This document shows, piece by piece, positions 1-64,000 of a stretch of DNA of 64,000 bases. The position numbers and the translations under genes were made by a program. Position 1 is the first letter of the stretch. Each line of letters opens with the position of its first letter. The notes beneath the pieces are model-generated. The model ran no database searches. It was not told the origin of the DNA and saw only the letters and a list, made by a program, of their open reading frames with translations. Origin of the DNA: an uncultured Desulfospira sp. (GTDB taxonomy: Bacteria > Desulfobacterota > Desulfobacteria > Desulfobacterales > Desulfobacteraceae); contig OY760175.1 in the NCBI GenBank assembly GCA_963663165.1, positions 6,368,001-6,432,000 on the forward strand, given 5' to 3'.

Positions 1-1456
1 CATCCAGAAAAATAAAGTCATCTCCCTGGGTTATTTTTTCTTTGACTTCCACCGGGGTCAGGGAATTGCCCAGGTTGTTGAGCTTGTTTTCAGCGATGTT
101 GGCAGCCGTGATGATATTGTCCATGGCCGGAGAAAAGGGCGGCGCATAGGCCAGGTCATAAAGGGCAATATCCGTGACCTGGCTTTGGGATGAGATATTG
201 GCGATGGCAATTTCCATTCGTTTGGCCACATCCCCGGGGCCGACGATCTGGGCGCCGAGCAGCCGCCGGCTGTCCTTATCCACCACCAGCTTGATAATGA
301 TCAGTTTTGCCTCGTCCAGGAAATGGGCCTTGTCCGGCGCCGGGCTCAGCACCGTCACACAGTTATACCCCATGGCCCGGGCGGCCTTTTCAGTTAACCC
401 GGTCCGGGATACATTGGTGTTGAACACCCGGCAGATGGCGGTTCCGCATATTCCCTTGAACTCTGAGGGAATGCCGCAGATATTGTCGGCAATAATCCGG
501 CCATGCTTGTTGGCGGTGGACCCCATGGGGGCATAAACCGGTTTCCCGGTGACAAGGCTGATGTTCTGGGCACAGTCGCCGCCGGCATAAATATGGGGGT
601 CAGAGGTTTGCATGTGGGAGTTGGTCCATATGGCGCCGGTTTCCCCGATGTCCAGGCCGGCGTCTTTGGCCAGCTTTACATTGGGCCTGACCCCTACGGC
701 AACCAGAACAAGATCTGCCGGATACTCGGCCTTATCCGTCACCACACGGTTGGCGGTAAGCGGATCATCGCCTTTAATTTGAGTCACCATTTCACCGGTT
801 TTCAAGGCAACACCGTTAGCAGCCAGTTCCTTGTGCAGGTGGTAGACCATTTCAAAATCAAGCAGTCCGCCCATGGCCTGGCCGGTCATCTCAATCATGG
901 TGATGTCCATCCCCTGCTTTTTAAAGGACTCGGCCACTTCAAGGCCGATGAGCCCGGCACCGATAATAATGGCTTTTTTGCCCTTGAGCGGCCCGCTCTC
1001 ATCCCTGATTTTTCTGGCATCTTCAACGGTTTGAAGGAAACGGACATTGGCAAAGTCGGTCCCGGGGATGGGCGGTACCACCGTGGTGCTGCCGACGGCA
1101 AGAACCAGGTCGTCATAGGGGTAGTCTTTTGATTCTCTGGTCAACAGATTGAGTGCTGAAACCATCTTGTTTTCCCGGTCAATGGACTGGACCATGGTAT
1201 GGTTTTCAACCTGAATGTCCTTGACCATTTTAAAAAAATTAGGATCCCGTATGGCACCGGCAGGGGTTGCCATCAATTCACCATAGGTTTTAACCTGTCC
1301 GGAGATATAAAAGGGCAGACCGCATCCGGCATAAGAGAGCATCTCTCCTTTTTCAAAAATGGTCACTTCAGCATGGGGATCAAGGCGTTTGATCCGGGAG
1401 GCCGCTTTGGGGCCGCATGCAACGCCGCCAATAATCAGTATTTTCTTTTTTTTCAT
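1..1456 (-). CDS. FAD-dependent pyridine nucleotide-disulfide oxidoreductase, CoA-disulfide reductase/NADH oxidase family (3' end runs off the window)
   Basis: Absent from the ORF track because no stop is in the window. Manual translation from ATG 1456 gives MKKRKILIIGGVACGPKAASR...SYAGCGLP (FAD-binding motif plus single redox Cys motif). GAGGAG RBS upstream. Confidence 0.9.
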   Translation of the reverse strand, partial: MKKKKILIIGGVACGPKAASRIKRLDPHAEVTIFEKGEMLSYAGCGLPFYISGQVKTYGELMATPAGAIRDPNFFKMVKDIQVENHTMVQSIDRENKMVSALNLLTRESKDYPYDDLVLAVGSTTVVPPIPGTDFANVRFLQTVEDARKIRDESGPLKGKKAIIIGAGLIGLEVAESFKKQGMDITMIEMTGQAMGGLLDFEMVYHLHKELAANGVALKTGEMVTQIKGDDPLTANRVVTDKAEYPADLVLVAVGVRPNVKLAKDAGLDIGETGAIWTNSHMQTSDPHIYAGGDCAQNISLVTGKPVYAPMGSTANKHGRIIADNICGIPSEFKGICGTAICRVFNTNVSRTGLTEKAARAMGYNCVTVLSPAPDKAHFLDEAKLIIIKLVVDKDSRRLLGAQIVGPGDVAKRMEIAIANISSQSQVTDIALYDLAYAPPFSPAMDNIITAANIAENKLNNLGNSLTPVEVKEKITQGDDFIFLD

Positions 1457-1723
1457 TTGAACTCCTCAATTTCAATTCAGGTTCAGCATTCCAACTCATC
1501 TATCGGAACGGTTCCATTCAGCTCAATGTCAGCTGTAACTGTATGGCATAATTCATGCCTGATCACAAGACAAGGAGATTATAACTTTCCTTGACAAATG
1601 GGAAGCTTGTGTCTTAAAAATTCTTATCCCGGGGGACAGATGATTCAATACCTTATTTCAGGGAACGGCAAATCGTCCCTGAACCCCCAGGCTGTTATGT
1701 TTTATCTGCAAAGGAGACGCCCC

Positions 1724-3292
1724 ATGCGTTTTACAGGCCATAACCCGGCAGCCATTGTCTGCCTTATATTTTTCTTATCCGGATTCACAGGCTGTGCAAG
1801 CCTGCCAAAAGATATCCACCGTCAGCCGTCTTTTGCCGTCACCGACGGCGGCACCACCCGGATCGGCCGGTCCGTTGCAGAGGATCTATCGGCCCATCCG
1901 GATCAATCCGGGGTGTTTTTACTGGGCAACGGCCTGGACGCCTTTGTGGGCCGTGCCGTGCTGGCGGGCCTGGCCGAGCGCAGCATTGATGTCCAGTACT
2001 ATATGTTTCACCAGGATACCGTGGGCAAACTGCTCATTGACCAGCTGATCAAGGCCGCCGACCGGGGGGTAAGGGTCCGGATGCTCATTGACGACATTTA
2101 CGGCAGTGAGGCAGATGATGTATGGGCTGCCCTGGATGCCCATCCCCATATTCAGGTGCGGCTGTTCAACCCCTTTTCCCGCAAAACCGCCAAGAACCTG
2201 CAATGGATTACCCGGTTTCAAGATGTCAATTACCGCATGCACAGCAAATCCTTTACCGTGGACAATCAGGCCGCCATTGTGGGCGGCCGCAACATTGGTG
2301 ATGAATACTTTAACGCCGATCCAAACCTTTCCTTTGCCGATCTGGACTGCCTGGCCACAGGGCCGGTGGTCCCCGAGGTGTCCGAGGCCTTTGACCAGTA
2401 CTGGAACAGTGACCCGGCTTACCCGGTTTCGGCCCTGACGGTACCTGCCGGAATAGAACAGCTGGACGATTTAAGACAGCGCATGGCCGCCTTTGCCAAT
2501 GATCCCGAAGCCTCAGCCTATATTGACGCCTTGAAACATTCCAATCTGGCCGGGTCCCTTCGTTCCGGCAGCGACCTGTTTAAATGGGCCAGGGCCAAAG
2601 TGATTCACGACGCTGTCCAAAAAAGGGGATTGACCAAAGACCAGCCGTCGGACCTGCTCATCGCCCAGTTGTGGACGGCCATGGAAAAAGCCAAAAACGA
2701 ACTGCTGATTATCTCCCCTTATTTTGTCCCGGGCAAACGGGGGGCAAAGGCCTTGTGCGACCTTAGCCAAAAAGGGGTAACGGTCCGGATCCTGACCAAT
2801 TCCCTGATGTCCAATGATGTGGCGGCCGTCCACGCGGGATACTCCCGGTACCGCAAACAGCTTCTTGGGGCCGGGGTCATTCTCTATGAGCTGGATGAGC
2901 AGATCAAAAACCAGATTGGGAAAAAGTATACCTGGCTGCCGGGGCTTGGCAAGTCCAGCCTGCACGCCAAGACCATGGTCATCGACCGAAAGGCCATGTT
3001 TGTGGGGTCCATGAACCTTGACCAGCGTTCTTTGTACATCAATAACGAAATCGGCATCCTGTTCTATAATGAGGAAATTGCCGCTGGCAGTGCCCAGGCC
3101 TTTGACCGGGGGATTGACCAGGCCGCTTTTTGCCTGTCCCTTCAAAAAGGCGGCAACGGTGCCGAATCCATCCAATGGCGCATCAATAAGAATGGAAAAG
3201 ACATTGTCTATGATTCAGATCCCTATGCCGGGTTCTGGAAAAAATTGAGTGTGGGGCTGATCCGCTTGCTGCCGGTGGAGTCCCTGCTCTAA
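1724..3292 (+). CDS. Phospholipase D family protein (ClsC/YmdC-like), probable lipoprotein
   Basis: Two HKD motifs (HSKSFTVD, HAKTMVID); lipobox-like FTGC; AAGGAG at 1711 favours ATG 1724 over 1598. Confidence 0.88.
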   Translation: MRFTGHNPAAIVCLIFFLSGFTGCASLPKDIHRQPSFAVTDGGTTRIGRSVAEDLSAHPDQSGVFLLGNGLDAFVGRAVLAGLAERSIDVQYYMFHQDTVGKLLIDQLIKAADRGVRVRMLIDDIYGSEADDVWAALDAHPHIQVRLFNPFSRKTAKNLQWITRFQDVNYRMHSKSFTVDNQAAIVGGRNIGDEYFNADPNLSFADLDCLATGPVVPEVSEAFDQYWNSDPAYPVSALTVPAGIEQLDDLRQRMAAFANDPEASAYIDALKHSNLAGSLRSGSDLFKWARAKVIHDAVQKRGLTKDQPSDLLIAQLWTAMEKAKNELLIISPYFVPGKRGAKALCDLSQKGVTVRILTNSLMSNDVAAVHAGYSRYRKQLLGAGVILYELDEQIKNQIGKKYTWLPGLGKSSLHAKTMVIDRKAMFVGSMNLDQRSLYINNEIGILFYNEEIAAGSAQAFDRGIDQAAFCLSLQKGGNGAESIQWRINKNGKDIVYDSDPYAGFWKKLSVGLIRLLPVESLL

Positions 3293-3322
3293 ACGGTCAT
3301 ACCTTTAAGGGCAGAAACCGGA

Positions 3323-3409
3323 CCGTCTTTGGTTATCCGGCCAGGCAGCGGACACAAAAAAAAATGAAAGTTTTTTCAGAACGTTTGGCAGCGATTTCAT
3401 ATGAAACTT
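3323..3409. repeat. Dispersed intergenic repeat of about 86 bp, copy 1 (copy 2 at 13024-13108)
   Basis: Shared blocks CCGTC(T)TTGGTTATCC, CACAA, AATGAAAGT and TTTCATAT-AAACTT in the same order and spacing. Confidence 0.7.
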
Positions 3410-3422
3410 CAGGACATCAATC

Positions 3423-3983
3423 ATGAGCCAGAAAGACCGTGAAAAGTGGGATGAGAAGTACCGGAACGATTTCGGTGATACGGAGCCGTCAAAGATTGTC
3501 CGGGATTATATTCAACTGGCCCCCAAGGGACGGGCCCTGGACCTGGCGTCAGGGAAGGGGCGCAACAGCCTGTTTCTGGCCCTGCAGGGATTTGAGGTGG
3601 ATGCCGTTGATGTGTCAACTGTGGCCGTGGATGCCATGAAAGACCTTCACCCCCGGCTCCATGCCCGGTGTGAGGACCTGGATACCTGGGATCTGCCGCA
3701 ACAGCAGTACGATTTGATTGTGAGCATCCGGTTTCTGGACCAGCGGCTGTTTCCCCGGATCATTGAGGCCCTTAAACCCGGCGGCATGCTCATTTTTGAA
3801 TCATTCCTTGAAAAGACGCAGTTGACCGGCGAATCCTGCCACAACCCGAAATACCTCTTGTCACACAACGAACTGCTCCACGCCTTTTTGCCCCTGCGTA
3901 TCGTGTTTTACCGGGAAGAAACCCGGCAGGAGGGTGAGGAGGCCATTGTATCCATGGCCTCCCTGGTGGCCTTTAAAAGATGA
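3423..3983 (+). CDS. Class I SAM-dependent methyltransferase (TehB-like)
   Basis: ALDLASGKGRNS SAM motif I; LKPGG motif. Confidence 0.85.
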   Translation: MSQKDREKWDEKYRNDFGDTEPSKIVRDYIQLAPKGRALDLASGKGRNSLFLALQGFEVDAVDVSTVAVDAMKDLHPRLHARCEDLDTWDLPQQQYDLIVSIRFLDQRLFPRIIEALKPGGMLIFESFLEKTQLTGESCHNPKYLLSHNELLHAFLPLRIVFYREETRQEGEEAIVSMASLVAFKR

Positions 3984-4040
3984 TAGGGCTCCGCCGGGAG
4001 CCATGAGGCTCTTATTTACTGTCCAAACACTATTTAAGGA

Positions 4041-5033
4041 TTAAGAACGCGAATGGATCTCTTCTATAGCCTCTTGGGCGGCTTCTTTGAGATCGTCATG
4101 GGACAGATCTGTTAACCTGTCCCGGATCCATTGTCCGGTTTCCCGGTCTCCGGCCTGGCCCAGGGCATAAAGAATGTCCCCCTGGACCGGGGTGTCATGC
4201 CGGTCAAAGGCCTGGATGAGCAACGGGCAGATCTCTGTTGCCAGATCCGGTTGCTCTTCGGCAAGGCTTTCCACCACCACCATGGCCCCTAACCGGACTG
4301 ACCAGATGTCGTGAAGCAGGAGGGCAATAAAGCCGGGAAATATGGCACGGGCCTGAACCATCTGGTCCGCAATCCACTGGGCGTTTCCCTCTTCAATGAT
4401 GTTTTTTAATGACTCGGCGCTTAAGGCGGCCGGGTCCCGGTCCAGGATCATGGCCAGGACCTCCTGGGCCCCGACCGCACCGGTCCACCTGAATTCATTG
4501 TCCAGGATCAGGCAGGGGGCAGACATGACCTTGTCCTTTTGAGCCGCTTCAGGAAAAAGGCTGCCGTCAATGACGGTCAGTCTGATGTTGTCACAGAAGA
4601 CCGCCAGAGAAAACAGCGTGTTGACCATGCCGGGGCAGTGGGGACACTGCTGGGCAATGTAAAGGGTCAGATGGCACGGGATTTTGATTTGATCCAGCTT
4701 TTGTAACACCGCCGTTTCCGGCAAAGGTTCCCGGGAATGGATCAGGGTCAGGCCGTCCAGAAAGGGCACAAGTTCTCGCTCTAAAGGCAGGGCACCATAA
4801 AAAATATTCTCTTTTAAAAAAAGGCCGGGCAGGTTCAAGGAGCGTGCCGGCGGTCCGCTTTCAGATTCACCCGGTAAAATCTTCACACCAGGGGAAAGCC
4901 TGGAAAATGCCTCACAAAAACCGTCAATATGTTTCCGGGCCTCATGGTCCTGGGTGGTGCAGCGGATTTCAAGATTTATATGGCTGTCTTTGTGCCAGTC
5001 CGTGATTATCTGTTTGGCATGGTCGTCTATCAT
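4041..5033 (-). CDS. Thioredoxin-fold protein (AhpF N-terminal-like) with C-terminal HEAT-like repeats
   Basis: CPHC motif; VMSAP cis-Pro loop; helical C-terminus (GDILYALGQAG). Confidence 0.7.
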   Translation of the reverse strand: MIDDHAKQIITDWHKDSHINLEIRCTTQDHEARKHIDGFCEAFSRLSPGVKILPGESESGPPARSLNLPGLFLKENIFYGALPLERELVPFLDGLTLIHSREPLPETAVLQKLDQIKIPCHLTLYIAQQCPHCPGMVNTLFSLAVFCDNIRLTVIDGSLFPEAAQKDKVMSAPCLILDNEFRWTGAVGAQEVLAMILDRDPAALSAESLKNIIEEGNAQWIADQMVQARAIFPGFIALLLHDIWSVRLGAMVVVESLAEEQPDLATEICPLLIQAFDRHDTPVQGDILYALGQAGDRETGQWIRDRLTDLSHDDLKEAAQEAIEEIHSRS

Positions 5034-5185
5034 GGCAAATGCCTTTCCTTAAAATTCGTCAGGGGCTTAACGGGTCTGCTGTTTTCTTTATACCAGCGGG
5101 CCGGCAAATGCCAGGGATATATTGTCGGATTGGAGACTGGAGACCGGAAACGGGAGACCGGATTTGCTGTATTGATAGGTCGGTC

Positions 5186-5254
5186 GTAGGGGCGATTCAT
5201 GATTCGCCCTATCATGAATAACCCTTACGTGGGCAATTCATGAATTGCCCCTAC
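5186..5254. repeat. REP-like inverted doublet (GTAG family)
   Basis: GTAGGGGCGATTCATGATTCGCCCT ... GGGCAATTCATGAATTGCCCCTAC: two palindromes with GTAG/CTAC feet. Confidence 0.8.
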
Positions 5255-5352
5255 ACCATCATTACCTGTCATTATAATAATCCAAAATTCAATTATACTG
5301 GAGATTACCTTGCCCAATAGCTTTTTCCCGGCAAATCGTGTACATAGATTTC

Positions 5353-8300
5353 ATGAAATTCATATCCGATCTTCACATTCATTCCAAGTACTCCAGGGCC
5401 ACGGCCAAGACCCTGGATTTTGAACACATTTACCAGGCCGCACGGATTAAAGGGATCACGGTGGTGGGCACCGGGGATTTTACGTTTCCGGCCTGGGTGG
5501 ACGAGATTGAAACCAAGCTGGAACCGGCCGAACCGGGCCTGTTTGCCTTAAAACCAGAATTTTCAGGACCCATTGACGCCACCATTCCGGAAACCTGCCA
5601 GGGGCCGGTCCGGTTTATGCTCCAGACGGAAATCAGCAATATTTATAAAAAGGACGGCCGGGTCAGGAAAAATCATAACCTGATCTATTTTGCCGATCTT
5701 GAGTCCGTCAAAAGGTTTAACCTTCGCCTGGACCGCATTGGAAACATCAAGTCCGACGGCCGGCCCATCCTGGGGCTGGACGCAGCCAACCTTCTGGAGA
5801 TCATGCTCGAAACCAGCGAGGATGCCTTTTTTGTGCCGGCCCATATCTGGACCCCCTGGTTTTCCATGTTCGGATCCAAGTCCGGGTTTGACAGTATGGC
5901 CCAGTGCTTTGGGGACCTGAAAGACCATATTTTTGCCGTGGAAACCGGCCTGTCTTCAGACCCGCCCATGAACTGGCGGGTCCCGGATTTAGACCATGTC
6001 CGGCTGATCTCCAACTCCGATGCCCATTCCCCGGGATTCTTGGGGCGCAACGCCACGGTGTTTGATACTGATCTGGATTATTTTGCCATGAAAAAGGCCC
6101 TTGAAACCAATGACCCCCAGGGGTTCCAGGGGACCCTGGATATGTACCCCCACCAGGGCAAGTACCATTATGACGGCCACCGCAAATGCAACGTTTGCCT
6201 GAACCCGTCCAAGACCGCCGAATACAGCAATCTTTGCCCTGAATGCGGCCGGCCCCTGACCCTCGGGGTCCTTTACCGGGTCCGGGAGCTGGCCCGGCGG
6301 CCTGAAGGGTTTTGCCCGGAAGACCGGCACGGTTATACCTCTATTATTCCGTTAAAGGATATGCTCTCGGAAATCTTTGAAGTGGGACCCAACACCAAGA
6401 AGGTGACCGGATACTATGACAGGGCCATTGAACGGCTGGGGCCCGAACTTGCCGTTTTAACCCGGATGACTGAAGATGAAATCCGGCAGGCCGGGGTTCC
6501 CCTTTTGGCCGAGGCGGTGTTGAAGATGCGCGACGGAAAGGTGCATATTGACCCGGGATATGACGGTGAATACGGCAAGGTCAAGCTCTTTTCCCCGGAG
6601 GAGAAACGGATCCTTAGAGGGGAGCAAAACCGGTTGTTTGCACCCCCGCCCCGAAAAGTAAAAAGCCCTTCCGATTTAGATTCCCCAAAAGTCAGCCCCC
6701 AAATTAAAAAAAGACCGGCAGCCCTCAGGGGGGAAACCGGCGCGGGAGCGAAGACCGCACCGTCCGGGAAAACCGACCCGGGGCTTTTGGCGGGCCTGAA
6801 CCCGGAGCAGCGGGCGGCGGTAGAATCCGAGTCCCGGGCCGTTCTCATCCAGGCCGGACCCGGCACCGGAAAAACAAGAACCCTGACGGCCCGGATTGCC
6901 TGGCTGGTGTCTGAAAAAGGGGTGGACCCCGGTGCCATCCTGGCCCTGACCTTTACCAACAAGGCCGCTGAAGAACTGTCCCGCCGGATCAAAATTTTTA
7001 TGCCCCAGCAGAGCCAACCGGCCCTTTCCGCCACCTTTCATTCTTTTTGCCTTAATATTTTAAAAGAATACCTGGGGTTTGACGGGGGGCTGGCCGATGA
7101 CGACCTTCGAAAAGAGCTGATTTTTAAGACTGTTGAACAAAACAGAGGAAAAATACGGGACGATTCGGGAAAACCTTGCGGCAAACGGGGGCTTGGCAAA
7201 ATCGCGGCATTGGCCGACCCGTTTATTGCCCAGTGCCGGCAGCAGCTTCTCGGGCCGGATGATGATCTGACAGGGCTTGCTTCTAAGATCAAGCTGCCGG
7301 AAAACTTTAAGGCCATCGGCCCGGAACTGTTCGCGCAAATTTACGGGCAATACGATGAGCAGTGTGCCCAATTAAACCTGATGGATTTTGAGGATCTGAT
7401 TTTCAAATGCCGGCAGGGCCTGGCAGATGATTCTGTCCTTTTGTCACAGCTTCATGACCGGTTTTTGTATATCTTCATAGACGAATACCAGGATTTAAAT
7501 TATGGGCAGTATGAACTGGTCCGGCTGTTGAGCCCCAAGGCCCATCTGCTGGTGATTGGTGATCCGGACCAGTCCATTTACGGGTTCAGGGGATCGGACC
7601 TCACATATTTTACCCGGTTTGAACAGGATTTCCCCGGATGCGAAAAAATCAGGCTCAAGCGCAATTACCGGTCTACCCAGACCATCCTGGATGCCTCCTG
7701 CCAGATGATCTCCAAACCTGACGGAGACGGCACATCCCGGCAGATTTATTCGAACACCACCACCGGCCAGAAGCTGATGATCAAGGAAACCGCCACGGAG
7801 AACGCCGAGGCCGTGGCCATCGGAAAGATGATCGAATCCCTTGTGGGGGGGCTGTCCTTTTTTTCAATGGATGCCCGGTCCGGAACGGTGGATAAGGAAG
7901 CCCCGGACAGGGAATATTCCTTTTCGGATTTTGCCGTTTTGTACCGGACAAGGAAACAGTGCGACACCCTGGCCCGTGTGTTTGAAAAAGAGGGGATTCC
8001 CTTTCAGACCGCCGATAAAAAAGATGACCTGACCCGGCAGGGCGTGGCAGAGATTATCGCCGCCGTCAAATGGGTAACCCGCAGGACCCTTGACGTAACG
8101 GTCTTAAAAAACGGGTTTAACGAAAAAAACCGTCCGGGCGCGGCCCTGGATTCCAGGGACCCTGGGTTCACTGAATGGCTTAGCCGGCTTGAAAAAGGGG
8201 CAGCGGGAAAAAACAGCCGGGAGCTGATGGGGTTTTTTAGAGAAAGTCTGGACAAGGATCACACCTGGGATGAAAACCAGGAATTCAAAGACGGGTATGC

Positions 8301-8739
8301 CACCCTGTTAAACCGGGCTGAACTGTTTACCGATCCGGCGGATTTCATGGACAGTCTGGCCTTAAAACAGGACCCGGACAGCCTGGACGAGTCCGTGGAA
8401 AAGGTATCGCTGATGACCATCCATTCGGCCAAGGGGCTGGAGTTTCCCGTTGTGTTTGTCATTGGCTGCGAACAGGGGATGATTCCCTTTGCCAGAGACG
8501 GCAAGACCGTTGATGATCCTGAAGAGGAACGGCGCCTTTTTTATGTGGCCATGACCCGGGCAAAGGATATCTTATGTTTGACATATGCCCTAAAAAGACG
8601 CATATATGGCACCGTTCAACAAAGGGTAAAATCCCCTTTTCTGGATGATATTGAACGAAGGCTTTCGGAGCTTGAAGCCCGGGCCCCCAAAGCACGGGCT
8701 GTAAAATCCCCAAAGGCTATTCAACTGGAGCTGTTTTAA
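5353..8739 (+). CDS. Endonuclease Q-like (PHP fold, zinc finger) domain fused to a UvrD/PcrA helicase
   Basis: N-terminus has DLHIHSKYS, SNSDAHS, GKYHYDGHRKC, CPECG and GYDGEYG. C-terminus has AGPGTGKT, DEYQD, GDPDQSIY, TIHSAKGLEF and EEERRLFYVAMTRA. Confidence 0.9.
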   Translation: MKFISDLHIHSKYSRATAKTLDFEHIYQAARIKGITVVGTGDFTFPAWVDEIETKLEPAEPGLFALKPEFSGPIDATIPETCQGPVRFMLQTEISNIYKKDGRVRKNHNLIYFADLESVKRFNLRLDRIGNIKSDGRPILGLDAANLLEIMLETSEDAFFVPAHIWTPWFSMFGSKSGFDSMAQCFGDLKDHIFAVETGLSSDPPMNWRVPDLDHVRLISNSDAHSPGFLGRNATVFDTDLDYFAMKKALETNDPQGFQGTLDMYPHQGKYHYDGHRKCNVCLNPSKTAEYSNLCPECGRPLTLGVLYRVRELARRPEGFCPEDRHGYTSIIPLKDMLSEIFEVGPNTKKVTGYYDRAIERLGPELAVLTRMTEDEIRQAGVPLLAEAVLKMRDGKVHIDPGYDGEYGKVKLFSPEEKRILRGEQNRLFAPPPRKVKSPSDLDSPKVSPQIKKRPAALRGETGAGAKTAPSGKTDPGLLAGLNPEQRAAVESESRAVLIQAGPGTGKTRTLTARIAWLVSEKGVDPGAILALTFTNKAAEELSRRIKIFMPQQSQPALSATFHSFCLNILKEYLGFDGGLADDDLRKELIFKTVEQNRGKIRDDSGKPCGKRGLGKIAALADPFIAQCRQQLLGPDDDLTGLASKIKLPENFKAIGPELFAQIYGQYDEQCAQLNLMDFEDLIFKCRQGLADDSVLLSQLHDRFLYIFIDEYQDLNYGQYELVRLLSPKAHLLVIGDPDQSIYGFRGSDLTYFTRFEQDFPGCEKIRLKRNYRSTQTILDASCQMISKPDGDGTSRQIYSNTTTGQKLMIKETATENAEAVAIGKMIESLVGGLSFFSMDARSGTVDKEAPDREYSFSDFAVLYRTRKQCDTLARVFEKEGIPFQTADKKDDLTRQGVAEIIAAVKWVTRRTLDVTVLKNGFNEKNRPGAALDSRDPGFTEWLSRLEKGAAGKNSRELMGFFRESLDKDHTWDENQEFKDGYATLLNRAELFTDPADFMDSLALKQDPDSLDESVEKVSLMTIHSAKGLEFPVVFVIGCEQGMIPFARDGKTVDDPEEERRLFYVAMTRAKDILCLTYALKRRIYGTVQQRVKSPFLDDIERRLSELEARAPKARAVKSPKAIQLELF

Positions 8740-8756
8740 GGCAGGATAGGTTTATA

Positions 8757-9143
8757 ATGAAAGAAAACATAGTAAAGACAATGGCCCTTGAAAACGGTCA
8801 TACCCTTGAAATTCATGATTTTTCAAGAAAGATCGGCGCCGATGCCTGGGTGGTGATCATGGCGGCCAGAATGAAAATAGACATCCATCCCGCTCTGTTT
8901 GACCCCCTGGAGACGGAAGTGGACAACCTGGCCCATATCAAAGAAACCTTAGGGGATCATATTATTTATGAGTACAAAAGTGAACGGAACATGATCATGG
9001 ACCAGGATAAGGACGGGGTTCTGGAAAACCTGATGGACACGTTTTTAAAGAATACCGGTCAATACGTGGCCAAACCCCGGTTTCCCGGGAAATTGGTTTT
9101 AAAGGAGTACAAAGCCAGGATTGAAAAGAAACGTTACCGTTAG
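8757..9143 (+). CDS. Hypothetical protein
   Basis: 128-aa ORF co-oriented between the helicase and transglycosylase genes, with an RBS-like AGGA. Confidence 0.7.
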   Translation: MKENIVKTMALENGHTLEIHDFSRKIGADAWVVIMAARMKIDIHPALFDPLETEVDNLAHIKETLGDHIIYEYKSERNMIMDQDKDGVLENLMDTFLKNTGQYVAKPRFPGKLVLKEYKARIEKKRYR

Positions 9144-9822
9144 CCCGGGAATGAAGGACAAGTATCTTTCGTTCAAAAGACGTTATGGCTTTTATGGCTT
9201 GATGGGGGCGGCTTTCAAAGCAGGGGCAGGCCGCGGCCGGATGCTTGGGGTCATCATCCCGGTCTGTTGTCTGGTTTTCTGTCCTCTCAGCTCAAAAGCG
9301 GACATCTACCGGTATATTGACCGGAACGGGGTGGTTCACTTTACCAACACCCCCACCGAACCCGGTTATGTCCTGTATATGAAAGAGAAACAGGAAAACG
9401 CCGGGGGCGGCAACACCACAGTTGTCTATGACAGCGACGCCTATGATGCCATCATCAAAAGCGCCGGCTCGATTTACGGGGTGGATTTTTTTCTGATTAA
9501 AGCCGTGATCCGGGCTGAATCCAGTTTCGACCCCCAGGCCGTGTCCAAAAAAGGGGCCAAGGGGCTCATGCAGATCATGCCGGAAAATTTTCAATCCCTG
9601 TCCATCGACGATCCCTTTGATCCCGCCCAGAATATCCTGGGCGGAACCTGTTACCTGAAAAAAATGCTGGACCGGTATGACAACAACCTGACCCTGGCCT
9701 TGGCCGCTTACAATGCCGGTCCCACAGCCGTGGACAAGTACCGGAAAATCCCGCCCTATGAAGAAACCCAGACCTATGTCAGGAAGGTCATGACATTTTA
9801 TTCTGAATACAAAAACGCCTGA
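9121..9822 (+). CDS. Lytic transglycosylase (SLT domain, N-terminal DUF4124-like); start uncertain
   Basis: AESSFDPQAVS, GAKGLMQ, ALAAYNAG and ETQTYV motifs. Confidence 0.88.
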   Translation: MKRNVTVSPGMKDKYLSFKRRYGFYGLMGAAFKAGAGRGRMLGVIIPVCCLVFCPLSSKADIYRYIDRNGVVHFTNTPTEPGYVLYMKEKQENAGGGNTTVVYDSDAYDAIIKSAGSIYGVDFFLIKAVIRAESSFDPQAVSKKGAKGLMQIMPENFQSLSIDDPFDPAQNILGGTCYLKKMLDRYDNNLTLALAAYNAGPTAVDKYRKIPPYEETQTYVRKVMTFYSEYKNA

Positions 9823-9844
9823 AAATATTCCGGCCCGGTTGCCA

Positions 9845-10717
9845 TCAGAGGGACTGGGTGATTTCCTTTAAAAACCCGGACAGCCGTTTTTTGAGTTCGG
9901 GCCGTTCCAGGGCAAACGCCAGGTTGGCCATCTGGAAACCGGCCTTGTCGCCGCAGTCAAACCGTTTGCCCTTAAATTTGTACCCGAATACGGGCTGTTC
10001 GGCCAGAAGCTTTTTCATGGCATCGGTGAGCTGGATTTCGCCGCCGGCACCGGCTTCTTTTTCCCCCAGGTATTCAAAAATTTTCGGCATGAGAATATAC
10101 CGGCCGATAATGGCAAGGTTTGACGGGGCTTCTTCAGGAGACGGCTTTTCAATCATGTCTTCAATGCGGACAATCTGGTCTTCCACATCCACGGCATTGA
10201 GGATGCCGTACTTGTCGGTCTGGTCTTTGGGGACTTCCATGACCGCAGCCATGGAGGCCCTGAGTCGGTCAAATTTTCGGACCATCTCCGACAGGACCGG
10301 TTTGGGGCTCTGGATTAGGTCATCGGCCAGCAGAACGGCAAAGGGCTCATCACCGATAATATCCCTGGCGCACCAGATGGCGTGGCCAAGACCTAAGGGC
10401 TCATGCTGCCGGGTATACACAATGGTCCCGGTCCGGGGCACCAGTTCCTGGATCTGCCGGAGCAAGTCGGTTTTGCCTTTTTGCTCTAAGACATGCTCTA
10501 TTTCATAAGACCGGTCAAAGTGGTCTTCCAGGGCTTTTTTCCCCCGCCCGGTCACGAAAACAATCTGTTCTATGCCGGCATGGAAGGCCTCCTCCACGGC
10601 ATATTGGATGATGGGCTTGTCCACCACGGGAAGCATTTCTTTGGCCATGGCTTTGGTGGCCGGAATGAACCGGGTGCCAAGGCCTGCTACCGGAAATACA
10701 GCTTTTTTTACCTTCAT
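9845..10717 (-). CDS. galU: UTP-glucose-1-phosphate uridylyltransferase
   Basis: KAVFPVAGLGTRF, KEMLPVVDKP and GEIQLTDA. Confidence 0.96.
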   Translation of the reverse strand: MKVKKAVFPVAGLGTRFIPATKAMAKEMLPVVDKPIIQYAVEEAFHAGIEQIVFVTGRGKKALEDHFDRSYEIEHVLEQKGKTDLLRQIQELVPRTGTIVYTRQHEPLGLGHAIWCARDIIGDEPFAVLLADDLIQSPKPVLSEMVRKFDRLRASMAAVMEVPKDQTDKYGILNAVDVEDQIVRIEDMIEKPSPEEAPSNLAIIGRYILMPKIFEYLGEKEAGAGGEIQLTDAMKKLLAEQPVFGYKFKGKRFDCGDKAGFQMANLAFALERPELKKRLSGFLKEITQSL

Positions 10718-10889
10718 GGTTTTTCCTTATGATTTGATGTGAGCTAATATCCAATGGTTAACCGCTAACAGCTAAAAACACCGGGTATGTAAGGGTTTCT
10801 TAAATTAGAACCCGGGGTGATGTCAAATTTATTTTGGTTAAGGCCTTTTTACCGTCTTTTAAATGAAAAGATCACATAAAGCTATCCGG

Positions 10890-10918
10890 TTGACATTATT
10901 GTATTTTCTATGTATAGT
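10890..10918 (+). promoter_or_regulatory. Sigma-70-type promoter
   Basis: TTGACA-17 nt-TATAGT, about 45 bp upstream of ATG 10963. Confidence 0.75.
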
Positions 10919-10962
10919 CAGGCCCTTTGATCCGTTTTGTTATAAATAAATGAGGACAGACA

Positions 10963-11751
10963 ATGAACAGTGAAAACAACGGTGTTTCCGAAATTCCGCC
11001 CGAGCAGATGAGCCTGAACAGCCGGTTTTGCTTCCAATGCCACAAAGGTGTTAAATGTTTTACCGACTGCTGCCGGGGAATTGATATTATGCTGACCCCC
11101 TATGATATTCTGACCATGCGAAAGCGGCTGGACCTGACCTCGGAAGAGTTTCTGGCGGTGTTTACCAGACCCAGAATGCTGGAAAAAGCCGATTTGCCTG
11201 TGGTTACCCTCAAACAGCTGGATGATGAGCGAAAATCCTGTCCCTTTGTGGAAGATAAAGAAGGCTGTACCATATATGAGGACCGGCCCACCACCTGCCG
11301 GTATTATCCCCTGGGTGTCGGGTCTTTGAGTTATTCCGGCGAAAAAGGGAAAAAAGACGAGTTCTTTTTCAAGATCAAGGAGGCCCATTGCTTAGGGTTT
11401 GAAGAGGACAAGGAATGGACGGTGGCCGAGTGGCGGCAGGATCAGGGCGTAGATTTAAGGGATGAGGTCAATGAAGGGTGGCTGGACCTGATGGTCAGAA
11501 AAAAATCCCTGCCCCCCAGCATGAAGCTTTCTGAAAAGAGCAAAGAAATGTTTTTCATGGCCTGTTACAATATTGACAAGTTCAAAGACTTTATTTTTAA
11601 CAGCACATTTCTGGACCGGTATGATATCCCTGAGACCACCGTTGATGAGATAAAAGCCGACGATGTCAAGCTGATTCAGTTCGGATTTGAATGGCTCAAG
11701 GCCATGTTTTTTCAGACCGGCCAGGAGAACTTCAAGAAAAAAGAAAAATAA
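10963..11751 (+). CDS. YkgJ family cysteine-cluster protein
   Basis: FQCHKGVKCFTDCC, CPFV and CTIYEDRPTTCRYYP. Confidence 0.88.
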   Translation: MNSENNGVSEIPPEQMSLNSRFCFQCHKGVKCFTDCCRGIDIMLTPYDILTMRKRLDLTSEEFLAVFTRPRMLEKADLPVVTLKQLDDERKSCPFVEDKEGCTIYEDRPTTCRYYPLGVGSLSYSGEKGKKDEFFFKIKEAHCLGFEEDKEWTVAEWRQDQGVDLRDEVNEGWLDLMVRKKSLPPSMKLSEKSKEMFFMACYNIDKFKDFIFNSTFLDRYDIPETTVDEIKADDVKLIQFGFEWLKAMFFQTGQENFKKKEK

Positions 11752-11797
11752 AGACGGGAAACCGGAGACCGGACCTCCAGGATCGGAATCCGGTTTT

Positions 11798-11943
11798 AGT
11801 GCCTGAAGGAGAACTTGTGTTTGGACGAAAAGTTGCCCAGATGCAAGGCGTAGAAAAAATGGCAACCGGAGCAACCTTAAAGGTTGTGAGGATTGCCATT
11901 TTTTCTGGAACGCCGCAGATGGGTGACTTTTCGTTCAAACACC
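11798..11943 (-). mobile_element. 146-bp MITE-like palindromic element, copy A
   Basis: Reverse-complement homolog of 27006-27151 with the same length; inverted repeats GTGTTTGGACGAAAAG / CTTTTCGTTCAAACAC; abuts the dapA stop. Confidence 0.85.
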
Positions 11944-12977
11944 TAGTAGTTGTACCAGAGATCTTTTTGATATTCCGGATTATTCAGCCGGTCCTCAATA
12001 TCTACGCTGAAAAATTTTCCAATGGGCTCAAAAAATTCCGGTGAATCCTGGGCCACTTTTTTCAAAGCGTCTAAGACAATATTCAGCCCCTTTTCGGTCA
12101 TCCGGCCAAGGGGTTTGCGGCAGGGGCCTGAGGGCATGCCAAGGATCTGCATCATGGTTTTTAAAGGCAATGGATTTCTGGCCCGGCATTTTACCGGCCC
12201 CATGGGGCTTTGTTCTTCAGTGGTCACCACCACAAGGTCTAACAGGGGAGACAGCTTGTCCCGCAGCACCTTGGCCTCCTGATTTTTCCCTTCATTTAAT
12301 AAGGCAACCATCCGGGTCATGAATCCGGGGACCAGGTTGGACATAACGGAAATGGCACCGCAGGCCTTGATGTCCGGATCCGTCATGACTTCATACACCA
12401 GGCCGTCATCTCCGGACAGGATTTTAAATCCGTCTTTGCAAAGCTTCCGGGTCAGTTTCATGTTGGCAAGATCACCGGTGGCCTCTTTGACGGACTGGAC
12501 ATTGGGGCAGGCCTCAGCCAGCAGGGCAAGGTCCTGGGGAAGCAGCTGGGCCCCGGTCCGGCCGGGGATAATATAGGGGACAATGCTGGTGTCAGGAAAG
12601 GCTTTGGCCACCACTTCATAGTATTCTTTTCTGATTTCAAGGGAGCTTGGACCGTTATAATAAGGGTCTACCAAAAGGAGTCCGTCCACCCCTTCTTTGA
12701 CCGCGTGTTCGGTGCCGGCCAGGGCCTCCCGGGTATTGTTGGACCCGGTTCCGGCAATGCACAGGCACTTTCCCCTGGCCGCCCTGGCGGACAGGGCCAC
12801 CACAAGATCATGTTCTTTCCAGTTGAAGGACGGGCTTTCACCGGTGGTTCCTGTGGCGAGAATCCCGGTAATACCGTTTTCAATCTGAAATTCAATGAGT
12901 TTCTCAACCCCGGACTGATCCAGCTCTCCTGACGGGTTAAACGGGGTGGCTAGTGCGGTAAAACATCCTTGTTCCAT
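11943..12977 (-). CDS. dapA: 4-hydroxy-tetrahydrodipicolinate synthase
   Basis: GTTGESP, GTGSNNT, PYYN, KEATG (Schiff-base Lys) and LSGDD. Confidence 0.93.
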   Translation of the reverse strand: MEQGCFTALATPFNPSGELDQSGVEKLIEFQIENGITGILATGTTGESPSFNWKEHDLVVALSARAARGKCLCIAGTGSNNTREALAGTEHAVKEGVDGLLLVDPYYNGPSSLEIRKEYYEVVAKAFPDTSIVPYIIPGRTGAQLLPQDLALLAEACPNVQSVKEATGDLANMKLTRKLCKDGFKILSGDDGLVYEVMTDPDIKACGAISVMSNLVPGFMTRMVALLNEGKNQEAKVLRDKLSPLLDLVVVTTEEQSPMGPVKCRARNPLPLKTMMQILGMPSGPCRKPLGRMTEKGLNIVLDALKKVAQDSPEFFEPIGKFFSVDIEDRLNNPEYQKDLWYNY

Positions 12978-13023
12978 AATTTGTTGCTCCTGAAATTATG
13001 ATATCTTGAATAACGGCCACAGG

Positions 13024-13108
13024 CCGTCTTGGTTATCCAACCAAGAACCGCCCACAACAAATAATGAAAGTCTTCTCAAGATGTTAGTGAGACTTTCATA
13101 TAAAACTT
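13024..13108. repeat. Dispersed intergenic repeat of about 86 bp, copy 2
   Basis: Aligns by eye to 3323-3409; contains the hairpin ATGAAAGTC...GACTTTCAT. Confidence 0.7.
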
Positions 13109-13227
13109 TGTTGGTACCACATGTCGGCCCACTGTTCAAGATGATTTTATCACTTGACACCCAAACGCAAAAAGATAATATATAAAAATTTAACTCAAAG
13201 ATAAGATCTTAAATCAATTTCAAGGAG

Positions 13228-13920
13228 TTGCCCATGTCTGATTCACAATCACCCGCTGGCACAAACCGGGCAGACCTGCCCCATAATGCGGATGAACAGA
13301 TTGCCAAACTCAGGGCCCAGTTGACCCAGAATACGGAGTGCGGAACTACCCATTACAACTTAGCGGTTGCCCTTATGGGAAAACAAGAGTATGCCGAAGC
13401 CGAAAAAGTGCTTCATGATGCCATAGATTGCAGTCCCACCCTGGCCGAAGCCTATGTTCTTCTGGGCGGGATCTGCCTTCAAAGAAACGACCTTGAAGGC
13501 TGCTACCGGTTCAACCAGCAGGCCACAAAGGCCCGGGCAGGCTTTGCCGAAGGATACGGAAACATGGCTTTTGTCCTGCTTCAGCTGATAGACGGCAAAG
13601 ATGCCAAAGAAGATGAAGAAAAACTGGACAAGGCCATTAAACATTTAAAGAAGGCCATCATCCATAATAAAAATTTTGTTCAGGCCTATACCACCTTAGG
13701 GACGGCTTATTTCATGAAGGGGCTGATCCAGGAAGGCATTGAGGCCAATCTTGAGGCCGTCAAGATCCAGCCCGAATTCCCCATTGCCCACAACAACCTG
13801 GCCGTTGCCTACCTGGAACTCAAAGATTATGAAACCGCGATTAAATACTGTGATAAAGCGGTCCGGCTCGGCTATGAAGTGAGCCCGAAATTATTAAAAG
13901 AGCTTGATCCCCACCGGTGA
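13228..13920 (+). CDS. Tetratricopeptide repeat protein
   Basis: Repeated TPR signatures (HYNLAVAL, AYVLLGGI, AYTTLGTAY, AHNNLAVAY); AGGAG RBS. Confidence 0.88.
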   Translation: MPMSDSQSPAGTNRADLPHNADEQIAKLRAQLTQNTECGTTHYNLAVALMGKQEYAEAEKVLHDAIDCSPTLAEAYVLLGGICLQRNDLEGCYRFNQQATKARAGFAEGYGNMAFVLLQLIDGKDAKEDEEKLDKAIKHLKKAIIHNKNFVQAYTTLGTAYFMKGLIQEGIEANLEAVKIQPEFPIAHNNLAVAYLELKDYETAIKYCDKAVRLGYEVSPKLLKELDPHR

Positions 13921-13976
13921 TCCCAGGGGGGTTTTAAGGGAATGCCGTTCAATTGTCAGCCTCTTCAGGATTTTTA

Positions 13977-14005
13977 TTGACATGTGGGTTAAGAAATTCT
14001 ATATC
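13977..14005 (+). promoter_or_regulatory. Candidate sigma-70 promoter of the dsr operon
   Basis: TTGACA-17 nt-TATATC, about 145 bp upstream of dsrA. Confidence 0.5.
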
Positions 14006-14149
14006 TGCAATGTTATTTTGCTAAAGCTATTCCTTGGAAGATAGGCAAAAAACTTCTAAGTATTTGGAATGACAATAAACTATTGAATGAAAAGTTTGGA
14101 AAATCTTTTCATTGTTGACTGTAATTTAACTTTTAACGGAGGTAAGTAA

Positions 14150-15475
14150 ATGGCTAAGCATGAAACTCCTTTCCTGGATCAGTTGGAATCCGGCCCTTGG
14201 CCTAGCTTTGTTTCTGACCTGAAACAGCAGGCAGAAGTCAGGGCTAAGAACGAAAAAGGCGTTGAATTCCAGATTCCCCAGGATTGTGTAGATGATCTTC
14301 TGGGTGTTGTGGAACTTTCTTACAAACATGGACGGACCCACTGGAAACATGGTGGCATCGTTGGTGTATTCGGCTACGGCGGCGGCGTTATCGGCCGTTA
14401 CTGCGACCAGCCCAAACTGTTCCCCGGTGTTGAACATTTTCACACCATGCGCGTGAACCAGCCCTGCGGTAAGTACTATTCAACCGAATACCTCAGAAAA
14501 GTCACCGACCTGTGGGATTTCAGGGGCTCCGGCGTAACCAATATGCACGGCGCCACCGGCGATATTATTCTCCTTGGCACCACCACTCCCCAGCTCGAAG
14601 AAGTGTTCTGGACACTCACCCATGATTTCGGCCAGGACCTTGGCGGTTCCGGCTCCAACCTGAGAACCCCGGCTGACTGCCTTGGCCAGTCCAGGTGTGA
14701 ATATGCCTGCTACGACACCAGCGCACTTTGCCATTTCCTGACCAACGAATACCAGGACGAGCTGCACCGTCCGGCATTCCCCTACAAGTTTAAGTTTAAA
14801 TTTGACGGCTGCCCCAACTGCTGCGTCGCCTCTATTGCCCGGTCCGACATGTCCTTTATCGGCACCTGGAAAGACGACATCCGCATTGATCAGGACGCCG
14901 TAAACAAATACGTTGAAAACGATGCCGCCTATCCGGCCAATGCCGGCGCCCACAAGGGCAAAGACTGGGGCCCCTTTGACATTGAAAAAGAAGTTCTGGC
15001 CCTGTGCCCCACCGGCTGCATGAAGTTTGAAAATAAAAAACTGACCATTGATAACGCCAACTGTACCCGCTGCATGCACTGCATCAACGTCATGCCCAGG
15101 GCATTGAAAGTCGGCAAGGAAACCGGTCTGTCCATCCTGTGCGGTGCCAAGGCCCCGATCCTTGACGGTGCCCAGATGGGTTCTTTGCTGGTTCCCTTTG
15201 TTGAAGTCAACGCTGACAACGATTACGAAGAAATCACAGAAATCATTGAGAATATCTGGGATTGGTGGATGGAAGAAGGTAAAAACCGTGAACGTCTTGG
15301 CGAGCTGATCATGCGCCAGGGTTTCCAGAAACTTCTGGAAGTGACCGGTATTGAAGCCATGCCTCAGCATGTTGCCTACCCGAGAACCAACCCGTACATC
15401 TTCTGGAAAGAAGATGAAGTAACCGGCGGCTGGGAACGTGACGTGGAAGAATACAGAAAACACCATCTTAGATAA
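14150..15475 (+). CDS. dsrA: Dissimilatory sulfite reductase alpha subunit
   Basis: MAKHETPFLDQLESGPWPSFV, THWKHGG, siroheme/Fe-S motifs (C-X5-C; GCPNCC) and ferredoxin domain. Confidence 0.99.
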   Translation: MAKHETPFLDQLESGPWPSFVSDLKQQAEVRAKNEKGVEFQIPQDCVDDLLGVVELSYKHGRTHWKHGGIVGVFGYGGGVIGRYCDQPKLFPGVEHFHTMRVNQPCGKYYSTEYLRKVTDLWDFRGSGVTNMHGATGDIILLGTTTPQLEEVFWTLTHDFGQDLGGSGSNLRTPADCLGQSRCEYACYDTSALCHFLTNEYQDELHRPAFPYKFKFKFDGCPNCCVASIARSDMSFIGTWKDDIRIDQDAVNKYVENDAAYPANAGAHKGKDWGPFDIEKEVLALCPTGCMKFENKKLTIDNANCTRCMHCINVMPRALKVGKETGLSILCGAKAPILDGAQMGSLLVPFVEVNADNDYEEITEIIENIWDWWMEEGKNRERLGELIMRQGFQKLLEVTGIEAMPQHVAYPRTNPYIFWKEDEVTGGWERDVEEYRKHHLR

Positions 15476-15490
15476 AAGGGGAGAACTACA

Positions 15491-16639
15491 ATGGCATTTA
15501 TTTCTACAGGGTATGATCCCAAAAATCCGATGGCAAACAGAATCACCGACATCGGTCCTAAAGACTACAATGAATTTTATCCGCCTGTTATTGCCAAAAA
15601 TAAAGGCAAATGGTCTCATCATGAAATCCTGGAACCCGGCGTACTGGTTCATGTCGGCGAGTCCGGAGATGAAGTATATACCGTAAGGGTTGGCGGCTGC
15701 CGTCTCATGTCCACCACCCATATCAACGAAATCTGCGATATTGCCGACAAACATTGCGGCGGTTACGTCCGGTTCACCACCCGTAACAATATCGAATTCA
15801 TGGTTGACTCCAAAGATAAGGTAGAGCCCCTGAAAAACGATCTGGCTTCCAGAAAGTTCCCCGGCGGTTCCAATAAGTTCCCCATCGGCGGCACCGGTGC
15901 CGGCGTTACCAACATCGTTCACACCCAGGGCTGGATCCACTGCCATACCCCGGCGACCGACGCTTCCGGTACGGTTAAGGCCACCATGGACGCCCTGTTC
16001 GACGATTTCCAGCAGATGAGACTGCCGGCTCAGCTTCGGGTCTCCATGGCCTGCTGTCTGAACATGTGCGGTGCGGTACACTGCTCTGATATCGCCATCC
16101 TGGGATATCACAGAAAACCGCCAATGCTGGACCATGAATATCTGGACAAGGTTTGTGAAATCCCCCTGGCCGTTGCTGCCTGCCCCACCGCAGCCATCAA
16201 ACCGGCCAAGGTACAGCTGGAAGGCGGCAAAGAAGTTAAATCCGTAGAGGTTAAGAACGAACGGTGCATGTACTGCGGCAACTGCTACACCATGTGCCCG
16301 TCCATGCCTCTGGCTGACACCGAAGGTGACGGTATCGTTCTCATGGCCGGTGGCAAGGTCTCCAACCGGATTTCCGTACCCAAGTTCTCCAAGGTTGTTG
16401 TGGCCTTCCTGCCCAACGAAATGCCCCGCTGGCCCTCCATGACCGCCACCATCAAGAGAATGGTTGATGCTTATGCAGCCGGTGCCAACAAATACGAACG
16501 TCTGGGCGACTGGGCAGAGAGAATCGGATGGGAAAAGTTCTTTGAAGCATGCGAACTTGACTTCACCCATCACCTGATTGACGATTTCCGTCAGCAGGCA
16601 TACATGAGCTGGCGTCAGTCCACTCAGTTCAAATTCTAA
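15491..16639 (+). CDS. dsrB: Dissimilatory sulfite reductase beta subunit
   Basis: [26 protein letters not shown] and [11 protein letters not shown]. Confidence 0.99.
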
Positions 16640-16684
16640 TCAGCGATTAGTCTGTTGAACAATAGCTGTTAATATTTAGGATAG

Positions 16685-16709
16685 GCCGAAGAGCATCATG
16701 CTCTTCGGC
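16685..16709 (+). other. Intergenic stem-loop between dsrB and dsrD
   Basis: GCCGAAGAGCA-TCA-TGCTCTTCGGC perfect 11-bp stem with no U tract. Confidence 0.6.
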
Positions 16710-16739
16710 TCATCCGTTTCAAAGCAAAGGAGCTAGACG

Positions 16740-16997
16740 ATGAGCGATCTTCTCAATGATAAAGCAGCGGCCGAAAAATTAGTTATTGACTGGCTGACCA
16801 AAAAAGCCGGCAGCAAAACCAAATTTTATATTAAAGATTTTTATAAACTTTTTCCCGATGATAAACCCCGGGAAATCAAAAAAGTAATTAACAAAATGGT
16901 CACAGACGAAATTCTTGAGTTCTGGTCATCCGGATCAACCACCATGTACGGCCTTAAAGGTGCCGGCATTCAGCACTCCTCCGAGGGTGAAGAGTAA
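16740..16997 (+). CDS. dsrD: DsrD protein
   Basis: KTKFYIKDF and EFWSSGSTTMYGLKG; directly follows dsrB. Confidence 0.97.
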   Translation: MSDLLNDKAAAEKLVIDWLTKKAGSKTKFYIKDFYKLFPDDKPREIKKVINKMVTDEILEFWSSGSTTMYGLKGAGIQHSSEGEE

Positions 16998-17014
16998 GAT
17001 AAAATTTTAAATTC

Positions 17015-18436
17015 ATGCAGTGCAGTGGGAAAAAAATCCCGGGAGTTGTTGTTGCAGGACTCAGGGGCGGTTCAGGCAAGACAATTATATCCTTAGGGAT
17101 AACTGCCGCATGGAAAGAGTCAGGTAAGCGGGTCTCTGCTTTTAAAAAGGGGCCTGATTACATCGACGCCGGCTGGCTGTCCAACGCAGCCGGCAGCCCC
17201 TGCTACAATCTGGACACCTACTTGTGCGCCGCAGACACGGTGCAGTCTTCCTACTATACCCACTCAAAAAATTCAGATATCGCCGTTGTTGAAGGCAACA
17301 GGGGCCTTTATGACGGCATAGACACGGACGGCTCCACGTCTACGTCAGAACTTGCTAAATTGCTGGATCTGCCGGTTCTGCTGGTATTAGACTGTACCAA
17401 AAGCACCCGGACCATGGCCGCCCTGGTCATGGGGTGCCTTCATTTTGATCCCCATACCCGGATCTGTGGTGTGATTTTAAACCGGGTGGCCGGCAAACGG
17501 CATGAGGGAAAGGTCCGGGCCAATATTGAGCGGTTCTGCAATGTTCCCGTATTCGGGGCCATTCCCAAGCTCAAAAAAGGTGACTTTCCCGAACGGCATA
17601 TGGGGCTGGTCCCTTCCCAGGAACATGAATACTCGGATCAGGCCATCCAAGCTGCCCTCAAAATTGCTAGAGATAATATCGATCTTTCCGGCCTTTACCA
17701 GGTGGTTTCCACATGGCCTGAAGCCCAGGGGAATCCTTCTTTGGCCAGCCTGTCATCGGGCAGTTCCGTAAAAGAAAACGACCCGGTGACCATCGGCGTT
17801 ATCCGGGATTCCGCTTTTCAATTTTATTATCCGGACAACCTTGAAGCCCTTGAGAACCTTGGGGCGAACATTGTCTTTATCAGTCCCTTAAAACAGCAGA
17901 CCATCCCGCCGGTCCATGCCATCTATATGGGCGGGGGATTTCCCGAGACCCATGCCCCCCAGCTGGCTGAAAATTCCGCCTTCAGAGACCGTCTCAAACA
18001 ACTTTCCAGGGAAGGGCTGCCCATATATGCCGAATGCGGGGGATTGATTTTTCTGGGCAACAGCATAATGCTGGATCAGACCGAATATCCCATGGCCGGC
18101 ATCCTGCCCATCAATTTCGGCCTTTCCGTAAGACCCCAGGGACATGGATATACCCAGGCGCTTGTGGCCAAAGAGAATCCCTTTTATCAAAAAGGGGAAA
18201 CCCTGCGCGGCCATGAATTCCGGTATTCAAAAATTCTTTCCATTGATTATGAGCCCCATGAGATGGCCTTTGAAATGGAGCGGGGGAAAGGCATCCTGGA
18301 AAAAAAGGACGGGTTCTTTAAGGACAACACCTTTGGAACCTATACCCATATTCATGCCTTAGGAACCCCTTCCTGGGCACCGTCCCTGGTGGCCAAAGCC
18401 AGGGCTTATAAAAATTCGCTAAAGGTGACACCGTGA
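17015..18436 (+). CDS. dsrN: Cobyrinate a,c-diamide synthase family protein (probable siroheme amidase DsrN)
   Basis: GSGKT, KKGPDYID, GGGFPE, YAECGG and GHEFRYS; located in the dsr operon. Confidence 0.88.
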   Translation: MQCSGKKIPGVVVAGLRGGSGKTIISLGITAAWKESGKRVSAFKKGPDYIDAGWLSNAAGSPCYNLDTYLCAADTVQSSYYTHSKNSDIAVVEGNRGLYDGIDTDGSTSTSELAKLLDLPVLLVLDCTKSTRTMAALVMGCLHFDPHTRICGVILNRVAGKRHEGKVRANIERFCNVPVFGAIPKLKKGDFPERHMGLVPSQEHEYSDQAIQAALKIARDNIDLSGLYQVVSTWPEAQGNPSLASLSSGSSVKENDPVTIGVIRDSAFQFYYPDNLEALENLGANIVFISPLKQQTIPPVHAIYMGGGFPETHAPQLAENSAFRDRLKQLSREGLPIYAECGGLIFLGNSIMLDQTEYPMAGILPINFGLSVRPQGHGYTQALVAKENPFYQKGETLRGHEFRYSKILSIDYEPHEMAFEMERGKGILEKKDGFFKDNTFGTYTHIHALGTPSWAPSLVAKARAYKNSLKVTP

Positions 18437-19284
18437 AAGTAATCAGCCATGTAAATGAAATGACGTCCTGTTCGGAAGGATTGCGGATGGCGGGCAAGAC
18501 CCTCGTGTTTGTCCCGACCATGGGATTTCTCCACAAAGGGCATTTAACCCTGATGGAGGAGGGGCTCAAGCACGGGGATGAACTGATTGTCAGTATCTTT
18601 GTCAACCCGGCCCAGTTCGGCCCCAATGAGGATCTGGATACCTATCCCCGGGCCCTGGAAAGGGACCTTGAGCTGTGCAGGGAAACCGGGGCATCCGTGG
18701 TGTTTACCCCAAAGGCCGAAGACATTTATCCGGACGGCTTTCAGACCTATGTCGAACTTAACGCCTTGCCCCTGCATTTGTGCGGCCTGTCCCGGCCGGT
18801 GTTTTTCAAGGGCGTGGCCACGGTGGTGACCAAATTGTTCAACATGGTCCGACCCCACAAGGCGGTTTTTGGCCAGAAAGATTTTCAGCAGCTGACCATT
18901 ATCCGGCAGATGGTCAGGGACTTGAACTTTAATCTTGATATCATCGGGGTTCCCATCGTCCGGGAGTCTGACGGCCTGGCCATGAGTTCGAGAAATAAAT
19001 ACTTGAGTGACACCGAGCGGCCCCATGCCCTGCTGTTGTCACAAGCCTTGCTCAAGTCAAAAGAGATGGTGAAAAACGGAGAAAAAAGCCCGGCTGTAAT
19101 CCTTAACTCAGCCCGGCAGCTGTTAGCTTCCTGTCCTGAAATTCAAATTGATTATGTAACCATCTGCGATACCGGCACCCTGGACGATCTCAACGATACC
19201 GATAAAATCGACCGGCCCGTTCTCATGGCCGTTGCCGTTACCTTAGGCAAGACCCGGCTTATCGATAATATGATTTTAGGTTAG
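18433..19284 (+). CDS. panC: Pantoate--beta-alanine ligase
   Basis: PTMGFLHKGH, FGQKDFQQ, GLAMSSRN and TRLIDN. Confidence 0.97.
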   Translation: MKVISHVNEMTSCSEGLRMAGKTLVFVPTMGFLHKGHLTLMEEGLKHGDELIVSIFVNPAQFGPNEDLDTYPRALERDLELCRETGASVVFTPKAEDIYPDGFQTYVELNALPLHLCGLSRPVFFKGVATVVTKLFNMVRPHKAVFGQKDFQQLTIIRQMVRDLNFNLDIIGVPIVRESDGLAMSSRNKYLSDTERPHALLLSQALLKSKEMVKNGEKSPAVILNSARQLLASCPEIQIDYVTICDTGTLDDLNDTDKIDRPVLMAVAVTLGKTRLIDNMILG

Positions 19285-19302
19285 GGGATTGGGCTGAAGC
19301 AG

Positions 19303-19421
19303 GTAGGGTGGGCACGGCTGTTTGTGCCCACCGGTTTTCCGCAAGCCCGTTTAATTTATCGTTCAGAAACATCATGTTATACAGTCAATGGTGGGCAACG
19401 CTGCGCTTTTGCCCACCCTAC
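19303..19421. repeat. REP-like inverted doublet (GTAG family)
   Basis: GTAGGGTGGGCAC..GTGCCCACC ... GGTGGGCAA..TTGCCCACCCTAC. Confidence 0.8.
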
Positions 19422-19443
19422 CGAACTTGGATACTTATAAATT

Positions 19444-19489
19444 AAAAAGGGGTTGTTCCCCGTGACCGGGAAACAACCCCTTTAAAAAA
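19444..19489 (-). terminator. Rho-independent terminator between convergent genes, possibly bidirectional
   Basis: AAAAAGGGGTTGTT...AACAACCCCTTT hairpin with flanking A/T tracts. Confidence 0.75.
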
Positions 19490-19512
19490 CGCTATATTAA
19501 ATTAAACGCCGG

Positions 19513-19974
19513 TTATTTGCCTTTTTTATGGCATTTGCCGCAGGAAGTGGGCGCAGGGCCTTTATTCCCTTTGGGGTCGCCGGCTTTTATGTTGACTTCT
19601 TTGTGACATCCCACGCAGTTGGCGTGCATGGCGTTTTCATGAACCATGATGTCTTTTTTGTTGTTTTTGTCTTTTACAAATTTGTTGTGGCATTCACTGC
19701 ACTTCTGGACCGAATCACCCATTTTGAGGTCTTTTAAAGGTTTGTGGTCTTTGTCGTGATGGCAGTCCCCACAGTTGATTTTGTAGTCTTCTGCGTGCTT
19801 TTTGTGGGTGAATTCCACCAGCTCAAACTTGGGCGGGCATTTTTTGCGTTTGTCATAGCCCTTGGTTTCCATTTTGAAGGTGTCCTTGATTTCAGTGCCT
19901 GCCTGGAGCCCGGTCGCAGCAAAAATCACAGCAATCCCTGCGGCCAGAAAGAGTGTGACCAGTCTTTTGTTCAT
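19513..19974 (-). CDS. Tetraheme cytochrome c3
   Basis: Signal peptide; four CxxCH motifs (CGDCH, CSECH, CVGCH, CGKCH); FTHKKH distal His motif. Confidence 0.93.
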   Translation of the reverse strand: MNKRLVTLFLAAGIAVIFAATGLQAGTEIKDTFKMETKGYDKRKKCPPKFELVEFTHKKHAEDYKINCGDCHHDKDHKPLKDLKMGDSVQKCSECHNKFVKDKNNKKDIMVHENAMHANCVGCHKEVNIKAGDPKGNKGPAPTSCGKCHKKGK

Positions 19975-20204
19975 GTTAGTTTACTCCTTTACAATTAACA
20001 ATATTTTGCCGTTTTCCGGTCCCATTTCAAGGGTCCGGTTATTCCTTAATTTTACTTTGTTTGCCTTTTTTACATATTCGGATGGGTTAAGTCAATAAAT
20101 AAAAAACGGAGACCGGAATAAGGGAGACCGAAAGACCTGATATTGCGAGTTCCTGAGTGCTTCGCATCCCGTCACCGGTCTTAGGCTTGGCGGTCATACC
20201 CCGG

Positions 20205-21038
20205 TTAAACCGGACCGGTGTCTTCCTCATTGTCTTCGTCGTCTTCATGGGCCTCGCCGGGATCGGATGATTCCTGGTCCTTCGGGTTTTCGTCCTTTTG
20301 TGTTTCTTCAATGGATTTTCGGCCAAAAATCCGGGCCCCGATAATGCTGATTTCATACAGAATCATCAGGGGGATGGCCATCATGATCTGGGTGATGATA
20401 TCCGGGGGGGTGATAATGGCGGCGCCCACAAAAAAGAGCAGGACGGCGTATTTTCTGTTTTTTTTCAAGAAATCAACACTGACCAGCCCCATTCTGGACA
20501 GAAACGTAAGGACAAGGGGCAGTTCAAAAACAAACCCGAAGGCCAGCAGCATTTTTGATGCAAAGGACAGGTATTCCTTCATGGAGGGCATGGCCTTTAT
20601 GGTGTCTGTGGCAAACCCGAGAAAAAAGGCAAACCCGTAAGGAAACACCACAAAGTACCCGAAGCTGGCACCGAGGACAAAGAAAATAATGGATAAAAGG
20701 ACGATGGGGATCAGGTATTTTTTTTCATTCCGGTAAAGGCCCGGGGAGACAAACATCCAGAACTCGTAAAATAAAACCGGGGTGGCCACAATGATCCCCA
20801 CGAGAAAGGAGACTTTAAGGTAGGTAAAAAAAGCCTCGGGCAGCCCGGTAAAGATCATCTGGGCATTGCCGCTTTCTCCCATGGCCTTGACCAGGGGAAA
20901 AGTTAGAATCTCAAAGAGTTTTTCTTTGAAAAAATAGGCCCCGGCAAATCCGATGCCCACAGCGATAAAGGATCTGACCAGCCGGTCCCGAAGCTCGCTT
21001 AAGTGTTCTGTAAACGGGCTTTTGCTATCATTGTCCAT
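20205..21038 (-). CDS. tatC: Twin-arginine translocase subunit TatC
   Basis: EHLSELRDRL, FVSPGLY, FELP and ITPPD; multiple TM helices. Confidence 0.97.
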   Translation of the reverse strand: MDNDSKSPFTEHLSELRDRLVRSFIAVGIGFAGAYFFKEKLFEILTFPLVKAMGESGNAQMIFTGLPEAFFTYLKVSFLVGIIVATPVLFYEFWMFVSPGLYRNEKKYLIPIVLLSIIFFVLGASFGYFVVFPYGFAFFLGFATDTIKAMPSMKEYLSFASKMLLAFGFVFELPLVLTFLSRMGLVSVDFLKKNRKYAVLLFFVGAAIITPPDIITQIMMAIPLMILYEISIIGARIFGRKSIEETQKDENPKDQESSDPGEAHEDDEDNEEDTGPV

Positions 21039-21079
21039 GAGTTGTCCTGAAAGGCTTGTTCAATATCATTTGGGGGTCG

Positions 21080-21424
21080 TTAAACGGGGGCGTCACCGTC
21101 CTTGTCCGGTTCGGGGCTGTCGGGCTTATCTTCAGCATCCTGAACGGCCGGTTCAGATGTTGAAGACGGGGTGTCAATATCTTTTGGGGTCTCACTGTCC
21201 TTATTGATATCTTTAATGGTTTCCCTGATGCTTTTGGACGGGGGGGGGACATCCTGGACGGTGGACTCAAGATCAATGCTTCGTTTAAGGTCCTGGGCCG
21301 ACCGTTTGAATTCACCCATGGCCCGGCCCAGCGTCTTGGCCACTTCAGGAAGTTTTTTGGGTCCGATGACAATGAGGGCAATGGCCAGAATCATTAAAAT
21401 TTCAGGCATTCCAAGACCAAACAT
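21080..21424 (-). CDS. tatB: Twin-arginine translocase TatA/TatB-family subunit (TatB-like)
   Basis: MFGLGMPEI...IVIGPKKLP; lies upstream of tatC. Confidence 0.8.
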   Translation of the reverse strand: MFGLGMPEILMILAIALIVIGPKKLPEVAKTLGRAMGEFKRSAQDLKRSIDLESTVQDVPPPSKSIRETIKDINKDSETPKDIDTPSSTSEPAVQDAEDKPDSPEPDKDGDAPV

Positions 21425-21496
21425 GGTGACTCCTTTTTAAGGTTCCGCAAAGCGGTATATCAAGCGTTACGGTTTTACACTGAGACCGGTTGAGTG

Positions 21497-22990
21497 TCAA
21501 CCTTGAGAGGTTGTCTTTTCCGGTCTTTTGTACGGTCTTCTCCGGGGCGGGCGCCTTTTGCCGGTGTAGGCTTTTTTTGTCTGTCTTGGGGGGGGATTTT
21601 TCGGGGGCAGCGGGCTTGGTGCGGGCAGGGCCTGCTCAAGGGCGTCCGACGGGTATTCACAGTCAATTTTATGCCCCAGGACTTTTTCAATTTCAGGGAT
21701 TTGAAAAGAGCTGAGCTCATCGGCAAAAGATATGGAGGTGCCGGTGGCGCCGGCCCTTCCGGTACGCCCGATCCGGTGAATATAATGCTCGGGTTCAATG
21801 GGCAGGTCATAGTTAATCACATGGCTGATGTTTTCAATATGAAGCCCCCTGGCCGCCACATCCGTGGCCACCAGGATACTGATCGTGCCGTTTTTAAACC
21901 GCTCCAGCACCTTGAACCGGTTGTCCTGGGACACATCCCCGGAAAGGATGCTGGACTTCAGGCCGTATCGGGCAAATTTGCGGGACAGATAGGTGGTGGT
22001 GTCTTTCCGGTTCACGAAGATGATCACCCGGGTAAGGTTTTCCGTAGTAATCAGATTGTAGACATGTTTGAACTTGTCATCTTCGGTGGTCAGGTAAACA
22101 ATCTGATGAATGGAACCGGCGGCTGCCTGTTCCGGGTCTATCTCAATGGTTACCTTGTCCTCGTTGGTCCAGGAGTCGGCCAGGCGCAGGACCTCGTCGG
22201 TCAGGGTGGCCGAAAAGAAAAGGGTCTGCCGGTTTTTCTTATGGGGGGTCATGTAGACCAGCCGGCGGACATCCGGGATAAACCCCATGTCCAGCATCCG
22301 GTCAGCCTCATCAATCACAACGATTTCGACTTTTGACAGGTCAATGAGCTTTTTGCTGATAAAATCCAGAAGCCGGCCCGGGGTGGCGGCAATAACATCC
22401 ACCTTTGTCCGGGTCAGCAGGCTTTGCTGGCTTTTATATCCGGTCCCGCCGAAAACCGAAACAATTCTGACGTGAGAATACTTGGCAAGCCCCTTAAAAT
22501 CTTTTTCGATCTGGTGGACCAGCTCCCGGGTGGGGGCTAAGATCAATGCCCGGGGCGCCCCGGTGATTTTTTTGCACGGCTTTTCCTGGAACCGTTTGAT
22601 CATGGTGATAATAAAGGTGGCGCTTTTGCCGGTGCCGGTCTGGGCCTTGGCCGTGGCATCTAAGCCGTTGAGGGTATGGGGCAGCAGCTTGCCCTGAATA
22701 TCGGTGCAGTATTCAAAGCCTAAGTCGGCAATGGCATGCATAAGTCCTAAGGGAAGGCCAAGGTCATGAAACCGTGTGGTCCCTTCCTTGGGCGGCACTT
22801 CAAATTTTTCCAGGGTCCAGGGGGGTCTTTTGGGCCTGGCCGGCCTTTGGGGCTTTGGGTCCGGGCCCGAGGGCGAGTGGTCAGGGGAACGGCGTCTGCT
22901 TTGGGAACGGGCTTTTTCCTGCTCCGTGGCAGCGGATTCATCTTGCTTTGGGGCAAACAGGGTCTTGATAAACTGGATTAACTTTTTCAC
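21497..22990 (-). CDS. DEAD-box ATP-dependent RNA helicase (RhlB-like)
   Basis: AQTGTGKS, PTREL, DEAD, SAT and HRIGRTGRAG. Confidence 0.95.
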   Translation of the reverse strand: MKKLIQFIKTLFAPKQDESAATEQEKARSQSRRRSPDHSPSGPDPKPQRPARPKRPPWTLEKFEVPPKEGTTRFHDLGLPLGLMHAIADLGFEYCTDIQGKLLPHTLNGLDATAKAQTGTGKSATFIITMIKRFQEKPCKKITGAPRALILAPTRELVHQIEKDFKGLAKYSHVRIVSVFGGTGYKSQQSLLTRTKVDVIAATPGRLLDFISKKLIDLSKVEIVVIDEADRMLDMGFIPDVRRLVYMTPHKKNRQTLFFSATLTDEVLRLADSWTNEDKVTIEIDPEQAAAGSIHQIVYLTTEDDKFKHVYNLITTENLTRVIIFVNRKDTTTYLSRKFARYGLKSSILSGDVSQDNRFKVLERFKNGTISILVATDVAARGLHIENISHVINYDLPIEPEHYIHRIGRTGRAGATGTSISFADELSSFQIPEIEKVLGHKIDCEYPSDALEQALPAPSPLPPKNPPPRQTKKAYTGKRRPPRRRPYKRPEKTTSQG

Positions 22991-23054
22991 AGGTTTACTC
23001 TTTAAGTTAAGGTATTTCTTTGATCCATGGTTTAGCAGACAGGTTCATATTTGT

Positions 23055-23265
23055 AAACAGGAGACAAGAAACAGGAGACAAGAAACAGGAGACAAGAAAC
23101 AGGAGACAAGAAACAGGAGACAAGAAACAGGAGACAAGAAACAGGAGACAAGAAACAGGAGACAAGAAACAGGAGACAAGAAACAGGAGACAAGAAACAG
23201 GAGACAAGAAACAGGAGACAGGAAACAAGAGACAGGAAACAAGAGACGGGAGACAGGAGACAGGA
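23055..23265. repeat. Tandem repeat (AAACAGGAGACAAG)n: 11 perfect 14-mers plus degenerate heptamers
   Basis: Direct reading; a partly complementary tract (TCTTGTTTCTTGTCTC) follows at about 23301-23330. Confidence 0.97.
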
Positions 23266-23537
23266 GGGAAAACCGAAACATAATTTTAAATTTGCCTCTT
23301 TCTTGTTTCTTGTCTCTATTTTCTTGTCCCTTACCCCTCTAAATAGGCAAAAAACCTTGACTTTCAAGATGATTTTGAGTTAACAAAGATCAGGTATGAT
23401 AAGGAACGCCTAGACGGTAAGGAAATTGGTTTCAATCTTTGCTCCGGCCGCCGGAAAAGAATATGGCCCTCACCAGGGATGGTTTGAAGGACGATTTTAA
23501 TGGGGCGGCCTATACTGGTTTTGAAAGGTAAAATTGA

Positions 23538-23837
23538 ATGCTTATTCTGGCAAATTTTTTTGAGGCAGTTGCAGTGGTTCTGGATTATGCCTTGAGTCTT
23601 TATATGTGGATCATTATCGCGGGGGCCGTCCTGTCATGGGTCAGCCCGGATCCGTATAATCCCATTGTCCGTTTCATCCGCACGGCCACGGAGCCGGTGT
23701 TTTATCAGATCAGAAAACGGCTGCCGGTCAGCTTCGGCGGTATTGATATTTCTCCTGTGATTGTGATCCTGGGGATTGTGTTCCTCCAGACTTTTGTCGT
23801 GAACAGCCTTCACGGGCTTGCAAGATCAATTGGCTAA
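23538..23837 (+). CDS. YggT family membrane protein
   Basis: LSWVSPDPYNPIV, TEPV and GIDISP. Confidence 0.92.
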   Translation: MLILANFFEAVAVVLDYALSLYMWIIIAGAVLSWVSPDPYNPIVRFIRTATEPVFYQIRKRLPVSFGGIDISPVIVILGIVFLQTFVVNSLHGLARSIG

Positions 23838-23861
23838 CCTTAAGTTTCAAGGAGGGTGTGA

Positions 23862-24362
23862 ATGAGCGTTACACCGCTGGTGGTCAGGCAGAAAGAATTT
23901 TCAACTAGATTTCGTGGATTTGATGTTCAGGAAGTGGATGCCTTTCTTGAAGAAGTGGCCAAAGACATGGACAAGCTCGAAAAGACCATTGACCGGCTCA
24001 ACGAGGAAAAGCACCGCCTGGATCTGGAAAATCAGGGCTACCGGAAACGGGAAAATTCCATGAAAAACGCCATGATCCAGTCCCAGAAGGTCATTGACCA
24101 GATGAAGGAAAACGCCAAGAAAACCTCTCAGGCCATGCTCGCCAATGCTGAAGTTGAGGCCGAAAAGATCTTAAGCCGCGCCCATAACCGGCTGTCCCAG
24201 CTTCACAGCGATATTATTGAATTAAAGCGCCAGCGGATTCAGCTTGAAATGCAGATCAGCGCGGTTCTTGAATCCCACCAAAAAATGCTGGAAATGACCA
24301 AAGAAGAAAATAAAGCGGCTGACGAAACCGATTCCACACTCAAATTCATCAGGCACGCATAA
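23862..24362 (+). CDS. DivIVA domain protein
   Basis: KEFSTRFRGFDVQEVDAFL followed by a coiled coil. Confidence 0.92.
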   Translation: MSVTPLVVRQKEFSTRFRGFDVQEVDAFLEEVAKDMDKLEKTIDRLNEEKHRLDLENQGYRKRENSMKNAMIQSQKVIDQMKENAKKTSQAMLANAEVEAEKILSRAHNRLSQLHSDIIELKRQRIQLEMQISAVLESHQKMLEMTKEENKAADETDSTLKFIRHA

Positions 24363-24619
24363 CCCCCGGCAAGGGCAGGGGGCAGGGCGGAAAGCCGCTA
24401 AAACCGTTCAGCCTGATAACTGAATGTGATTATCAACTGTTTTTTTTACGGTAACTTTTGGTAACATATAAATTCAATCTATTGTGGCGGTTTTCGTAAA
24501 CCATACCTATACTTAAAATTTATAATTAACCATGAAAGCCACGGAGGTCGTAGAACCGGCGGCCCTAATCGCCTTCAGTCTAAACACCTTCAGCCTTTCA
24601 AAAACCAATAGGGGGTCCA

Positions 24620-25702
24620 ATGGCTGAGATTGATGCGTTTTTTAAATTAATGAACGAACAGGGGGCATCCGACCTTCACCTGGCATCCGGGCAGAATCCC
24701 GCCCTCAGGCTCAACGGTGAAATTGAGCGGATCAAGTATGACCGGCTGACCAGTGACAAGCTTCGCGGGCTTCTTTACGAAATAACCCCCCAGGAAAAAA
24801 TTAAGGTTTTTGAAGAGACCGGCGACGTGGATTTCGGATATGAAATTCCCGGCCTTGCCCGGTACCGTGCCAACTATTTTATGCAGAAAAACGGCATTTC
24901 AGCGGTATTTCGCGAGATCCCCTCCAATATTCTCACGGCCGAGGATTTAGGCCTGCCGCCGGTGATTTCCAAGCTGGCCAACCTGCCCCGGGGGCTGGTG
25001 CTGGTGACAGGCCCTACGGGATCCGGTAAATCCACCACCCTGGCCGCCATCATTGATGAGGCCAACCAGACCCGGAAAGATCATATCATCACCGTGGAAG
25101 ACCCCATTGAATTTGTTCACCAGAGCCAGAGCTGCATCATCAACCACAGGGAAGTCGGCCTTCATACCCAAAGCTTTTCAGCGGCCCTTCGCGGGGCCCT
25201 GCGTGAGGACCCGGATATCATTCTGGTGGGTGAGCTTCGGGATCTTGAGACCATTTCCCTTGCCATTGAAGCCGCCTCCACCGGCCATCTGGTATTCGGC
25301 ACCCTGCATACCTCAAGCGCAGCCAAAACCGTTGATCGGATCATTGAGGTATTTCCTGCTTCCGAGCAGGCCCAGATCCGTTCCACCCTGGCCGACGGCC
25401 TCAGGGCGGTGGTGGCCCAGGTGCTGTTCAAGCGGGTGGACAAGGGCGGCCGGTGCGCGGCTCTGGAGGTCATGGTGGCCACACCGGCGGTCCGGAACCT
25501 GATCCGGGACTCCAAAACCCATCAGATCCCCTCCATGATCCAGACCGGAAAACAATACGGCATGCAGCTTCTGGATGACTCCATCATGCAGTTGTACAAA
25601 AAAGGATGGATCAGCCCGGATGAGGCATATACCAAGGCCAATAACAAGAGCGCTTTCCGCCCCTTTCTTAAAAATCCTCCGGCGGATTTTACGGAAGCGT
25701 AG
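24620..25702 (+). CDS. pilT: Type IV pilus retraction ATPase
   Basis: ASDLHL, GPTGSGKSTT, LREDPD, GHLVFGTLH and AVRNLIR. Confidence 0.95.
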   Translation: MAEIDAFFKLMNEQGASDLHLASGQNPALRLNGEIERIKYDRLTSDKLRGLLYEITPQEKIKVFEETGDVDFGYEIPGLARYRANYFMQKNGISAVFREIPSNILTAEDLGLPPVISKLANLPRGLVLVTGPTGSGKSTTLAAIIDEANQTRKDHIITVEDPIEFVHQSQSCIINHREVGLHTQSFSAALRGALREDPDIILVGELRDLETISLAIEAASTGHLVFGTLHTSSAAKTVDRIIEVFPASEQAQIRSTLADGLRAVVAQVLFKRVDKGGRCAALEVMVATPAVRNLIRDSKTHQIPSMIQTGKQYGMQLLDDSIMQLYKKGWISPDEAYTKANNKSAFRPFLKNPPADFTEA

Positions 25703-25707
25703 ACTGC

Positions 25708-25751
25708 TGGGCTGGTGGGAAGGTGGGCTGATGGGAAGGTGGGCCGGTGGG
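25708..25751. repeat. Short octamer tandem repeat (TGGGNNGR)
   Basis: TGGGCTGG TGGGAAGG TGGGCTGA TGGGAAGG TGGGCCGG TGGG. Confidence 0.75.
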
Positions 25752-25815
25752 CGTGCCAAAATTGTTGGAGAGAATGATAAAAAAAGCGGGAAACCGCTAA
25801 AATTAGGGGAATTTT

Positions 25816-27003
25816 ATGAAAAAACAGCAGATTGACCATATTCTAACCCAGATGCTGGACTCCCACGGCAATGTGTCCGACCTGAACCTGACCCCTGGAA
25901 AACCCCTTCAGGTGGAAAGTTCAGGACAGCTGGTGCCCGCAGTCATTGAGCCTGATTTTGGGGAACTGACCCCGTTTCAAACGGAAATCTTTGCCCTGAA
26001 CCTGGTCAACAATGACCGGAAACTGACGGAAACCCTGCTCAGGGAGGGCTCCTGTGACCTGTCTTACCAGCTTGGCACAAAGGCCCGTTTCAGGGTGAAT
26101 ATTTTTTCCCGGTCCGGCAAATACTCCATCGTGTTGAGAAAGCTTGAGACCACGGTGCCCACCATCAGGGATTTGAACCTGCCCGCGGCTTTCACATCCA
26201 TGGCCGAGGAAAAGAACGGCATTATCTTTGTGACCGGGGCCACCGGGTCCGGTAAATCTACCTCCCTTGCCGCGCTTTTGGACAGCATCAATGAAACCAA
26301 ATCCGTTCATGTCATCACCCTGGAAGACCCCATCGAATACCAGCATCCCCAGAAAAAGGCGACCTTTAACCAGCGGGAGCTGGGCATGGATTTTGACACC
26401 TTTGCCAGCGGCCTTCGGGCGGCACTTCGCCAGGCCCCCAAGGTGATCCTGGTGGGCGAGATGCGGGATCGGGAAACCGTTGAAATCGGCCTGTCCGCCG
26501 CAGAAACCGGCCATCTGGTCCTGTCCACCCTGCATACGGTGGATGCCGGCCAGACCATCAACCGTGTGCTGGGCATGTTTTCCAATGAAGAGGAAAAGCA
26601 GATCCGGATCCGCCTGGCCGATACGGTCCGGTGGGTGGTGGCCCAGCGGTTGCTGCCCAAGGTCGGCGGCGGAAGGGTGGCGGCCTTTGAAATCATGTCC
26701 ACCAACCTCAGGGTCAAGGATACTATCCTTAACGGGGAGTCTGAAGGCAAAACCTTTAATGAAATTATTTCCGCCGGCAAGGCCCAGCAGATGATAACCT
26801 TTGACGAATTCATCCTTTCCCTGTATGAAGAAGGGAAAATCGAGGAAGCCACGGCCACGGCCTATGCCTCCAGAAAAGATATTGTGGGAAGGGGAATGGA
26901 TGCCATCAAGAGCTCCAGGGGGGAGAAAACAACAAAGATCGAATCTTTGGAAATTGATCATAAATATGGTGAGGACAATCCCCGAAAGGATGACTTTTTT
27001 TAA
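25816..27003 (+). CDS. PilT/PilU family type IV pilus ATPase
   Basis: GATGSGKSTS, TLEDPIE, GEMRD and GHLVLSTLH. Confidence 0.92.
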   Translation: MKKQQIDHILTQMLDSHGNVSDLNLTPGKPLQVESSGQLVPAVIEPDFGELTPFQTEIFALNLVNNDRKLTETLLREGSCDLSYQLGTKARFRVNIFSRSGKYSIVLRKLETTVPTIRDLNLPAAFTSMAEEKNGIIFVTGATGSGKSTSLAALLDSINETKSVHVITLEDPIEYQHPQKKATFNQRELGMDFDTFASGLRAALRQAPKVILVGEMRDRETVEIGLSAAETGHLVLSTLHTVDAGQTINRVLGMFSNEEEKQIRIRLADTVRWVVAQRLLPKVGGGRVAAFEIMSTNLRVKDTILNGESEGKTFNEIISAGKAQQMITFDEFILSLYEEGKIEEATATAYASRKDIVGRGMDAIKSSRGEKTTKIESLEIDHKYGEDNPRKDDFF

Positions 27004-27005
27004 TT

Positions 27006-27151
27006 GGTGTTTGAACGAAAAGTCACCCATCTGCTGCGTTGCAGAAAAATTTGCAATCCTCACAACCCTAATGGTTGCTCCGGTTGCAAATTTTACTGCG
27101 CCTTGCATCTGGGCAACTTTTCGTCCAAACACGGGTTCTCGTTCAGACACT
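27006..27151 (+). mobile_element. 146-bp MITE-like palindromic element, copy B
   Basis: GGTGTTTGAACGAAAAG...CTTTTCGTCCAAACAC-GGG-TTCTCGTTCAGACACT; homologous to 11798-11943. Confidence 0.85.
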
Positions 27152-27157
27152 AAATTA

Positions 27158-27218
27158 TTAGCGATTGGCCGTTAGCTTTTAATTGCGCCAGCCGGCTAAC
27201 CGCTAAAAGCTAACAGCT
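27158..27218. repeat. Heptamer (GCTAAMM) inverted tandem repeat; related copies at 10756-10776 and 61780-61856
   Basis: TTAGCGATTGGCCGTTAGCTTT ... GCTAACCGCTAAAAGCTAACAGCT. Confidence 0.7.
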
Positions 27219-27243
27219 CAAATATATAAGGACACCAGCCGTT

Positions 27244-27870
27244 ATGAACATTACCTGTCCCCATTGCCAGACCAAATTAAGCATACCGGACCATAAATTC
27301 CCCAAAGACCGGGATTCATCCTTTGGCTGCCCCAAATGCTCCGGAAAAATCAAAGTTTCAGGAGGCCAGGTGGTGCCGGGCTCAAACGGAACCGCCGGCC
27401 AGGCCTTAAACAAACCTTCCGGGGCCCCCGTGTCTTCCGGGGCCGGCCAGAAAGCCTTAGTCTGCATGGGCGATGACAAGGCCAGGCAGGCTGTCCTGGA
27501 GGCCTTAAAACAGACGGGATTTTCCCCCGATGTGATGGAGAATGCGGCCCTGGCCCTTCAGGCCTTTGACTTTCATATTTATCCTATGGTCCTCATTGAC
27601 GAAGCCTTTGACCAGGGCAGCGGCCTGAACGCGCTGACCGTGTATATGAACGGGCTTGACATGTCCCTGAGAAGACGGATCTGCGCGGTTCTTTTAAGCG
27701 GAAAGGCGTCCACGGCAGACCATATGGCCGCCATGCATCAAAGTGTCAATTTTATTATCGGCCAGGACGGTCTGGACCGGCTTCCCGAGTTGATCTCAAC
27801 GGCCCGGGCCGACCATGAGAAATTTTATATTGTGTTTAACGAATCCATGAAGGCGGTGGGCAAGGCATAA
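27244..27870 (+). CDS. Zinc-ribbon (MJ0042-like) protein with a degenerate receiver-like domain
   Basis: ITCPHC...GCPKC; alpha/beta C-terminus. Confidence 0.75.
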   Translation: MNITCPHCQTKLSIPDHKFPKDRDSSFGCPKCSGKIKVSGGQVVPGSNGTAGQALNKPSGAPVSSGAGQKALVCMGDDKARQAVLEALKQTGFSPDVMENAALALQAFDFHIYPMVLIDEAFDQGSGLNALTVYMNGLDMSLRRRICAVLLSGKASTADHMAAMHQSVNFIIGQDGLDRLPELISTARADHEKFYIVFNESMKAVGKA

Positions 27871-27876
27871 TTTTAC

Positions 27877-28752
27877 ATGGTCCGACACTGGTATGATCCC
27901 CACAGCTTTCTGGAAGGACTTAAACGCTCAGTCTCCTTTTTCAACCTAGGGATAGTGATTCTCACGGCCTTGTTTGTCTTCAGTGAGTTCCGGTTTGACT
28001 GGTGCGAAAGGCTCCTTGGGGCATATCTTCTGGCCGGCAACGATGCCAGGCAGGAAAAAGGCGCCATCTGGGAGGCCGGAAAAGAATCCCTGGATGCCTA
28101 CAAGTCCCTTTCGGGCATCATCAACCGAAGAGAGAATACCCAGAAAACCATTCGGGAGGCCGATTCATTTACCGGCCTGGTCAACGGCATCGCCCCTGAA
28201 GAATGGGTGACCATTGAAAAGGACGAATTTTTACGCCTGTTTAAGACCCTGCCGTCTTCCAGTGCCCGAAAAATCATTGACCCGGTAAGGCTGATCTGGC
28301 TGCTCAAGGCCGACATGGTGGACCGGGTGTTTTGTGAAGGGGCCCCTGACGAAGTCCAGATTTACTTTATTGATTCCCAGAACCGGGTAGTCCGCCGGAT
28401 TGATCTTGACCGGCAGAACCTGTCCGAGCTTGAAGCGGCCCCCATCCCCAAAGACGGCTCCCTGGAGCAGATGGAATCCTTTCTGGGCCGGATTTATCCG
28501 GCAGACCAGTTTTTCAAGGCCGCCTTTCAGCTTCCCAATGACATGATCACGGATTTGATTTTAGATCCGGATCTGATTCTGGAACAAAAGGGGATGATCC
28601 GCCGGGTGGGCATCTCGAACCAGGCGGAAAACGGGATGATCCGGCTGGGGTTTGAACTTGAAGACCAGGGGAAGACCAAGATTTTGTTTGTCCAGGCCCG
28701 GGAATGGGCCGTGTGGCAGCTGGGCCTTATCTTAAAGGGGGAGATTCAATGA
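27877..28752 (+). CDS. Hypothetical membrane-anchored protein
   Basis: 291-aa ORF with one N-terminal TM segment; ATGA overlap with the PBP gene. Confidence 0.75.
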   Translation: MVRHWYDPHSFLEGLKRSVSFFNLGIVILTALFVFSEFRFDWCERLLGAYLLAGNDARQEKGAIWEAGKESLDAYKSLSGIINRRENTQKTIREADSFTGLVNGIAPEEWVTIEKDEFLRLFKTLPSSSARKIIDPVRLIWLLKADMVDRVFCEGAPDEVQIYFIDSQNRVVRRIDLDRQNLSELEAAPIPKDGSLEQMESFLGRIYPADQFFKAAFQLPNDMITDLILDPDLILEQKGMIRRVGISNQAENGMIRLGFELEDQGKTKILFVQAREWAVWQLGLILKGEIQ

Positions 28753-30734
28753 GAATTTTCCTTTTTTTGCGGCTTTTGTTTTTCAGCCTGGTGGGCCTGC
28801 TGTCCGTTGCGGTCCTTGCCGTCATGTTCCTGGTCCTTTACGTGTCCCATGACCTGCCCAAAGTGCCCCAGGATTTGAACCGGATCATTGAAATGCCCCG
28901 GACCATGGTCTACGCTTCTAACGGCCAGGTGGTCATGGTGCTTGGGGAACAAAAGTCCGTTCCGCTGTCCATGGTGTCCCGGGATTTTATCAATGCGGTG
29001 CTGGCGGTGGAAGACCATCTGTTTTTTGACCATCACGGGATCAATAAGCTGCGGACCGTTAAAGGGCTTTATGTCACCTTATTCAAGCCCGGCCGGGTGG
29101 AGGGGGCCTCAACCCTGACCCAGCAGCTGGCCAAAAACCTTTTTTTCAGCTTTGAAAAATCCTTTAAGCGAAAATTCCAGGAAATGCTCATTGCCTTCCA
29201 GATTGAGGCGGCCCACACCAAAAACGAAATCCTTGAAGCCTATGTGAATCAGATTCATTTCGGTGCCGGGGCTCAAGGGGTCGAAAAGGCATCGGAAACC
29301 TTTTTCAACAAACCGGCCGTTGATTTAACCTTGCCTGAGGCCACGCTTCTGGCGGGTCTCACCAAATCCCCCACCGCCTACAACCCCTTTAAACATTATG
29401 ACAAGGCCCTGGAACGTCGGGACATTGTTTTGAACCGCATGGCGGCTCTCGGGATGATCACCCGGGCCGAGAAAATAGAGGCCGCCCAGACCAAACCCGA
29501 ACTTTATGCCAGAAAACGCGATTCCAGAAGCGGATCGTATTTTCTGGATGCCGTGATACAGACCCTTATTGACATGTACGGGGAAACCGTGGTCTTCCAT
29601 GGGGGACTGCGGGTGTTTTCAACCCTGGATATCCGGCTTCAGGCCTATGCCGAACAATCCTTGAAAAACGGGCTGGCCAGGCTGGACGACCTCATGGGCC
29701 TTGCCGAAGATGCCCCTGTCCGTCCCCAGGGGGCCCTGGCGGCCCTGGAAACCGGGTCCGGTGCGGTCCGGGCGTTGACCGGGGGCCGGGATTATTATGA
29801 AAGCGAATTTAACCGGGCCGTCAACGGCCGGCGGCAGCCGGGTTCCGGGTTCAAACCCTTTGTCTATTATACGGCGTTCAGGGAAAAAGGGCTTCATCCG
29901 GGCAGTGTCCTGACCGATAAGCCAATCACCATCAAGGTGGTGGGCGCCCCGGACTGGGAGCCGAAAAATTTTGAAAAACGGTTTTCCGGGAACATGGTTC
30001 TCAAAATGGCCCTGACCAATTCTGTTAATACCATTGCGGCCCAGTTGGTGGAAATGACCGGTCCCAAAGCTGTGATTGAAACCGCGAAACTGTGCGGGAT
30101 TAAAAGTCCGTTAAACCCTGTGTTTTCCATTGCCCTGGGAACCTCGGGGGTCACCCCCCTGGAAATGGCATCAGGCTATTCCGTGTTTGCAGGCCTCGGG
30201 GGGCGGCATGATTCATATTTGATCCAGCGGGTGGAAGACCCATTGGGAAGAATTTTATTGGAGCATATTGTCCAGGACCGGCAGGTCCTTGAGCCGGCCC
30301 TGGCCTACCAAGTGGTGGATATGATGAAGGCCGTCATCGACTCCGGGTCGGGAAGGGCCGTCCGAAAATCCGGATTTGCCCGGGCCGCCGCCGGAAAGAC
30401 CGGCACCACAGACAATTATAACGATGCCTGGTTTACAGGGTTTACCCCGGGGCTGTGTACATCGGTCTGGACCGGTTTTGACAAACAGCAGTCCATGAGG
30501 GATAAATCCGGCCGGGGCATCACCGGGGGCAGGGGGGCAGCCCCCATCTGGGCCGAGTTCATGTCCATGGCCCTTGAGGGGGAACCGGAAAGGGATTTTC
30601 CCATCCCGGACCATATCCGTTTTGTGGCCATTGACCGGACCACGGGCTGCCTTCCGGGCCCGGAATTCAGCGAAGCGCCCGTGTCCGTGGTAACCGTTCC
30701 GTTAAAGACCGGCCAGACCGTTTGTGGAGAGTGA
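28749..30734 (+). CDS. Penicillin-binding protein 1A family (transglycosylase/transpeptidase)
   Basis: EDHLFFDHHG, GASTLTQQLAKN, SGFK, SVN and KTG. Confidence 0.95.
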   Translation: MRIFLFLRLLFFSLVGLLSVAVLAVMFLVLYVSHDLPKVPQDLNRIIEMPRTMVYASNGQVVMVLGEQKSVPLSMVSRDFINAVLAVEDHLFFDHHGINKLRTVKGLYVTLFKPGRVEGASTLTQQLAKNLFFSFEKSFKRKFQEMLIAFQIEAAHTKNEILEAYVNQIHFGAGAQGVEKASETFFNKPAVDLTLPEATLLAGLTKSPTAYNPFKHYDKALERRDIVLNRMAALGMITRAEKIEAAQTKPELYARKRDSRSGSYFLDAVIQTLIDMYGETVVFHGGLRVFSTLDIRLQAYAEQSLKNGLARLDDLMGLAEDAPVRPQGALAALETGSGAVRALTGGRDYYESEFNRAVNGRRQPGSGFKPFVYYTAFREKGLHPGSVLTDKPITIKVVGAPDWEPKNFEKRFSGNMVLKMALTNSVNTIAAQLVEMTGPKAVIETAKLCGIKSPLNPVFSIALGTSGVTPLEMASGYSVFAGLGGRHDSYLIQRVEDPLGRILLEHIVQDRQVLEPALAYQVVDMMKAVIDSGSGRAVRKSGFARAAAGKTGTTDNYNDAWFTGFTPGLCTSVWTGFDKQQSMRDKSGRGITGGRGAAPIWAEFMSMALEGEPERDFPIPDHIRFVAIDRTTGCLPGPEFSEAPVSVVTVPLKTGQTVCGE

Positions 30735-32101
30735 TGATTCGGATTCTTAGACATTTTTGCGTCAGCCTGTGGACCTCCTGCATGGTGTCCATTCCCTTGA
30801 GCCTGTACGCATTTGTCCGGCTGAACACCATTTTCTCAGGGGTGGGGCCCGGGTGGGTGGGCTGTATTTTAATCCCGGTCTGCTTTATCTTCACGGCCCT
30901 GTGCTTTGATTTAACGGGAAGGGCCATGATCAAAAGCCTGCTCAGGGAGGCGGATGTCTGGGAGCAAAGCGGGGTTTCAAAGCGGGCTGAAAACCGGTAT
31001 CTCAAAGCCCTCAGGGTTTATGACAGCTTTTTGCTCTTTCCCTTGACGGCCGGACGGATCGGCACCCTGATCGTCCATGGGCTGGCCCGGCATACACCGG
31101 AACCGGAGCTTGGGAACCAGGCCATGATCAATGAGGTTCTGTTCTGGTATCTGTGCCGGCACCCCAAAGATGAACTGGTGGCCGAAGTCTGGCTTTCCCG
31201 GCTCCGGAATTACCCCAAAAAGATCCAGGGCCGTAAAGTATCGGGCCTGCTCACTGATCTGGCTGAACTATACCATTCTCATAAAACCATCCGCCCCCTG
31301 CTGGCCGGTGCCTTTCTGGTGTCCGGCAGGACAGACTATCCGGCCCGCAAGGTATTGGCCAATATCCTGAAAGACCCGAACCTGAAATCGGAATACCGGG
31401 AAAAGATTGAACGCTTGACCGGGACCGGAAAGACGGACCCGGACGGACTTAAGACATCAGACCCGGCCGGCGCCATGACGTTGGGCGAGTATGCCGGTCT
31501 TTCTTCGGAATTTGAAGACGGGCCCGGCCCCATACGACCATCGGATCACTCCCAGAGAACCGGTCTGTTTACAGGCCTTGCCGCTGTTGCCGCCGGGGGA
31601 GCTGCCCTGGTGTTGACCCTCTTGAGAATTGTGTTTGTCTTTATTTTGTGGGGGTCTATTGCATGGATGGGAAAAACCCTGGCCCGCCTGTACTCAGTCG
31701 CGGCAGACCTTATCCGGGGCAGCGAAAACCTAGGCCGGATTTTGCGGATATCCATTGTAAGCCTTGTGCTGATCGCCCTTTCCGCCTTTATCGTGAATAC
31801 GGTCTCCCACGTTCAGACCCCGTCGGTCCCCCCCCAGGAACTCAAGCCCGTTGAAGTCGAGATCCCCAAACCCTTTACCATACAGGTGGCGGCTTATCTT
31901 AAACAGGCCCATGCCGACCGGTTTGTGGCGACGTTGAAAAAAGAGGACATTCCGGCTCAGGTCAAACTGATCCCCGGCGGCGGAAAAACCTGGTATGTGG
32001 TCCGGGTATCCGCGTTCCCGGACAAGGCCTCGGCCGAAGCCTTTGGGAAACAATTAAAAGACCGGAAAATGATCGAAGAATTTTTTGTCTGCAACCGGTA
32101 G
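30734..32101 (+). CDS. Membrane protein with a C-terminal SPOR domain (start uncertain)
   Basis: TM segments; FTIQVAAY...WYVVRV SPOR signature. Confidence 0.8.
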   Translation: MIRILRHFCVSLWTSCMVSIPLSLYAFVRLNTIFSGVGPGWVGCILIPVCFIFTALCFDLTGRAMIKSLLREADVWEQSGVSKRAENRYLKALRVYDSFLLFPLTAGRIGTLIVHGLARHTPEPELGNQAMINEVLFWYLCRHPKDELVAEVWLSRLRNYPKKIQGRKVSGLLTDLAELYHSHKTIRPLLAGAFLVSGRTDYPARKVLANILKDPNLKSEYREKIERLTGTGKTDPDGLKTSDPAGAMTLGEYAGLSSEFEDGPGPIRPSDHSQRTGLFTGLAAVAAGGAALVLTLLRIVFVFILWGSIAWMGKTLARLYSVAADLIRGSENLGRILRISIVSLVLIALSAFIVNTVSHVQTPSVPPQELKPVEVEIPKPFTIQVAAYLKQAHADRFVATLKKEDIPAQVKLIPGGGKTWYVVRVSAFPDKASAEAFGKQLKDRKMIEEFFVCNR

Positions 32102-32518
32102 GCTGGCGGCTGCGGCCCTCTATTAAGTGAATCATTTTTTTTGGCTGGAATCAGGGTGCTTTCGGCCCATTTGATTTATGCAGCCAATGGTTGCAGTTTA
32201 TCATTACGCTGGATTTTCTGTGATTCAGCCAGGCTAAATTTCAAATGTCACAGTACTTGTCCTATCAGTGTCACAGCTCAGTGTCGTCGTCTGTCATGGC
32301 TTGATAGAGCATAATGGCATGCCGGGGCTGTAGGTACGGTTCACCCCATGCCCCTCGGTTTGTTCAGCCAAATTTCATATGTCAGGCACCCAATAACGAA
32401 AAAAGTCAACACCACTTCAATGAAGATTTGGGGGGGGCATAAATAGACAAAGCTGTCGCCCATCACCCAGGTCAAAAACTCGCAAAGAGAAGTGATTTCG
32501 GGGCGTTCAATATTAATA

Positions 32519-32573
32519 ATAGTCCGGGGTTTAAAACCAGCATTGGGGGTATGTTGCTTGTAACAAAGTCCTC
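32519..32573 (+). repeat. Bipartite motif copy 1 (candidate recombination/end site) upstream of the recombinase
   Basis: ATAGTCCGGGGT-N36-AGTCCTC; matches the reverse complements of 56174-56236 and 57105-57167. Confidence 0.65.
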
Positions 32574-32723
32574 AGTGAAATATTAAAGATGCTGGTGTTA
32601 TTCAAAACCGATATCTTTTCCCCTGATCATGGCCTGTCAGTTGAAAAATATTTTTCATGTTTTAAAAGATCTGACTGGGGGCTCTTTCAAAGTGAACCTC
32701 AATTTTTATCAAAGGAGAGCATC

Positions 32724-33714
32724 ATGAAAACATCAAATGCCATTGACACTTTTCTGAATTATCAAAAAATGAATTCAAAAAAAACACCATAAGAAATTAT
32801 GGCTTTTTTCTGACACGATTTAAAAAGGAATATGGCTTTTTTGAAATATCAAAAATCACATCTGAACAGGTTATGATTTTTTTGACCAAGGATGCTGATG
32901 GTCAAAAGCAATCAACGAAGAAACTCAAATTTTCAATGCTCAGGTCATTTTTCAATTTTGTCAAAGATTCATGTAACTATTCAGCTAATGCTGAAAACTA
33001 AGCAAAATCAGGGTCCGTAACTGTTCATCAGTGCTTCATATTTGTTTAGTCAGGACTTCGTAGCATACTTTTGCTATGTGAGAAGGCCTGAATGAGCGAA
33101 GATGGGGCACTGCTGAACAGTTACAGATTCATTTGATTCAACATTCTCAAATCCATGTGATACTCCAATATTGAGGAAAACATTTAAAACAGCCAAAGGG
33201 AGGTCGTGGACAATTCTAGGGATGTTGTGGACGAAATTATCTTTAAGACAAATAATTCCAGAAACCGATTGATGCTCGAGCTGATGGCAAGAGGTGGGAT
33301 GAGAGTTGGAGAGGTTTTGAAATTAAAAGCCAAGAATGTGCACGGCAGGAAGTTGCTTTAACTGATCCGAAAAGCGGAAATCAGACCGAGATTGTTTTTA
33401 TCTCTAAAAAAGTAGCGGATCGTTTACGGGAATATATCACCACCGGCAAGATAGGAGATGACCATAACGTGTTTCCATTTGGATACACCAGAGCACGTGA
33501 AATCGTTCAAAATGATGGAAAAATGATAAATGTGAATTTGAATCCCCACGATCTTAGACGACATGCTGCCACTTATGCAAGCAGATCAGGGGTGCCCATT
33601 GAAATCGTTTCGAAGATAATCCTCCGCCATGCGAATCTGTCAACGACCCAGCGGTATCTTGGAAAAGTCAGTGACACAGAGGCTATGAACTGGATCGATA
33701 ATCTTTACAGATAA
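32724..33714 (+). pseudogene. Tyrosine recombinase/integrase pseudogene
   Basis: AGGAG plus ATG 32724. The stitched translation contains GMRVGE (R), PKSG (K), HDLRRH (HxxR), LRHA (H) and TQRY (Y). It is broken by an A8 frame change at 32777-32784, an insertion at 32973-33124 and frameshifts near 33218 and 33358. Confidence 0.9.
32973..33124. mobile_element. 152-bp MITE inserted in the recombinase gene
   Basis: TIRs GTAACTATTCAGC / GCTGAACAGTTAC; 8-bp direct duplication AGATTCAT at 32965-32972 and 33125-33132; removing it restores FVKDSFDSTFSNPC. Confidence 0.92.
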
Positions 33715-33841
33715 AATTTTTGGGGGCTGGTAAACTCCGGTCCCCGATTAACTTCGGCCAGGTCTTTAAAAAGAGATCCAATGCTGGCTAACGTTGTGAG
33801 ACGCCGTGAGGGGAAACATTTTCTTTAAAATCTGAAAATCG

Positions 33842-34654
33842 TCATTGAGCCCAGCCTCTATTTGTCGGGTCGGGCATCCGTTGAACTTGGACATTTATAC
33901 TTAACAGGTCCACTGGATCTCCGAATTGTGTGTAGATGGCAACATCGGCCGCATCTCGGCCATAAGCGATTGCAATCCGTCCTCCTTTCAGATCGGGCCG
34001 CGTCGGATCAAATGTATACCACCGATTTCCAACATATGCCTCAAACCAGGCGTGCAAATCCATTGGCTCAAGTGCCTCAAGGTAACCGACTACCATACGG
34101 GCAGGTATCGATAACGCCCGGCTAAAAGCGATCCCCAAATGGGCCAGATCCCGACAGACGCCGTGGCCAAGCTGGGTTACCTCAGAGGCACTTAGGATCT
34201 GCTGCCCATCACCAGGGGTATATCCTATCGAACCCCTGATATAATCAACAATGGCCTGGCATTGATCGTATCCTAAGCGGCGGCCTTTCGTAATCGATGC
34301 CGCCATTCCCGTGAAGCGGTCCGATTCACAATAACGGCTGGGGTACAGAAAAGGCAGGGTGGCGTCCGGCAATTCCTGCACCTCGATGAACGGTGCGCCG
34401 GGAGCCCTGTCGGAATTTTCCGCAGTCTCGATATCAACAGAGGTACGAACTGAAAAATCACCGGCCGGTGCGACCAGTCTTTGACATAGATTGCCGAAGG
34501 AATCCGTAAACTCTGCCGCCGGCACGCTGGGTGATAAAAGATATTCTTCGCGTGTGATCCACTGCTGCCGCCCGCTACGGGGGCGAAGCATCAGCAAAAA
34601 CGGGGTTGGAGCCGATATCTGAAATTCAATTAGACAGGATGCATTTAACCGCAT
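33842..34654 (-). CDS. Transglutaminase-like family protein
   Basis: [13 protein letters not shown] and FDPT supply the Cys-His-Asp triad; YGRDAADVA. Confidence 0.9.
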
Positions 34655-34663
34655 GATACTCCT

Positions 34664-35803
34664 TTAAATAGACAAACGATCTTTTCTCCATTTTAGAGTG
34701 GACCTCAATCCTTCCTTGGCGACCATTGCTCCTTCGATTTCGTCGAAAAGCGCAAAATTCACGGCATTTATGAGATCAATATTTCTATTCGCACTGTCCT
34801 TAAATGGATCTTGGTTTAGAACTTCCTGGTAAACAGATCGGAATTCATTCAGTCTGCGCTTTTTGAATATTTTCTGAAAAAAGCTTTTAGAGCGCTGGGA
34901 AAAACCTAATTTTTTGAGCCGTCTCATGATGTACGCAAGGGTTCTCGTTGTTGTTTTAAACCCGAATGTTTCTTCCAATACCGATTTAAGGGCCGGGGGC
35001 ACCTGCAATGGGTCGGCAAGGCCATTAATCGTTTCTTTTTCCTCCGATTCTGGTGGAATCGAAATTTTTATATTTCCTTTGGACTTTAGAGGCCTTTTCA
35101 AGCTATAGGCCTCGACGTCCCGGCACAATTGCTCAGCCTGCATGGCGGCGGCCTGCAGATAAGCGCTCAGATTATAGAAACCTGAGTGTATATGTCCTGG
35201 AAGCGTGTCTCCGATCCGACTGTAGCTGTATCTGTATTTATGGTCAATTTCCCCCCATGCCTCCTCAAGAATGGTCCTCAATTGCAGTTCAATCTGAATG
35301 TGTTTAAATGCTTGGCCTGCATCTGAATTCTCACCCAGTTTGACCTGGTAGTGAATTGAAGAGTATCCGCTATACTGGAGGCTGACATCCTTTGGGACGG
35401 CCTTGCCAGGATCTATCGGTAAAACAAATGTTCTTTTATAATCGGGTTGTTGTATGAAAGTTAATATTTTTTCTTCCACTAAATATTCAAGATACGCCTC
35501 GACGTTCACAATGTCTGAAAGGCGGAGACAAACAATCCGGATACCAATAATATCGCCAATCCTTTCCTTGAAATTTTTATGTGTGATCGGCGCCATATTG
35601 GATTCCGGACTGATATTTTCCTGGTCGATTTTTTCTATGAGCCTTGATGCGTCTTTGATCCTGTACAGAATGGTATGTATGCTCTCCTTTGGGGCGGAAG
35701 GATCGTCTTCTAGCAGCCGGACAACATACTCGGCAAGTTTTTTGTAATTCTCTTTTTCCTTGAAAAAAGAGATCAGTAAATCGTCTCTTTGTTTTTTTCT
35801 CAA
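34664..35803 (-). CDS. RelA/SpoT synthetase-domain protein (small alarmone synthetase-like) with C-terminal extension; TTG start
   Basis: RIKDASRLIEK, DIIGIRI, GYSSIHY and ELQLRT..EEAWGEIDHKYRY. Confidence 0.85.
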   Translation of the reverse strand: MRKKQRDDLLISFFKEKENYKKLAEYVVRLLEDDPSAPKESIHTILYRIKDASRLIEKIDQENISPESNMAPITHKNFKERIGDIIGIRIVCLRLSDIVNVEAYLEYLVEEKILTFIQQPDYKRTFVLPIDPGKAVPKDVSLQYSGYSSIHYQVKLGENSDAGQAFKHIQIELQLRTILEEAWGEIDHKYRYSYSRIGDTLPGHIHSGFYNLSAYLQAAAMQAEQLCRDVEAYSLKRPLKSKGNIKISIPPESEEKETINGLADPLQVPPALKSVLEETFGFKTTTRTLAYIMRRLKKLGFSQRSKSFFQKIFKKRRLNEFRSVYQEVLNQDPFKDSANRNIDLINAVNFALFDEIEGAMVAKEGLRSTLKWRKDRLSI

Positions 35804-35894
35804 TAGTTAAATCCTTTTTGGGGCTTATCATCATGGCCTTTTTGTCTGCTGTTTTTTTCAGCGGTCCCATACGCGTTAAAACTTCCGGCCGTTA

Positions 35895-35943
35895 ACCCTG
35901 CGCATGGCCCTATACCCTGCGCATGGCCCTATACACTGCGCAT
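35895..35943. repeat. 19-bp tandem duplication spanning the GH130 stop codon
   Basis: ACCCTGCGCATGGCCCTAT x2 plus a partial copy. Confidence 0.85.
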
Positions 35944-37404
35944 CGCATTGATCAGATGACTCACAGAAACCGTTGCGATGCCCGAATTAATATCGGACAT
36001 GGCATAGGGAATGACCAGCTCATTGCGATGGATGATTGAACCGCAGGAGTAGACGACGTTTGGAACATACCCCTCCCGCTCTTTTTCAGTGGGAGCCAAA
36101 AGCGGTTGTTCAAGCCGTGCGATGACCTTGCGCGGGTTTTCAAGATCAAGGAGCATGGCACCGATGCAGTATTGCCGCATGGGCCCGACGCCATGGGTCA
36201 GAACGAGCCAGCCTTTCTCAGTCTCCATGGGCGAACCGCAGTTGCCGATCTGGACAAATTCCCAGGGATACTCGGGCATCTGGATCATATGAGAGGTTCT
36301 CCAGAAGTGCAGGTGTTTTGAAAACATAATATGGTTGCTCTCACCATCCTGCCGGGACAGCATGGCAAACTGGCCCTTAATCTTCCGGGGGAACAGGGCC
36401 AGGCCTTTATCCTGTGCTGCTTTTCCGTTCAGCATTGTAATTTTAAAACTGATAAAATCCCTGGTTTCGATCAGCTGGGGTAAAATGGTCACCCCGTTAT
36501 ACGCCGTATAGGTTGCATAGTAGGTTGAGTCTCCATTATCATCAAAGAACTGAACAAACCGCGCATCTTCTATCCCGCGGCTCTCATTTCTGGAAACCGG
36601 AAAGATGACCCGCTCGGAGATGCGGTGATTCGAATGGAAATCCACCTCATAATTGGAGTCCGAAAGCCAGTTGATAATCTCAAAGGTCCTGTTCTGTCCG
36701 GTTTTTGAAAATTGAGGGTGTTTATGAAGCCTTCCCATTTCCCTGCCCAGTTCTTCCTTGCTGAATTCTTCGGGAAGCGCATTGAGGACATGGGTGCAGA
36801 TATCGGAATCTGCATTCATTTCCCTGAGCTTGTGCTCAAAGAGCTTTCGCTTGTATAAGGGGTTCAACTTCAGTTCCGGTGTCTCCACAAACTCACTGAC
36901 CGGGTCAAACCGGAAGGTGTTGTACCGGTTCAGCACACCGCTTCTGAAAACAATGGAAGAAATATGGCCTTCACCGGTGGCCCGCAAACTCATGACAAAC
37001 CGGAGGCTGCCTTCTTCAAGATTGTCCTGAATTGGATGCGGCACAATGGATGGATTGAAAAGCGCTGCGGATTCAATGGCATACTCCTTTGTAAAATACG
37101 CGCCGATCAATGTTCTTTCCGTGTCACTGAGCAAGGTCTCTTTTTTAATTTGGTGTTTTACCAGGTTGAAGTGCCGTTCAAAAATATGGACCAGGTCGTC
37201 GTGGCGCCTGGAAAACTCTTTCATGATCTGTGTTAATAATCTGTTGCCCTCCTTCTGGGTCAGGCCGCGGATTCGCTGGATGATCGAGGCGATGCGCCTG
37301 GCATCAGCCGGGAGATGGGGTCTTGTAATGACACGGGAGGTATCCCCGACGATTTTATTGGGTTTTCTTGTGATCGTCAGGTTGCCATGGCTTTTTTTCG
37401 GCAT
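35929..37404 (-). CDS. Glycoside hydrolase family 130 protein (long form)
   Basis: ESAALFNP, GIEDARFV, YTAYNG, IGNCGSP and GYVPNVVYSCG. Confidence 0.9.
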   Translation of the reverse strand: MPKKSHGNLTITRKPNKIVGDTSRVITRPHLPADARRIASIIQRIRGLTQKEGNRLLTQIMKEFSRRHDDLVHIFERHFNLVKHQIKKETLLSDTERTLIGAYFTKEYAIESAALFNPSIVPHPIQDNLEEGSLRFVMSLRATGEGHISSIVFRSGVLNRYNTFRFDPVSEFVETPELKLNPLYKRKLFEHKLREMNADSDICTHVLNALPEEFSKEELGREMGRLHKHPQFSKTGQNRTFEIINWLSDSNYEVDFHSNHRISERVIFPVSRNESRGIEDARFVQFFDDNGDSTYYATYTAYNGVTILPQLIETRDFISFKITMLNGKAAQDKGLALFPRKIKGQFAMLSRQDGESNHIMFSKHLHFWRTSHMIQMPEYPWEFVQIGNCGSPMETEKGWLVLTHGVGPMRQYCIGAMLLDLENPRKVIARLEQPLLAPTEKEREGYVPNVVYSCGSIIHRNELVIPYAMSDINSGIATVSVSHLINAMRSV

Positions 37405-37431
37405 CAATGTCTTTCCTAATTCAGTTCAGGG

Positions 37432-38373
37432 TTACATGGGCGGACGATTCGACAGACGGCACAGGGAGACAAGATCACAAATCTTTGCCGTACCCGCGCA
37501 CATCACCGTATCTGCTCCCCCCCAGTAAATTTTCAGCATTCCGTCATCTTCAGGTACAGCACCGCAGCTAAACACCACATTGGGGACATAGCCGGTCTGT
37601 TCCCAGACCTCTTCGGGCTGCAGGATCCATTGATCAGACACCCCGGTCACCCTGGAAGGGTCTGATAAATCATGCAGCGCCGCCCCAAGCCGGTATACGG
37701 TTCCGGACATGGTTTTAAAAACACCGTGGTAGATATGAAGCCAGCCCTCATCCGTCTTAATGGGCGGTGCGCCAGGGCCGATTTTCATTTCATCCCAGTG
37801 GTAGGGTAAGGGCTTGATGACAACCTGTGAGTCCCCCCAGTAAATCAGGTCCGGGGAATAGGAAATCCAGATGGACCAGGGAGAAATTTCCGAGTGGGGA
37901 CGGTCCAGACGGACATACCGGCCATCAATTTTTTCAGGAAAGATCACCACATTGCGCAGATCGGCCTGGGTGATCAGGGCAATCCGTTCGATTTTTTCAA
38001 AATCACAGGTCCGGGCCAGGGCAATGCGAACCCCGTGGCGGGAATAGGCACTGTAGGTGAGAAGGTATGAGCCCTCAACCGGGTTGATGCGCAAATCCTC
38101 GACCCCGAAGGCTTCGTATTCGGCAAAACGTCCACTGGATGCCGGCGTTAAAAAGGGTTCCGGGCTGACTGTGAAAGTAAAGCCATCCGGGCTGTCCGCC
38201 CTTCCGATGACAGACCGTCCGTTTTTCAAATGGGACCGGAACAGCATGATATAGCGGTCTTTGTATCTGACCACCCCGGCATTGTGCACCGTTACAACGG
38301 GATAGGGCACATCCTCCCGGGTCAGTATCGGGTTTTTGGGGTAACGCGTCACAATATCCTGGATTTTATCCAT
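37432..38373 (-). CDS. Glycoside hydrolase family 130 protein (mannoside phosphorylase-like)
   Basis: NPILT, VHNAG, GVEDLRI, KIGPGAPP and GYVPNVVFSCG; ATG 38373 preferred over 38433. Confidence 0.9.
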   Translation of the reverse strand: MDKIQDIVTRYPKNPILTREDVPYPVVTVHNAGVVRYKDRYIMLFRSHLKNGRSVIGRADSPDGFTFTVSPEPFLTPASSGRFAEYEAFGVEDLRINPVEGSYLLTYSAYSRHGVRIALARTCDFEKIERIALITQADLRNVVIFPEKIDGRYVRLDRPHSEISPWSIWISYSPDLIYWGDSQVVIKPLPYHWDEMKIGPGAPPIKTDEGWLHIYHGVFKTMSGTVYRLGAALHDLSDPSRVTGVSDQWILQPEEVWEQTGYVPNVVFSCGAVPEDDGMLKIYWGGADTVMCAGTAKICDLVSLCRLSNRPPM

Positions 38374-38383
38374 TTGAGTCCTT

Positions 38384-39736
38384 TCAGATCCTTCCGAAAT
38401 CATCGGCCAGACGTTCAATATCATCTTCGCCAAAATAGTCGCCGGTCTGAATTTCCATAAAAACCAGATTGTCCCGGCCGCTGTTTTCCATTCTGTGGAT
38501 GGCTTTTCTGGGGATATCCACAGATTGCCCGGCAGTCACCGGGACGGTTTTGCCGTCAAGGGTCCAAAGCCCTTTACCGCTGACGATATACCAGTGCTCA
38601 TCGCGGTACTGGTGGCGCTGAAGGCTTAAGCGTTTTCCCGGATAAACCACGATCTTTTTGTTCTTCACGGCATCCTCATCGGACAGTATGGTATAAAAGC
38701 CCCAGGGGCGGCGGTCTTCACGCCGGGTGCTCTCCAGGATCCGCTCATACACCCGGATATATTTTTTAACCATGCAGTCGATGGTAAAGTGGTCCATCAC
38801 TGTTCTGCGGCAGAATTCACGGTCAATATCCCTGATGCGGTCCACCGCAGAGACAGCCTCATCTGTTCCGGAAACAAGAAATCCGTTTTTATTGTCCCGG
38901 ATCAGTTCGGGCATACTGCCCCGGTTGTTTGCAATGACCGGCGTGCCGCAGGCCATGGCTTCGATAACCGAAAGACCGAATGGTTCGTTAAAATTGATGG
39001 GGTGAAGCAGGGCATGGGCCTTGCCCAAAAGGTCATTTCTCTTATCGGGTCCAACACTGCCAAGATAAACCACAGAGGCATCGTCAATGAAGGGCTGGAT
39101 ATCTTCCCTAAAATAGGTGCTGTCCTGAATAATGCCTGCCATGATCAGCCTTCTGCCGCATGCCCGGGCGATGTCAATGGCCTCTTTGGCGCCTTTATCC
39201 GGATGGATGCGGCCGAAAAAGACCAGATACCCTTCCGGGTGGGCCTGAAAATGAAACTCCTTTATATCGATGCCGTGGTGAATGGTGTCAATATAGTCAA
39301 GGCCCTTAGCCCGGTCAGCATCGCTGATGGAAACGTAAAAGGTTTTTTTATTGTATTTGCGGTACACCGGTAAAATTCCAGGCGATGAAAAACCGTGGAT
39401 GGTGGTCACCATAGGGGTCTGGGTAAGGCCTGCATAGGTTAAGGGGAGAAAATCAAAGTTATTGTGAATGATATCAAACTCTTGGGCATGGTCAAACAAT
39501 TCAGAAATGTGAAGGCATTCGCCTACTTTGGGAATGATGTCTGAATCCTCTTCATATCCCTGGGAACAGACCGCATGAAGGGTGCTGCGCGTAATGGAAT
39601 CTGCCGTGGCAAACAGCGTGACGTCATGGCCGAGCCCCACCAGGGCCTCGGTTAAGAGGGAGGCCACTTTTTCCCAGGGGCCGTAGTGCCGAGGCGGGGT
39701 GCGCCAGGCAATGGGGGAGAGCATGGCAATGCGCAT
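38384..39736 (-). CDS. GT4 glycosyltransferase fused to a type II mannose-6-phosphate isomerase-like cupin
   Basis: PPRHYGPWE and EPFGLSVIEAMACGTP; C-terminal RPWG, LSLQRH and EIQTGDYFGEDDIERLAD. Confidence 0.9.
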   Translation of the reverse strand: MRIAMLSPIAWRTPPRHYGPWEKVASLLTEALVGLGHDVTLFATADSITRSTLHAVCSQGYEEDSDIIPKVGECLHISELFDHAQEFDIIHNNFDFLPLTYAGLTQTPMVTTIHGFSSPGILPVYRKYNKKTFYVSISDADRAKGLDYIDTIHHGIDIKEFHFQAHPEGYLVFFGRIHPDKGAKEAIDIARACGRRLIMAGIIQDSTYFREDIQPFIDDASVVYLGSVGPDKRNDLLGKAHALLHPINFNEPFGLSVIEAMACGTPVIANNRGSMPELIRDNKNGFLVSGTDEAVSAVDRIRDIDREFCRRTVMDHFTIDCMVKKYIRVYERILESTRREDRRPWGFYTILSDEDAVKNKKIVVYPGKRLSLQRHQYRDEHWYIVSGKGLWTLDGKTVPVTAGQSVDIPRKAIHRMENSGRDNLVFMEIQTGDYFGEDDIERLADDFGRI

Positions 39737-39760
39737 AAAATTTCCTTTATAGTGAGCCCC

Positions 39761-39838
39761 TTGACCAACTTTTATTGACCAACTTTTATTGATCAGGTTC
39801 TATTGACCAAGTTCTATTGATCAAGTTCTATTGATCAG
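39761..39838. repeat. 14-bp tandem repeat, about 5.5 copies (TTGAYCARSTTYTA)
   Basis: Direct reading; intergenic, overlapping the stop codon of the upstream GT4 gene. Confidence 0.9.
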
Positions 39839-42129
39839 GGAGAAGACTGATTCAACAGTTCATCCGCATAGAGTTTCTGCAGCGTCATCAGGGACAAAAG
39901 CCAGGCAAGGGTTGATTCCGCTCCCTGGTTCTGGTTGATACCGTCCACCATCAGGCCGTCCCGGCATCCTCCGGTCTTGGGGTCATACAAGGGCATGTTC
40001 AGATCATTGTGCCCCAGAAACCAGTTAAAACAGATGACCGCACGGTCAAACCATTGCCGGTCCCGGGTAATGCGGAAGGCTGCCGCACATGCCTCAACCA
40101 TGGTTTTGGCTTCGATGGGCTGCTGGTCAAACCTGGCCCGCTTCCCTTTTTTGCCATACCAGCCGTTGCAGCCCACCGGGGCAAAATGATGATCCGACGT
40201 CTGGATGGAGAGCAGCCATAAAAGACTGTCCAGGCCCATCGTCACCATTTCCTTATCTTTCATTCGGTGACCTGAAACCAGAAGGGCATGGGAGAGTCTG
40301 GCATTGCCATAGTTCAAGGTATCCTCGACCCAGGGCCAGTCCCCGGTCTTGTTTTCACAAAACTGACTGAATATTCTTTGGGCCAGAACATCCCTGATTC
40401 TTCTGGCATCACTGTCACCGAAGAATTTGTCCAGGTAGGCATCCAGACCCACCAGGCAGAATGCAACAGCCCTTGGGGACCTGAAACTTTCGGCCGCAAT
40501 CAATGCCTTTTTAAACAGAACCGTGCTCATGGCCAGATGGCCTGGATTTTCCAGAAAAGCCACGGCCTTACCCAGACACCAGAGGGCCCGGCCATGGGAA
40601 TCCTCGGATCCGATCTCCTCAACCCATTGCCTTTCATAGGTCATGAAGTTGCGGAACCGTCCGTTTTTTTTATTGTAGGCGTATAAGAGGAATCCTAAGT
40701 AATGGCCGCTCAAGGCATCCAGGCCAAGGCCGTTGGCCGGCAGATGTTTCTGGCCCATGGCTGCGGCCAGCAGCGCTCTGGCATTGTCATCCGTGCAGTA
40801 TCCATGACGTCTGTCCGGAATGGTATAATTGGCATGCTGGAGCATGCCGGTGTCATCGGTCATGGCTTTCATGTGGTCCAGCTTGATCTCGGGCAGGTCA
40901 AAGCGGGTAATGGCTTTGATGTGTGACACATAGGAATGCCTGGGTCTGGGATGCCGGATCCGGTTGTGCCGCACCTCGCTGAAGAGGTCGAGATAATTTT
41001 GACAGACTTTTGACCATACCGCATCCCTTGTGAATGTGTATGCTTTTTTCCGGATGGCATGCCGCTGGTTATCATCGCCTAAAAGCGCGTTAATCTGTTC
41101 TGCCAGGGCATTGGGGCTGTTGAAGGGGACAAGGTGCCCCCGGCCCTCTGCCAGCATTTCCTGCGCATACCAGTACGGGGTTGAAATCACGGCTTTGCCG
41201 GTTCCCATGGCATAGGCAAGGGTTCCGGAGGTGATCTGGGCCTCTTCAAGATAGGGGGTGATGTAAATATCTGCAATGCCCAAAAATTCACACAGCTCTC
41301 TCAAGGCGACAAAATTATTCTGAAAGATGACATGGTCGCTGATATTCAGCGTGTGAACCATCTGCTGGAGCATGATCCGATAGGCATCCCCGTTATTTTT
41401 CAGGACATGGGGGTGGGTGGTGCCCAGGATGATATACACCACTTCCGGATATTTTTCGATGACAGCCGGAAGTGCCTGGAGCACGGTTTCGATTCCCTTG
41501 TTGGGCGAGAGCAGGCCAAAGGTGAGCAACACCTTTTTGCCTTCCACGTCAAATTTGTCTTTGTGAAAACTGGAATCGATAAAGGGCATGTCCGGAATAC
41601 CGTGGTGGATAAAGGCGATTTTTTCCCGGGGAATCCCATAGATCTCGTGGAGAAAACGTTCCGCCTTTCGGCTCATGACCACCAGTTTATCTGACAACTC
41701 TCCCAGCTTGACCATCACGCTGCGGTATTCGGGGGAGGGATCTTTCAACACGGTATGCAGTGTTGTCACCACCGGCATATGCAGATCTGAAAGAAGCTTG
41801 AGAACATGGCTGCCGGCAGGGCCCCCGAAGATACCGAATTCATGCTGAAGGCAGACAATATCGGTGTGGCTGATATTCAAGAACTGGGCGGCAATGCCAT
41901 AATCGGCCAATTTGTTCTGATTGATTTCAAAGCGTACTTTTTCAGGATATGCATACCCCTCTATACAGTCGTTCATGGCAACCGCCCAGCAATGGGTATT
42001 CTTTGCCCTGTCGGACAGGCCCTCAACCAGATCCCGTGTAAAGGTTGCAATGCCGCATTGCCTGGGCAGATAGTTACCGATGACGGCAACAGAATCGATC
42101 CCCTCAAAGGATTGTCCATTCGCTATCAT
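39835..42129 (-). CDS. GT4 glycosyltransferase with a large C-terminal domain
   Basis: PRQCGIATFT, QHEFGIFGG and SGTLAYAMG; C-terminal GYCTDDNARAL, FDQQPIEA and NQGAESTL. Confidence 0.9.
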   Translation of the reverse strand: MIANGQSFEGIDSVAVIGNYLPRQCGIATFTRDLVEGLSDRAKNTHCWAVAMNDCIEGYAYPEKVRFEINQNKLADYGIAAQFLNISHTDIVCLQHEFGIFGGPAGSHVLKLLSDLHMPVVTTLHTVLKDPSPEYRSVMVKLGELSDKLVVMSRKAERFLHEIYGIPREKIAFIHHGIPDMPFIDSSFHKDKFDVEGKKVLLTFGLLSPNKGIETVLQALPAVIEKYPEVVYIILGTTHPHVLKNNGDAYRIMLQQMVHTLNISDHVIFQNNFVALRELCEFLGIADIYITPYLEEAQITSGTLAYAMGTGKAVISTPYWYAQEMLAEGRGHLVPFNSPNALAEQINALLGDDNQRHAIRKKAYTFTRDAVWSKVCQNYLDLFSEVRHNRIRHPRPRHSYVSHIKAITRFDLPEIKLDHMKAMTDDTGMLQHANYTIPDRRHGYCTDDNARALLAAAMGQKHLPANGLGLDALSGHYLGFLLYAYNKKNGRFRNFMTYERQWVEEIGSEDSHGRALWCLGKAVAFLENPGHLAMSTVLFKKALIAAESFRSPRAVAFCLVGLDAYLDKFFGDSDARRIRDVLAQRIFSQFCENKTGDWPWVEDTLNYGNARLSHALLVSGHRMKDKEMVTMGLDSLLWLLSIQTSDHHFAPVGCNGWYGKKGKRARFDQQPIEAKTMVEACAAAFRITRDRQWFDRAVICFNWFLGHNDLNMPLYDPKTGGCRDGLMVDGINQNQGAESTLAWLLSLMTLQKLYADELLNQSSP

Positions 42130-43722
42130 TTATCCCTCCTTGTCTGTCTGATCCGATTTTTCACAAATCATGGCCCGGGTGGTCAGCATAATTGATGCGA
42201 CACTGGCTGCATTCTGGAGGGCCAGGCGAACCACTTTTTTCGGGTCCATAACGCCGGCGGCAATCAGGTCTTCATAAACATTGGTTCTGGCGTTGTAACC
42301 AAAGGCGCCCTGACCCGCTTTGACCTTATCGATAACAACGGCGCCCTCAACCCCGGCATTATCGGCAATTTTTCGCAAGGGGGCTTCAATGGCCCTTGCA
42401 ATCACCCGGACCCCCAGTTGCTCCTCTCCTTCAAGGGTAAGCGCCTCAAGGGCGGGAAGGCATCTGACCAGGGCCACGCCGCCGCCGGGGACAATACCTT
42501 CTTCAACTGCCGCCCGGGTGGCATTCAGGGCGTCCTCCACCCGGGCTTTTTTCTCTTTCATTTCAGTTTCGGTGGCCGCTCCGACATTGATGACGGCAAC
42601 ACCGCCAATCAGCTTGCCAAGCCGTTCCTGAAGCTTTTGCCTGTCATAGTCTGAGCTGGTCTCTTCGACCTGGGCGCGGAGCATTTTGACGCGGCCCTTA
42701 AGGGCTGCACCGGACCCTGCCCCGTCAACAATGATGCAGGTGTCTTTATCAATAAGGATGCTTTTTGCCTGCCCCAGATCCTGCAGGGTGATATTTTCAA
42801 GTTTGATTCCCAGATCCTCGGAAATAACCTGCCCGCCGGTTAAAACGGCAATGTCCGCCAGCATCTCTTTTTTCCTGTCGCCAAAGCCGGGCGCCTTGAC
42901 CGCTGCCACATCCAGACTGCCTCGGAGTTTGTTGACCACAAGGGTGGCAAGGGCGTCGCCGGAAACATCTTCGGCAATGATAAATATGGGGCGTCCCGCT
43001 TTTGCCGTCTGTTCAAGCACCGGAAGCAGGTTTTTCATGGCGGAAATGGGTTTTTCACAAATCAGGACATAGGGATTCTCAAGTGATACATTCATCTTTT
43101 CAGTATCGGTTATAAAATAGGGAGAGAGGTATCCGCGGTCAAACTGCATGCCTTCCACAACCTCAAGGGTGGTCTCGGTTGTTTTGGCCTCTTCAACCGT
43201 AATCACCCCTTCTTTTCCGACCCTGTTCATAGCCTGAGCAATAATATTGCCAATGGCCTCATCGCTGTTGGCCGAGATGGTGCCGACCTGGGCGATGTCA
43301 TTGTGATTTCTGGTGGGTGTCGCCATTGTTTCAAGGGTTTCAACGACTCTGACCACTGCTTTGTCTATCCCCCTTTTAATCCACATGGGGTTGTGTCCGG
43401 CAACCACCAGTTTCTGGCCGTTTTCATAGATGGCCCGGGCCAGAACGGTTGCCGTGGTTGTACCGTCCCCGGCCATATCAGCCGTCTTGCTGGCAGCCTC
43501 CTTCACCATCTGGGCCCCCATATTTTCAAACTTGTCCTGAATCTCAATTTCACTTGCAACGGTGACACCGTCCTTGGTGACCATGGGGGATCCCCAGGAT
43601 TTTTCAATGACCACGTTTCTGCCCTTAGGGCCCAGGGTCACCACAACGGCATCTGCAAGTGTTTTCACCCCCCGGAGAATGGCTTCACGGGCTTGTGCAT
43701 CATATCTAATTTCTTTTGACAT
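42130..43722 (-). CDS. groEL: Chaperonin GroEL paralog (no adjacent groES, no GGM tail)
   Basis: [29 protein letters not shown] and EEGIVPGGG; start MSKEI at 43722. Confidence 0.96.
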
Positions 43723-44010
43723 CGTAAGTAAGCTCCATTTCTTTGACTGCTTGTTGGATATCCACCTTAATTTTTCGAACCAATTTTTCTGATCCACAGC
43801 ATTTTATTATCCCCCTCAACCTATGTTTTAAATGATCTTTGTTGTTTTGCAGCATGGCCGGGGCGTCCTGGTCCATGCCATGCATCTATCCCATCTGACT
43901 GGGGGCCTGTTCGCCGGTCATGGACCGTAAATATAAGGCCGGACAATTAGGAGGAGATAGGATCGGTCATCCCTGGAAGATCGCTTTGAGCAAAGGTTAA
44001 CTTTGTCACA

Positions 44011-44760
44011 TCATCTGCCCTGGAGCGTGATGCTAAATTTTTGCTCAAAGGCGCACGCGATGATTTGAGCCACCTGATGTTCCTGGGTAATGTGATCCAT
44101 ATGAATGACCAGATCGAATTCATCCGGGGATGTTTTTTCCCTGAGAAAAATATTTTTGAAAAAGTCATGGTGGTCATTATCAATGATCTTTAATTTTGCC
44201 TCTGCGTCACGGTTCCCTATACCCAGTGTATTGGCAAGTTTTTCAATCCGGCGCTTTTTGCTGCACACCAATTGTACCGATAGAATGTTATGACGGGGAA
44301 GAATCAGGTGGGTTCCCCGGCCAACAAATATCGTCGGTTCAGTATAAGATAATGCGGTAACCGTTTTTGCCAGCTGCTTGACATAATCGTTTTTAAAAAA
44401 TCTCTTTTCAATGGAGAGTGAGACAAGCAGTTCATTTATCTTTCCTGGAAACCGCTCATCAAAAAAGGCAATGATATACTCGGTGAGAGAAGAGTCCTTT
44501 GCCATATATTCGATAATCTCTTTATCGATCACACGGTAGCCTGTTAGTTTTGAAAGGGAATCCGCAACCTCCAGTGCACCGGCTCCTATCCCGCGGGATA
44601 AACAGATACACTGCTTTGGGGAAAAATGGCTGGCTGTTTTCAGTTCCGCCTGGGCCCGTTCCCATTGCCTGATTTGCGTACCGGCCCAATCTGAGGCGCT
44701 CATCATTTTTTTACCGTAATACCCGGGAGGGTACACTGTTTCTTTAGCTGTGCTTTTCAT
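44011..44760 (-). CDS. Cytidylate kinase-like family protein
   Basis: ICLSRGIGAGA, IDKEII, IFVGRG and FDLVI. Confidence 0.8.
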   Translation of the reverse strand: MKSTAKETVYPPGYYGKKMMSASDWAGTQIRQWERAQAELKTASHFSPKQCICLSRGIGAGALEVADSLSKLTGYRVIDKEIIEYMAKDSSLTEYIIAFFDERFPGKINELLVSLSIEKRFFKNDYVKQLAKTVTALSYTEPTIFVGRGTHLILPRHNILSVQLVCSKKRRIEKLANTLGIGNRDAEAKLKIIDNDHHDFFKNIFLREKTSPDEFDLVIHMDHITQEHQVAQIIACAFEQKFSITLQGR

Positions 44761-44802
44761 ATCCGCTTCTCCTTTAAGTGGGATGTCCTGGAACCTAACA
44801 GT

Positions 44803-44817
44803 TCACGTTACGTGCCA
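44803..44817 (-). promoter_or_regulatory. Sigma-54-like promoter with a degenerate -12 box
   Basis: Minus strand TGGCACG-TAAC-GTGA (GG-N10-GA instead of GC), about 45 bp upstream of ATG 44760. Confidence 0.5.
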
Positions 44818-44915
44818 GGACAGGATATCTGGGTGTAGACTTTTTAACCTATTGATTCATATGGAAAATTAGATTGAAATATGCTGCGGCACGTCTTTGT
44901 AAGGGGAAGAAAAAA

Positions 44916-44947
44916 GATCATATGGATCCAAACGGTCATATGTGACC
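44916..44947. promoter_or_regulatory. Candidate sigma-54 activator binding site (14-4-14), copy 1
   Basis: GATCATATGGATCC-AAAC-GGTCATATGTGACC, 99 bp from the -24 box. Confidence 0.65.
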
Positions 44948-44966
44948 CCCCCCCCCCCCCCCCCCC
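44946..44966. repeat. C21 homopolymer
   Basis: Direct reading. Confidence 0.85.
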
Positions 44967-45072
44967 TGCGGTATCTGCCGTCTTCCACACAAAAAGCATG
45001 GCCGGCGGCGGACACCCGGGAAAACCTTAACTGGTGGTGTTATGACAGGGTGTGGATCAACGTATCCTCAGG

Positions 45073-45564
45073 TTAATCGGCTGCCAGATTGATTTTTTTC
45101 ATCCGGATGATATGTTCAATCATCTTTTGTTCAAACTTTCCCTTGGCATCGGAGATGGCTTTTTGAATACCCAGGGCGGTAACGGTATCCGGAGATTTCT
45201 TGACAAGTTCAGCCTTCAGGTAGAGTTCTTTTTCATAAATCGTCTGCCTGAGGGTTTCCGTGGACTTGATAAACACTTCCTGCTCTGTATTCAGCTTTCT
45301 TACAATGACATCACTTAAATCTCTATTATATCCCGGGTATTTATTGGACCCGCCCGACATTGCCGTTTCCCGAAAACCGTATCGCATCATACCCTGTCCA
45401 TATTGAATGATTTCATCGGGATCCTGCCCTTCGTTACTCAGTGAACCATATCCGTCCCGGTGAATGCCTCGGTTTGCATCCTGACCAAAGGCATTAATAG
45501 GCGGCATAAAGATTAAACCGATAAACAGGGCCACAATGACTCTTTTAATACAATGACATTTCAT
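45073..45564 (-). CDS. Periplasmic ZraP/Spy-like protein
   Basis: Signal peptide; G/Y/M-rich segment; helical TETLRQTIYEKELYLKAEL...PD. Confidence 0.6.
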   Translation of the reverse strand: MKCHCIKRVIVALFIGLIFMPPINAFGQDANRGIHRDGYGSLSNEGQDPDEIIQYGQGMMRYGFRETAMSGGSNKYPGYNRDLSDVIVRKLNTEQEVFIKSTETLRQTIYEKELYLKAELVKKSPDTVTALGIQKAISDAKGKFEQKMIEHIIRMKKINLAAD

Positions 45565-45626
45565 TTTAAATTTCCTTAAATTTGTCCATAAATATGGATG
45601 TGTTGAAAAGACCTGAACCGTTGACA

Positions 45627-45818
45627 TCACTTAATTGCCGATGCAAAAGCCCCCACGGACACGGATATCCCGAACAGACTGCCCAGCCACATAACAAAGG
45701 CAATGACAGCGATAATGGTAAGCACCTGCCGGGCTCTTTTGCCCATGGGAACGTAATTGTTGGCCGCCCAGAACAGAACGCCGATAAGGATTAAAATTGC
45801 TAACTGTGAAAGGTTCAT
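45627..45818 (-). CDS. Small two-TM membrane protein (Thivi_2564-like)
   Basis: LIGVLFWAANNYVPM...VMWLGSLFG; AGGAG RBS. Confidence 0.7.
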   Translation of the reverse strand: MNLSQLAILILIGVLFWAANNYVPMGKRARQVLTIIAVIAFVMWLGSLFGISVSVGAFASAIK

Positions 45819-45853
45819 GGCTGCTTCTCCTGTTTTTTTGGGGGTTGGCCGCA

Positions 45854-46259
45854 TTATTTCTTATTTCCCAGATGAATGATGAGATTGATGTCATGGGTGT
45901 CAGGATCTCTTTTAACCTCAAACCCCATCTTTTTACCCATCATGATCATATTCCGGTTTTCCGCCAGCGCGCTTGAAGGCCGCATCATACACGGCGTCTT
46001 CCCCCGCCATGGCCACGGTGTGAATGGGGGTGGCGATAATGGCAAGGTCCACCCCGGGATCCAGATCGCATACCGATTTCACACACTCATATCCGTAAAG
46101 GGTGCCATACCTGGGATTCACAGGCAGTATCGTGCCGGTGAACCCGCCTTTCCTAAGGTTTTCCATCAGTGCGCACCCGATAGATCCCTTTTTTTCACTG
46201 ACCCCCACCACTGCGATTCGGCAGGGGTTGAACATGCTTTCCAGATGATATTGTCCCAC
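45854..46259 (-). pseudogene. Remnant of a bifunctional acyl-CoA ligase/GNAT (Pat-type) acetyltransferase with two large internal deletions
   Basis: N-terminal CoA-binding piece (MFNPCRIAVVG...DLAIIATP) joined to the mid-protein AMAGEDAVYDAAFKRAG, then the out-of-frame GNAT end LAENRNMIMMGKKMGF. Confidence 0.82.
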
Positions 46260-46280
46260 TTTTTTTACCCTTGGAATCCA

Positions 46281-46733
46281 TTATTGATTGTCATTCATGA
46301 TATCCCGGCCAAATTCCCTGACCGCATGGATCCATCCCTGTTTGAAAAACCGATATTCTTCAACATCCCAATCAGGGACGCAGGTTTTATTTACTGCTGA
46401 CCAGAGTTCTTCAAATCTGTATCTGAAATCATTCTTGAAATAGTCATACTGGTAGTCGTCCTGCCGGTTCAGGGTTTCTTCGGCATCGTCAAAATCCGAT
46501 GCATTGATTGCCACCCTGCAGGCGTCATCATTTGACATATTTTTAATCCAGTTTTCCCCTTCTTCTTTGCCGAATTCGATCCAGTCGTCTTTGCTGTCAT
46601 TGGTCAAGCTGTCATTGGTCAAGCTGTCATTGGTCAGCCGGTGTATTTTTTCTTGGGTTTTTTCATCATGCCCTCCCATGGTTTTTCTGGTCGCTGGTTT
46701 TTCTGGCCGCGTCACACTATTGCTGCCGCGCAC
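46281..46733 (-). CDS. Hypothetical acidic protein with a 3x LTNDS repeat; start uncertain
   Basis: ORF co-oriented in the cluster; 15-bp tandem repeat at 46593-46636. Confidence 0.55.
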   Translation of the reverse strand: MRGSNSVTRPEKPATRKTMGGHDEKTQEKIHRLTNDSLTNDSLTNDSKDDWIEFGKEEGENWIKNMSNDDACRVAINASDFDDAEETLNRQDDYQYDYFKNDFRYRFEELWSAVNKTCVPDWDVEEYRFFKQGWIHAVREFGRDIMNDNQ

Positions 46734-46761
46734 CCTTGCCGCCGCTCAACAATGGGTGCGC

Positions 46762-48618
46762 TCACATCATGGCTCTGAGTTCTTCCCCCCGGACGGTTTC
46801 CTGGATGGCGAGAAGTGCGGCCAGCTTATCCAGCAGCGCCCTTTTGTCTGAAAGGATCTTGTGCACCCGCAGATGGGCCTCCTCCATCATCAGTGAGACC
46901 GCTTCATCCATCCTGGCCGCGGTTTCTTCACTGTAATTTTTTTCAGAAGAATAACCCTGGGGCAGAAACACGGGGGTTCGGGGGCGGTCATAGCTGACAA
47001 GGCCGATCTTTTCATTCATGCCGTATTCCGCCACCATGGACCGGATGATGTCCGTTGCCCGCTGGAGGTCATTCTGGGCCCCGGTTGATGTCTCATTAAA
47101 TACCAGCTCCTCTGCCACCCGTCCGCCCAGAAGCACGGCCAGGCGGTCGAGCAGTTCAGACCGTGTCATCAGGTATCTGTCTTCGGTGGGCTGCTGCTGG
47201 GTGTATCCCAGGGCTGCGATCCCCCGGGGAAGGATGGATATTTTATGGACAGGGTCGGCAAGGGCAACGGATTCGGCCACAATGGCATGGCCGGACTCAT
47301 GAAAGGCCACAATCTCTTTTTCACGGGCATTCATCACCCGGTTCTTTTTTTGAAGCCCGCCGATCACCCGGTCGATGGCCTCGTCAAAATCACTGGGTTC
47401 CACCATGTCCTTGTTGCTTCTGGCCGCCAGCAGGGCACTCTCATTGACAATATTGGCAAGATCCGCACCCACAAAACCGGGTGTGCGGCCGGCGATCTTG
47501 GAAAGATCCACATCATCCCCCAGAACCACCTGTCTGGAGTGGATTTTCAGAATGGCTTCCCGGCCGTTGATATCCGGCCGGTCCACCAGGACCTGCCGGT
47601 CCAGGCGTCCGGGGCGCAGGAGTGCCGGATCCAGGATTTCCGGCCGGTTGGTGGCGGCCATGATGATGACCCCCTTATTGGTATCAAAGCCGTCCATCTC
47701 CACCAGAAGCTGGTTCAAGGTCTGCTCCCGTTCGTCATGGCCCCCCATGGCATTCATTCCCCGGGCCTTGCCCAGGGCATCCAGTTCGTCGATAAAAATG
47801 ATGCATGGGGCCTGGGCCGCAGCCTGGGAGAAAAGATCGCGGACCCTGGCCGCGCCAACCCCCACAAACATCTCCACAAATTCGGAGCCGTTGATACTGA
47901 AAAAAGGCACCTTTGCCTCACCGGCCACCGCCCTTGCCAGAAGGGTTTTACCGGTTCCAGGCGGTCCTACCAGAAGGACGCCTTTGGGGATCCGTCCCCC
48001 CAGTTTCTGAAATTTTTCCGGGGTGGTTAAAAAATCCACAACCTCTTCCAGTTCCTCCCGGGCCTCGTCAATGCCGGCCACATCCTCAAAAGAGACCCGG
48101 GTGTCGCTCTCTGCAAAAATCTTGGCCTTATTTTTACCAAAGGACATCACCCCTGAGCCGCCCATATTTTTTGCGGTGAACCGCCAGATCAGAAAGAGAA
48201 AGCCAAGGGGCAGAACCCAGGACAGAAGGATGCCCCAGAATCGGTTCTCAGTCCGGCCGGAATATTGGATCTTGCGCTCATCCATCTCTTTTGCAAGGCC
48301 CGGATCATTCACCCGGACGGTAACGAATTTCTGCCCCGGTGTCCCTTTGAAAATGCCTTCAATCTTCTCAGGACCTATCAGGATGTCATCCACGCTGCCC
48401 TCGGCCATGGACTGCTTGAACCGGCTGTAGGGGATCGTCTCTGCCCCGGGAGCAAAAAAAGACTGCTGCAGATAGAAAAGCCCCCAGAAAATGATGAGAA
48501 CCGTCCAAAAATTTAAAAGAGGAGTCCCGGGTTTCTTATCCGATGCGGCCTGTGTTCCGGCAAAGAGGCGGCGCAGTTTCTCCCGGATGGCGTTAATCGG
48601 ATCTGGTTTGTTTGACAT
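46762..48618 (-). CDS. ftsH: ATP-dependent zinc metalloprotease FtsH paralog
   Basis: Two TM segments, [29 protein letters not shown] and HESGH. Confidence 0.96.
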
Positions 48619-48632
48619 GGACAGAATCCTTT

Positions 48633-49661
48633 TCAGTAATCATGCACAACGCAGTTTCTGCCGCTGGATTTGGCCTTGTACAAGCAGTTATCGGCCTTTG
48701 AGATCCAGGAAAAAAACGCCCTATCGGAAGTCTTTTTAACCAGACCCTGCTTCACCCCGATACTGACGGTTACAAAAATACTTTCCGGTCTTGATTTTTC
48801 CACTCCTTTCCGGATTTTTTCAGCCATCTGCGGCACAGCAGCGGGCCGGATGTCGGGAAACAGGATGACAAATTCCTCCCCGCCGTACCGGCACAGCACA
48901 TCTGATTCACGGACAACCCGCTTCAGGGATTTTGCCACGCCCTTCAGCACGGCATCCCCTTTTAGATGCCCATACCGGTCGTTAATTTTTTTAAAGTGAT
49001 CAATATCAATCATGAAGATCGCAATATTCTCCTTTCTTCGCTGGGCCAGGGAAAACAATTCCTGGGCAACAATCAGGAACCCCCGCCGGTTAAACAGACC
49101 GGTCAAGCCGTCGGTCATGGCCATATCCACCAGAACCTTATTTCTCTGCCAAAGGCTTTGCAGGGTTTCTCCCAAGAGTTCGAGCTCGGGTGTTATGTGG
49201 CCGTATTGAATGAACATATCAATGAATCGGCGCATATGGCGGTCATATGTATCTGACGGGTCCATATCTGCCGTAAAGGGTTTTAAGGCGTTAAACAGCA
49301 GTTCAAAGGTCGGATGCAGCATGTGGTATTCCAGCCGATAGGCCAGAATCAGTGCGTTTTCCATTGATTCGTTTTCTTCCCAGCGGTCTGAGAGAACCTC
49401 AATTTTTTCCAGGATGTCGGATAACGCTTTCTGGGTATCCGGCGGCGTATCAAAAACCGAAGGAAAGATGAAATCTTCAGCCTCCTGCTCGACCTTGTTC
49501 CAGAAAACGGCATGGCTTTTTTCTTCATCCGCCATAAGGATCCAGAAGTCTTTGAGCTCCCTGATCTCTTCAGCCCGGGAAAGCTTGGTATATATCTGTA
49601 TGGCCCTTTGATTAATGGCCATACACAGACGAATAATCTTCCAGGTAATGTCATCTTTCAT
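48633..49661 (-). CDS. Diguanylate cyclase with a ferritin/rubrerythrin-like N-terminus
   Basis: DGLTGLFNRR, DIDHFK, RESD I-site and GGEEF; N-terminal DEEKSH. Confidence 0.9.
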   Translation of the reverse strand: MKDDITWKIIRLCMAINQRAIQIYTKLSRAEEIRELKDFWILMADEEKSHAVFWNKVEQEAEDFIFPSVFDTPPDTQKALSDILEKIEVLSDRWEENESMENALILAYRLEYHMLHPTFELLFNALKPFTADMDPSDTYDRHMRRFIDMFIQYGHITPELELLGETLQSLWQRNKVLVDMAMTDGLTGLFNRRGFLIVAQELFSLAQRRKENIAIFMIDIDHFKKINDRYGHLKGDAVLKGVAKSLKRVVRESDVLCRYGGEEFVILFPDIRPAAVPQMAEKIRKGVEKSRPESIFVTVSIGVKQGLVKKTSDRAFFSWISKADNCLYKAKSSGRNCVVHDY

Positions 49662-49706
49662 GCGCTTGCCCCTTTCTTGGGCTTGGGGTGTTTTCAGGCC
49701 TTGAGA

Positions 49707-50744
49707 TTAATCCGGGCTCTGGCGCGGGGAAAGCGATTTCACCCCCAGGGTCTCGATGAGCCGGTTGATATCCGTTGTTTTAAGGTTCATTCCCCCCTCA
49801 GACACCGGAAGCAGAATAATGCGCTTGCCTTCAAGGGCCTGTGCAATTTCCAGTTTCACGATGGTTTCACCGCCGGAACCGGCCAGGGCATTGTTCATCT
49901 CCCGGATGCCCTTGGCTTCGGCAATACCTTCCGCCTCAATGGCCCTGGCCAGAAGCTGCTGCTGCTCCAGGTAGACATCTGCCTCGATTTTATCCTTTTG
50001 ATACTGGCCGTCGGCATTGGCCACCATCTTGTTGACTTCCCCCCGGGCCTCTTCAAGTTTTCGTTTGTACTCTTCAAGGGCGGCGTGCTGGGCGGATTTG
50101 TTCTTTTCCACCTGCTGGTCCGCCACTTTTTTATCTTCAATGGCCTTGGTGTACTCGGCATTGAATCGGTAGTCGTTGGTCAGCACCTTTTCGATGACAA
50201 TGCCCATGGGGCCAAGGATTTTATCCAAGGCGGCCTTGGCCTTTGCAGACTGGGTCTCTCTTGACTCGGCCACATAAAAGGCTTCGGTTTTCAGCTCTCC
50301 GAAGATATCCCTGGGCTTGCTTCTGGCCACGGTCCTGACAATGGTTTCCCTCAGGATGGCATCGTTCGGGGCTACATACTGGAGAATGTAAGGGGCTTTT
50401 GAGGCGTCAATCCTGTAGGCAATGATCACATCCAGGCTGATGTCGTTGCCGTCAGTGGTTTTAAACAGCAGGTCATCCTGGGATCTGCGGTCTCCCCGGG
50501 CTTTTGAAAAGGTCATTTCCAGATTCTGCAGCTTGGTATCAAAGACATGCCAGTCATTGATAAAGGGCATGAAAAAATAGGTTGAGCCCTGGGCATAGAC
50601 ATGGTCTTCCACCCCTTTGGGATCAAAGAGGCCGATTTTCCGGGTCCGGACACCGACTTGGGTTTCCCCTGTGGTATGGGGCATACAACCTGTGGACCAA
50701 ACCACTGCTGTCATCAGGATTACAACTAGGATAAACCGTTTCAT
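49707..50744 (-). CDS. SPFH/prohibitin-domain protein, possible lipoprotein
   Basis: N-terminal hydrophobic segment with STGC; KTTDGNDISLDVIIAYRID; coiled-coil AIEDKKVADQ. Confidence 0.85.
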   Translation of the reverse strand: MKRFILVVILMTAVVWSTGCMPHTTGETQVGVRTRKIGLFDPKGVEDHVYAQGSTYFFMPFINDWHVFDTKLQNLEMTFSKARGDRRSQDDLLFKTTDGNDISLDVIIAYRIDASKAPYILQYVAPNDAILRETIVRTVARSKPRDIFGELKTEAFYVAESRETQSAKAKAALDKILGPMGIVIEKVLTNDYRFNAEYTKAIEDKKVADQQVEKNKSAQHAALEEYKRKLEEARGEVNKMVANADGQYQKDKIEADVYLEQQQLLARAIEAEGIAEAKGIREMNNALAGSGGETIVKLEIAQALEGKRIILLPVSEGGMNLKTTDINRLIETLGVKSLSPRQSPD

Positions 50745-51853
50745 TTGGCACCTCCCTGGCGGACATCAAACAAGTTCAAAGTATTGTTCAGATCCAGCGG
50801 GTTGACCCCATGGGCACCGTCGCTGGGCAGGATAATCAGGTCAAGGCCCTCATAGGCCCGGGCCATCTTCAGCCCCACCATACGGTCGGACCCGACGCCC
50901 CTTAATGCCTCATTTTTCAGGCGCACCCGCTCGGCTTCAGACAGTTTCACCAGAAGATCGGCCTGGGCTTTTATTTTACGGACATAGAGGTCTTTTTCTG
51001 CGATTTTACGGGTCACATAGGCTTTGCCTTTTTCCATCTCAACCGCAGCGATGACCATGCCCTCCTGGACAATCTTCTTCAACTGGGCCTCTTCCCTGGC
51101 TGCCCGGGCCGCGGCCTGGTTGGTAAAAACCATCTGATCCTGAAGTTTTTTGGCTTCAATGTTTTTCTGGATTTCAGGACTGTATCGAAAATACCGGACC
51201 AGCACCTGATCCACCTCAATGCCCTTGGCGTTGAGTTCCCGGTTGAGATTGGCTTTGGCCTCCTCCGCCTTTTTGACCCGCATGGGGCTGTTGTAAAACT
51301 CTTCGGTGGTCAGTTTGCCCAGGGTCTCTTTCAGGGCCGGCTCGGCCTTGGGGATAATGCCGTTATCTTCGTACAGCTTGCCCGGACCGATGGTGGTAAA
51401 TACCAGGTAGGGGTCCTTGATGTGGTAGAGCATGGACACATCCACATCCACAAAAAAACCATCCGAGGTCTGGATATGGGCGGCCCGGTCTTTTCTGGCA
51501 CCGTTGGCCGCTGTTTCCGGAAAATTGGTCAGCTCCAGCACCTGGATGCCCTTGGGAAGGCGGTACATCTTCTGCAGACCAAAGGGCAGAACAAAGGTGA
51601 GCCCGGCATGGTACACCTGCCTTTGAACGCCGCGGGTCATCCCCACCCGGATCACCTTGATGCCGTATTCATTCGGTTCCACATAAACGAATAAATAGGC
51701 ATAACTAAAGTATAAAATCGCGGCCAGTATCAGCAGGGCTTGAAATCCTCTACCCAGCCTCATGTCCAGTCTCATATCCGGGGAAGAGCCGGATAATCGT
51801 TTCTTGATCCGGTTTAGATAGTCGTTAAATTGATTTGTCGGATGATCGGTCAC
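50741..51853 (-). CDS. SPFH/band 7-domain membrane protein
   Basis: TM segment, VEPNEYG, QTSDGFFVDVDVSMLY and a coiled-coil tail. Confidence 0.85.
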   Translation of the reverse strand: MTDHPTNQFNDYLNRIKKRLSGSSPDMRLDMRLGRGFQALLILAAILYFSYAYLFVYVEPNEYGIKVIRVGMTRGVQRQVYHAGLTFVLPFGLQKMYRLPKGIQVLELTNFPETAANGARKDRAAHIQTSDGFFVDVDVSMLYHIKDPYLVFTTIGPGKLYEDNGIIPKAEPALKETLGKLTTEEFYNSPMRVKKAEEAKANLNRELNAKGIEVDQVLVRYFRYSPEIQKNIEAKKLQDQMVFTNQAAARAAREEAQLKKIVQEGMVIAAVEMEKGKAYVTRKIAEKDLYVRKIKAQADLLVKLSEAERVRLKNEALRGVGSDRMVGLKMARAYEGLDLIILPSDGAHGVNPLDLNNTLNLFDVRQGGAK

Positions 51854-51899
51854 AGGTCAGCTCCTTTACGAGATGCCATCCATATGGAGAGCATGCATG

Positions 51900-53378
51900 T
51901 TAATAGATATAGCGTTCACAAATTTTCCGGTAATGATACCCGTATATGGACAAGGTCACGGCCACAGAGATCAGCCTGGGTCTTCGAACAAGGGTCCAGA
52001 GGATCAGATGCCAATAGCAGAACCGCTCTTTTCCCAGGATACCCAGCCTGAAACTCGCCCTGAAAAAAGAGAGAAACCGCTGCAAGTCCAGGGGTGCAAA
52101 CACCTCAGGGGGCGTGAGGGCCCGCAACTGGGTCCTGACCCGCCGGTAATAATTTGCCGGGGAATATATCTGCTCCATGATCCGTTGATACCCCTTTGAC
52201 AGTGCCTCCATCCCCATCCGGGGCAGAATATTGGTGGTGCCGTCCACATTATCGCCGGTAAAGGGCCTGACCACCCGACTGAGGCGCTGAAGCCTGTCAA
52301 ACAGGCGGGTTCCGGGCGGTGCCTGAAGCATCCCCACCATGGCCATGACGATCCCGCTGTGCTGTATAAAATCGATCTGGCGCTGGAAAATCGAGGGAGG
52401 GTCACTGTCAAATCCCACGATAAACCCGCCCATCACCTGCAGGCCGCTTTTGTGGATGATGGCCACACTTTCAAGCAGATCCCTGTTTTTATTCTGGACT
52501 TTATGACATTCGCTCAAGGCGGTTTCATCCGGAGACTCGATACCGATGAACACGGAGTCAAATCCGGCTTTAACCATCAAAGAGAGCAGTTCCGGATCAT
52601 CGGCAAGGTTGATGGAGGATTCTGTAAAAAAGACGCATCCTTTTTTATCCCGGCGCCATTGGATCAGGGCAGGAAGCAGACGGTTCTTCAGGAACCGGGT
52701 GTTGCCGATAAAATTATCATCCACAAAAAAGACACTGCTGCGCCAGCCAAGATCATAGATACGGTCCAGTTCCCCAATGATCTGTTCGGGTGTTTTCAGC
52801 CGGGGCCGGTGTCCGAACAGAGCGGTGACATTGCAAAAATCGCAGTTAAAGGGACAGCCCCTGGAGAACTGGATGCTCAAGGCGGCATATTGTTTTACCT
52901 TCAGCAGATGCCACAGGGGAACCGGTGTCTCACCAAGGTCACTGAACCCTTTTGCCCGATAGATCTTTTTTGCCTGCCCCTTCTTTAGATCGGATAAAAA
53001 CAGGGGCAGTGTCAGTTCTGCTTCATCCAGCACCAGGTGATCGACGGCCCCGAATTGCTCCGGTTCGGCCGTAAAAAGAGGCCCCCCGCAGACAAGAGTC
53101 ACCGGCAAGGCGTTGCACCGGTCAATAATCCGGCAGGCAGATTCGCGCTGAACCGTCATGCCGCCCATAAAGACCATGTCTGCCCATGAAAGGTCGTTGT
53201 CGCTCAAGCGCTCCACATTGGTATCCACAAGTCTTTTAGACCATTGTTGAGGCAGCAGCGCAGCCACTGTCAAAAGGCCCAAAGGGGGGAACGCGGCTTT
53301 TTTACCGATGAAACCCACCGCATGATTAAACGACCAGAAGGTGTCCGGAAATTTAGGATAAATCAGAAGTATATTCAT
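51900..53378 (-). CDS. B12-binding radical SAM protein (DUF4070/HpnP-like)
   Basis: YPKFPDTFWSF, PPLGLLTVAA, RGCPFNCDFC and GFIVGFD. Confidence 0.9.
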   Translation of the reverse strand: MNILLIYPKFPDTFWSFNHAVGFIGKKAAFPPLGLLTVAALLPQQWSKRLVDTNVERLSDNDLSWADMVFMGGMTVQRESACRIIDRCNALPVTLVCGGPLFTAEPEQFGAVDHLVLDEAELTLPLFLSDLKKGQAKKIYRAKGFSDLGETPVPLWHLLKVKQYAALSIQFSRGCPFNCDFCNVTALFGHRPRLKTPEQIIGELDRIYDLGWRSSVFFVDDNFIGNTRFLKNRLLPALIQWRRDKKGCVFFTESSINLADDPELLSLMVKAGFDSVFIGIESPDETALSECHKVQNKNRDLLESVAIIHKSGLQVMGGFIVGFDSDPPSIFQRQIDFIQHSGIVMAMVGMLQAPPGTRLFDRLQRLSRVVRPFTGDNVDGTTNILPRMGMEALSKGYQRIMEQIYSPANYYRRVRTQLRALTPPEVFAPLDLQRFLSFFRASFRLGILGKERFCYWHLILWTLVRRPRLISVAVTLSIYGYHYRKICERYIY

Positions 53379-53398
53379 TTGGGTATTCCTTTATGCCA

Positions 53399-53728
53399 TC
53401 AGCCTTTTTTCAGCCGGAGCGCCCGGACGGCATCCATCCCCCCGGTTCGGGACACGGTATGAATTCGAATCCGGGGCGGTTCGGATAAGAGAGTTTTTGT
53501 ACCCAGAAGCACATCGAACGGCTGGGATCGGATGTGATTGTTCATCTCGTTACGGGTTTCCCATTCTTCAAGCAGTATGAACCGGTTCTCCTCCTCAATG
53601 TCACAAAAGGCGGCGCAGCTTCTGCAGCCGGGTTCCTTTCTCAACGGTTCCATCAGGGAGAGAAGGGTTTGCAGCACTTCCAGATGTTTTTCCGGATGTA
53701 CGTTGAAGGTCATTGTGACAATCATCAT
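53399..53728 (-). CDS. Antibiotic-biosynthesis-monooxygenase (ABM) domain protein
   Basis: RKEPGC, LLEEWET and HIRS; GAGG RBS. Confidence 0.82.
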   Translation of the reverse strand: MMIVTMTFNVHPEKHLEVLQTLLSLMEPLRKEPGCRSCAAFCDIEEENRFILLEEWETRNEMNNHIRSQPFDVLLGTKTLLSEPPRIRIHTVSRTGGMDAVRALRLKKG

Positions 53729-53814
53729 TTGGATCACCTCTTAAACTCATGCCGGCAAATTAACCGGGAACCGTTAACCCTTCTGGGCCGAGCGCCAAAA
53801 CGCTTGCCAGAAGG

Positions 53815-53913
53815 TTACTTTAGTTTTTTTTGTCTGCGTTTCTCCTTTGGTGTCAACTTGGCTTTTTTCTGCTCTTCACGCCTGCCTTTGTCTCGTTTTC
53901 CCTTGTCGCCCAT
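53815..53913 (-). CDS. 32-aa highly basic small protein (not in the ORF track)
   Basis: MGDKGKRDKGRREEQKKAKLTPKEKRRQKKLK*; GAGG RBS; first ORF after the sigma-54 promoter. Confidence 0.7.
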   Translation of the reverse strand: MGDKGKRDKGRREEQKKAKLTPKEKRRQKKLK

Positions 53914-54012
53914 AAATGCCTCTTGAGATTAAAATTTCTGGTTTATTTTTCCATTGCCCGTTTTTCCGCTTTTTCTGCTTTTCCGCGGGCGGGGGTGTTG
54001 TAACCTGATAGG

Positions 54013-54027
54013 GCAATCATTGTGCCA
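54013..54027 (-). promoter_or_regulatory. Sigma-54 (-24/-12) promoter
   Basis: Minus strand TGGCAC-AATGA-TTGC with canonical GG-N10-GC spacing. Confidence 0.85.
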
Positions 54028-54126
54028 GGGGACGGGTCGGGGAATTTATTCTTTGATGATGCTGAATTTTAAGGGGAAACACCCAAAGGAGGGGGGGGGG
54101 TAAGGACGCCGGAGGGCCTCAAAAGC

Positions 54127-54158
54127 GGTCGTATTTGTCCAATGGGTCATATGGGACC
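54127..54158. promoter_or_regulatory. Candidate sigma-54 activator binding site (14-4-14), copy 2
   Basis: GGTCGTATTTGTCC-AATG-GGTCATATGGGACC, 100 bp from the -24 box. Confidence 0.65.
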
Positions 54159-54228
54159 TTTTTAATGTCCCCTTTTGAGGATCAGGTGCATGGCTGCAAA
54201 AGGATCGGCCACAACAAAAATACGCCCA

Positions 54229-55728
54229 TTAAGAATCAAAGGGAAGGCGTTCAGGGGGAACGATGGAAAGTTTACGCATGCGGGCACGCAATGTACTGCG
54301 GTTTAAACCCAGAATCTGGGCCGCACTGTTCTTACCGCTGACTTTCCAGCGGGTCTGTTCGAGCACGCGGATGATATAATCGCGTTCAACCGCCTCCAGG
54401 GTTTTAAAGTCTTTGGTCAAATGCCTGTAGGATTTTTCCAGATCATCCGCCAGATGGAGTTTGGCGCTTGATGAATTGATCACTGCCCGTTCAAGAACAT
54501 TTTCCAGCTCCCGGACGTTTCCCGGCCAGTGATAGTTTGAAAGGGCATTCATCACGGCTTGAGGAACCACCTTGATCTGCTTTCCCAGTCTCCGGGAGAT
54601 TTTCTTTATATAAAAATCAGCCAGAAGGGGGATATCCTCATTTCTTTCCCGCAGCGGCGGCATGGTAATGGGAAAGACATTGAGCCGGTACCACAGATCT
54701 TCCCTGAAACGCCCTTTTTCAATTTCCTGCTCAAGATTCCGGTTTGTCGCGGCAATGATCCGGACATCCACCTTGGTGGTACGAGAACTGCCCAGCCGCT
54801 CGAATTCACCGTCCTGAATGACCCTGAGCAACTTTGATTGCAATTCCAGAGGCATCTCTCCGATTTCGTCCAGAAACAGGGTGGCTTTGTCAGCAATCTC
54901 AAATCGTCCTTTGTGGCTGCGGTCGGCACCGGTAAACGCGCCTCTTTCATGACCGAAAAGCTCGCTCTCTATAAGATTTGAGGGCAATGCCGCACAATTG
55001 ACTTTGACCAGTGCCCGGTTTTTCCGGCTGCTGTTGCTGTGAATTGCCCGGGCCACAAGCTCTTTACCTGTGCCAGTCTCACCGAGAACCATAACCGTTG
55101 TGTTGCTGTCTGCAATCTGCTCAACTTTGAAGAGCACATATTTAAGCCCGTCACTTTTGCCGATAATGTTCTCGTGATTATGTTCCAGCTTGATCTCGTC
55201 TTTAAGATACGCCCGTTCATCTTCAAGTTGCTTTTTCAGTACTTCAATTTCTTTTAAAGATTTCTCGGCAATTTGTTTTTCCTGTTCGGTTTTCTTTTTT
55301 TCAAGAACAAGCTGTCGGGTCCTTTTTTTTACAATATCCTCAAGATTGCGCTTGTAATGCTCTTTTTCGGTCACATCCTCAATGGCCAGCAGAATCAACT
55401 CCAGTTTTTTAAAATCGTTATAGATTCTTCTGGCATTCAGATGCATGATTTTAGGCCCGATGCCATCAAAGGAATGCTCCACTTCAAAATCATTGAACAC
55501 GGTGTTTTCAGGGAGGATCTTCTCAAGCAATTCTCTGAGTCTTGGGATATTCCACTGCCCGTTGCCAAGATCATAAATTAAAACGCCCTCTGTCTCTTCC
55601 TGTTTGGTACAAAAGGCCATGTAGAACGCATGATTTGCTTTGACAATTTTTAAATCGGCATCAAGAACCACGAGCGGCTCACGCACTGAACTGAGAATAT
55701 CAGTGAAAATGTCTAAAAAATTTTGCAT
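54229..55728 (-). CDS. PAS-domain sigma-54-dependent transcriptional activator
   Basis: N-terminal PAS domain and coiled coil, [22 protein letters not shown] and a Fis-type HTH. Confidence 0.95.
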
Positions 55729-55856
55729 ATATGAATCCTAACATGTTTAGACTGCAATACATCTAATAGGATATTATTTAAATATTGTCAAAGTCTGAGC
55801 CACTGTATTGGTTCTGATTGCTGTATGAAGTACCCAGGCGGCGAATAATGATTTAA

Positions 55857-56110
55857 GGGCACCTCGAATAATCCGGTGCTGAATTAAATTTTTGAAAAAT
55901 TATGGAATCCACGAATAAAATTCATTTCCATGCCATAAGTCTGGCTGCGAACATCTCCCACAAAAAGATAGTCAGAGGGATTGAACGACCTTGGCCGTCC
56001 ATTATCCCGTCAGACTCCATTACGGACCAATGTTTTATATCGAGTCATGTTGTAAGCCAGGCTTCGGAGGCCGATTTTCGCCTTAGCTCTCGCAAGGCCT
56101 ATTGTTCTTT
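55857..56110 (-). mobile_element. IS5-family remnant (transposase C-terminus plus right end)
   Basis: Minus strand 56108-56010 reads RTIGLARAKAKIGLRSLAYNMTRY...*; terminal TTATTCGAGGTGCCC followed by TTAA. Confidence 0.8.
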
Positions 56111-56173
56111 GTTATTGGTGCCCCGGATGACCTGGATCCAAAAATCTGGCAGGTCAATCTAAAAAGCTGAGGT

Positions 56174-56236
56174 GAGGACTACCCTTCAGTCAGACTCCTT
56201 TTTATTGTCCAGCGACAACCCCAGACTATCCCTGTA
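56174..56236 (-). repeat. Bipartite 63-bp motif, copy 2
   Basis: GAGGACTAC-N35-ACCCCAGACTATCCCTGTA. Confidence 0.75.
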
Positions 56237-56272
56237 AATCATGTTGTTTAGATTCTTGCTTGTTGACTTATT

Positions 56273-56764
56273 TTAATCTGCGGGGTGCCGACCGGGTCTT
56301 TCTGGATGTTGTTGAATTTTATGGGGAAGTGAACTCTTTTTTTGCCTTTTTCTAACAGTATTCACAACACTCGAACTTCTGATGAGTTGTTCTGCAGAAT
56401 CCACAAAAAAAGCAGACCTGGAAATCCCCCTGGCTTTTGCAGCCCTGTCAATCTTGATAAGTTTATACTCAGGCACCGTGATATTTATCCTCTGGGTCTT
56501 GGGGGCTATGAAGGCAAAATCAATATCAGAAAGATACAAGAAACTATCTCTGGTATACAGATCTGAAGCTAAAAGGTCATCCATTTTAGAGGGGCTCGGG
56601 GGTTCAGATATGTCTTCTCCGTTATAATATAATTCTACCGCTTCTTGTATGTTAAGGATGGCTTCCTCCTGGGTATCACCATATGCAAAACATCCCGGAA
56701 TATCAGGTATAGTCACCCCGTAACCGGTGTCATCATCCTTATGAATAATTACCGGATATTTCAT
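56273..56764 (-). CDS. hicB: HicB family antitoxin
   Basis: YGVTIPDIPGCFAYGDTQEEA; ribbon-helix-helix RINIT...SRSAFF. Confidence 0.93.
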   Translation of the reverse strand: MKYPVIIHKDDDTGYGVTIPDIPGCFAYGDTQEEAILNIQEAVELYYNGEDISEPPSPSKMDDLLASDLYTRDSFLYLSDIDFAFIAPKTQRINITVPEYKLIKIDRAAKARGISRSAFFVDSAEQLIRSSSVVNTVRKRQKKSSLPHKIQQHPERPGRHPAD

Positions 56765-56765
56765 C

Positions 56766-56954
56766 TCACTTTCTCCATTTTAATCCTGCCATTCTATAAA
56801 TATTTCTGGCTGTCCCAATAGGCAGGTCTTTTTGGGGATGAGGTACAATTACAATTTTACCATTTTCATGCTTGAATTTGTGATGATCACCAGACACTTT
56901 AACCAATACGAATCCAGCATTTTTAAGTTCTTTTATGATCTGCCTACTGTTCAT
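56766..56954 (-). CDS. hicA: HicA family toxin
   Basis: LKNAGF...SGDHHKFKH...VPHPQKDLPIGT. Confidence 0.93.
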   Translation of the reverse strand: MNSRQIIKELKNAGFVLVKVSGDHHKFKHENGKIVIVPHPQKDLPIGTARNIYRMAGLKWRK

Positions 56955-57104
56955 ATTTATAAATACACACTATACACACAAAAATCAACTGGTAGGTATT
57001 GATAAAAAAAGTGTTGGGGTTGTATGCTCATTTTAAACAGGCGTGGCTGGCATTTTTGTTACCTCTTTATTCAATTTTCCAGAATTGAATAACAATTGAA
57101 TAGC

Positions 57105-57167
57105 GAGGACTACTATCAAGCTGTGGATCGCTTTTCAGGCGAATGGTCACCCCGGACTATCCCTGTA
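57105..57167 (-). repeat. Bipartite 63-bp motif, copy 3
   Basis: GAGGACTAC-N35-ACCCCGGACTATCCCTGTA. Confidence 0.75.
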
Positions 57168-57474
57168 CGTCCACACTTTTTAAATCATCAAACCAGCGAG
57201 CAATATAACGTGTATCACGGGGTCTCCGGTTCCTACCAATTCAACTTTTTTAGCAGACCACAATAATGGTATTTATGTTCGTCCAAGCCCTATGACCGCA
57301 AATGACGGTTGGTATTTATTTTGCATCTGCTGGACAAAACAGCGTTGAGATTTTTACCGTTAATTCAGTATCCCTTATCATTTTTTTGATCCCCGGGAAT
57401 ACAGGGTGATCGCATGTAACTTGTCTGCCGGTGATGCCAATTGGGGTGATAAGGATAATAATGTATATTGTTGA

Positions 57475-57553
57475 GACTTGGGATATGGGATATGGGACTT
57501 GGGGAGGCCGTGGATGCCACAATCCCCAGGTCCCATATCCCAAGTCCCAAGTC
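57475..57553. repeat. Heptamer (GGGAYWT) inverted tandem repeat forming a long hairpin
   Basis: GACTTGGGATATGGGATATGGGACTTGGGGA ... TCCCCAGGTCCCATATCCCAAGTCCCAAGTC. Confidence 0.85.
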
Positions 57554-57837
57554 CAATTTTTTGAAGATTATCCTTATTTTCAATTCCGGGATAGATGGCT
57601 TTCTTTTACATGCGATTGCCCTGGGCGGAAAGCCTTTACGGATGGTGTTTTTAAATTTCAAATATCTTCGGCTATATTGAAATTTTTGCTTTCGTTCCTT
57701 CTTGTAACCCTTTTGTAACCAGGGATGTGATATGGGGTCTCCTGATATGGGGAAACATCAGTTTCACCTGCCGTGCGTCTGTGGCATGGCGGTTTAGCCT
57801 CCCCGAAAACCATAACTTATCAAGGAGATCCGCCAAC

Positions 57838-60800
57838 ATGAAATTTACACGTCGTCGTTTCTTAAAGCTCGCGGGAACAGGGGTGGCCGTACTCCCCCTC
57901 GGGCAGTTGGGAATCAACCTTTCGCCGGTGAAGACCTATGCGGCCGGCATGAAGATTGACGGGGCAAAGGAAGTGATTTCCATTTGTCCCTTCTGTGCGG
58001 TTACCTGTCATTACATTGCCCATGTGAAAGACGGGAAGATCGTCAGCACCGAAGGAGACCCGGACTATCCCGTCAGCGAGGGCTCCCTGTGTGCCAAAGG
58101 GGCGGCCCAGTTGTCCATGATCAACAGCCACCACCGGCTGACCACCCCCCTTTACCGGGCGCCTTTCAGCGATAAATGGGAGGAAAAATCATGGGACTGG
58201 ACCCTGAACCGCCTGGCCGGCAAAATCAAAGAGACCCGGGACAGGGATTTTAAACAGGTCAATGCCAAGGGGCAGACCGTCAACCGGGTGGAATCCATCT
58301 TTCATTTAGGCTGTTCCATCATGGACAATGAGGAATGTGCCGTTGTCCATCAGGCGGCAAGGGGGCTTGGCCTGGTCCACTTTGACCATCAGGCCAGGAT
58401 CTGACACAGCGCAACGGTAGCGGCTCTGGCAGAGTCGTTTGGGCGCGGCGCAATGACCAATCACTGGATTGATCTTAAAAATACGGATTGTGTGTTTATC
58501 ATGGGGAGCAATGCCGCAGAGCATCACCCCGTCAGCTTCAAGTGGATCCTTCGGGCCAAAGACAATGGCGCCAAAATCATCCATGTGGATCCCAAATTCT
58601 CACGGACATCGGCCCGCTCCGATTTCCACGTCCCCTTAAGATCAGGGACCGATCTCGCCTTCCTGGGCGGGTTCATCAATTACATCATTGAAAACAAAAA
58701 GTACTTTGCCCCCTATGTCACCGAATATACCAATGCCTCATTTATCGTCAATGACGCATTCAAATTCCAGGACGGCATGTTCTCCGGGTATAATGCAGAC
58801 AAGAGAAAGTACGACAAAAGCACCTGGACTTTTAAAACCGACAAAAACGGCGTGCCCTTAAGGGACAAGACCCTTAAAGACAAGCAGTCGGTATTCCAGC
58901 TCATGAAGGCCCATTACCAGAGATACACCATTGACAAGGTGTCGGATACCACCGGGATATCCGAAGAAAACCTGCTCAAGGTATGGCAGACCTTTGCCGA
59001 AACCGGCCAGAAGGGCAAGGCCGGGGCCATCTGCTATGCTTTGGGATGGACCCAGCACACCGTGGGGGTTCAGAACATCCGGGCCAGCGCCCTGATCCAG
59101 CTGCTGCTGGGCAACATCGGCGTTGCCGGCGGCGGCATTGAAGCCTTGAGAGGCGAGCCCAATGTCCAGGGCTCAACCGACCATTGTATCCTCTGGCATA
59201 TTCTGCCCGGCTACCTGACCATGCCCAAGGCCCCGTGGAAAACCCTGGCCGATTACAATGCGGCCTGCACCCCGGTCAGCCATGATCCAAAGAGCGCCAA
59301 CTGGTGGCAGCACAAGCCTGCCTATATCGCCAGCCTGCTCAAGGCCTGGTACGGCGACAAGGGCACCAAAGAGAACGGCTTTGGTTACGACTGGATTCCC
59401 AAGGCCGATGTCGGGGAAGATTACTCCTATATGTTTATCTTTGACCGGATGTACAACGGGCAGATCAAAGGCGGATTCATCTGGGGCACCAACCCGGCCC
59501 AGAGCGTCCCCAATTCAAACAAGGTCCGAAAGGCCATGGATAATCTGGACTGGGCCTGCTTTGCCGAGGTACACCATACCGAATCAACGGATTACTGGCA
59601 CCGGCCCGGGGTGGATCCGTCAAAGATCAAGACCGAGTGTTTCCTGCTGCCCAGCGCCAATCGTGCGGAAAAAGACGGCTCCATCACCAACTCCGGCCGG
59701 TGGCAGCTCTGGCATTACAAGGCCGTCGAACCCCAGGGACAATGCCTCTCCCTTGGGGACATGTGCGTGAAAATCACCAACACGGTCAGAGACCTTTACA
59801 AAAAGGACGGGGGCACCTATCCCGCCCCCTTGCTGAACCTTGATTTCCCTCAAACTTATGATCCGGAGCGCCTGGCCCAGAAGTGCAACGGCTGGTTTAC
59901 CAAAGACACCACCATCAAAGGAAAGCTCTATAAAAAGGGGCAGCAGGTACCCAGCTTTGTGGCCCTCAAAGATGACGGGTCAACCCTTTCCTTGAACTGG
60001 CTCTATGCCGGCGGGTATACCGAAGAAGAACCGGGCAAAAAGGTGAACAAATCCAAACGCCGGGACCTGTCCCAGACCCCGGAACAGGCCAAAATCGGTC
60101 TTTTCCCCAACTACTCATGGTGCTGGCCTGTGAACCGGAGGATCCTTTACAACCGGGCCTCGGTGGACCTGAACGGCCAGCCCTGGGCCCCGGAACGGGC
60201 CGTTATCCGCTGGGACGGCGCCAAGTGGATCGGGGATGTGCCCGACGGCGGCTGGCCGCCCCTGGCCACCGGCAAGGGCCGGTATCCCTTTATCATGCAC
60301 AAGGAAGGCCATGGCCAGCTCTTTGGCCCGGGACGTGCCGAAGGGCCGTTCCCGGAACATTACGAACCCATTGAAACTCCCATTAAGTCGCATCCTTTCT
60401 CAAACCAGCTGAACAACCCCTGCGCGGTCATCCTCAATGGAGAGATGGACAAACTGGCCGGGGCAGCAAACCCGGATTACCCCATTGTCCTGACCACCTA
60501 CAGCATGACCGAACACTGGTGCGGCGGCGGTGAAACCAGGAATACGCCGCCCCTGCTGGAGGCCGAACCCCAGCTCTACGTTGAAATGAGCCCGGAACTG
60601 GCCAGGGAAAAAGGCATTCAAAACGGAGAGCCTGTGGTGGTTGAGAGTGTCCGGGGCGCGGTGGAGGCCATTGCCATGGTCACGGTGCGCATGCGGCCTT
60701 TCAAGATCCAGGGCAAAACGGTCCATGAAGTGGGCATGCCCTTTTGTTTCGGCTGGACCACAAAGGGCGTGGGCGACTCCACCAACCGGCTGACCCCGTC

Positions 60801-60891
60801 GGCAGGTGATCCCAATACCACCATTCCCGAATACAAGGCCTGCCTGGTCAATGTCAAAAAGGCCGGCAGCCTCAAGGAACTGGCCGTATAG
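57838..60891 (+). CDS. fdhA: Selenocysteine-containing formate dehydrogenase alpha subunit (FdnG/FdhA type), Tat-exported
   Basis: TRRRFLK Tat motif and CPFCAVTC. The in-frame TGA at 58402-58404 lies in HQARI-U-HSATVAALAESFGRGAMTN and joins two same-frame ORFs. LRGEPNVQG present. Confidence 0.96.
58402..58440 (+). promoter_or_regulatory. UGA-Sec codon and putative SECIS hairpin
   Basis: GCGGCTCT-GGC-AGAGTCGT stem-loop starting about 16 nt after the UGA. Confidence 0.75.
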
Positions 60892-60962
60892 GACACTGTT
60901 AGAATGTGATTTCAAGCACAGGGAAAAGACATTTTCCTTGTCTCAAATTAAGGAGTATACCA

Positions 60963-61712
60963 ATGGCCAATGCTTTTTTTATAGATGTATCCAGATGCAC
61001 CGCATGCCGGGGATGCCAGGTGGCCTGCAAGGAATGGCACAATCTCCCGGCCGTTGAAACCAAACAAAAGGGAACCCATCAGAACCCGCCGGACTTAAAC
61101 CCCTTCAACTACAAGGTGGTCCGTTTCAGAGAACACCTCAGGGACAACAACCGGGAACAGGTGGTCTGGAATTTCTTCCCGGACCAGTGCCGCCACTGCA
61201 CGGAACCGCCCTGCAAATTCATTGCCGATGATTATGTAGAGGGTGCCGTGGTTCAGGATGAGGTCACGGGCACGGTGCTTTATACCCAAAAGGCGGCCCA
61301 GCTTTCCAAGGAAGCCTTCAAGGAAATGCAGGGGGCCTGCCCCTATGATATCCCGCGCAGGGACCCTGCCACCGGTGCCGTGGTCAAGTGTGACGGCTGT
61401 TACGACCGTGTGGGCAACGGGCTGCTGCCCATGTGCGTGGCCACCTGTCCTACCGGGACCATGAATTTTGGGAAACGCGAAGAGATGATTGCGCTTGCCC
61501 ATTCACGGCTGGCCAAAGTCAAAAAACAATTTCCCAAGGCCCAGCTGGTGGATGAGGACAGCGTCAATGTGATTTACCTGATCACCGATGCGCCTGAATT
61601 TTATGCCGATTATGTCATGGCCCAGGCCAAACCCGCGCCCTCATTCCTGACCCGCAAAGAGTTCTTTGCCAGTATTGCCAGACCCCTGGTAAATGCCGGC
61701 GCAAAACTCTAA
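60963..61712 (+). CDS. fdhB: Formate dehydrogenase beta (Fe-S) subunit
   Basis: CTACRGCQVAC, CRHCTEPPC and KCDGC..PMCVATCPTG; AAGGAG RBS. Confidence 0.93.
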   Translation: MANAFFIDVSRCTACRGCQVACKEWHNLPAVETKQKGTHQNPPDLNPFNYKVVRFREHLRDNNREQVVWNFFPDQCRHCTEPPCKFIADDYVEGAVVQDEVTGTVLYTQKAAQLSKEAFKEMQGACPYDIPRRDPATGAVVKCDGCYDRVGNGLLPMCVATCPTGTMNFGKREEMIALAHSRLAKVKKQFPKAQLVDEDSVNVIYLITDAPEFYADYVMAQAKPAPSFLTRKEFFASIARPLVNAGAKL

Positions 61713-61749
61713 CGGGCTGGTCCGTACCGGCCACGGAGTTTGAATACAG

Positions 61750-61781
61750 GCCGCTCCACGCCCTGTGGAGCGGCGTTATTT
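61750..61781 (+). terminator. Terminator-like hairpin after fdhB
   Basis: GCCGCTCCAC-GCCCT-GTGGAGCGGC-GTTATTT. Confidence 0.6.
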
Positions 61782-61870
61782 AGCTTTTAGCCGTTAGCCT
61801 ATCAATTAGCCGTCAGCCCGCGGCTTATCCTTAAAAGCTAACAGCTAAAAGCCAACATCCAAGGAAAACC

Positions 61871-62788
61871 ATGAATCAGAATGAACACATCCGCCATGAA
61901 AGATCGTCAAAGGGAATTCAATCCGCCCTTGACACCTTAGCACAGCGAAAGCCGGCGCTATCCTCCCTTGTATCTGCCTTTGGTCCGGTGCTGACGGCAA
62001 AAGCCCAATTCAGGGAAAGCCTGCCGGAACTTGACCCGGTAACTGATCTTCCCGGCTTTGACCCGGTCCGGTTTTCCCAGGGCGCACCCTTGTTTGCCAC
62101 CATAGGCCTGATGGATTTCCAACAGGAGTTCAAATCGGCCGCCCAAATGATTTTGCCCCCCATGGCAAAGGCGTTCACCGGGATTCAGAGGGATATTGAA
62201 ATACTTGAAACCCGGATTGCGGACAACCTCCTTGAGCCCGCTGAATGCGTCCAGGCCTTTGTTGATGACGATGCCCCAAAAATAGAAGTCCTTGCGGCCC
62301 GGGCAGACATCAATCCTGCCGTCCTCAAATTTGCTCTGGCCCAGATGTCCGGGCCTTTTATGGAAGTCCAGGCTCAGGCCCTTTCCCCCCTGATAGAAGA
62401 TCATCAGTGGCTTTACGGGTATTGCCCGGTCTGCGGATCATACGCGGCGGTTGCAGGCCTTGCCGGCGAAGGGGGAAAGCGATGGCTTCAGTGCCCGGCC
62501 TGCGCCCATGAATGGCGTTTCAGCCGCCACACCTGCCCCCGGTGCAATAATAAAGACCACGACAGCCAGGAATACTTTTTTGATCAGAACAGCCCGGTCA
62601 AGGCGGCGGAACGGGTGAATGTCTGTAAAAAGTGTAAAACTTATCTGCTGACCATAGACCTGCGCCAGGCCATCGATCCGGTCAACATGGATGTGGCGGC
62701 CATGGGCATGGTGGGACTGGATATCCAGGCAAAGGAAAAGGGATACTCCCCGCTGGCGGCCACGGTCTGGAATTCATTGGGGCAGTAG
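61871..62788 (+). CDS. fdhE: Formate dehydrogenase accessory protein FdhE
   Basis: CPVCGS, CPAC, CPRC and CKKCKTYL; located in the fdh operon. Confidence 0.92.
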   Translation: MNQNEHIRHERSSKGIQSALDTLAQRKPALSSLVSAFGPVLTAKAQFRESLPELDPVTDLPGFDPVRFSQGAPLFATIGLMDFQQEFKSAAQMILPPMAKAFTGIQRDIEILETRIADNLLEPAECVQAFVDDDAPKIEVLAARADINPAVLKFALAQMSGPFMEVQAQALSPLIEDHQWLYGYCPVCGSYAAVAGLAGEGGKRWLQCPACAHEWRFSRHTCPRCNNKDHDSQEYFFDQNSPVKAAERVNVCKKCKTYLLTIDLRQAIDPVNMDVAAMGMVGLDIQAKEKGYSPLAATVWNSLGQ

Positions 62789-62807
62789 GCATGGGCAGCA
62801 GTTTTGA

Positions 62808-63074
62808 TCAGATTCTCTTTAAAGCCCTGTAAACCCGGTCATCATTGCGCTTATCAATCAGCGGTACCTTGAGGACATCATTCTCTACGCGGTAAATAAT
62901 TCTGTACTCGCCGACATCAGTGCGCCTGAAAGCATGCCCTTTCAGTGCTTGAGAATCGTTAGGCTCCGGGGCGCCCAACAAGGAGAGCAATTTTCTGACC
63001 ACCTGGCGAAATTGTTTGGGGGGCAATTGTTCGAGAAATGAAATGGCGGCTTTGGTCAGGTCAAGCTTAAGCAT
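62808..63074 (-). CDS. RelE/ParE family toxin
   Basis: LKGHAFRRTDVGEYRIIY...RNDDRVY. Confidence 0.9.
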   Translation of the reverse strand: MLKLDLTKAAISFLEQLPPKQFRQVVRKLLSLLGAPEPNDSQALKGHAFRRTDVGEYRIIYRVENDVLKVPLIDKRNDDRVYRALKRI

Positions 63075-63315
63075 TGTTTTTTGTCAAAACCGCCATTGAA
63101 GCATCTGTGCCGACATAGCCGCTTTTTTCCGCCTCCATTGCTTTTTGTGCCCAGTATTCATCCTCGGTTTTGGTCAGCCTTTCAAATTCTTCAACTGAGA
63201 TCAGGACAAAGGCTTCCCTCCCTGTTTTTTTCACCACAACCGGATTTGTTTTTGCGGCATCAAAATAGCGGCCTAAGCGGTTTTTAAATTCGGTCGCTGT
63301 TACCGTCATTTCCAT
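63067..63315 (-). CDS. Phd/YefM family antitoxin
   Basis: VTATEFKNRLGRYFD...PVVVKKTGR..FVLIS; overlaps the toxin start. Confidence 0.92.
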   Translation of the reverse strand: MEMTVTATEFKNRLGRYFDAAKTNPVVVKKTGREAFVLISVEEFERLTKTEDEYWAQKAMEAEKSGYVGTDASMAVLTKNNA

Positions 63316-63358
63316 TTTTGTTCTCCTGGTTTTTGATCCGTTTTACGTGACCAGAATA

Positions 63359-63378
63359 ACCATTTTAGCTAAAATGGT
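63359..63378. promoter_or_regulatory. Perfect 20-bp palindrome, candidate TA operator
   Basis: ACCATTTTAGCTAAAATGGT, about 45 bp upstream of the antitoxin start. Confidence 0.65.
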
Positions 63379-63455
63379 CAATGGTATCATTGGGGGGGAA
63401 CCTTTTACAGAAATAATAAATACCCTCCCCAAAAAGTTGTCAGGCACCGGCGGCT

Positions 63456-64000
63456 TTATACACGGCCTGCCGGAATGCCGGAGCTCCTTATATAGCGGCG
63501 TTGCCCTTTTGAAGATTCCAGGTCCGTTTCAGTTATGCCAAGGTCATCAAGTATGGCCTGGTCCTGGACCCCGGAAAGGGACTTTCGGATCCCCTCGCAA
63601 ACGTTTTTCAGATAAGGTTCCGATCCGGTGCGGTCACAGGGGCCGGGGTCAACAGCATGGTCCAAAAGGGTAATCCCAAGTCCTGTTTTTTTCTGTAACA
63701 GGACCCGCAGTTCATAAAGCACCTGCATGTTTACATCGCCCATGGGGACCATTACAATCTCAATATCCGTCTTTACAGGGGCGGGTTCCTCTAAGGGCGG
63801 TATCTGAAAATCATGATCCTTTAAAAACTGTCCGGCCTGATCCATCTGCGCTTCATCTTCGGTTAAATTATAGGTCAGCAAGGCTTTTTCACGGGCTTTG
63901 GCCATATCCTTGTTTTTTGCTAAAAGTGTGGCCAGTTTAAACTGGCTGGCCAGGTCCATGGCATTCGCTTCAAGGATTTTTTCAAGCAGCAACATAAGAT
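63456..64000 (-). CDS. Partial protein (TPR-like segment, then an archaemetzincin-like N-terminal strand/helix); 5' end probably outside the window, 3' end possibly truncated
   Basis: Open frame reaching the window edge; IVMVPMGDVN..VLYELRVLL; no HExxH before the stop. Confidence 0.45.
   Translation of the reverse strand, partial: LMLLLEKILEANAMDLASQFKLATLLAKNKDMAKAREKALLTYNLTEDEAQMDQAGQFLKDHDFQIPPLEEPAPVKTDIEIVMVPMGDVNMQVLYELRVLLQKKTGLGITLLDHAVDPGPCDRTGSEPYLKNVCEGIRKSLSGVQDQAILDDLGITETDLESSKGQRRYIRSSGIPAGRV

Follow-up and report, generated by a model that had tools for sequence, protein, structure and literature searches.

Three gapped repeats frame a tyrosine recombinase gene and a long row of accessory genes in a 64,000-nucleotide stretch of DNA (here called the window) from an uncultured Desulfospira sp. 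What are these repeats, and what do they do to the DNA between them? The initial annotation read them as recognition sites of the recombinase, i.e., as inverted ends of a transposon-like or invertible unit of about 24 kb with two alternative right ends. Sequence comparison suggests, with a probability of about 0.7, that the repeats serve as joints in a gene-cassette system of the chromosome, in which blocks are bounded by two fixed spacers and a Xer-like recombinase joins like spacers. The two classes of site, their dyad form, the breakpoints at their spacers, a filled/empty pair for a small hicAB cassette and the transfer of a 24-kb block between genera were directly observed.

Two classes of site

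The pattern ATAGTCYGGGGT-N30-45-AGTCCTC has exactly three matches in the window, at 32519-32573 (+), 56174-56229 (−) and 57105-57160 (−), and none in 100 shuffles of the window (mean 0.00, maximum 0), so the repeats themselves are real. Other particulars of the first description were borne out: both minus-strand sites are 63 bp long (56174-56236 and 57105-57167) once the common TACAGGG is included, the left site lies 150 bp upstream of the recombinase ATG (32724), and there are no further copies in the window, in which a spacer-blind matrix found no fourth site above the shuffle maximum and gave no score to a degenerate site picked by eye near 32403. The three belong to a family of about 34 sites in the whole genome (G000). 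The boxes of the motif stand, but the true core is a two-arm dyad that reaches outside it. The sites are near the borders between core and accessory genes, as defined by comparison with a genome of the same genus (G001), but lie about 410 bp (left) and about 530 bp (right) inside the transitions. An integrative island of the tRNA type was rejected, since the window has no tRNA or tmRNA gene, its end spacers differ and there are no direct att repeats; an Rfam search of the window gave no match.

Each site is an inverted pair of arms, of TAGTCC type on both sides, around a fixed 7-bp spacer, which is TTAATAA in class B and TCCCTGT in class A; both classes have a second box 46-47 bp inside the dyad. 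The parts found in and around the window sites are as follows.

32443..32512, + strand: outer piece of the left B site, about 70 bp, 72-78% identical to four other B sites of G000; probably a remnant linker module
32503..32573, + strand: B-type (left) site, from motif matches and logos, with homology to a genome of another genus (G071) beginning at 32511; degenerate outer arm, spacer TTAATAA at 32513-32519, inner arm TAGTCCGGGG at 32520-32529
32566-32573, + strand: second box of the B site, AAGTCCTC
56174..56245, − strand: inner A-type site; second box 56174-56181, inner arm 56219-56228, spacer TCCCTGT at 56229-56235 (+ strand), degenerate outer arm beyond
57105..57176, − strand: outer A-type site; box 57105-57112, arm 57150-57159, spacer TCCCTGT at 57160-57166
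57167..57275, + strand: 38-bp linker (57167-57204), which in G071 lies between an A site and a B site and connects them, then a piece of about 70 bp common to the outermost A site of several arrays
57289..57625, no strand: two unrelated dispersed repeats outside the system, of 113 bp (7 identical copies) and about 224 bp (many partial copies)

The G000 count of 34, which excludes two borderline matches, divides into 16 B and 18 A sites; a reversed-genome control gave one match. In the logos, the spacer was TTAATAA in 43 of 47 B sites and ACAGGGA in 59 of 70 A sites. As logo sites were chosen partly by their spacer, a spacer-blind scan is the fair test of spacer constancy: in G000 it returned 13 B arms with a B spacer, 12 A arms with an A spacer, one other and no swap (control 0).

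With respect to orientation, where a B site has an A site at most 40 kb away, it points towards that site in 18 of 20 cases, and neighbouring A-A pairs are in direct orientation in all 26 cases. For 47 of the 67 strict B sites, the same contig has no strict A site at such a distance. The series of alternating inverted modules is complete once, in G071 (cargo, linker, next arm), and no other convincing close A-B junction was found among 47 B and 75 A sites. Some common arms lose their match just past the second box, of which the cassette model gives no account.

Cassettes and their breakpoints

32511..56236, no strand: large cassette, 23.7 kb, with the B spacer at one end and the inner A spacer at the other
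33842..55728, − strand (all genes): cargo, 97% identical in G071
56236..57166, − strand: hicAB cassette, 931 bp, including an A arm of its own, with the 7-bp spacer directly repeated on either side; by Pfam, hicA at 56766-56954 and hicB at 56273-56764

The cargo of the large cassette comprises transglutaminase-like and RelA/SpoT-domain genes, two GH130 genes, two glycosyltransferases, an extra GroEL, FtsH, GGDEF, two Band-7, radical SAM and PAS-sigma54 activator genes; PADLOC gave one weak match (11 proteins). The same block is present at a different locus in G071 (G071:C1:5633378-5656371), with 91-98% identity per segment, and homology stops at both spacers; core genes and flank of the two genomes are only 67-81% identical. 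This demonstrates the transfer of a 24-kb block between genera, and the discrete cargo unit bounded by sites that had been proposed is upheld: it moved as a block. No target duplication beyond the 7-bp spacer was seen, and no transposase family, that of Tn3 included, was found among the scanned ORFs of the unit.

The hicAB piece is absent from the G071 copy of the large block, whereas in G000 it sits in the A spacer and duplicates those 7 bp exactly, i.e., the two are a filled/empty pair. A piece about 90% identical, also bounded by spacers, occurs in another genome (G074) and at a second G071 locus, with other neighbours. Thus, the supposed second right end belongs to a separate cassette. No excision joint skipping hicAB was found among the joints listed from the contigs of four sequencing runs, and no circle was seen. 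In run X1, two contigs have an end at 56237 or 57166, which is a weak hint only.

Of 16 listed site pairs with a common inner side, 12 cease to be homologous no more than 7 bp beyond the arm. Two orthologous loci of G000 and G001 have a conserved outer flank of the B site and a different inner arm and content (3.4 versus 12 kb; 1.1 versus 21.5 kb); the A-side breakpoints at both loci are away from the spacer. Two further comparisons with G001 gave no spacer-exact breakpoint: positions 3195038-3195997 of G000 are part of a longer segment that has been replaced, and the flanks of the BREX unit are rearranged. For the window region as a whole there is no clean empty site; G001 does have an empty locus, but this shares no intergenic sequence with the window and consists of 85 unrelated bp, with no sites. 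No empty site was found for the G071 locus either, its flanks not being shared among 25 genomes of its genus.

The recombinase and the proposed reaction

32724..33714, + strand: Xer-like tyrosine recombinase pseudogene, with core-binding and catalytic domains and without an arm-binding domain
32973..33124, no strand: MITE of 152 bp that interrupts the recombinase; its ends are terminal inverted repeats, and the 8-bp target duplication is AGATTCAT

Besides the MITE, which has 50 near-full copies in the genome, the lesions are a 4-bp deletion near 33217 and a 1-bp deletion near 33354; the gene also has an A8 slip at 32777-32784, typical of its family. An intact copy lies elsewhere in the genome (G000:C1:2317844-2318679), and another genome has a family member that is in frame (G034:C448). 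Matches are strong to PF00589 and weak to PF02899/PF13495, the catalytic R-K-H-R-H-Y is invariant in eight of eight aligned proteins, and the family falls far below the XerC, XerD and XerA model cut-offs. An IntDes identity was rejected. The first catalytic histidine is intact (HDLRR); no RIT trio was found in the window, which has a single recombinase gene.

In 9 of 15 close copies of the recombinase, and in none of 10 more distant ones, the ATG has a site 109-212 bp upstream; beside 20 distant homologs (45-63%), a search for repeats gave one short match each at four loci, none informative. Strict sites are patchy, being found in 64 of 161 genomes of the family: 38 genomes have sites and recombinase, 26 sites only, 14 recombinase only and 83 neither, an odds ratio of 8.7 counted over genomes that are kin and in many cases drafts. 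When one genus (g3) is taken by itself, the association falls short of significance (p=0.059). The upstream site in close copies and the co-occurrence across genomes support the proposal that these sites go with this family of recombinases.

It is possible, but unlikely, that the cassette system is served by a different enzyme, be it host XerC/D, an integron integrase or a RIT trio, and that the small recombinase is a frequent passenger. The gene is indeed often broken and varies in position, being mostly after an A site and here after a B site, and the 26 genomes with strict sites only would fit a passenger. Against this, the sites follow the recombinase clade, and the upstream site recurs in close copies. 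Both arms read TAGTCC around a 7-bp spacer, whereas the two-protein pdif site has a 6-bp spacer (PMC13141974), and no hairpin that IntI could read is present.

In the cassette model, the recombinase would bind the TAGTCC arms, with the second box as an accessory site marking the cassette side, and would cut and rejoin only sites with identical spacers, this catalysis being putative. A cassette bounded by A sites only, such as hicAB, could excise and re-integrate as a circle by an A x A crossover, which would leave A sites stacked in direct orientation. A B...A cassette may move as a circle that includes the linker next to it (through A x A or B x B) or, alternatively, by two successive crossovers, one per class, i.e., by natural cassette exchange; A x B recombination would not occur because the spacers differ. 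The broken window recombinase would be complemented in trans by the intact copy, whose expression would require a slip on the A-run. In engineered recombinase-mediated cassette exchange, heterospecific lox/FRT pairs flank a cassette, and their two mutually incompatible spacers make it replaceable and not invertible; here the system is natural, and coupling of both crossovers is only putative.

A transposon-like or invertible unit, in which left and right ends are joined as in Tn916 with unequal spacers tolerated and with spare right ends, is improbable. Inward-facing left/right pairs are the rule (18/20) and the 24-kb block moved whole, as such a unit would have it, but left-right joining should scramble or swap spacers, and there were no swaps in 26 G000 arms and none clear in 99 arms at other loci (one by-eye candidate, in L012). 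This lack of exchange argues against both inversion and left-right joining. Furthermore, the flanks are the other halves of the same site classes and not random targets, breakpoints fall in pre-existing sites, and hicAB, moving by itself, takes the outer right end with it; the terms "invertible" and "transposon-like" are therefore not supported.

It is very unlikely that the boxes are repeats for regulation or protein binding, or the remains of an old element, and that the modules were put together through homologous recombination or by other mobile elements. Unpaired or degenerate sites are indeed numerous, and the regions are dense with MITEs, IS and RIT elements, but breakpoints fall on the 7-bp spacer with one side unrelated in several independent contexts, and the filled/empty pair has an exact spacer duplication. 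Least credible is a divergent integron with single-strand, attC-like hairpin recombination, despite direct stacking of small cassettes that are mostly toxin-antitoxin pairs, as no significant fold was found in eight of eight strands (z −1.43 to +2.16), the IntI model TIGR02249 gives 51 bits against a cut-off of 265, the IntI-type domain of about 35 residues near patch III is missing (no insertion relative to archaeal XerA 4a8e), and genes in 24 A-A modules face either way (23 same, 30 opposite).

Known systems and significance

In the dif modules of Acinetobacter, XerC/D act at 28-bp pdif sites with distinct arms and a 6-bp spacer (PMC13141974). Their modules are of two alternating types bounded by inversely oriented tyrosine-recombinase sites, spacer identity decides which sites react, by pair excision or two-step exchange, and toxin-antitoxin cargo is common. 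The present system has such cargo too and, under the cassette model, would share the other features, with cargo and linker as the two putative module types. In contrast to the host XerC/D and the published pdif site, here one dedicated recombinase is inferred, and the sites have symmetric arms, a 7-bp spacer and, 46-47 bp inside, an extra box; the whole family uses only two fixed spacers, A-only cassettes stack singly, and cassettes of up to 25 kb are chromosomal rather than on Rep_3 plasmids. A search for a vehicle gave no recombinase match in 72,556 plasmid records (E<=1e-30), nor in IMG/VR or phage sets, and no strict A site in IMG/VR.

Integrons and CALINs likewise have arrays of direct sites, with or without a recombinase gene, insertion that duplicates the core, and small cassettes rich in toxin-antitoxin pairs, but here there is no IntI-specific domain or attC hairpin, two site classes face each other, genes have no common orientation and cassettes far exceed the roughly 2 kb of integrons (PMC4889954). 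TnpI/irs of Tn4430 and Tn5401 shares a site just upstream of the recombinase gene, with an inverted core and direct-repeat subsites; here, many dispersed sites of two classes, without a Tn3 transposase, replace a single resolution site (PMC7157771). RIT elements and the IntDes subgroup, which derives from sulfate reducers, are also tyrosine recombinases of mobile elements (PMC8138268); here there is a single gene and not a trio, no arm-binding domain, and an intact first catalytic histidine (HDLRR).

No description of this system was found in the literature, covered mostly as open-access texts without supplements. It could tentatively be ranked, at a little under even odds, with integrons and dif modules as a third natural platform for gene cassettes: one recombinase and two orthogonal sites, with blocks of up to 25 kb, among them entire BREX, restriction-modification and stress-gene clusters, exchanged between genera, single toxin-antitoxin cassettes stacked at one end, and slippage on the A-run throttling output.

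The system is likely to be integron-like gene capture built from different parts, with swapping by a small dedicated recombinase. The gene packets that have been swapped among the chromosomes of related sulfate-reducing bacteria vary in size between a toxin-antitoxin pair of 0.9 kb and a stress-gene block of 24 kb, and other cassettes carry toxin-antitoxin pairs, type I R-M or BREX. If the model is true, it would account for the way in which sulfate reducers package and trade defence systems, toxin-antitoxin pairs and stress-gene clusters, by a route for which integron and transposon finders do not search; and a compact recombinase (about 280 residues) that has two natural, orthogonal sites and carries large cargo may be a tool for cassette exchange.

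Repeat-bounded layout of the window

Exactly three copies of the gapped motif occur in the window, at the positions claimed by the initial annotation (none in 100 shuffles), and the left one stops 150 bp short of the ATG (32724) of the tyrosine-recombinase gene, as had been stated. The right-hand pair of sites encloses hicA-hicB, and the 22 kb that separate the left site from the inner right one are filled with accessory genes, all on the minus strand. The core neighbours are SPOR on the left and formate dehydrogenase (fdh) on the right; a relative in which these adjoin had been sought, and G001, a genome of the same genus, has both adjacent, 85 bp apart. The repeat-bounded feature of the window is real, and comprises:

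32503-32573: left-type site (B)
32724-33714: pseudogene of a small Xer-like tyrosine recombinase
33842-55728, minus strand: stress-type cluster with a PAS-sigma54 activator, a second GroEL and FtsH
56174-56245: inner right-type site (A)
56236-57166: hicAB cassette
57105-57176: outer right-type site (A)

Nearby (58400-58455), a TGA divides the large subunit of formate dehydrogenase between two ORFs; this codon is probably selenocysteine. After fdhE there is a Phd/YefM antitoxin with a small RelE-like neighbour (62808-63315) that had no Pfam match at 1e-5, and the site scan of the window found no A or B site near this pair. A 113-bp repeat (57289-57401) has seven copies; because all are 100% identical, its spread appears to be very recent.

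Two classes of site

A matrix scan of the genome of the window (G000) gave 34 sites, 16 left-type and 18 right-type, a count which omits two borderline matches (one match in the reversed genome, the control); they fall into nine groups that face inward, most of which contain several right-type sites, plus nine unpaired sites. In the logos, each site is a dyad: a 7-bp spacer separates an inner arm (TAGTCCGGGG) from an outer arm that is inverted and weaker, and a second TAGTCC box lies 46-47 bp inward. The spacer is TTAATAA in class B and ACAGGGA/TCCCTGT in class A. The genome scan that had been proposed uncovered a two-class site family, with strict forms across the 161 family genomes: 145 A matches in 53 genomes and 67 B matches in 44, with none for either pattern in the reversed control.

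The pairing count took in those 44 of the 67 B matches whose genome or contig could also contain an A match; the remaining 23 are on contigs with none. For 20 of the 44 there is an A site no more than 40 kb away, which the B site faces in 18 cases, and neighbouring A-A pairs are all direct (26/26). A spacer-blind scan of 26 arms in G000 gave 13 B arms with B spacers, 12 A arms with A spacers, one other and no arm/spacer swap. This genome is the fair test, because the other loci (37 and 60 concordant, one other, and one degenerate A spacer, ACAAAGA, labelled B by the script on a tie) were partly selected by spacer. Full A-B junctions are rare in this clade: beyond the one in G071, a search of 47 B and 75 A sites gave no further convincing close junction.

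The only candidate swap seen, judged by eye and below the matrix threshold, is an arm upstream of the recombinase at locus L012 (~250-290), in A-type position with a B-type spacer. At five loci of the 65-70% clade (L003, L039, L041, L004, L049), a B-like arm seen by eye just after the recombinase stop may have a third spacer. Several B sites (L176, L166 and G000:C1:5951269 among them) have a common outer flank with repeated TGTGCCC words, which resembles an island end.

Cassettes and their borders

The cargo unit of about 24 kb bounded by sites, as first suggested, is borne out by G071, a genome from another genus, where the cargo is 97% identical: homology spans window 32511 to 56236 (91-98% per segment) and stops at both spacers, B and inner A, whereas core genes to the left of the site reach just 67-81% identity and lie ~2.6 Mb away there. 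The block is a genuine cassette, transferred recently. The copy in G078 (91-93% identity) has another A arm at its end. G057 and G070 carry the right part and a shortened version of the window's A arm, and the outer flank differs in G057, the one of these two inspected. In G001 the cargo genes are 79-86% identical, with no site or recombinase in the 40 kb examined, which indicates that the stress-gene cluster also occurs outside the site system. Many family genomes have this cluster, in many cases with no sites, so it was captured, not built, by the cassette system.

Two alternative right ends had also been proposed. In G071 the order is cargo A arm, TCCCTGT, a 38-bp linker, a B-type spacer and the next B arm; in the window it is cargo A arm, TCCCTGT, 931 bp (hicB-hicA with its own A arm), TCCCTGT and the same linker, and the two are a filled/empty pair for hicAB, with the spacer duplicated. 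Two other places, in G074 and at another locus of G071, carry the hicAB unit at ~90% identity, beside unrelated genes and bounded by spacers in both. The proposal is therefore not supported: judged from these junctions, the outer right end is that of a second, separate cassette.

Pairwise flank comparison took in 130 sites: 16 pairs share the inner but not the outer side, 12 of which cease to match no more than 7 bp outward from the arm, and 28 pairs, many non-independent, share the outer side only. At two G000-G001 orthologous loci, the B-site outer flank is conserved while inner arm and content differ; on the A side of these loci, the breakpoints do not coincide with the spacer. Arm pairs at G000:C1:4002278 and 4003101, and at L144/L145, are near-identical as far as ~5 bp beyond the second box, after which they diverge, possibly at a second crossover point.

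Of the 24 A-A modules listed, the scan covered 19, a set without the three copies of hicAB and two long modules: 11 have named toxin-antitoxin families, two DUF4160/DUF2442 only, two HTH-Fic pairs, two RhuM, one GFA and one nothing. Across the 24 modules the genes are not co-oriented (23 same, 30 opposite). Among 22 selected proteins, the B...A blocks of G000 hold two type I restriction-modification systems, BREX, IetAS, and Ppl- and NsnA-like genes. A B site and an A site enclose the BREX system (G000:C1:4276432-4301444), and G001 matches 4.2 kb near the B end of this system at 97% identity, at a different locus.

The recombinase and a proposed exchange between like spacers

The family recombinase is simple (~280 residues, R-K-H-R-H-Y invariant), and its closest homologs point to Desulfobacteraceae. 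Among solved structures, XerA 4a8e comes nearest. No NCBIfam cut-off is reached; the best score, for archaeal XerA, is 110 bits against a cut-off of 220. At E<=1e-30 there are 136 representatives (50% clustering), many of them fragments. It occurs in 52 of the 161 family genomes, which are kin and not independent: 38 have both enzyme and strict sites, 26 sites only, 14 enzyme only and 83 neither (within genera, p=0.002 in g11 and 0.059 in g3). Of 15 close copies, nine have a site 109-212 bp ahead of the ATG (A-type in seven; B-type in two, window copy included), as do none of ten copies at 60-72% identity. The suggested tie between sites and recombinase family is supported by this co-occurrence.

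In 70/89 scored rows, duplicates included, start codon and gene body are in different frames. Since the frame changes fall mostly at an A-run near codon 19, in both directions, they suggest slippage rather than decay. The run (window 32777-32784 and homologs) is A8-A10, the frameshift is family-wide, and by eye the run is mostly interrupted in in-frame members. In the window copy, the slip is joined by a MITE and two small deletions, which are true lesions; an otherwise intact copy is at G000:C1:2317844-2318679. The MITE (32973-33124; 152 bp, 8-bp target duplication) has 50 near-full genome copies; from the pattern of matches, another copy sits near 27000-27150 of the window.

Tyrosine recombinases usually require identical spacers. 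For pdif sites this has been shown (PMC13141974). With two fixed spacers that differ, left-right joining would be blocked and A x A and B x B permitted, such that A-only cassettes would stack and B...A blocks would be replaced at both ends; large blocks may travel as circles with a linker or by cointegrate and resolution. No carrier of cassettes was found in IMG/VR, plasmid and phage sets. The system works like dif modules and integrons, yet lacks the 28-bp two-arm XerC/XerD site with 6-bp spacer of the former, and the IntI domain and, in the eight strands folded, the attC hairpins of the latter. Literature searches turned up no account of this system; the papers compared were PMC8138268, bioRxiv 10.1101/542381, PMC13141974, PMC4889954 and PMC7157771. 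The feature belongs among site-specific cassette systems, and a like-spacer rule would account for how A-only cassettes stack, for B...A blocks being replaced at either end, and for the lack of swaps.
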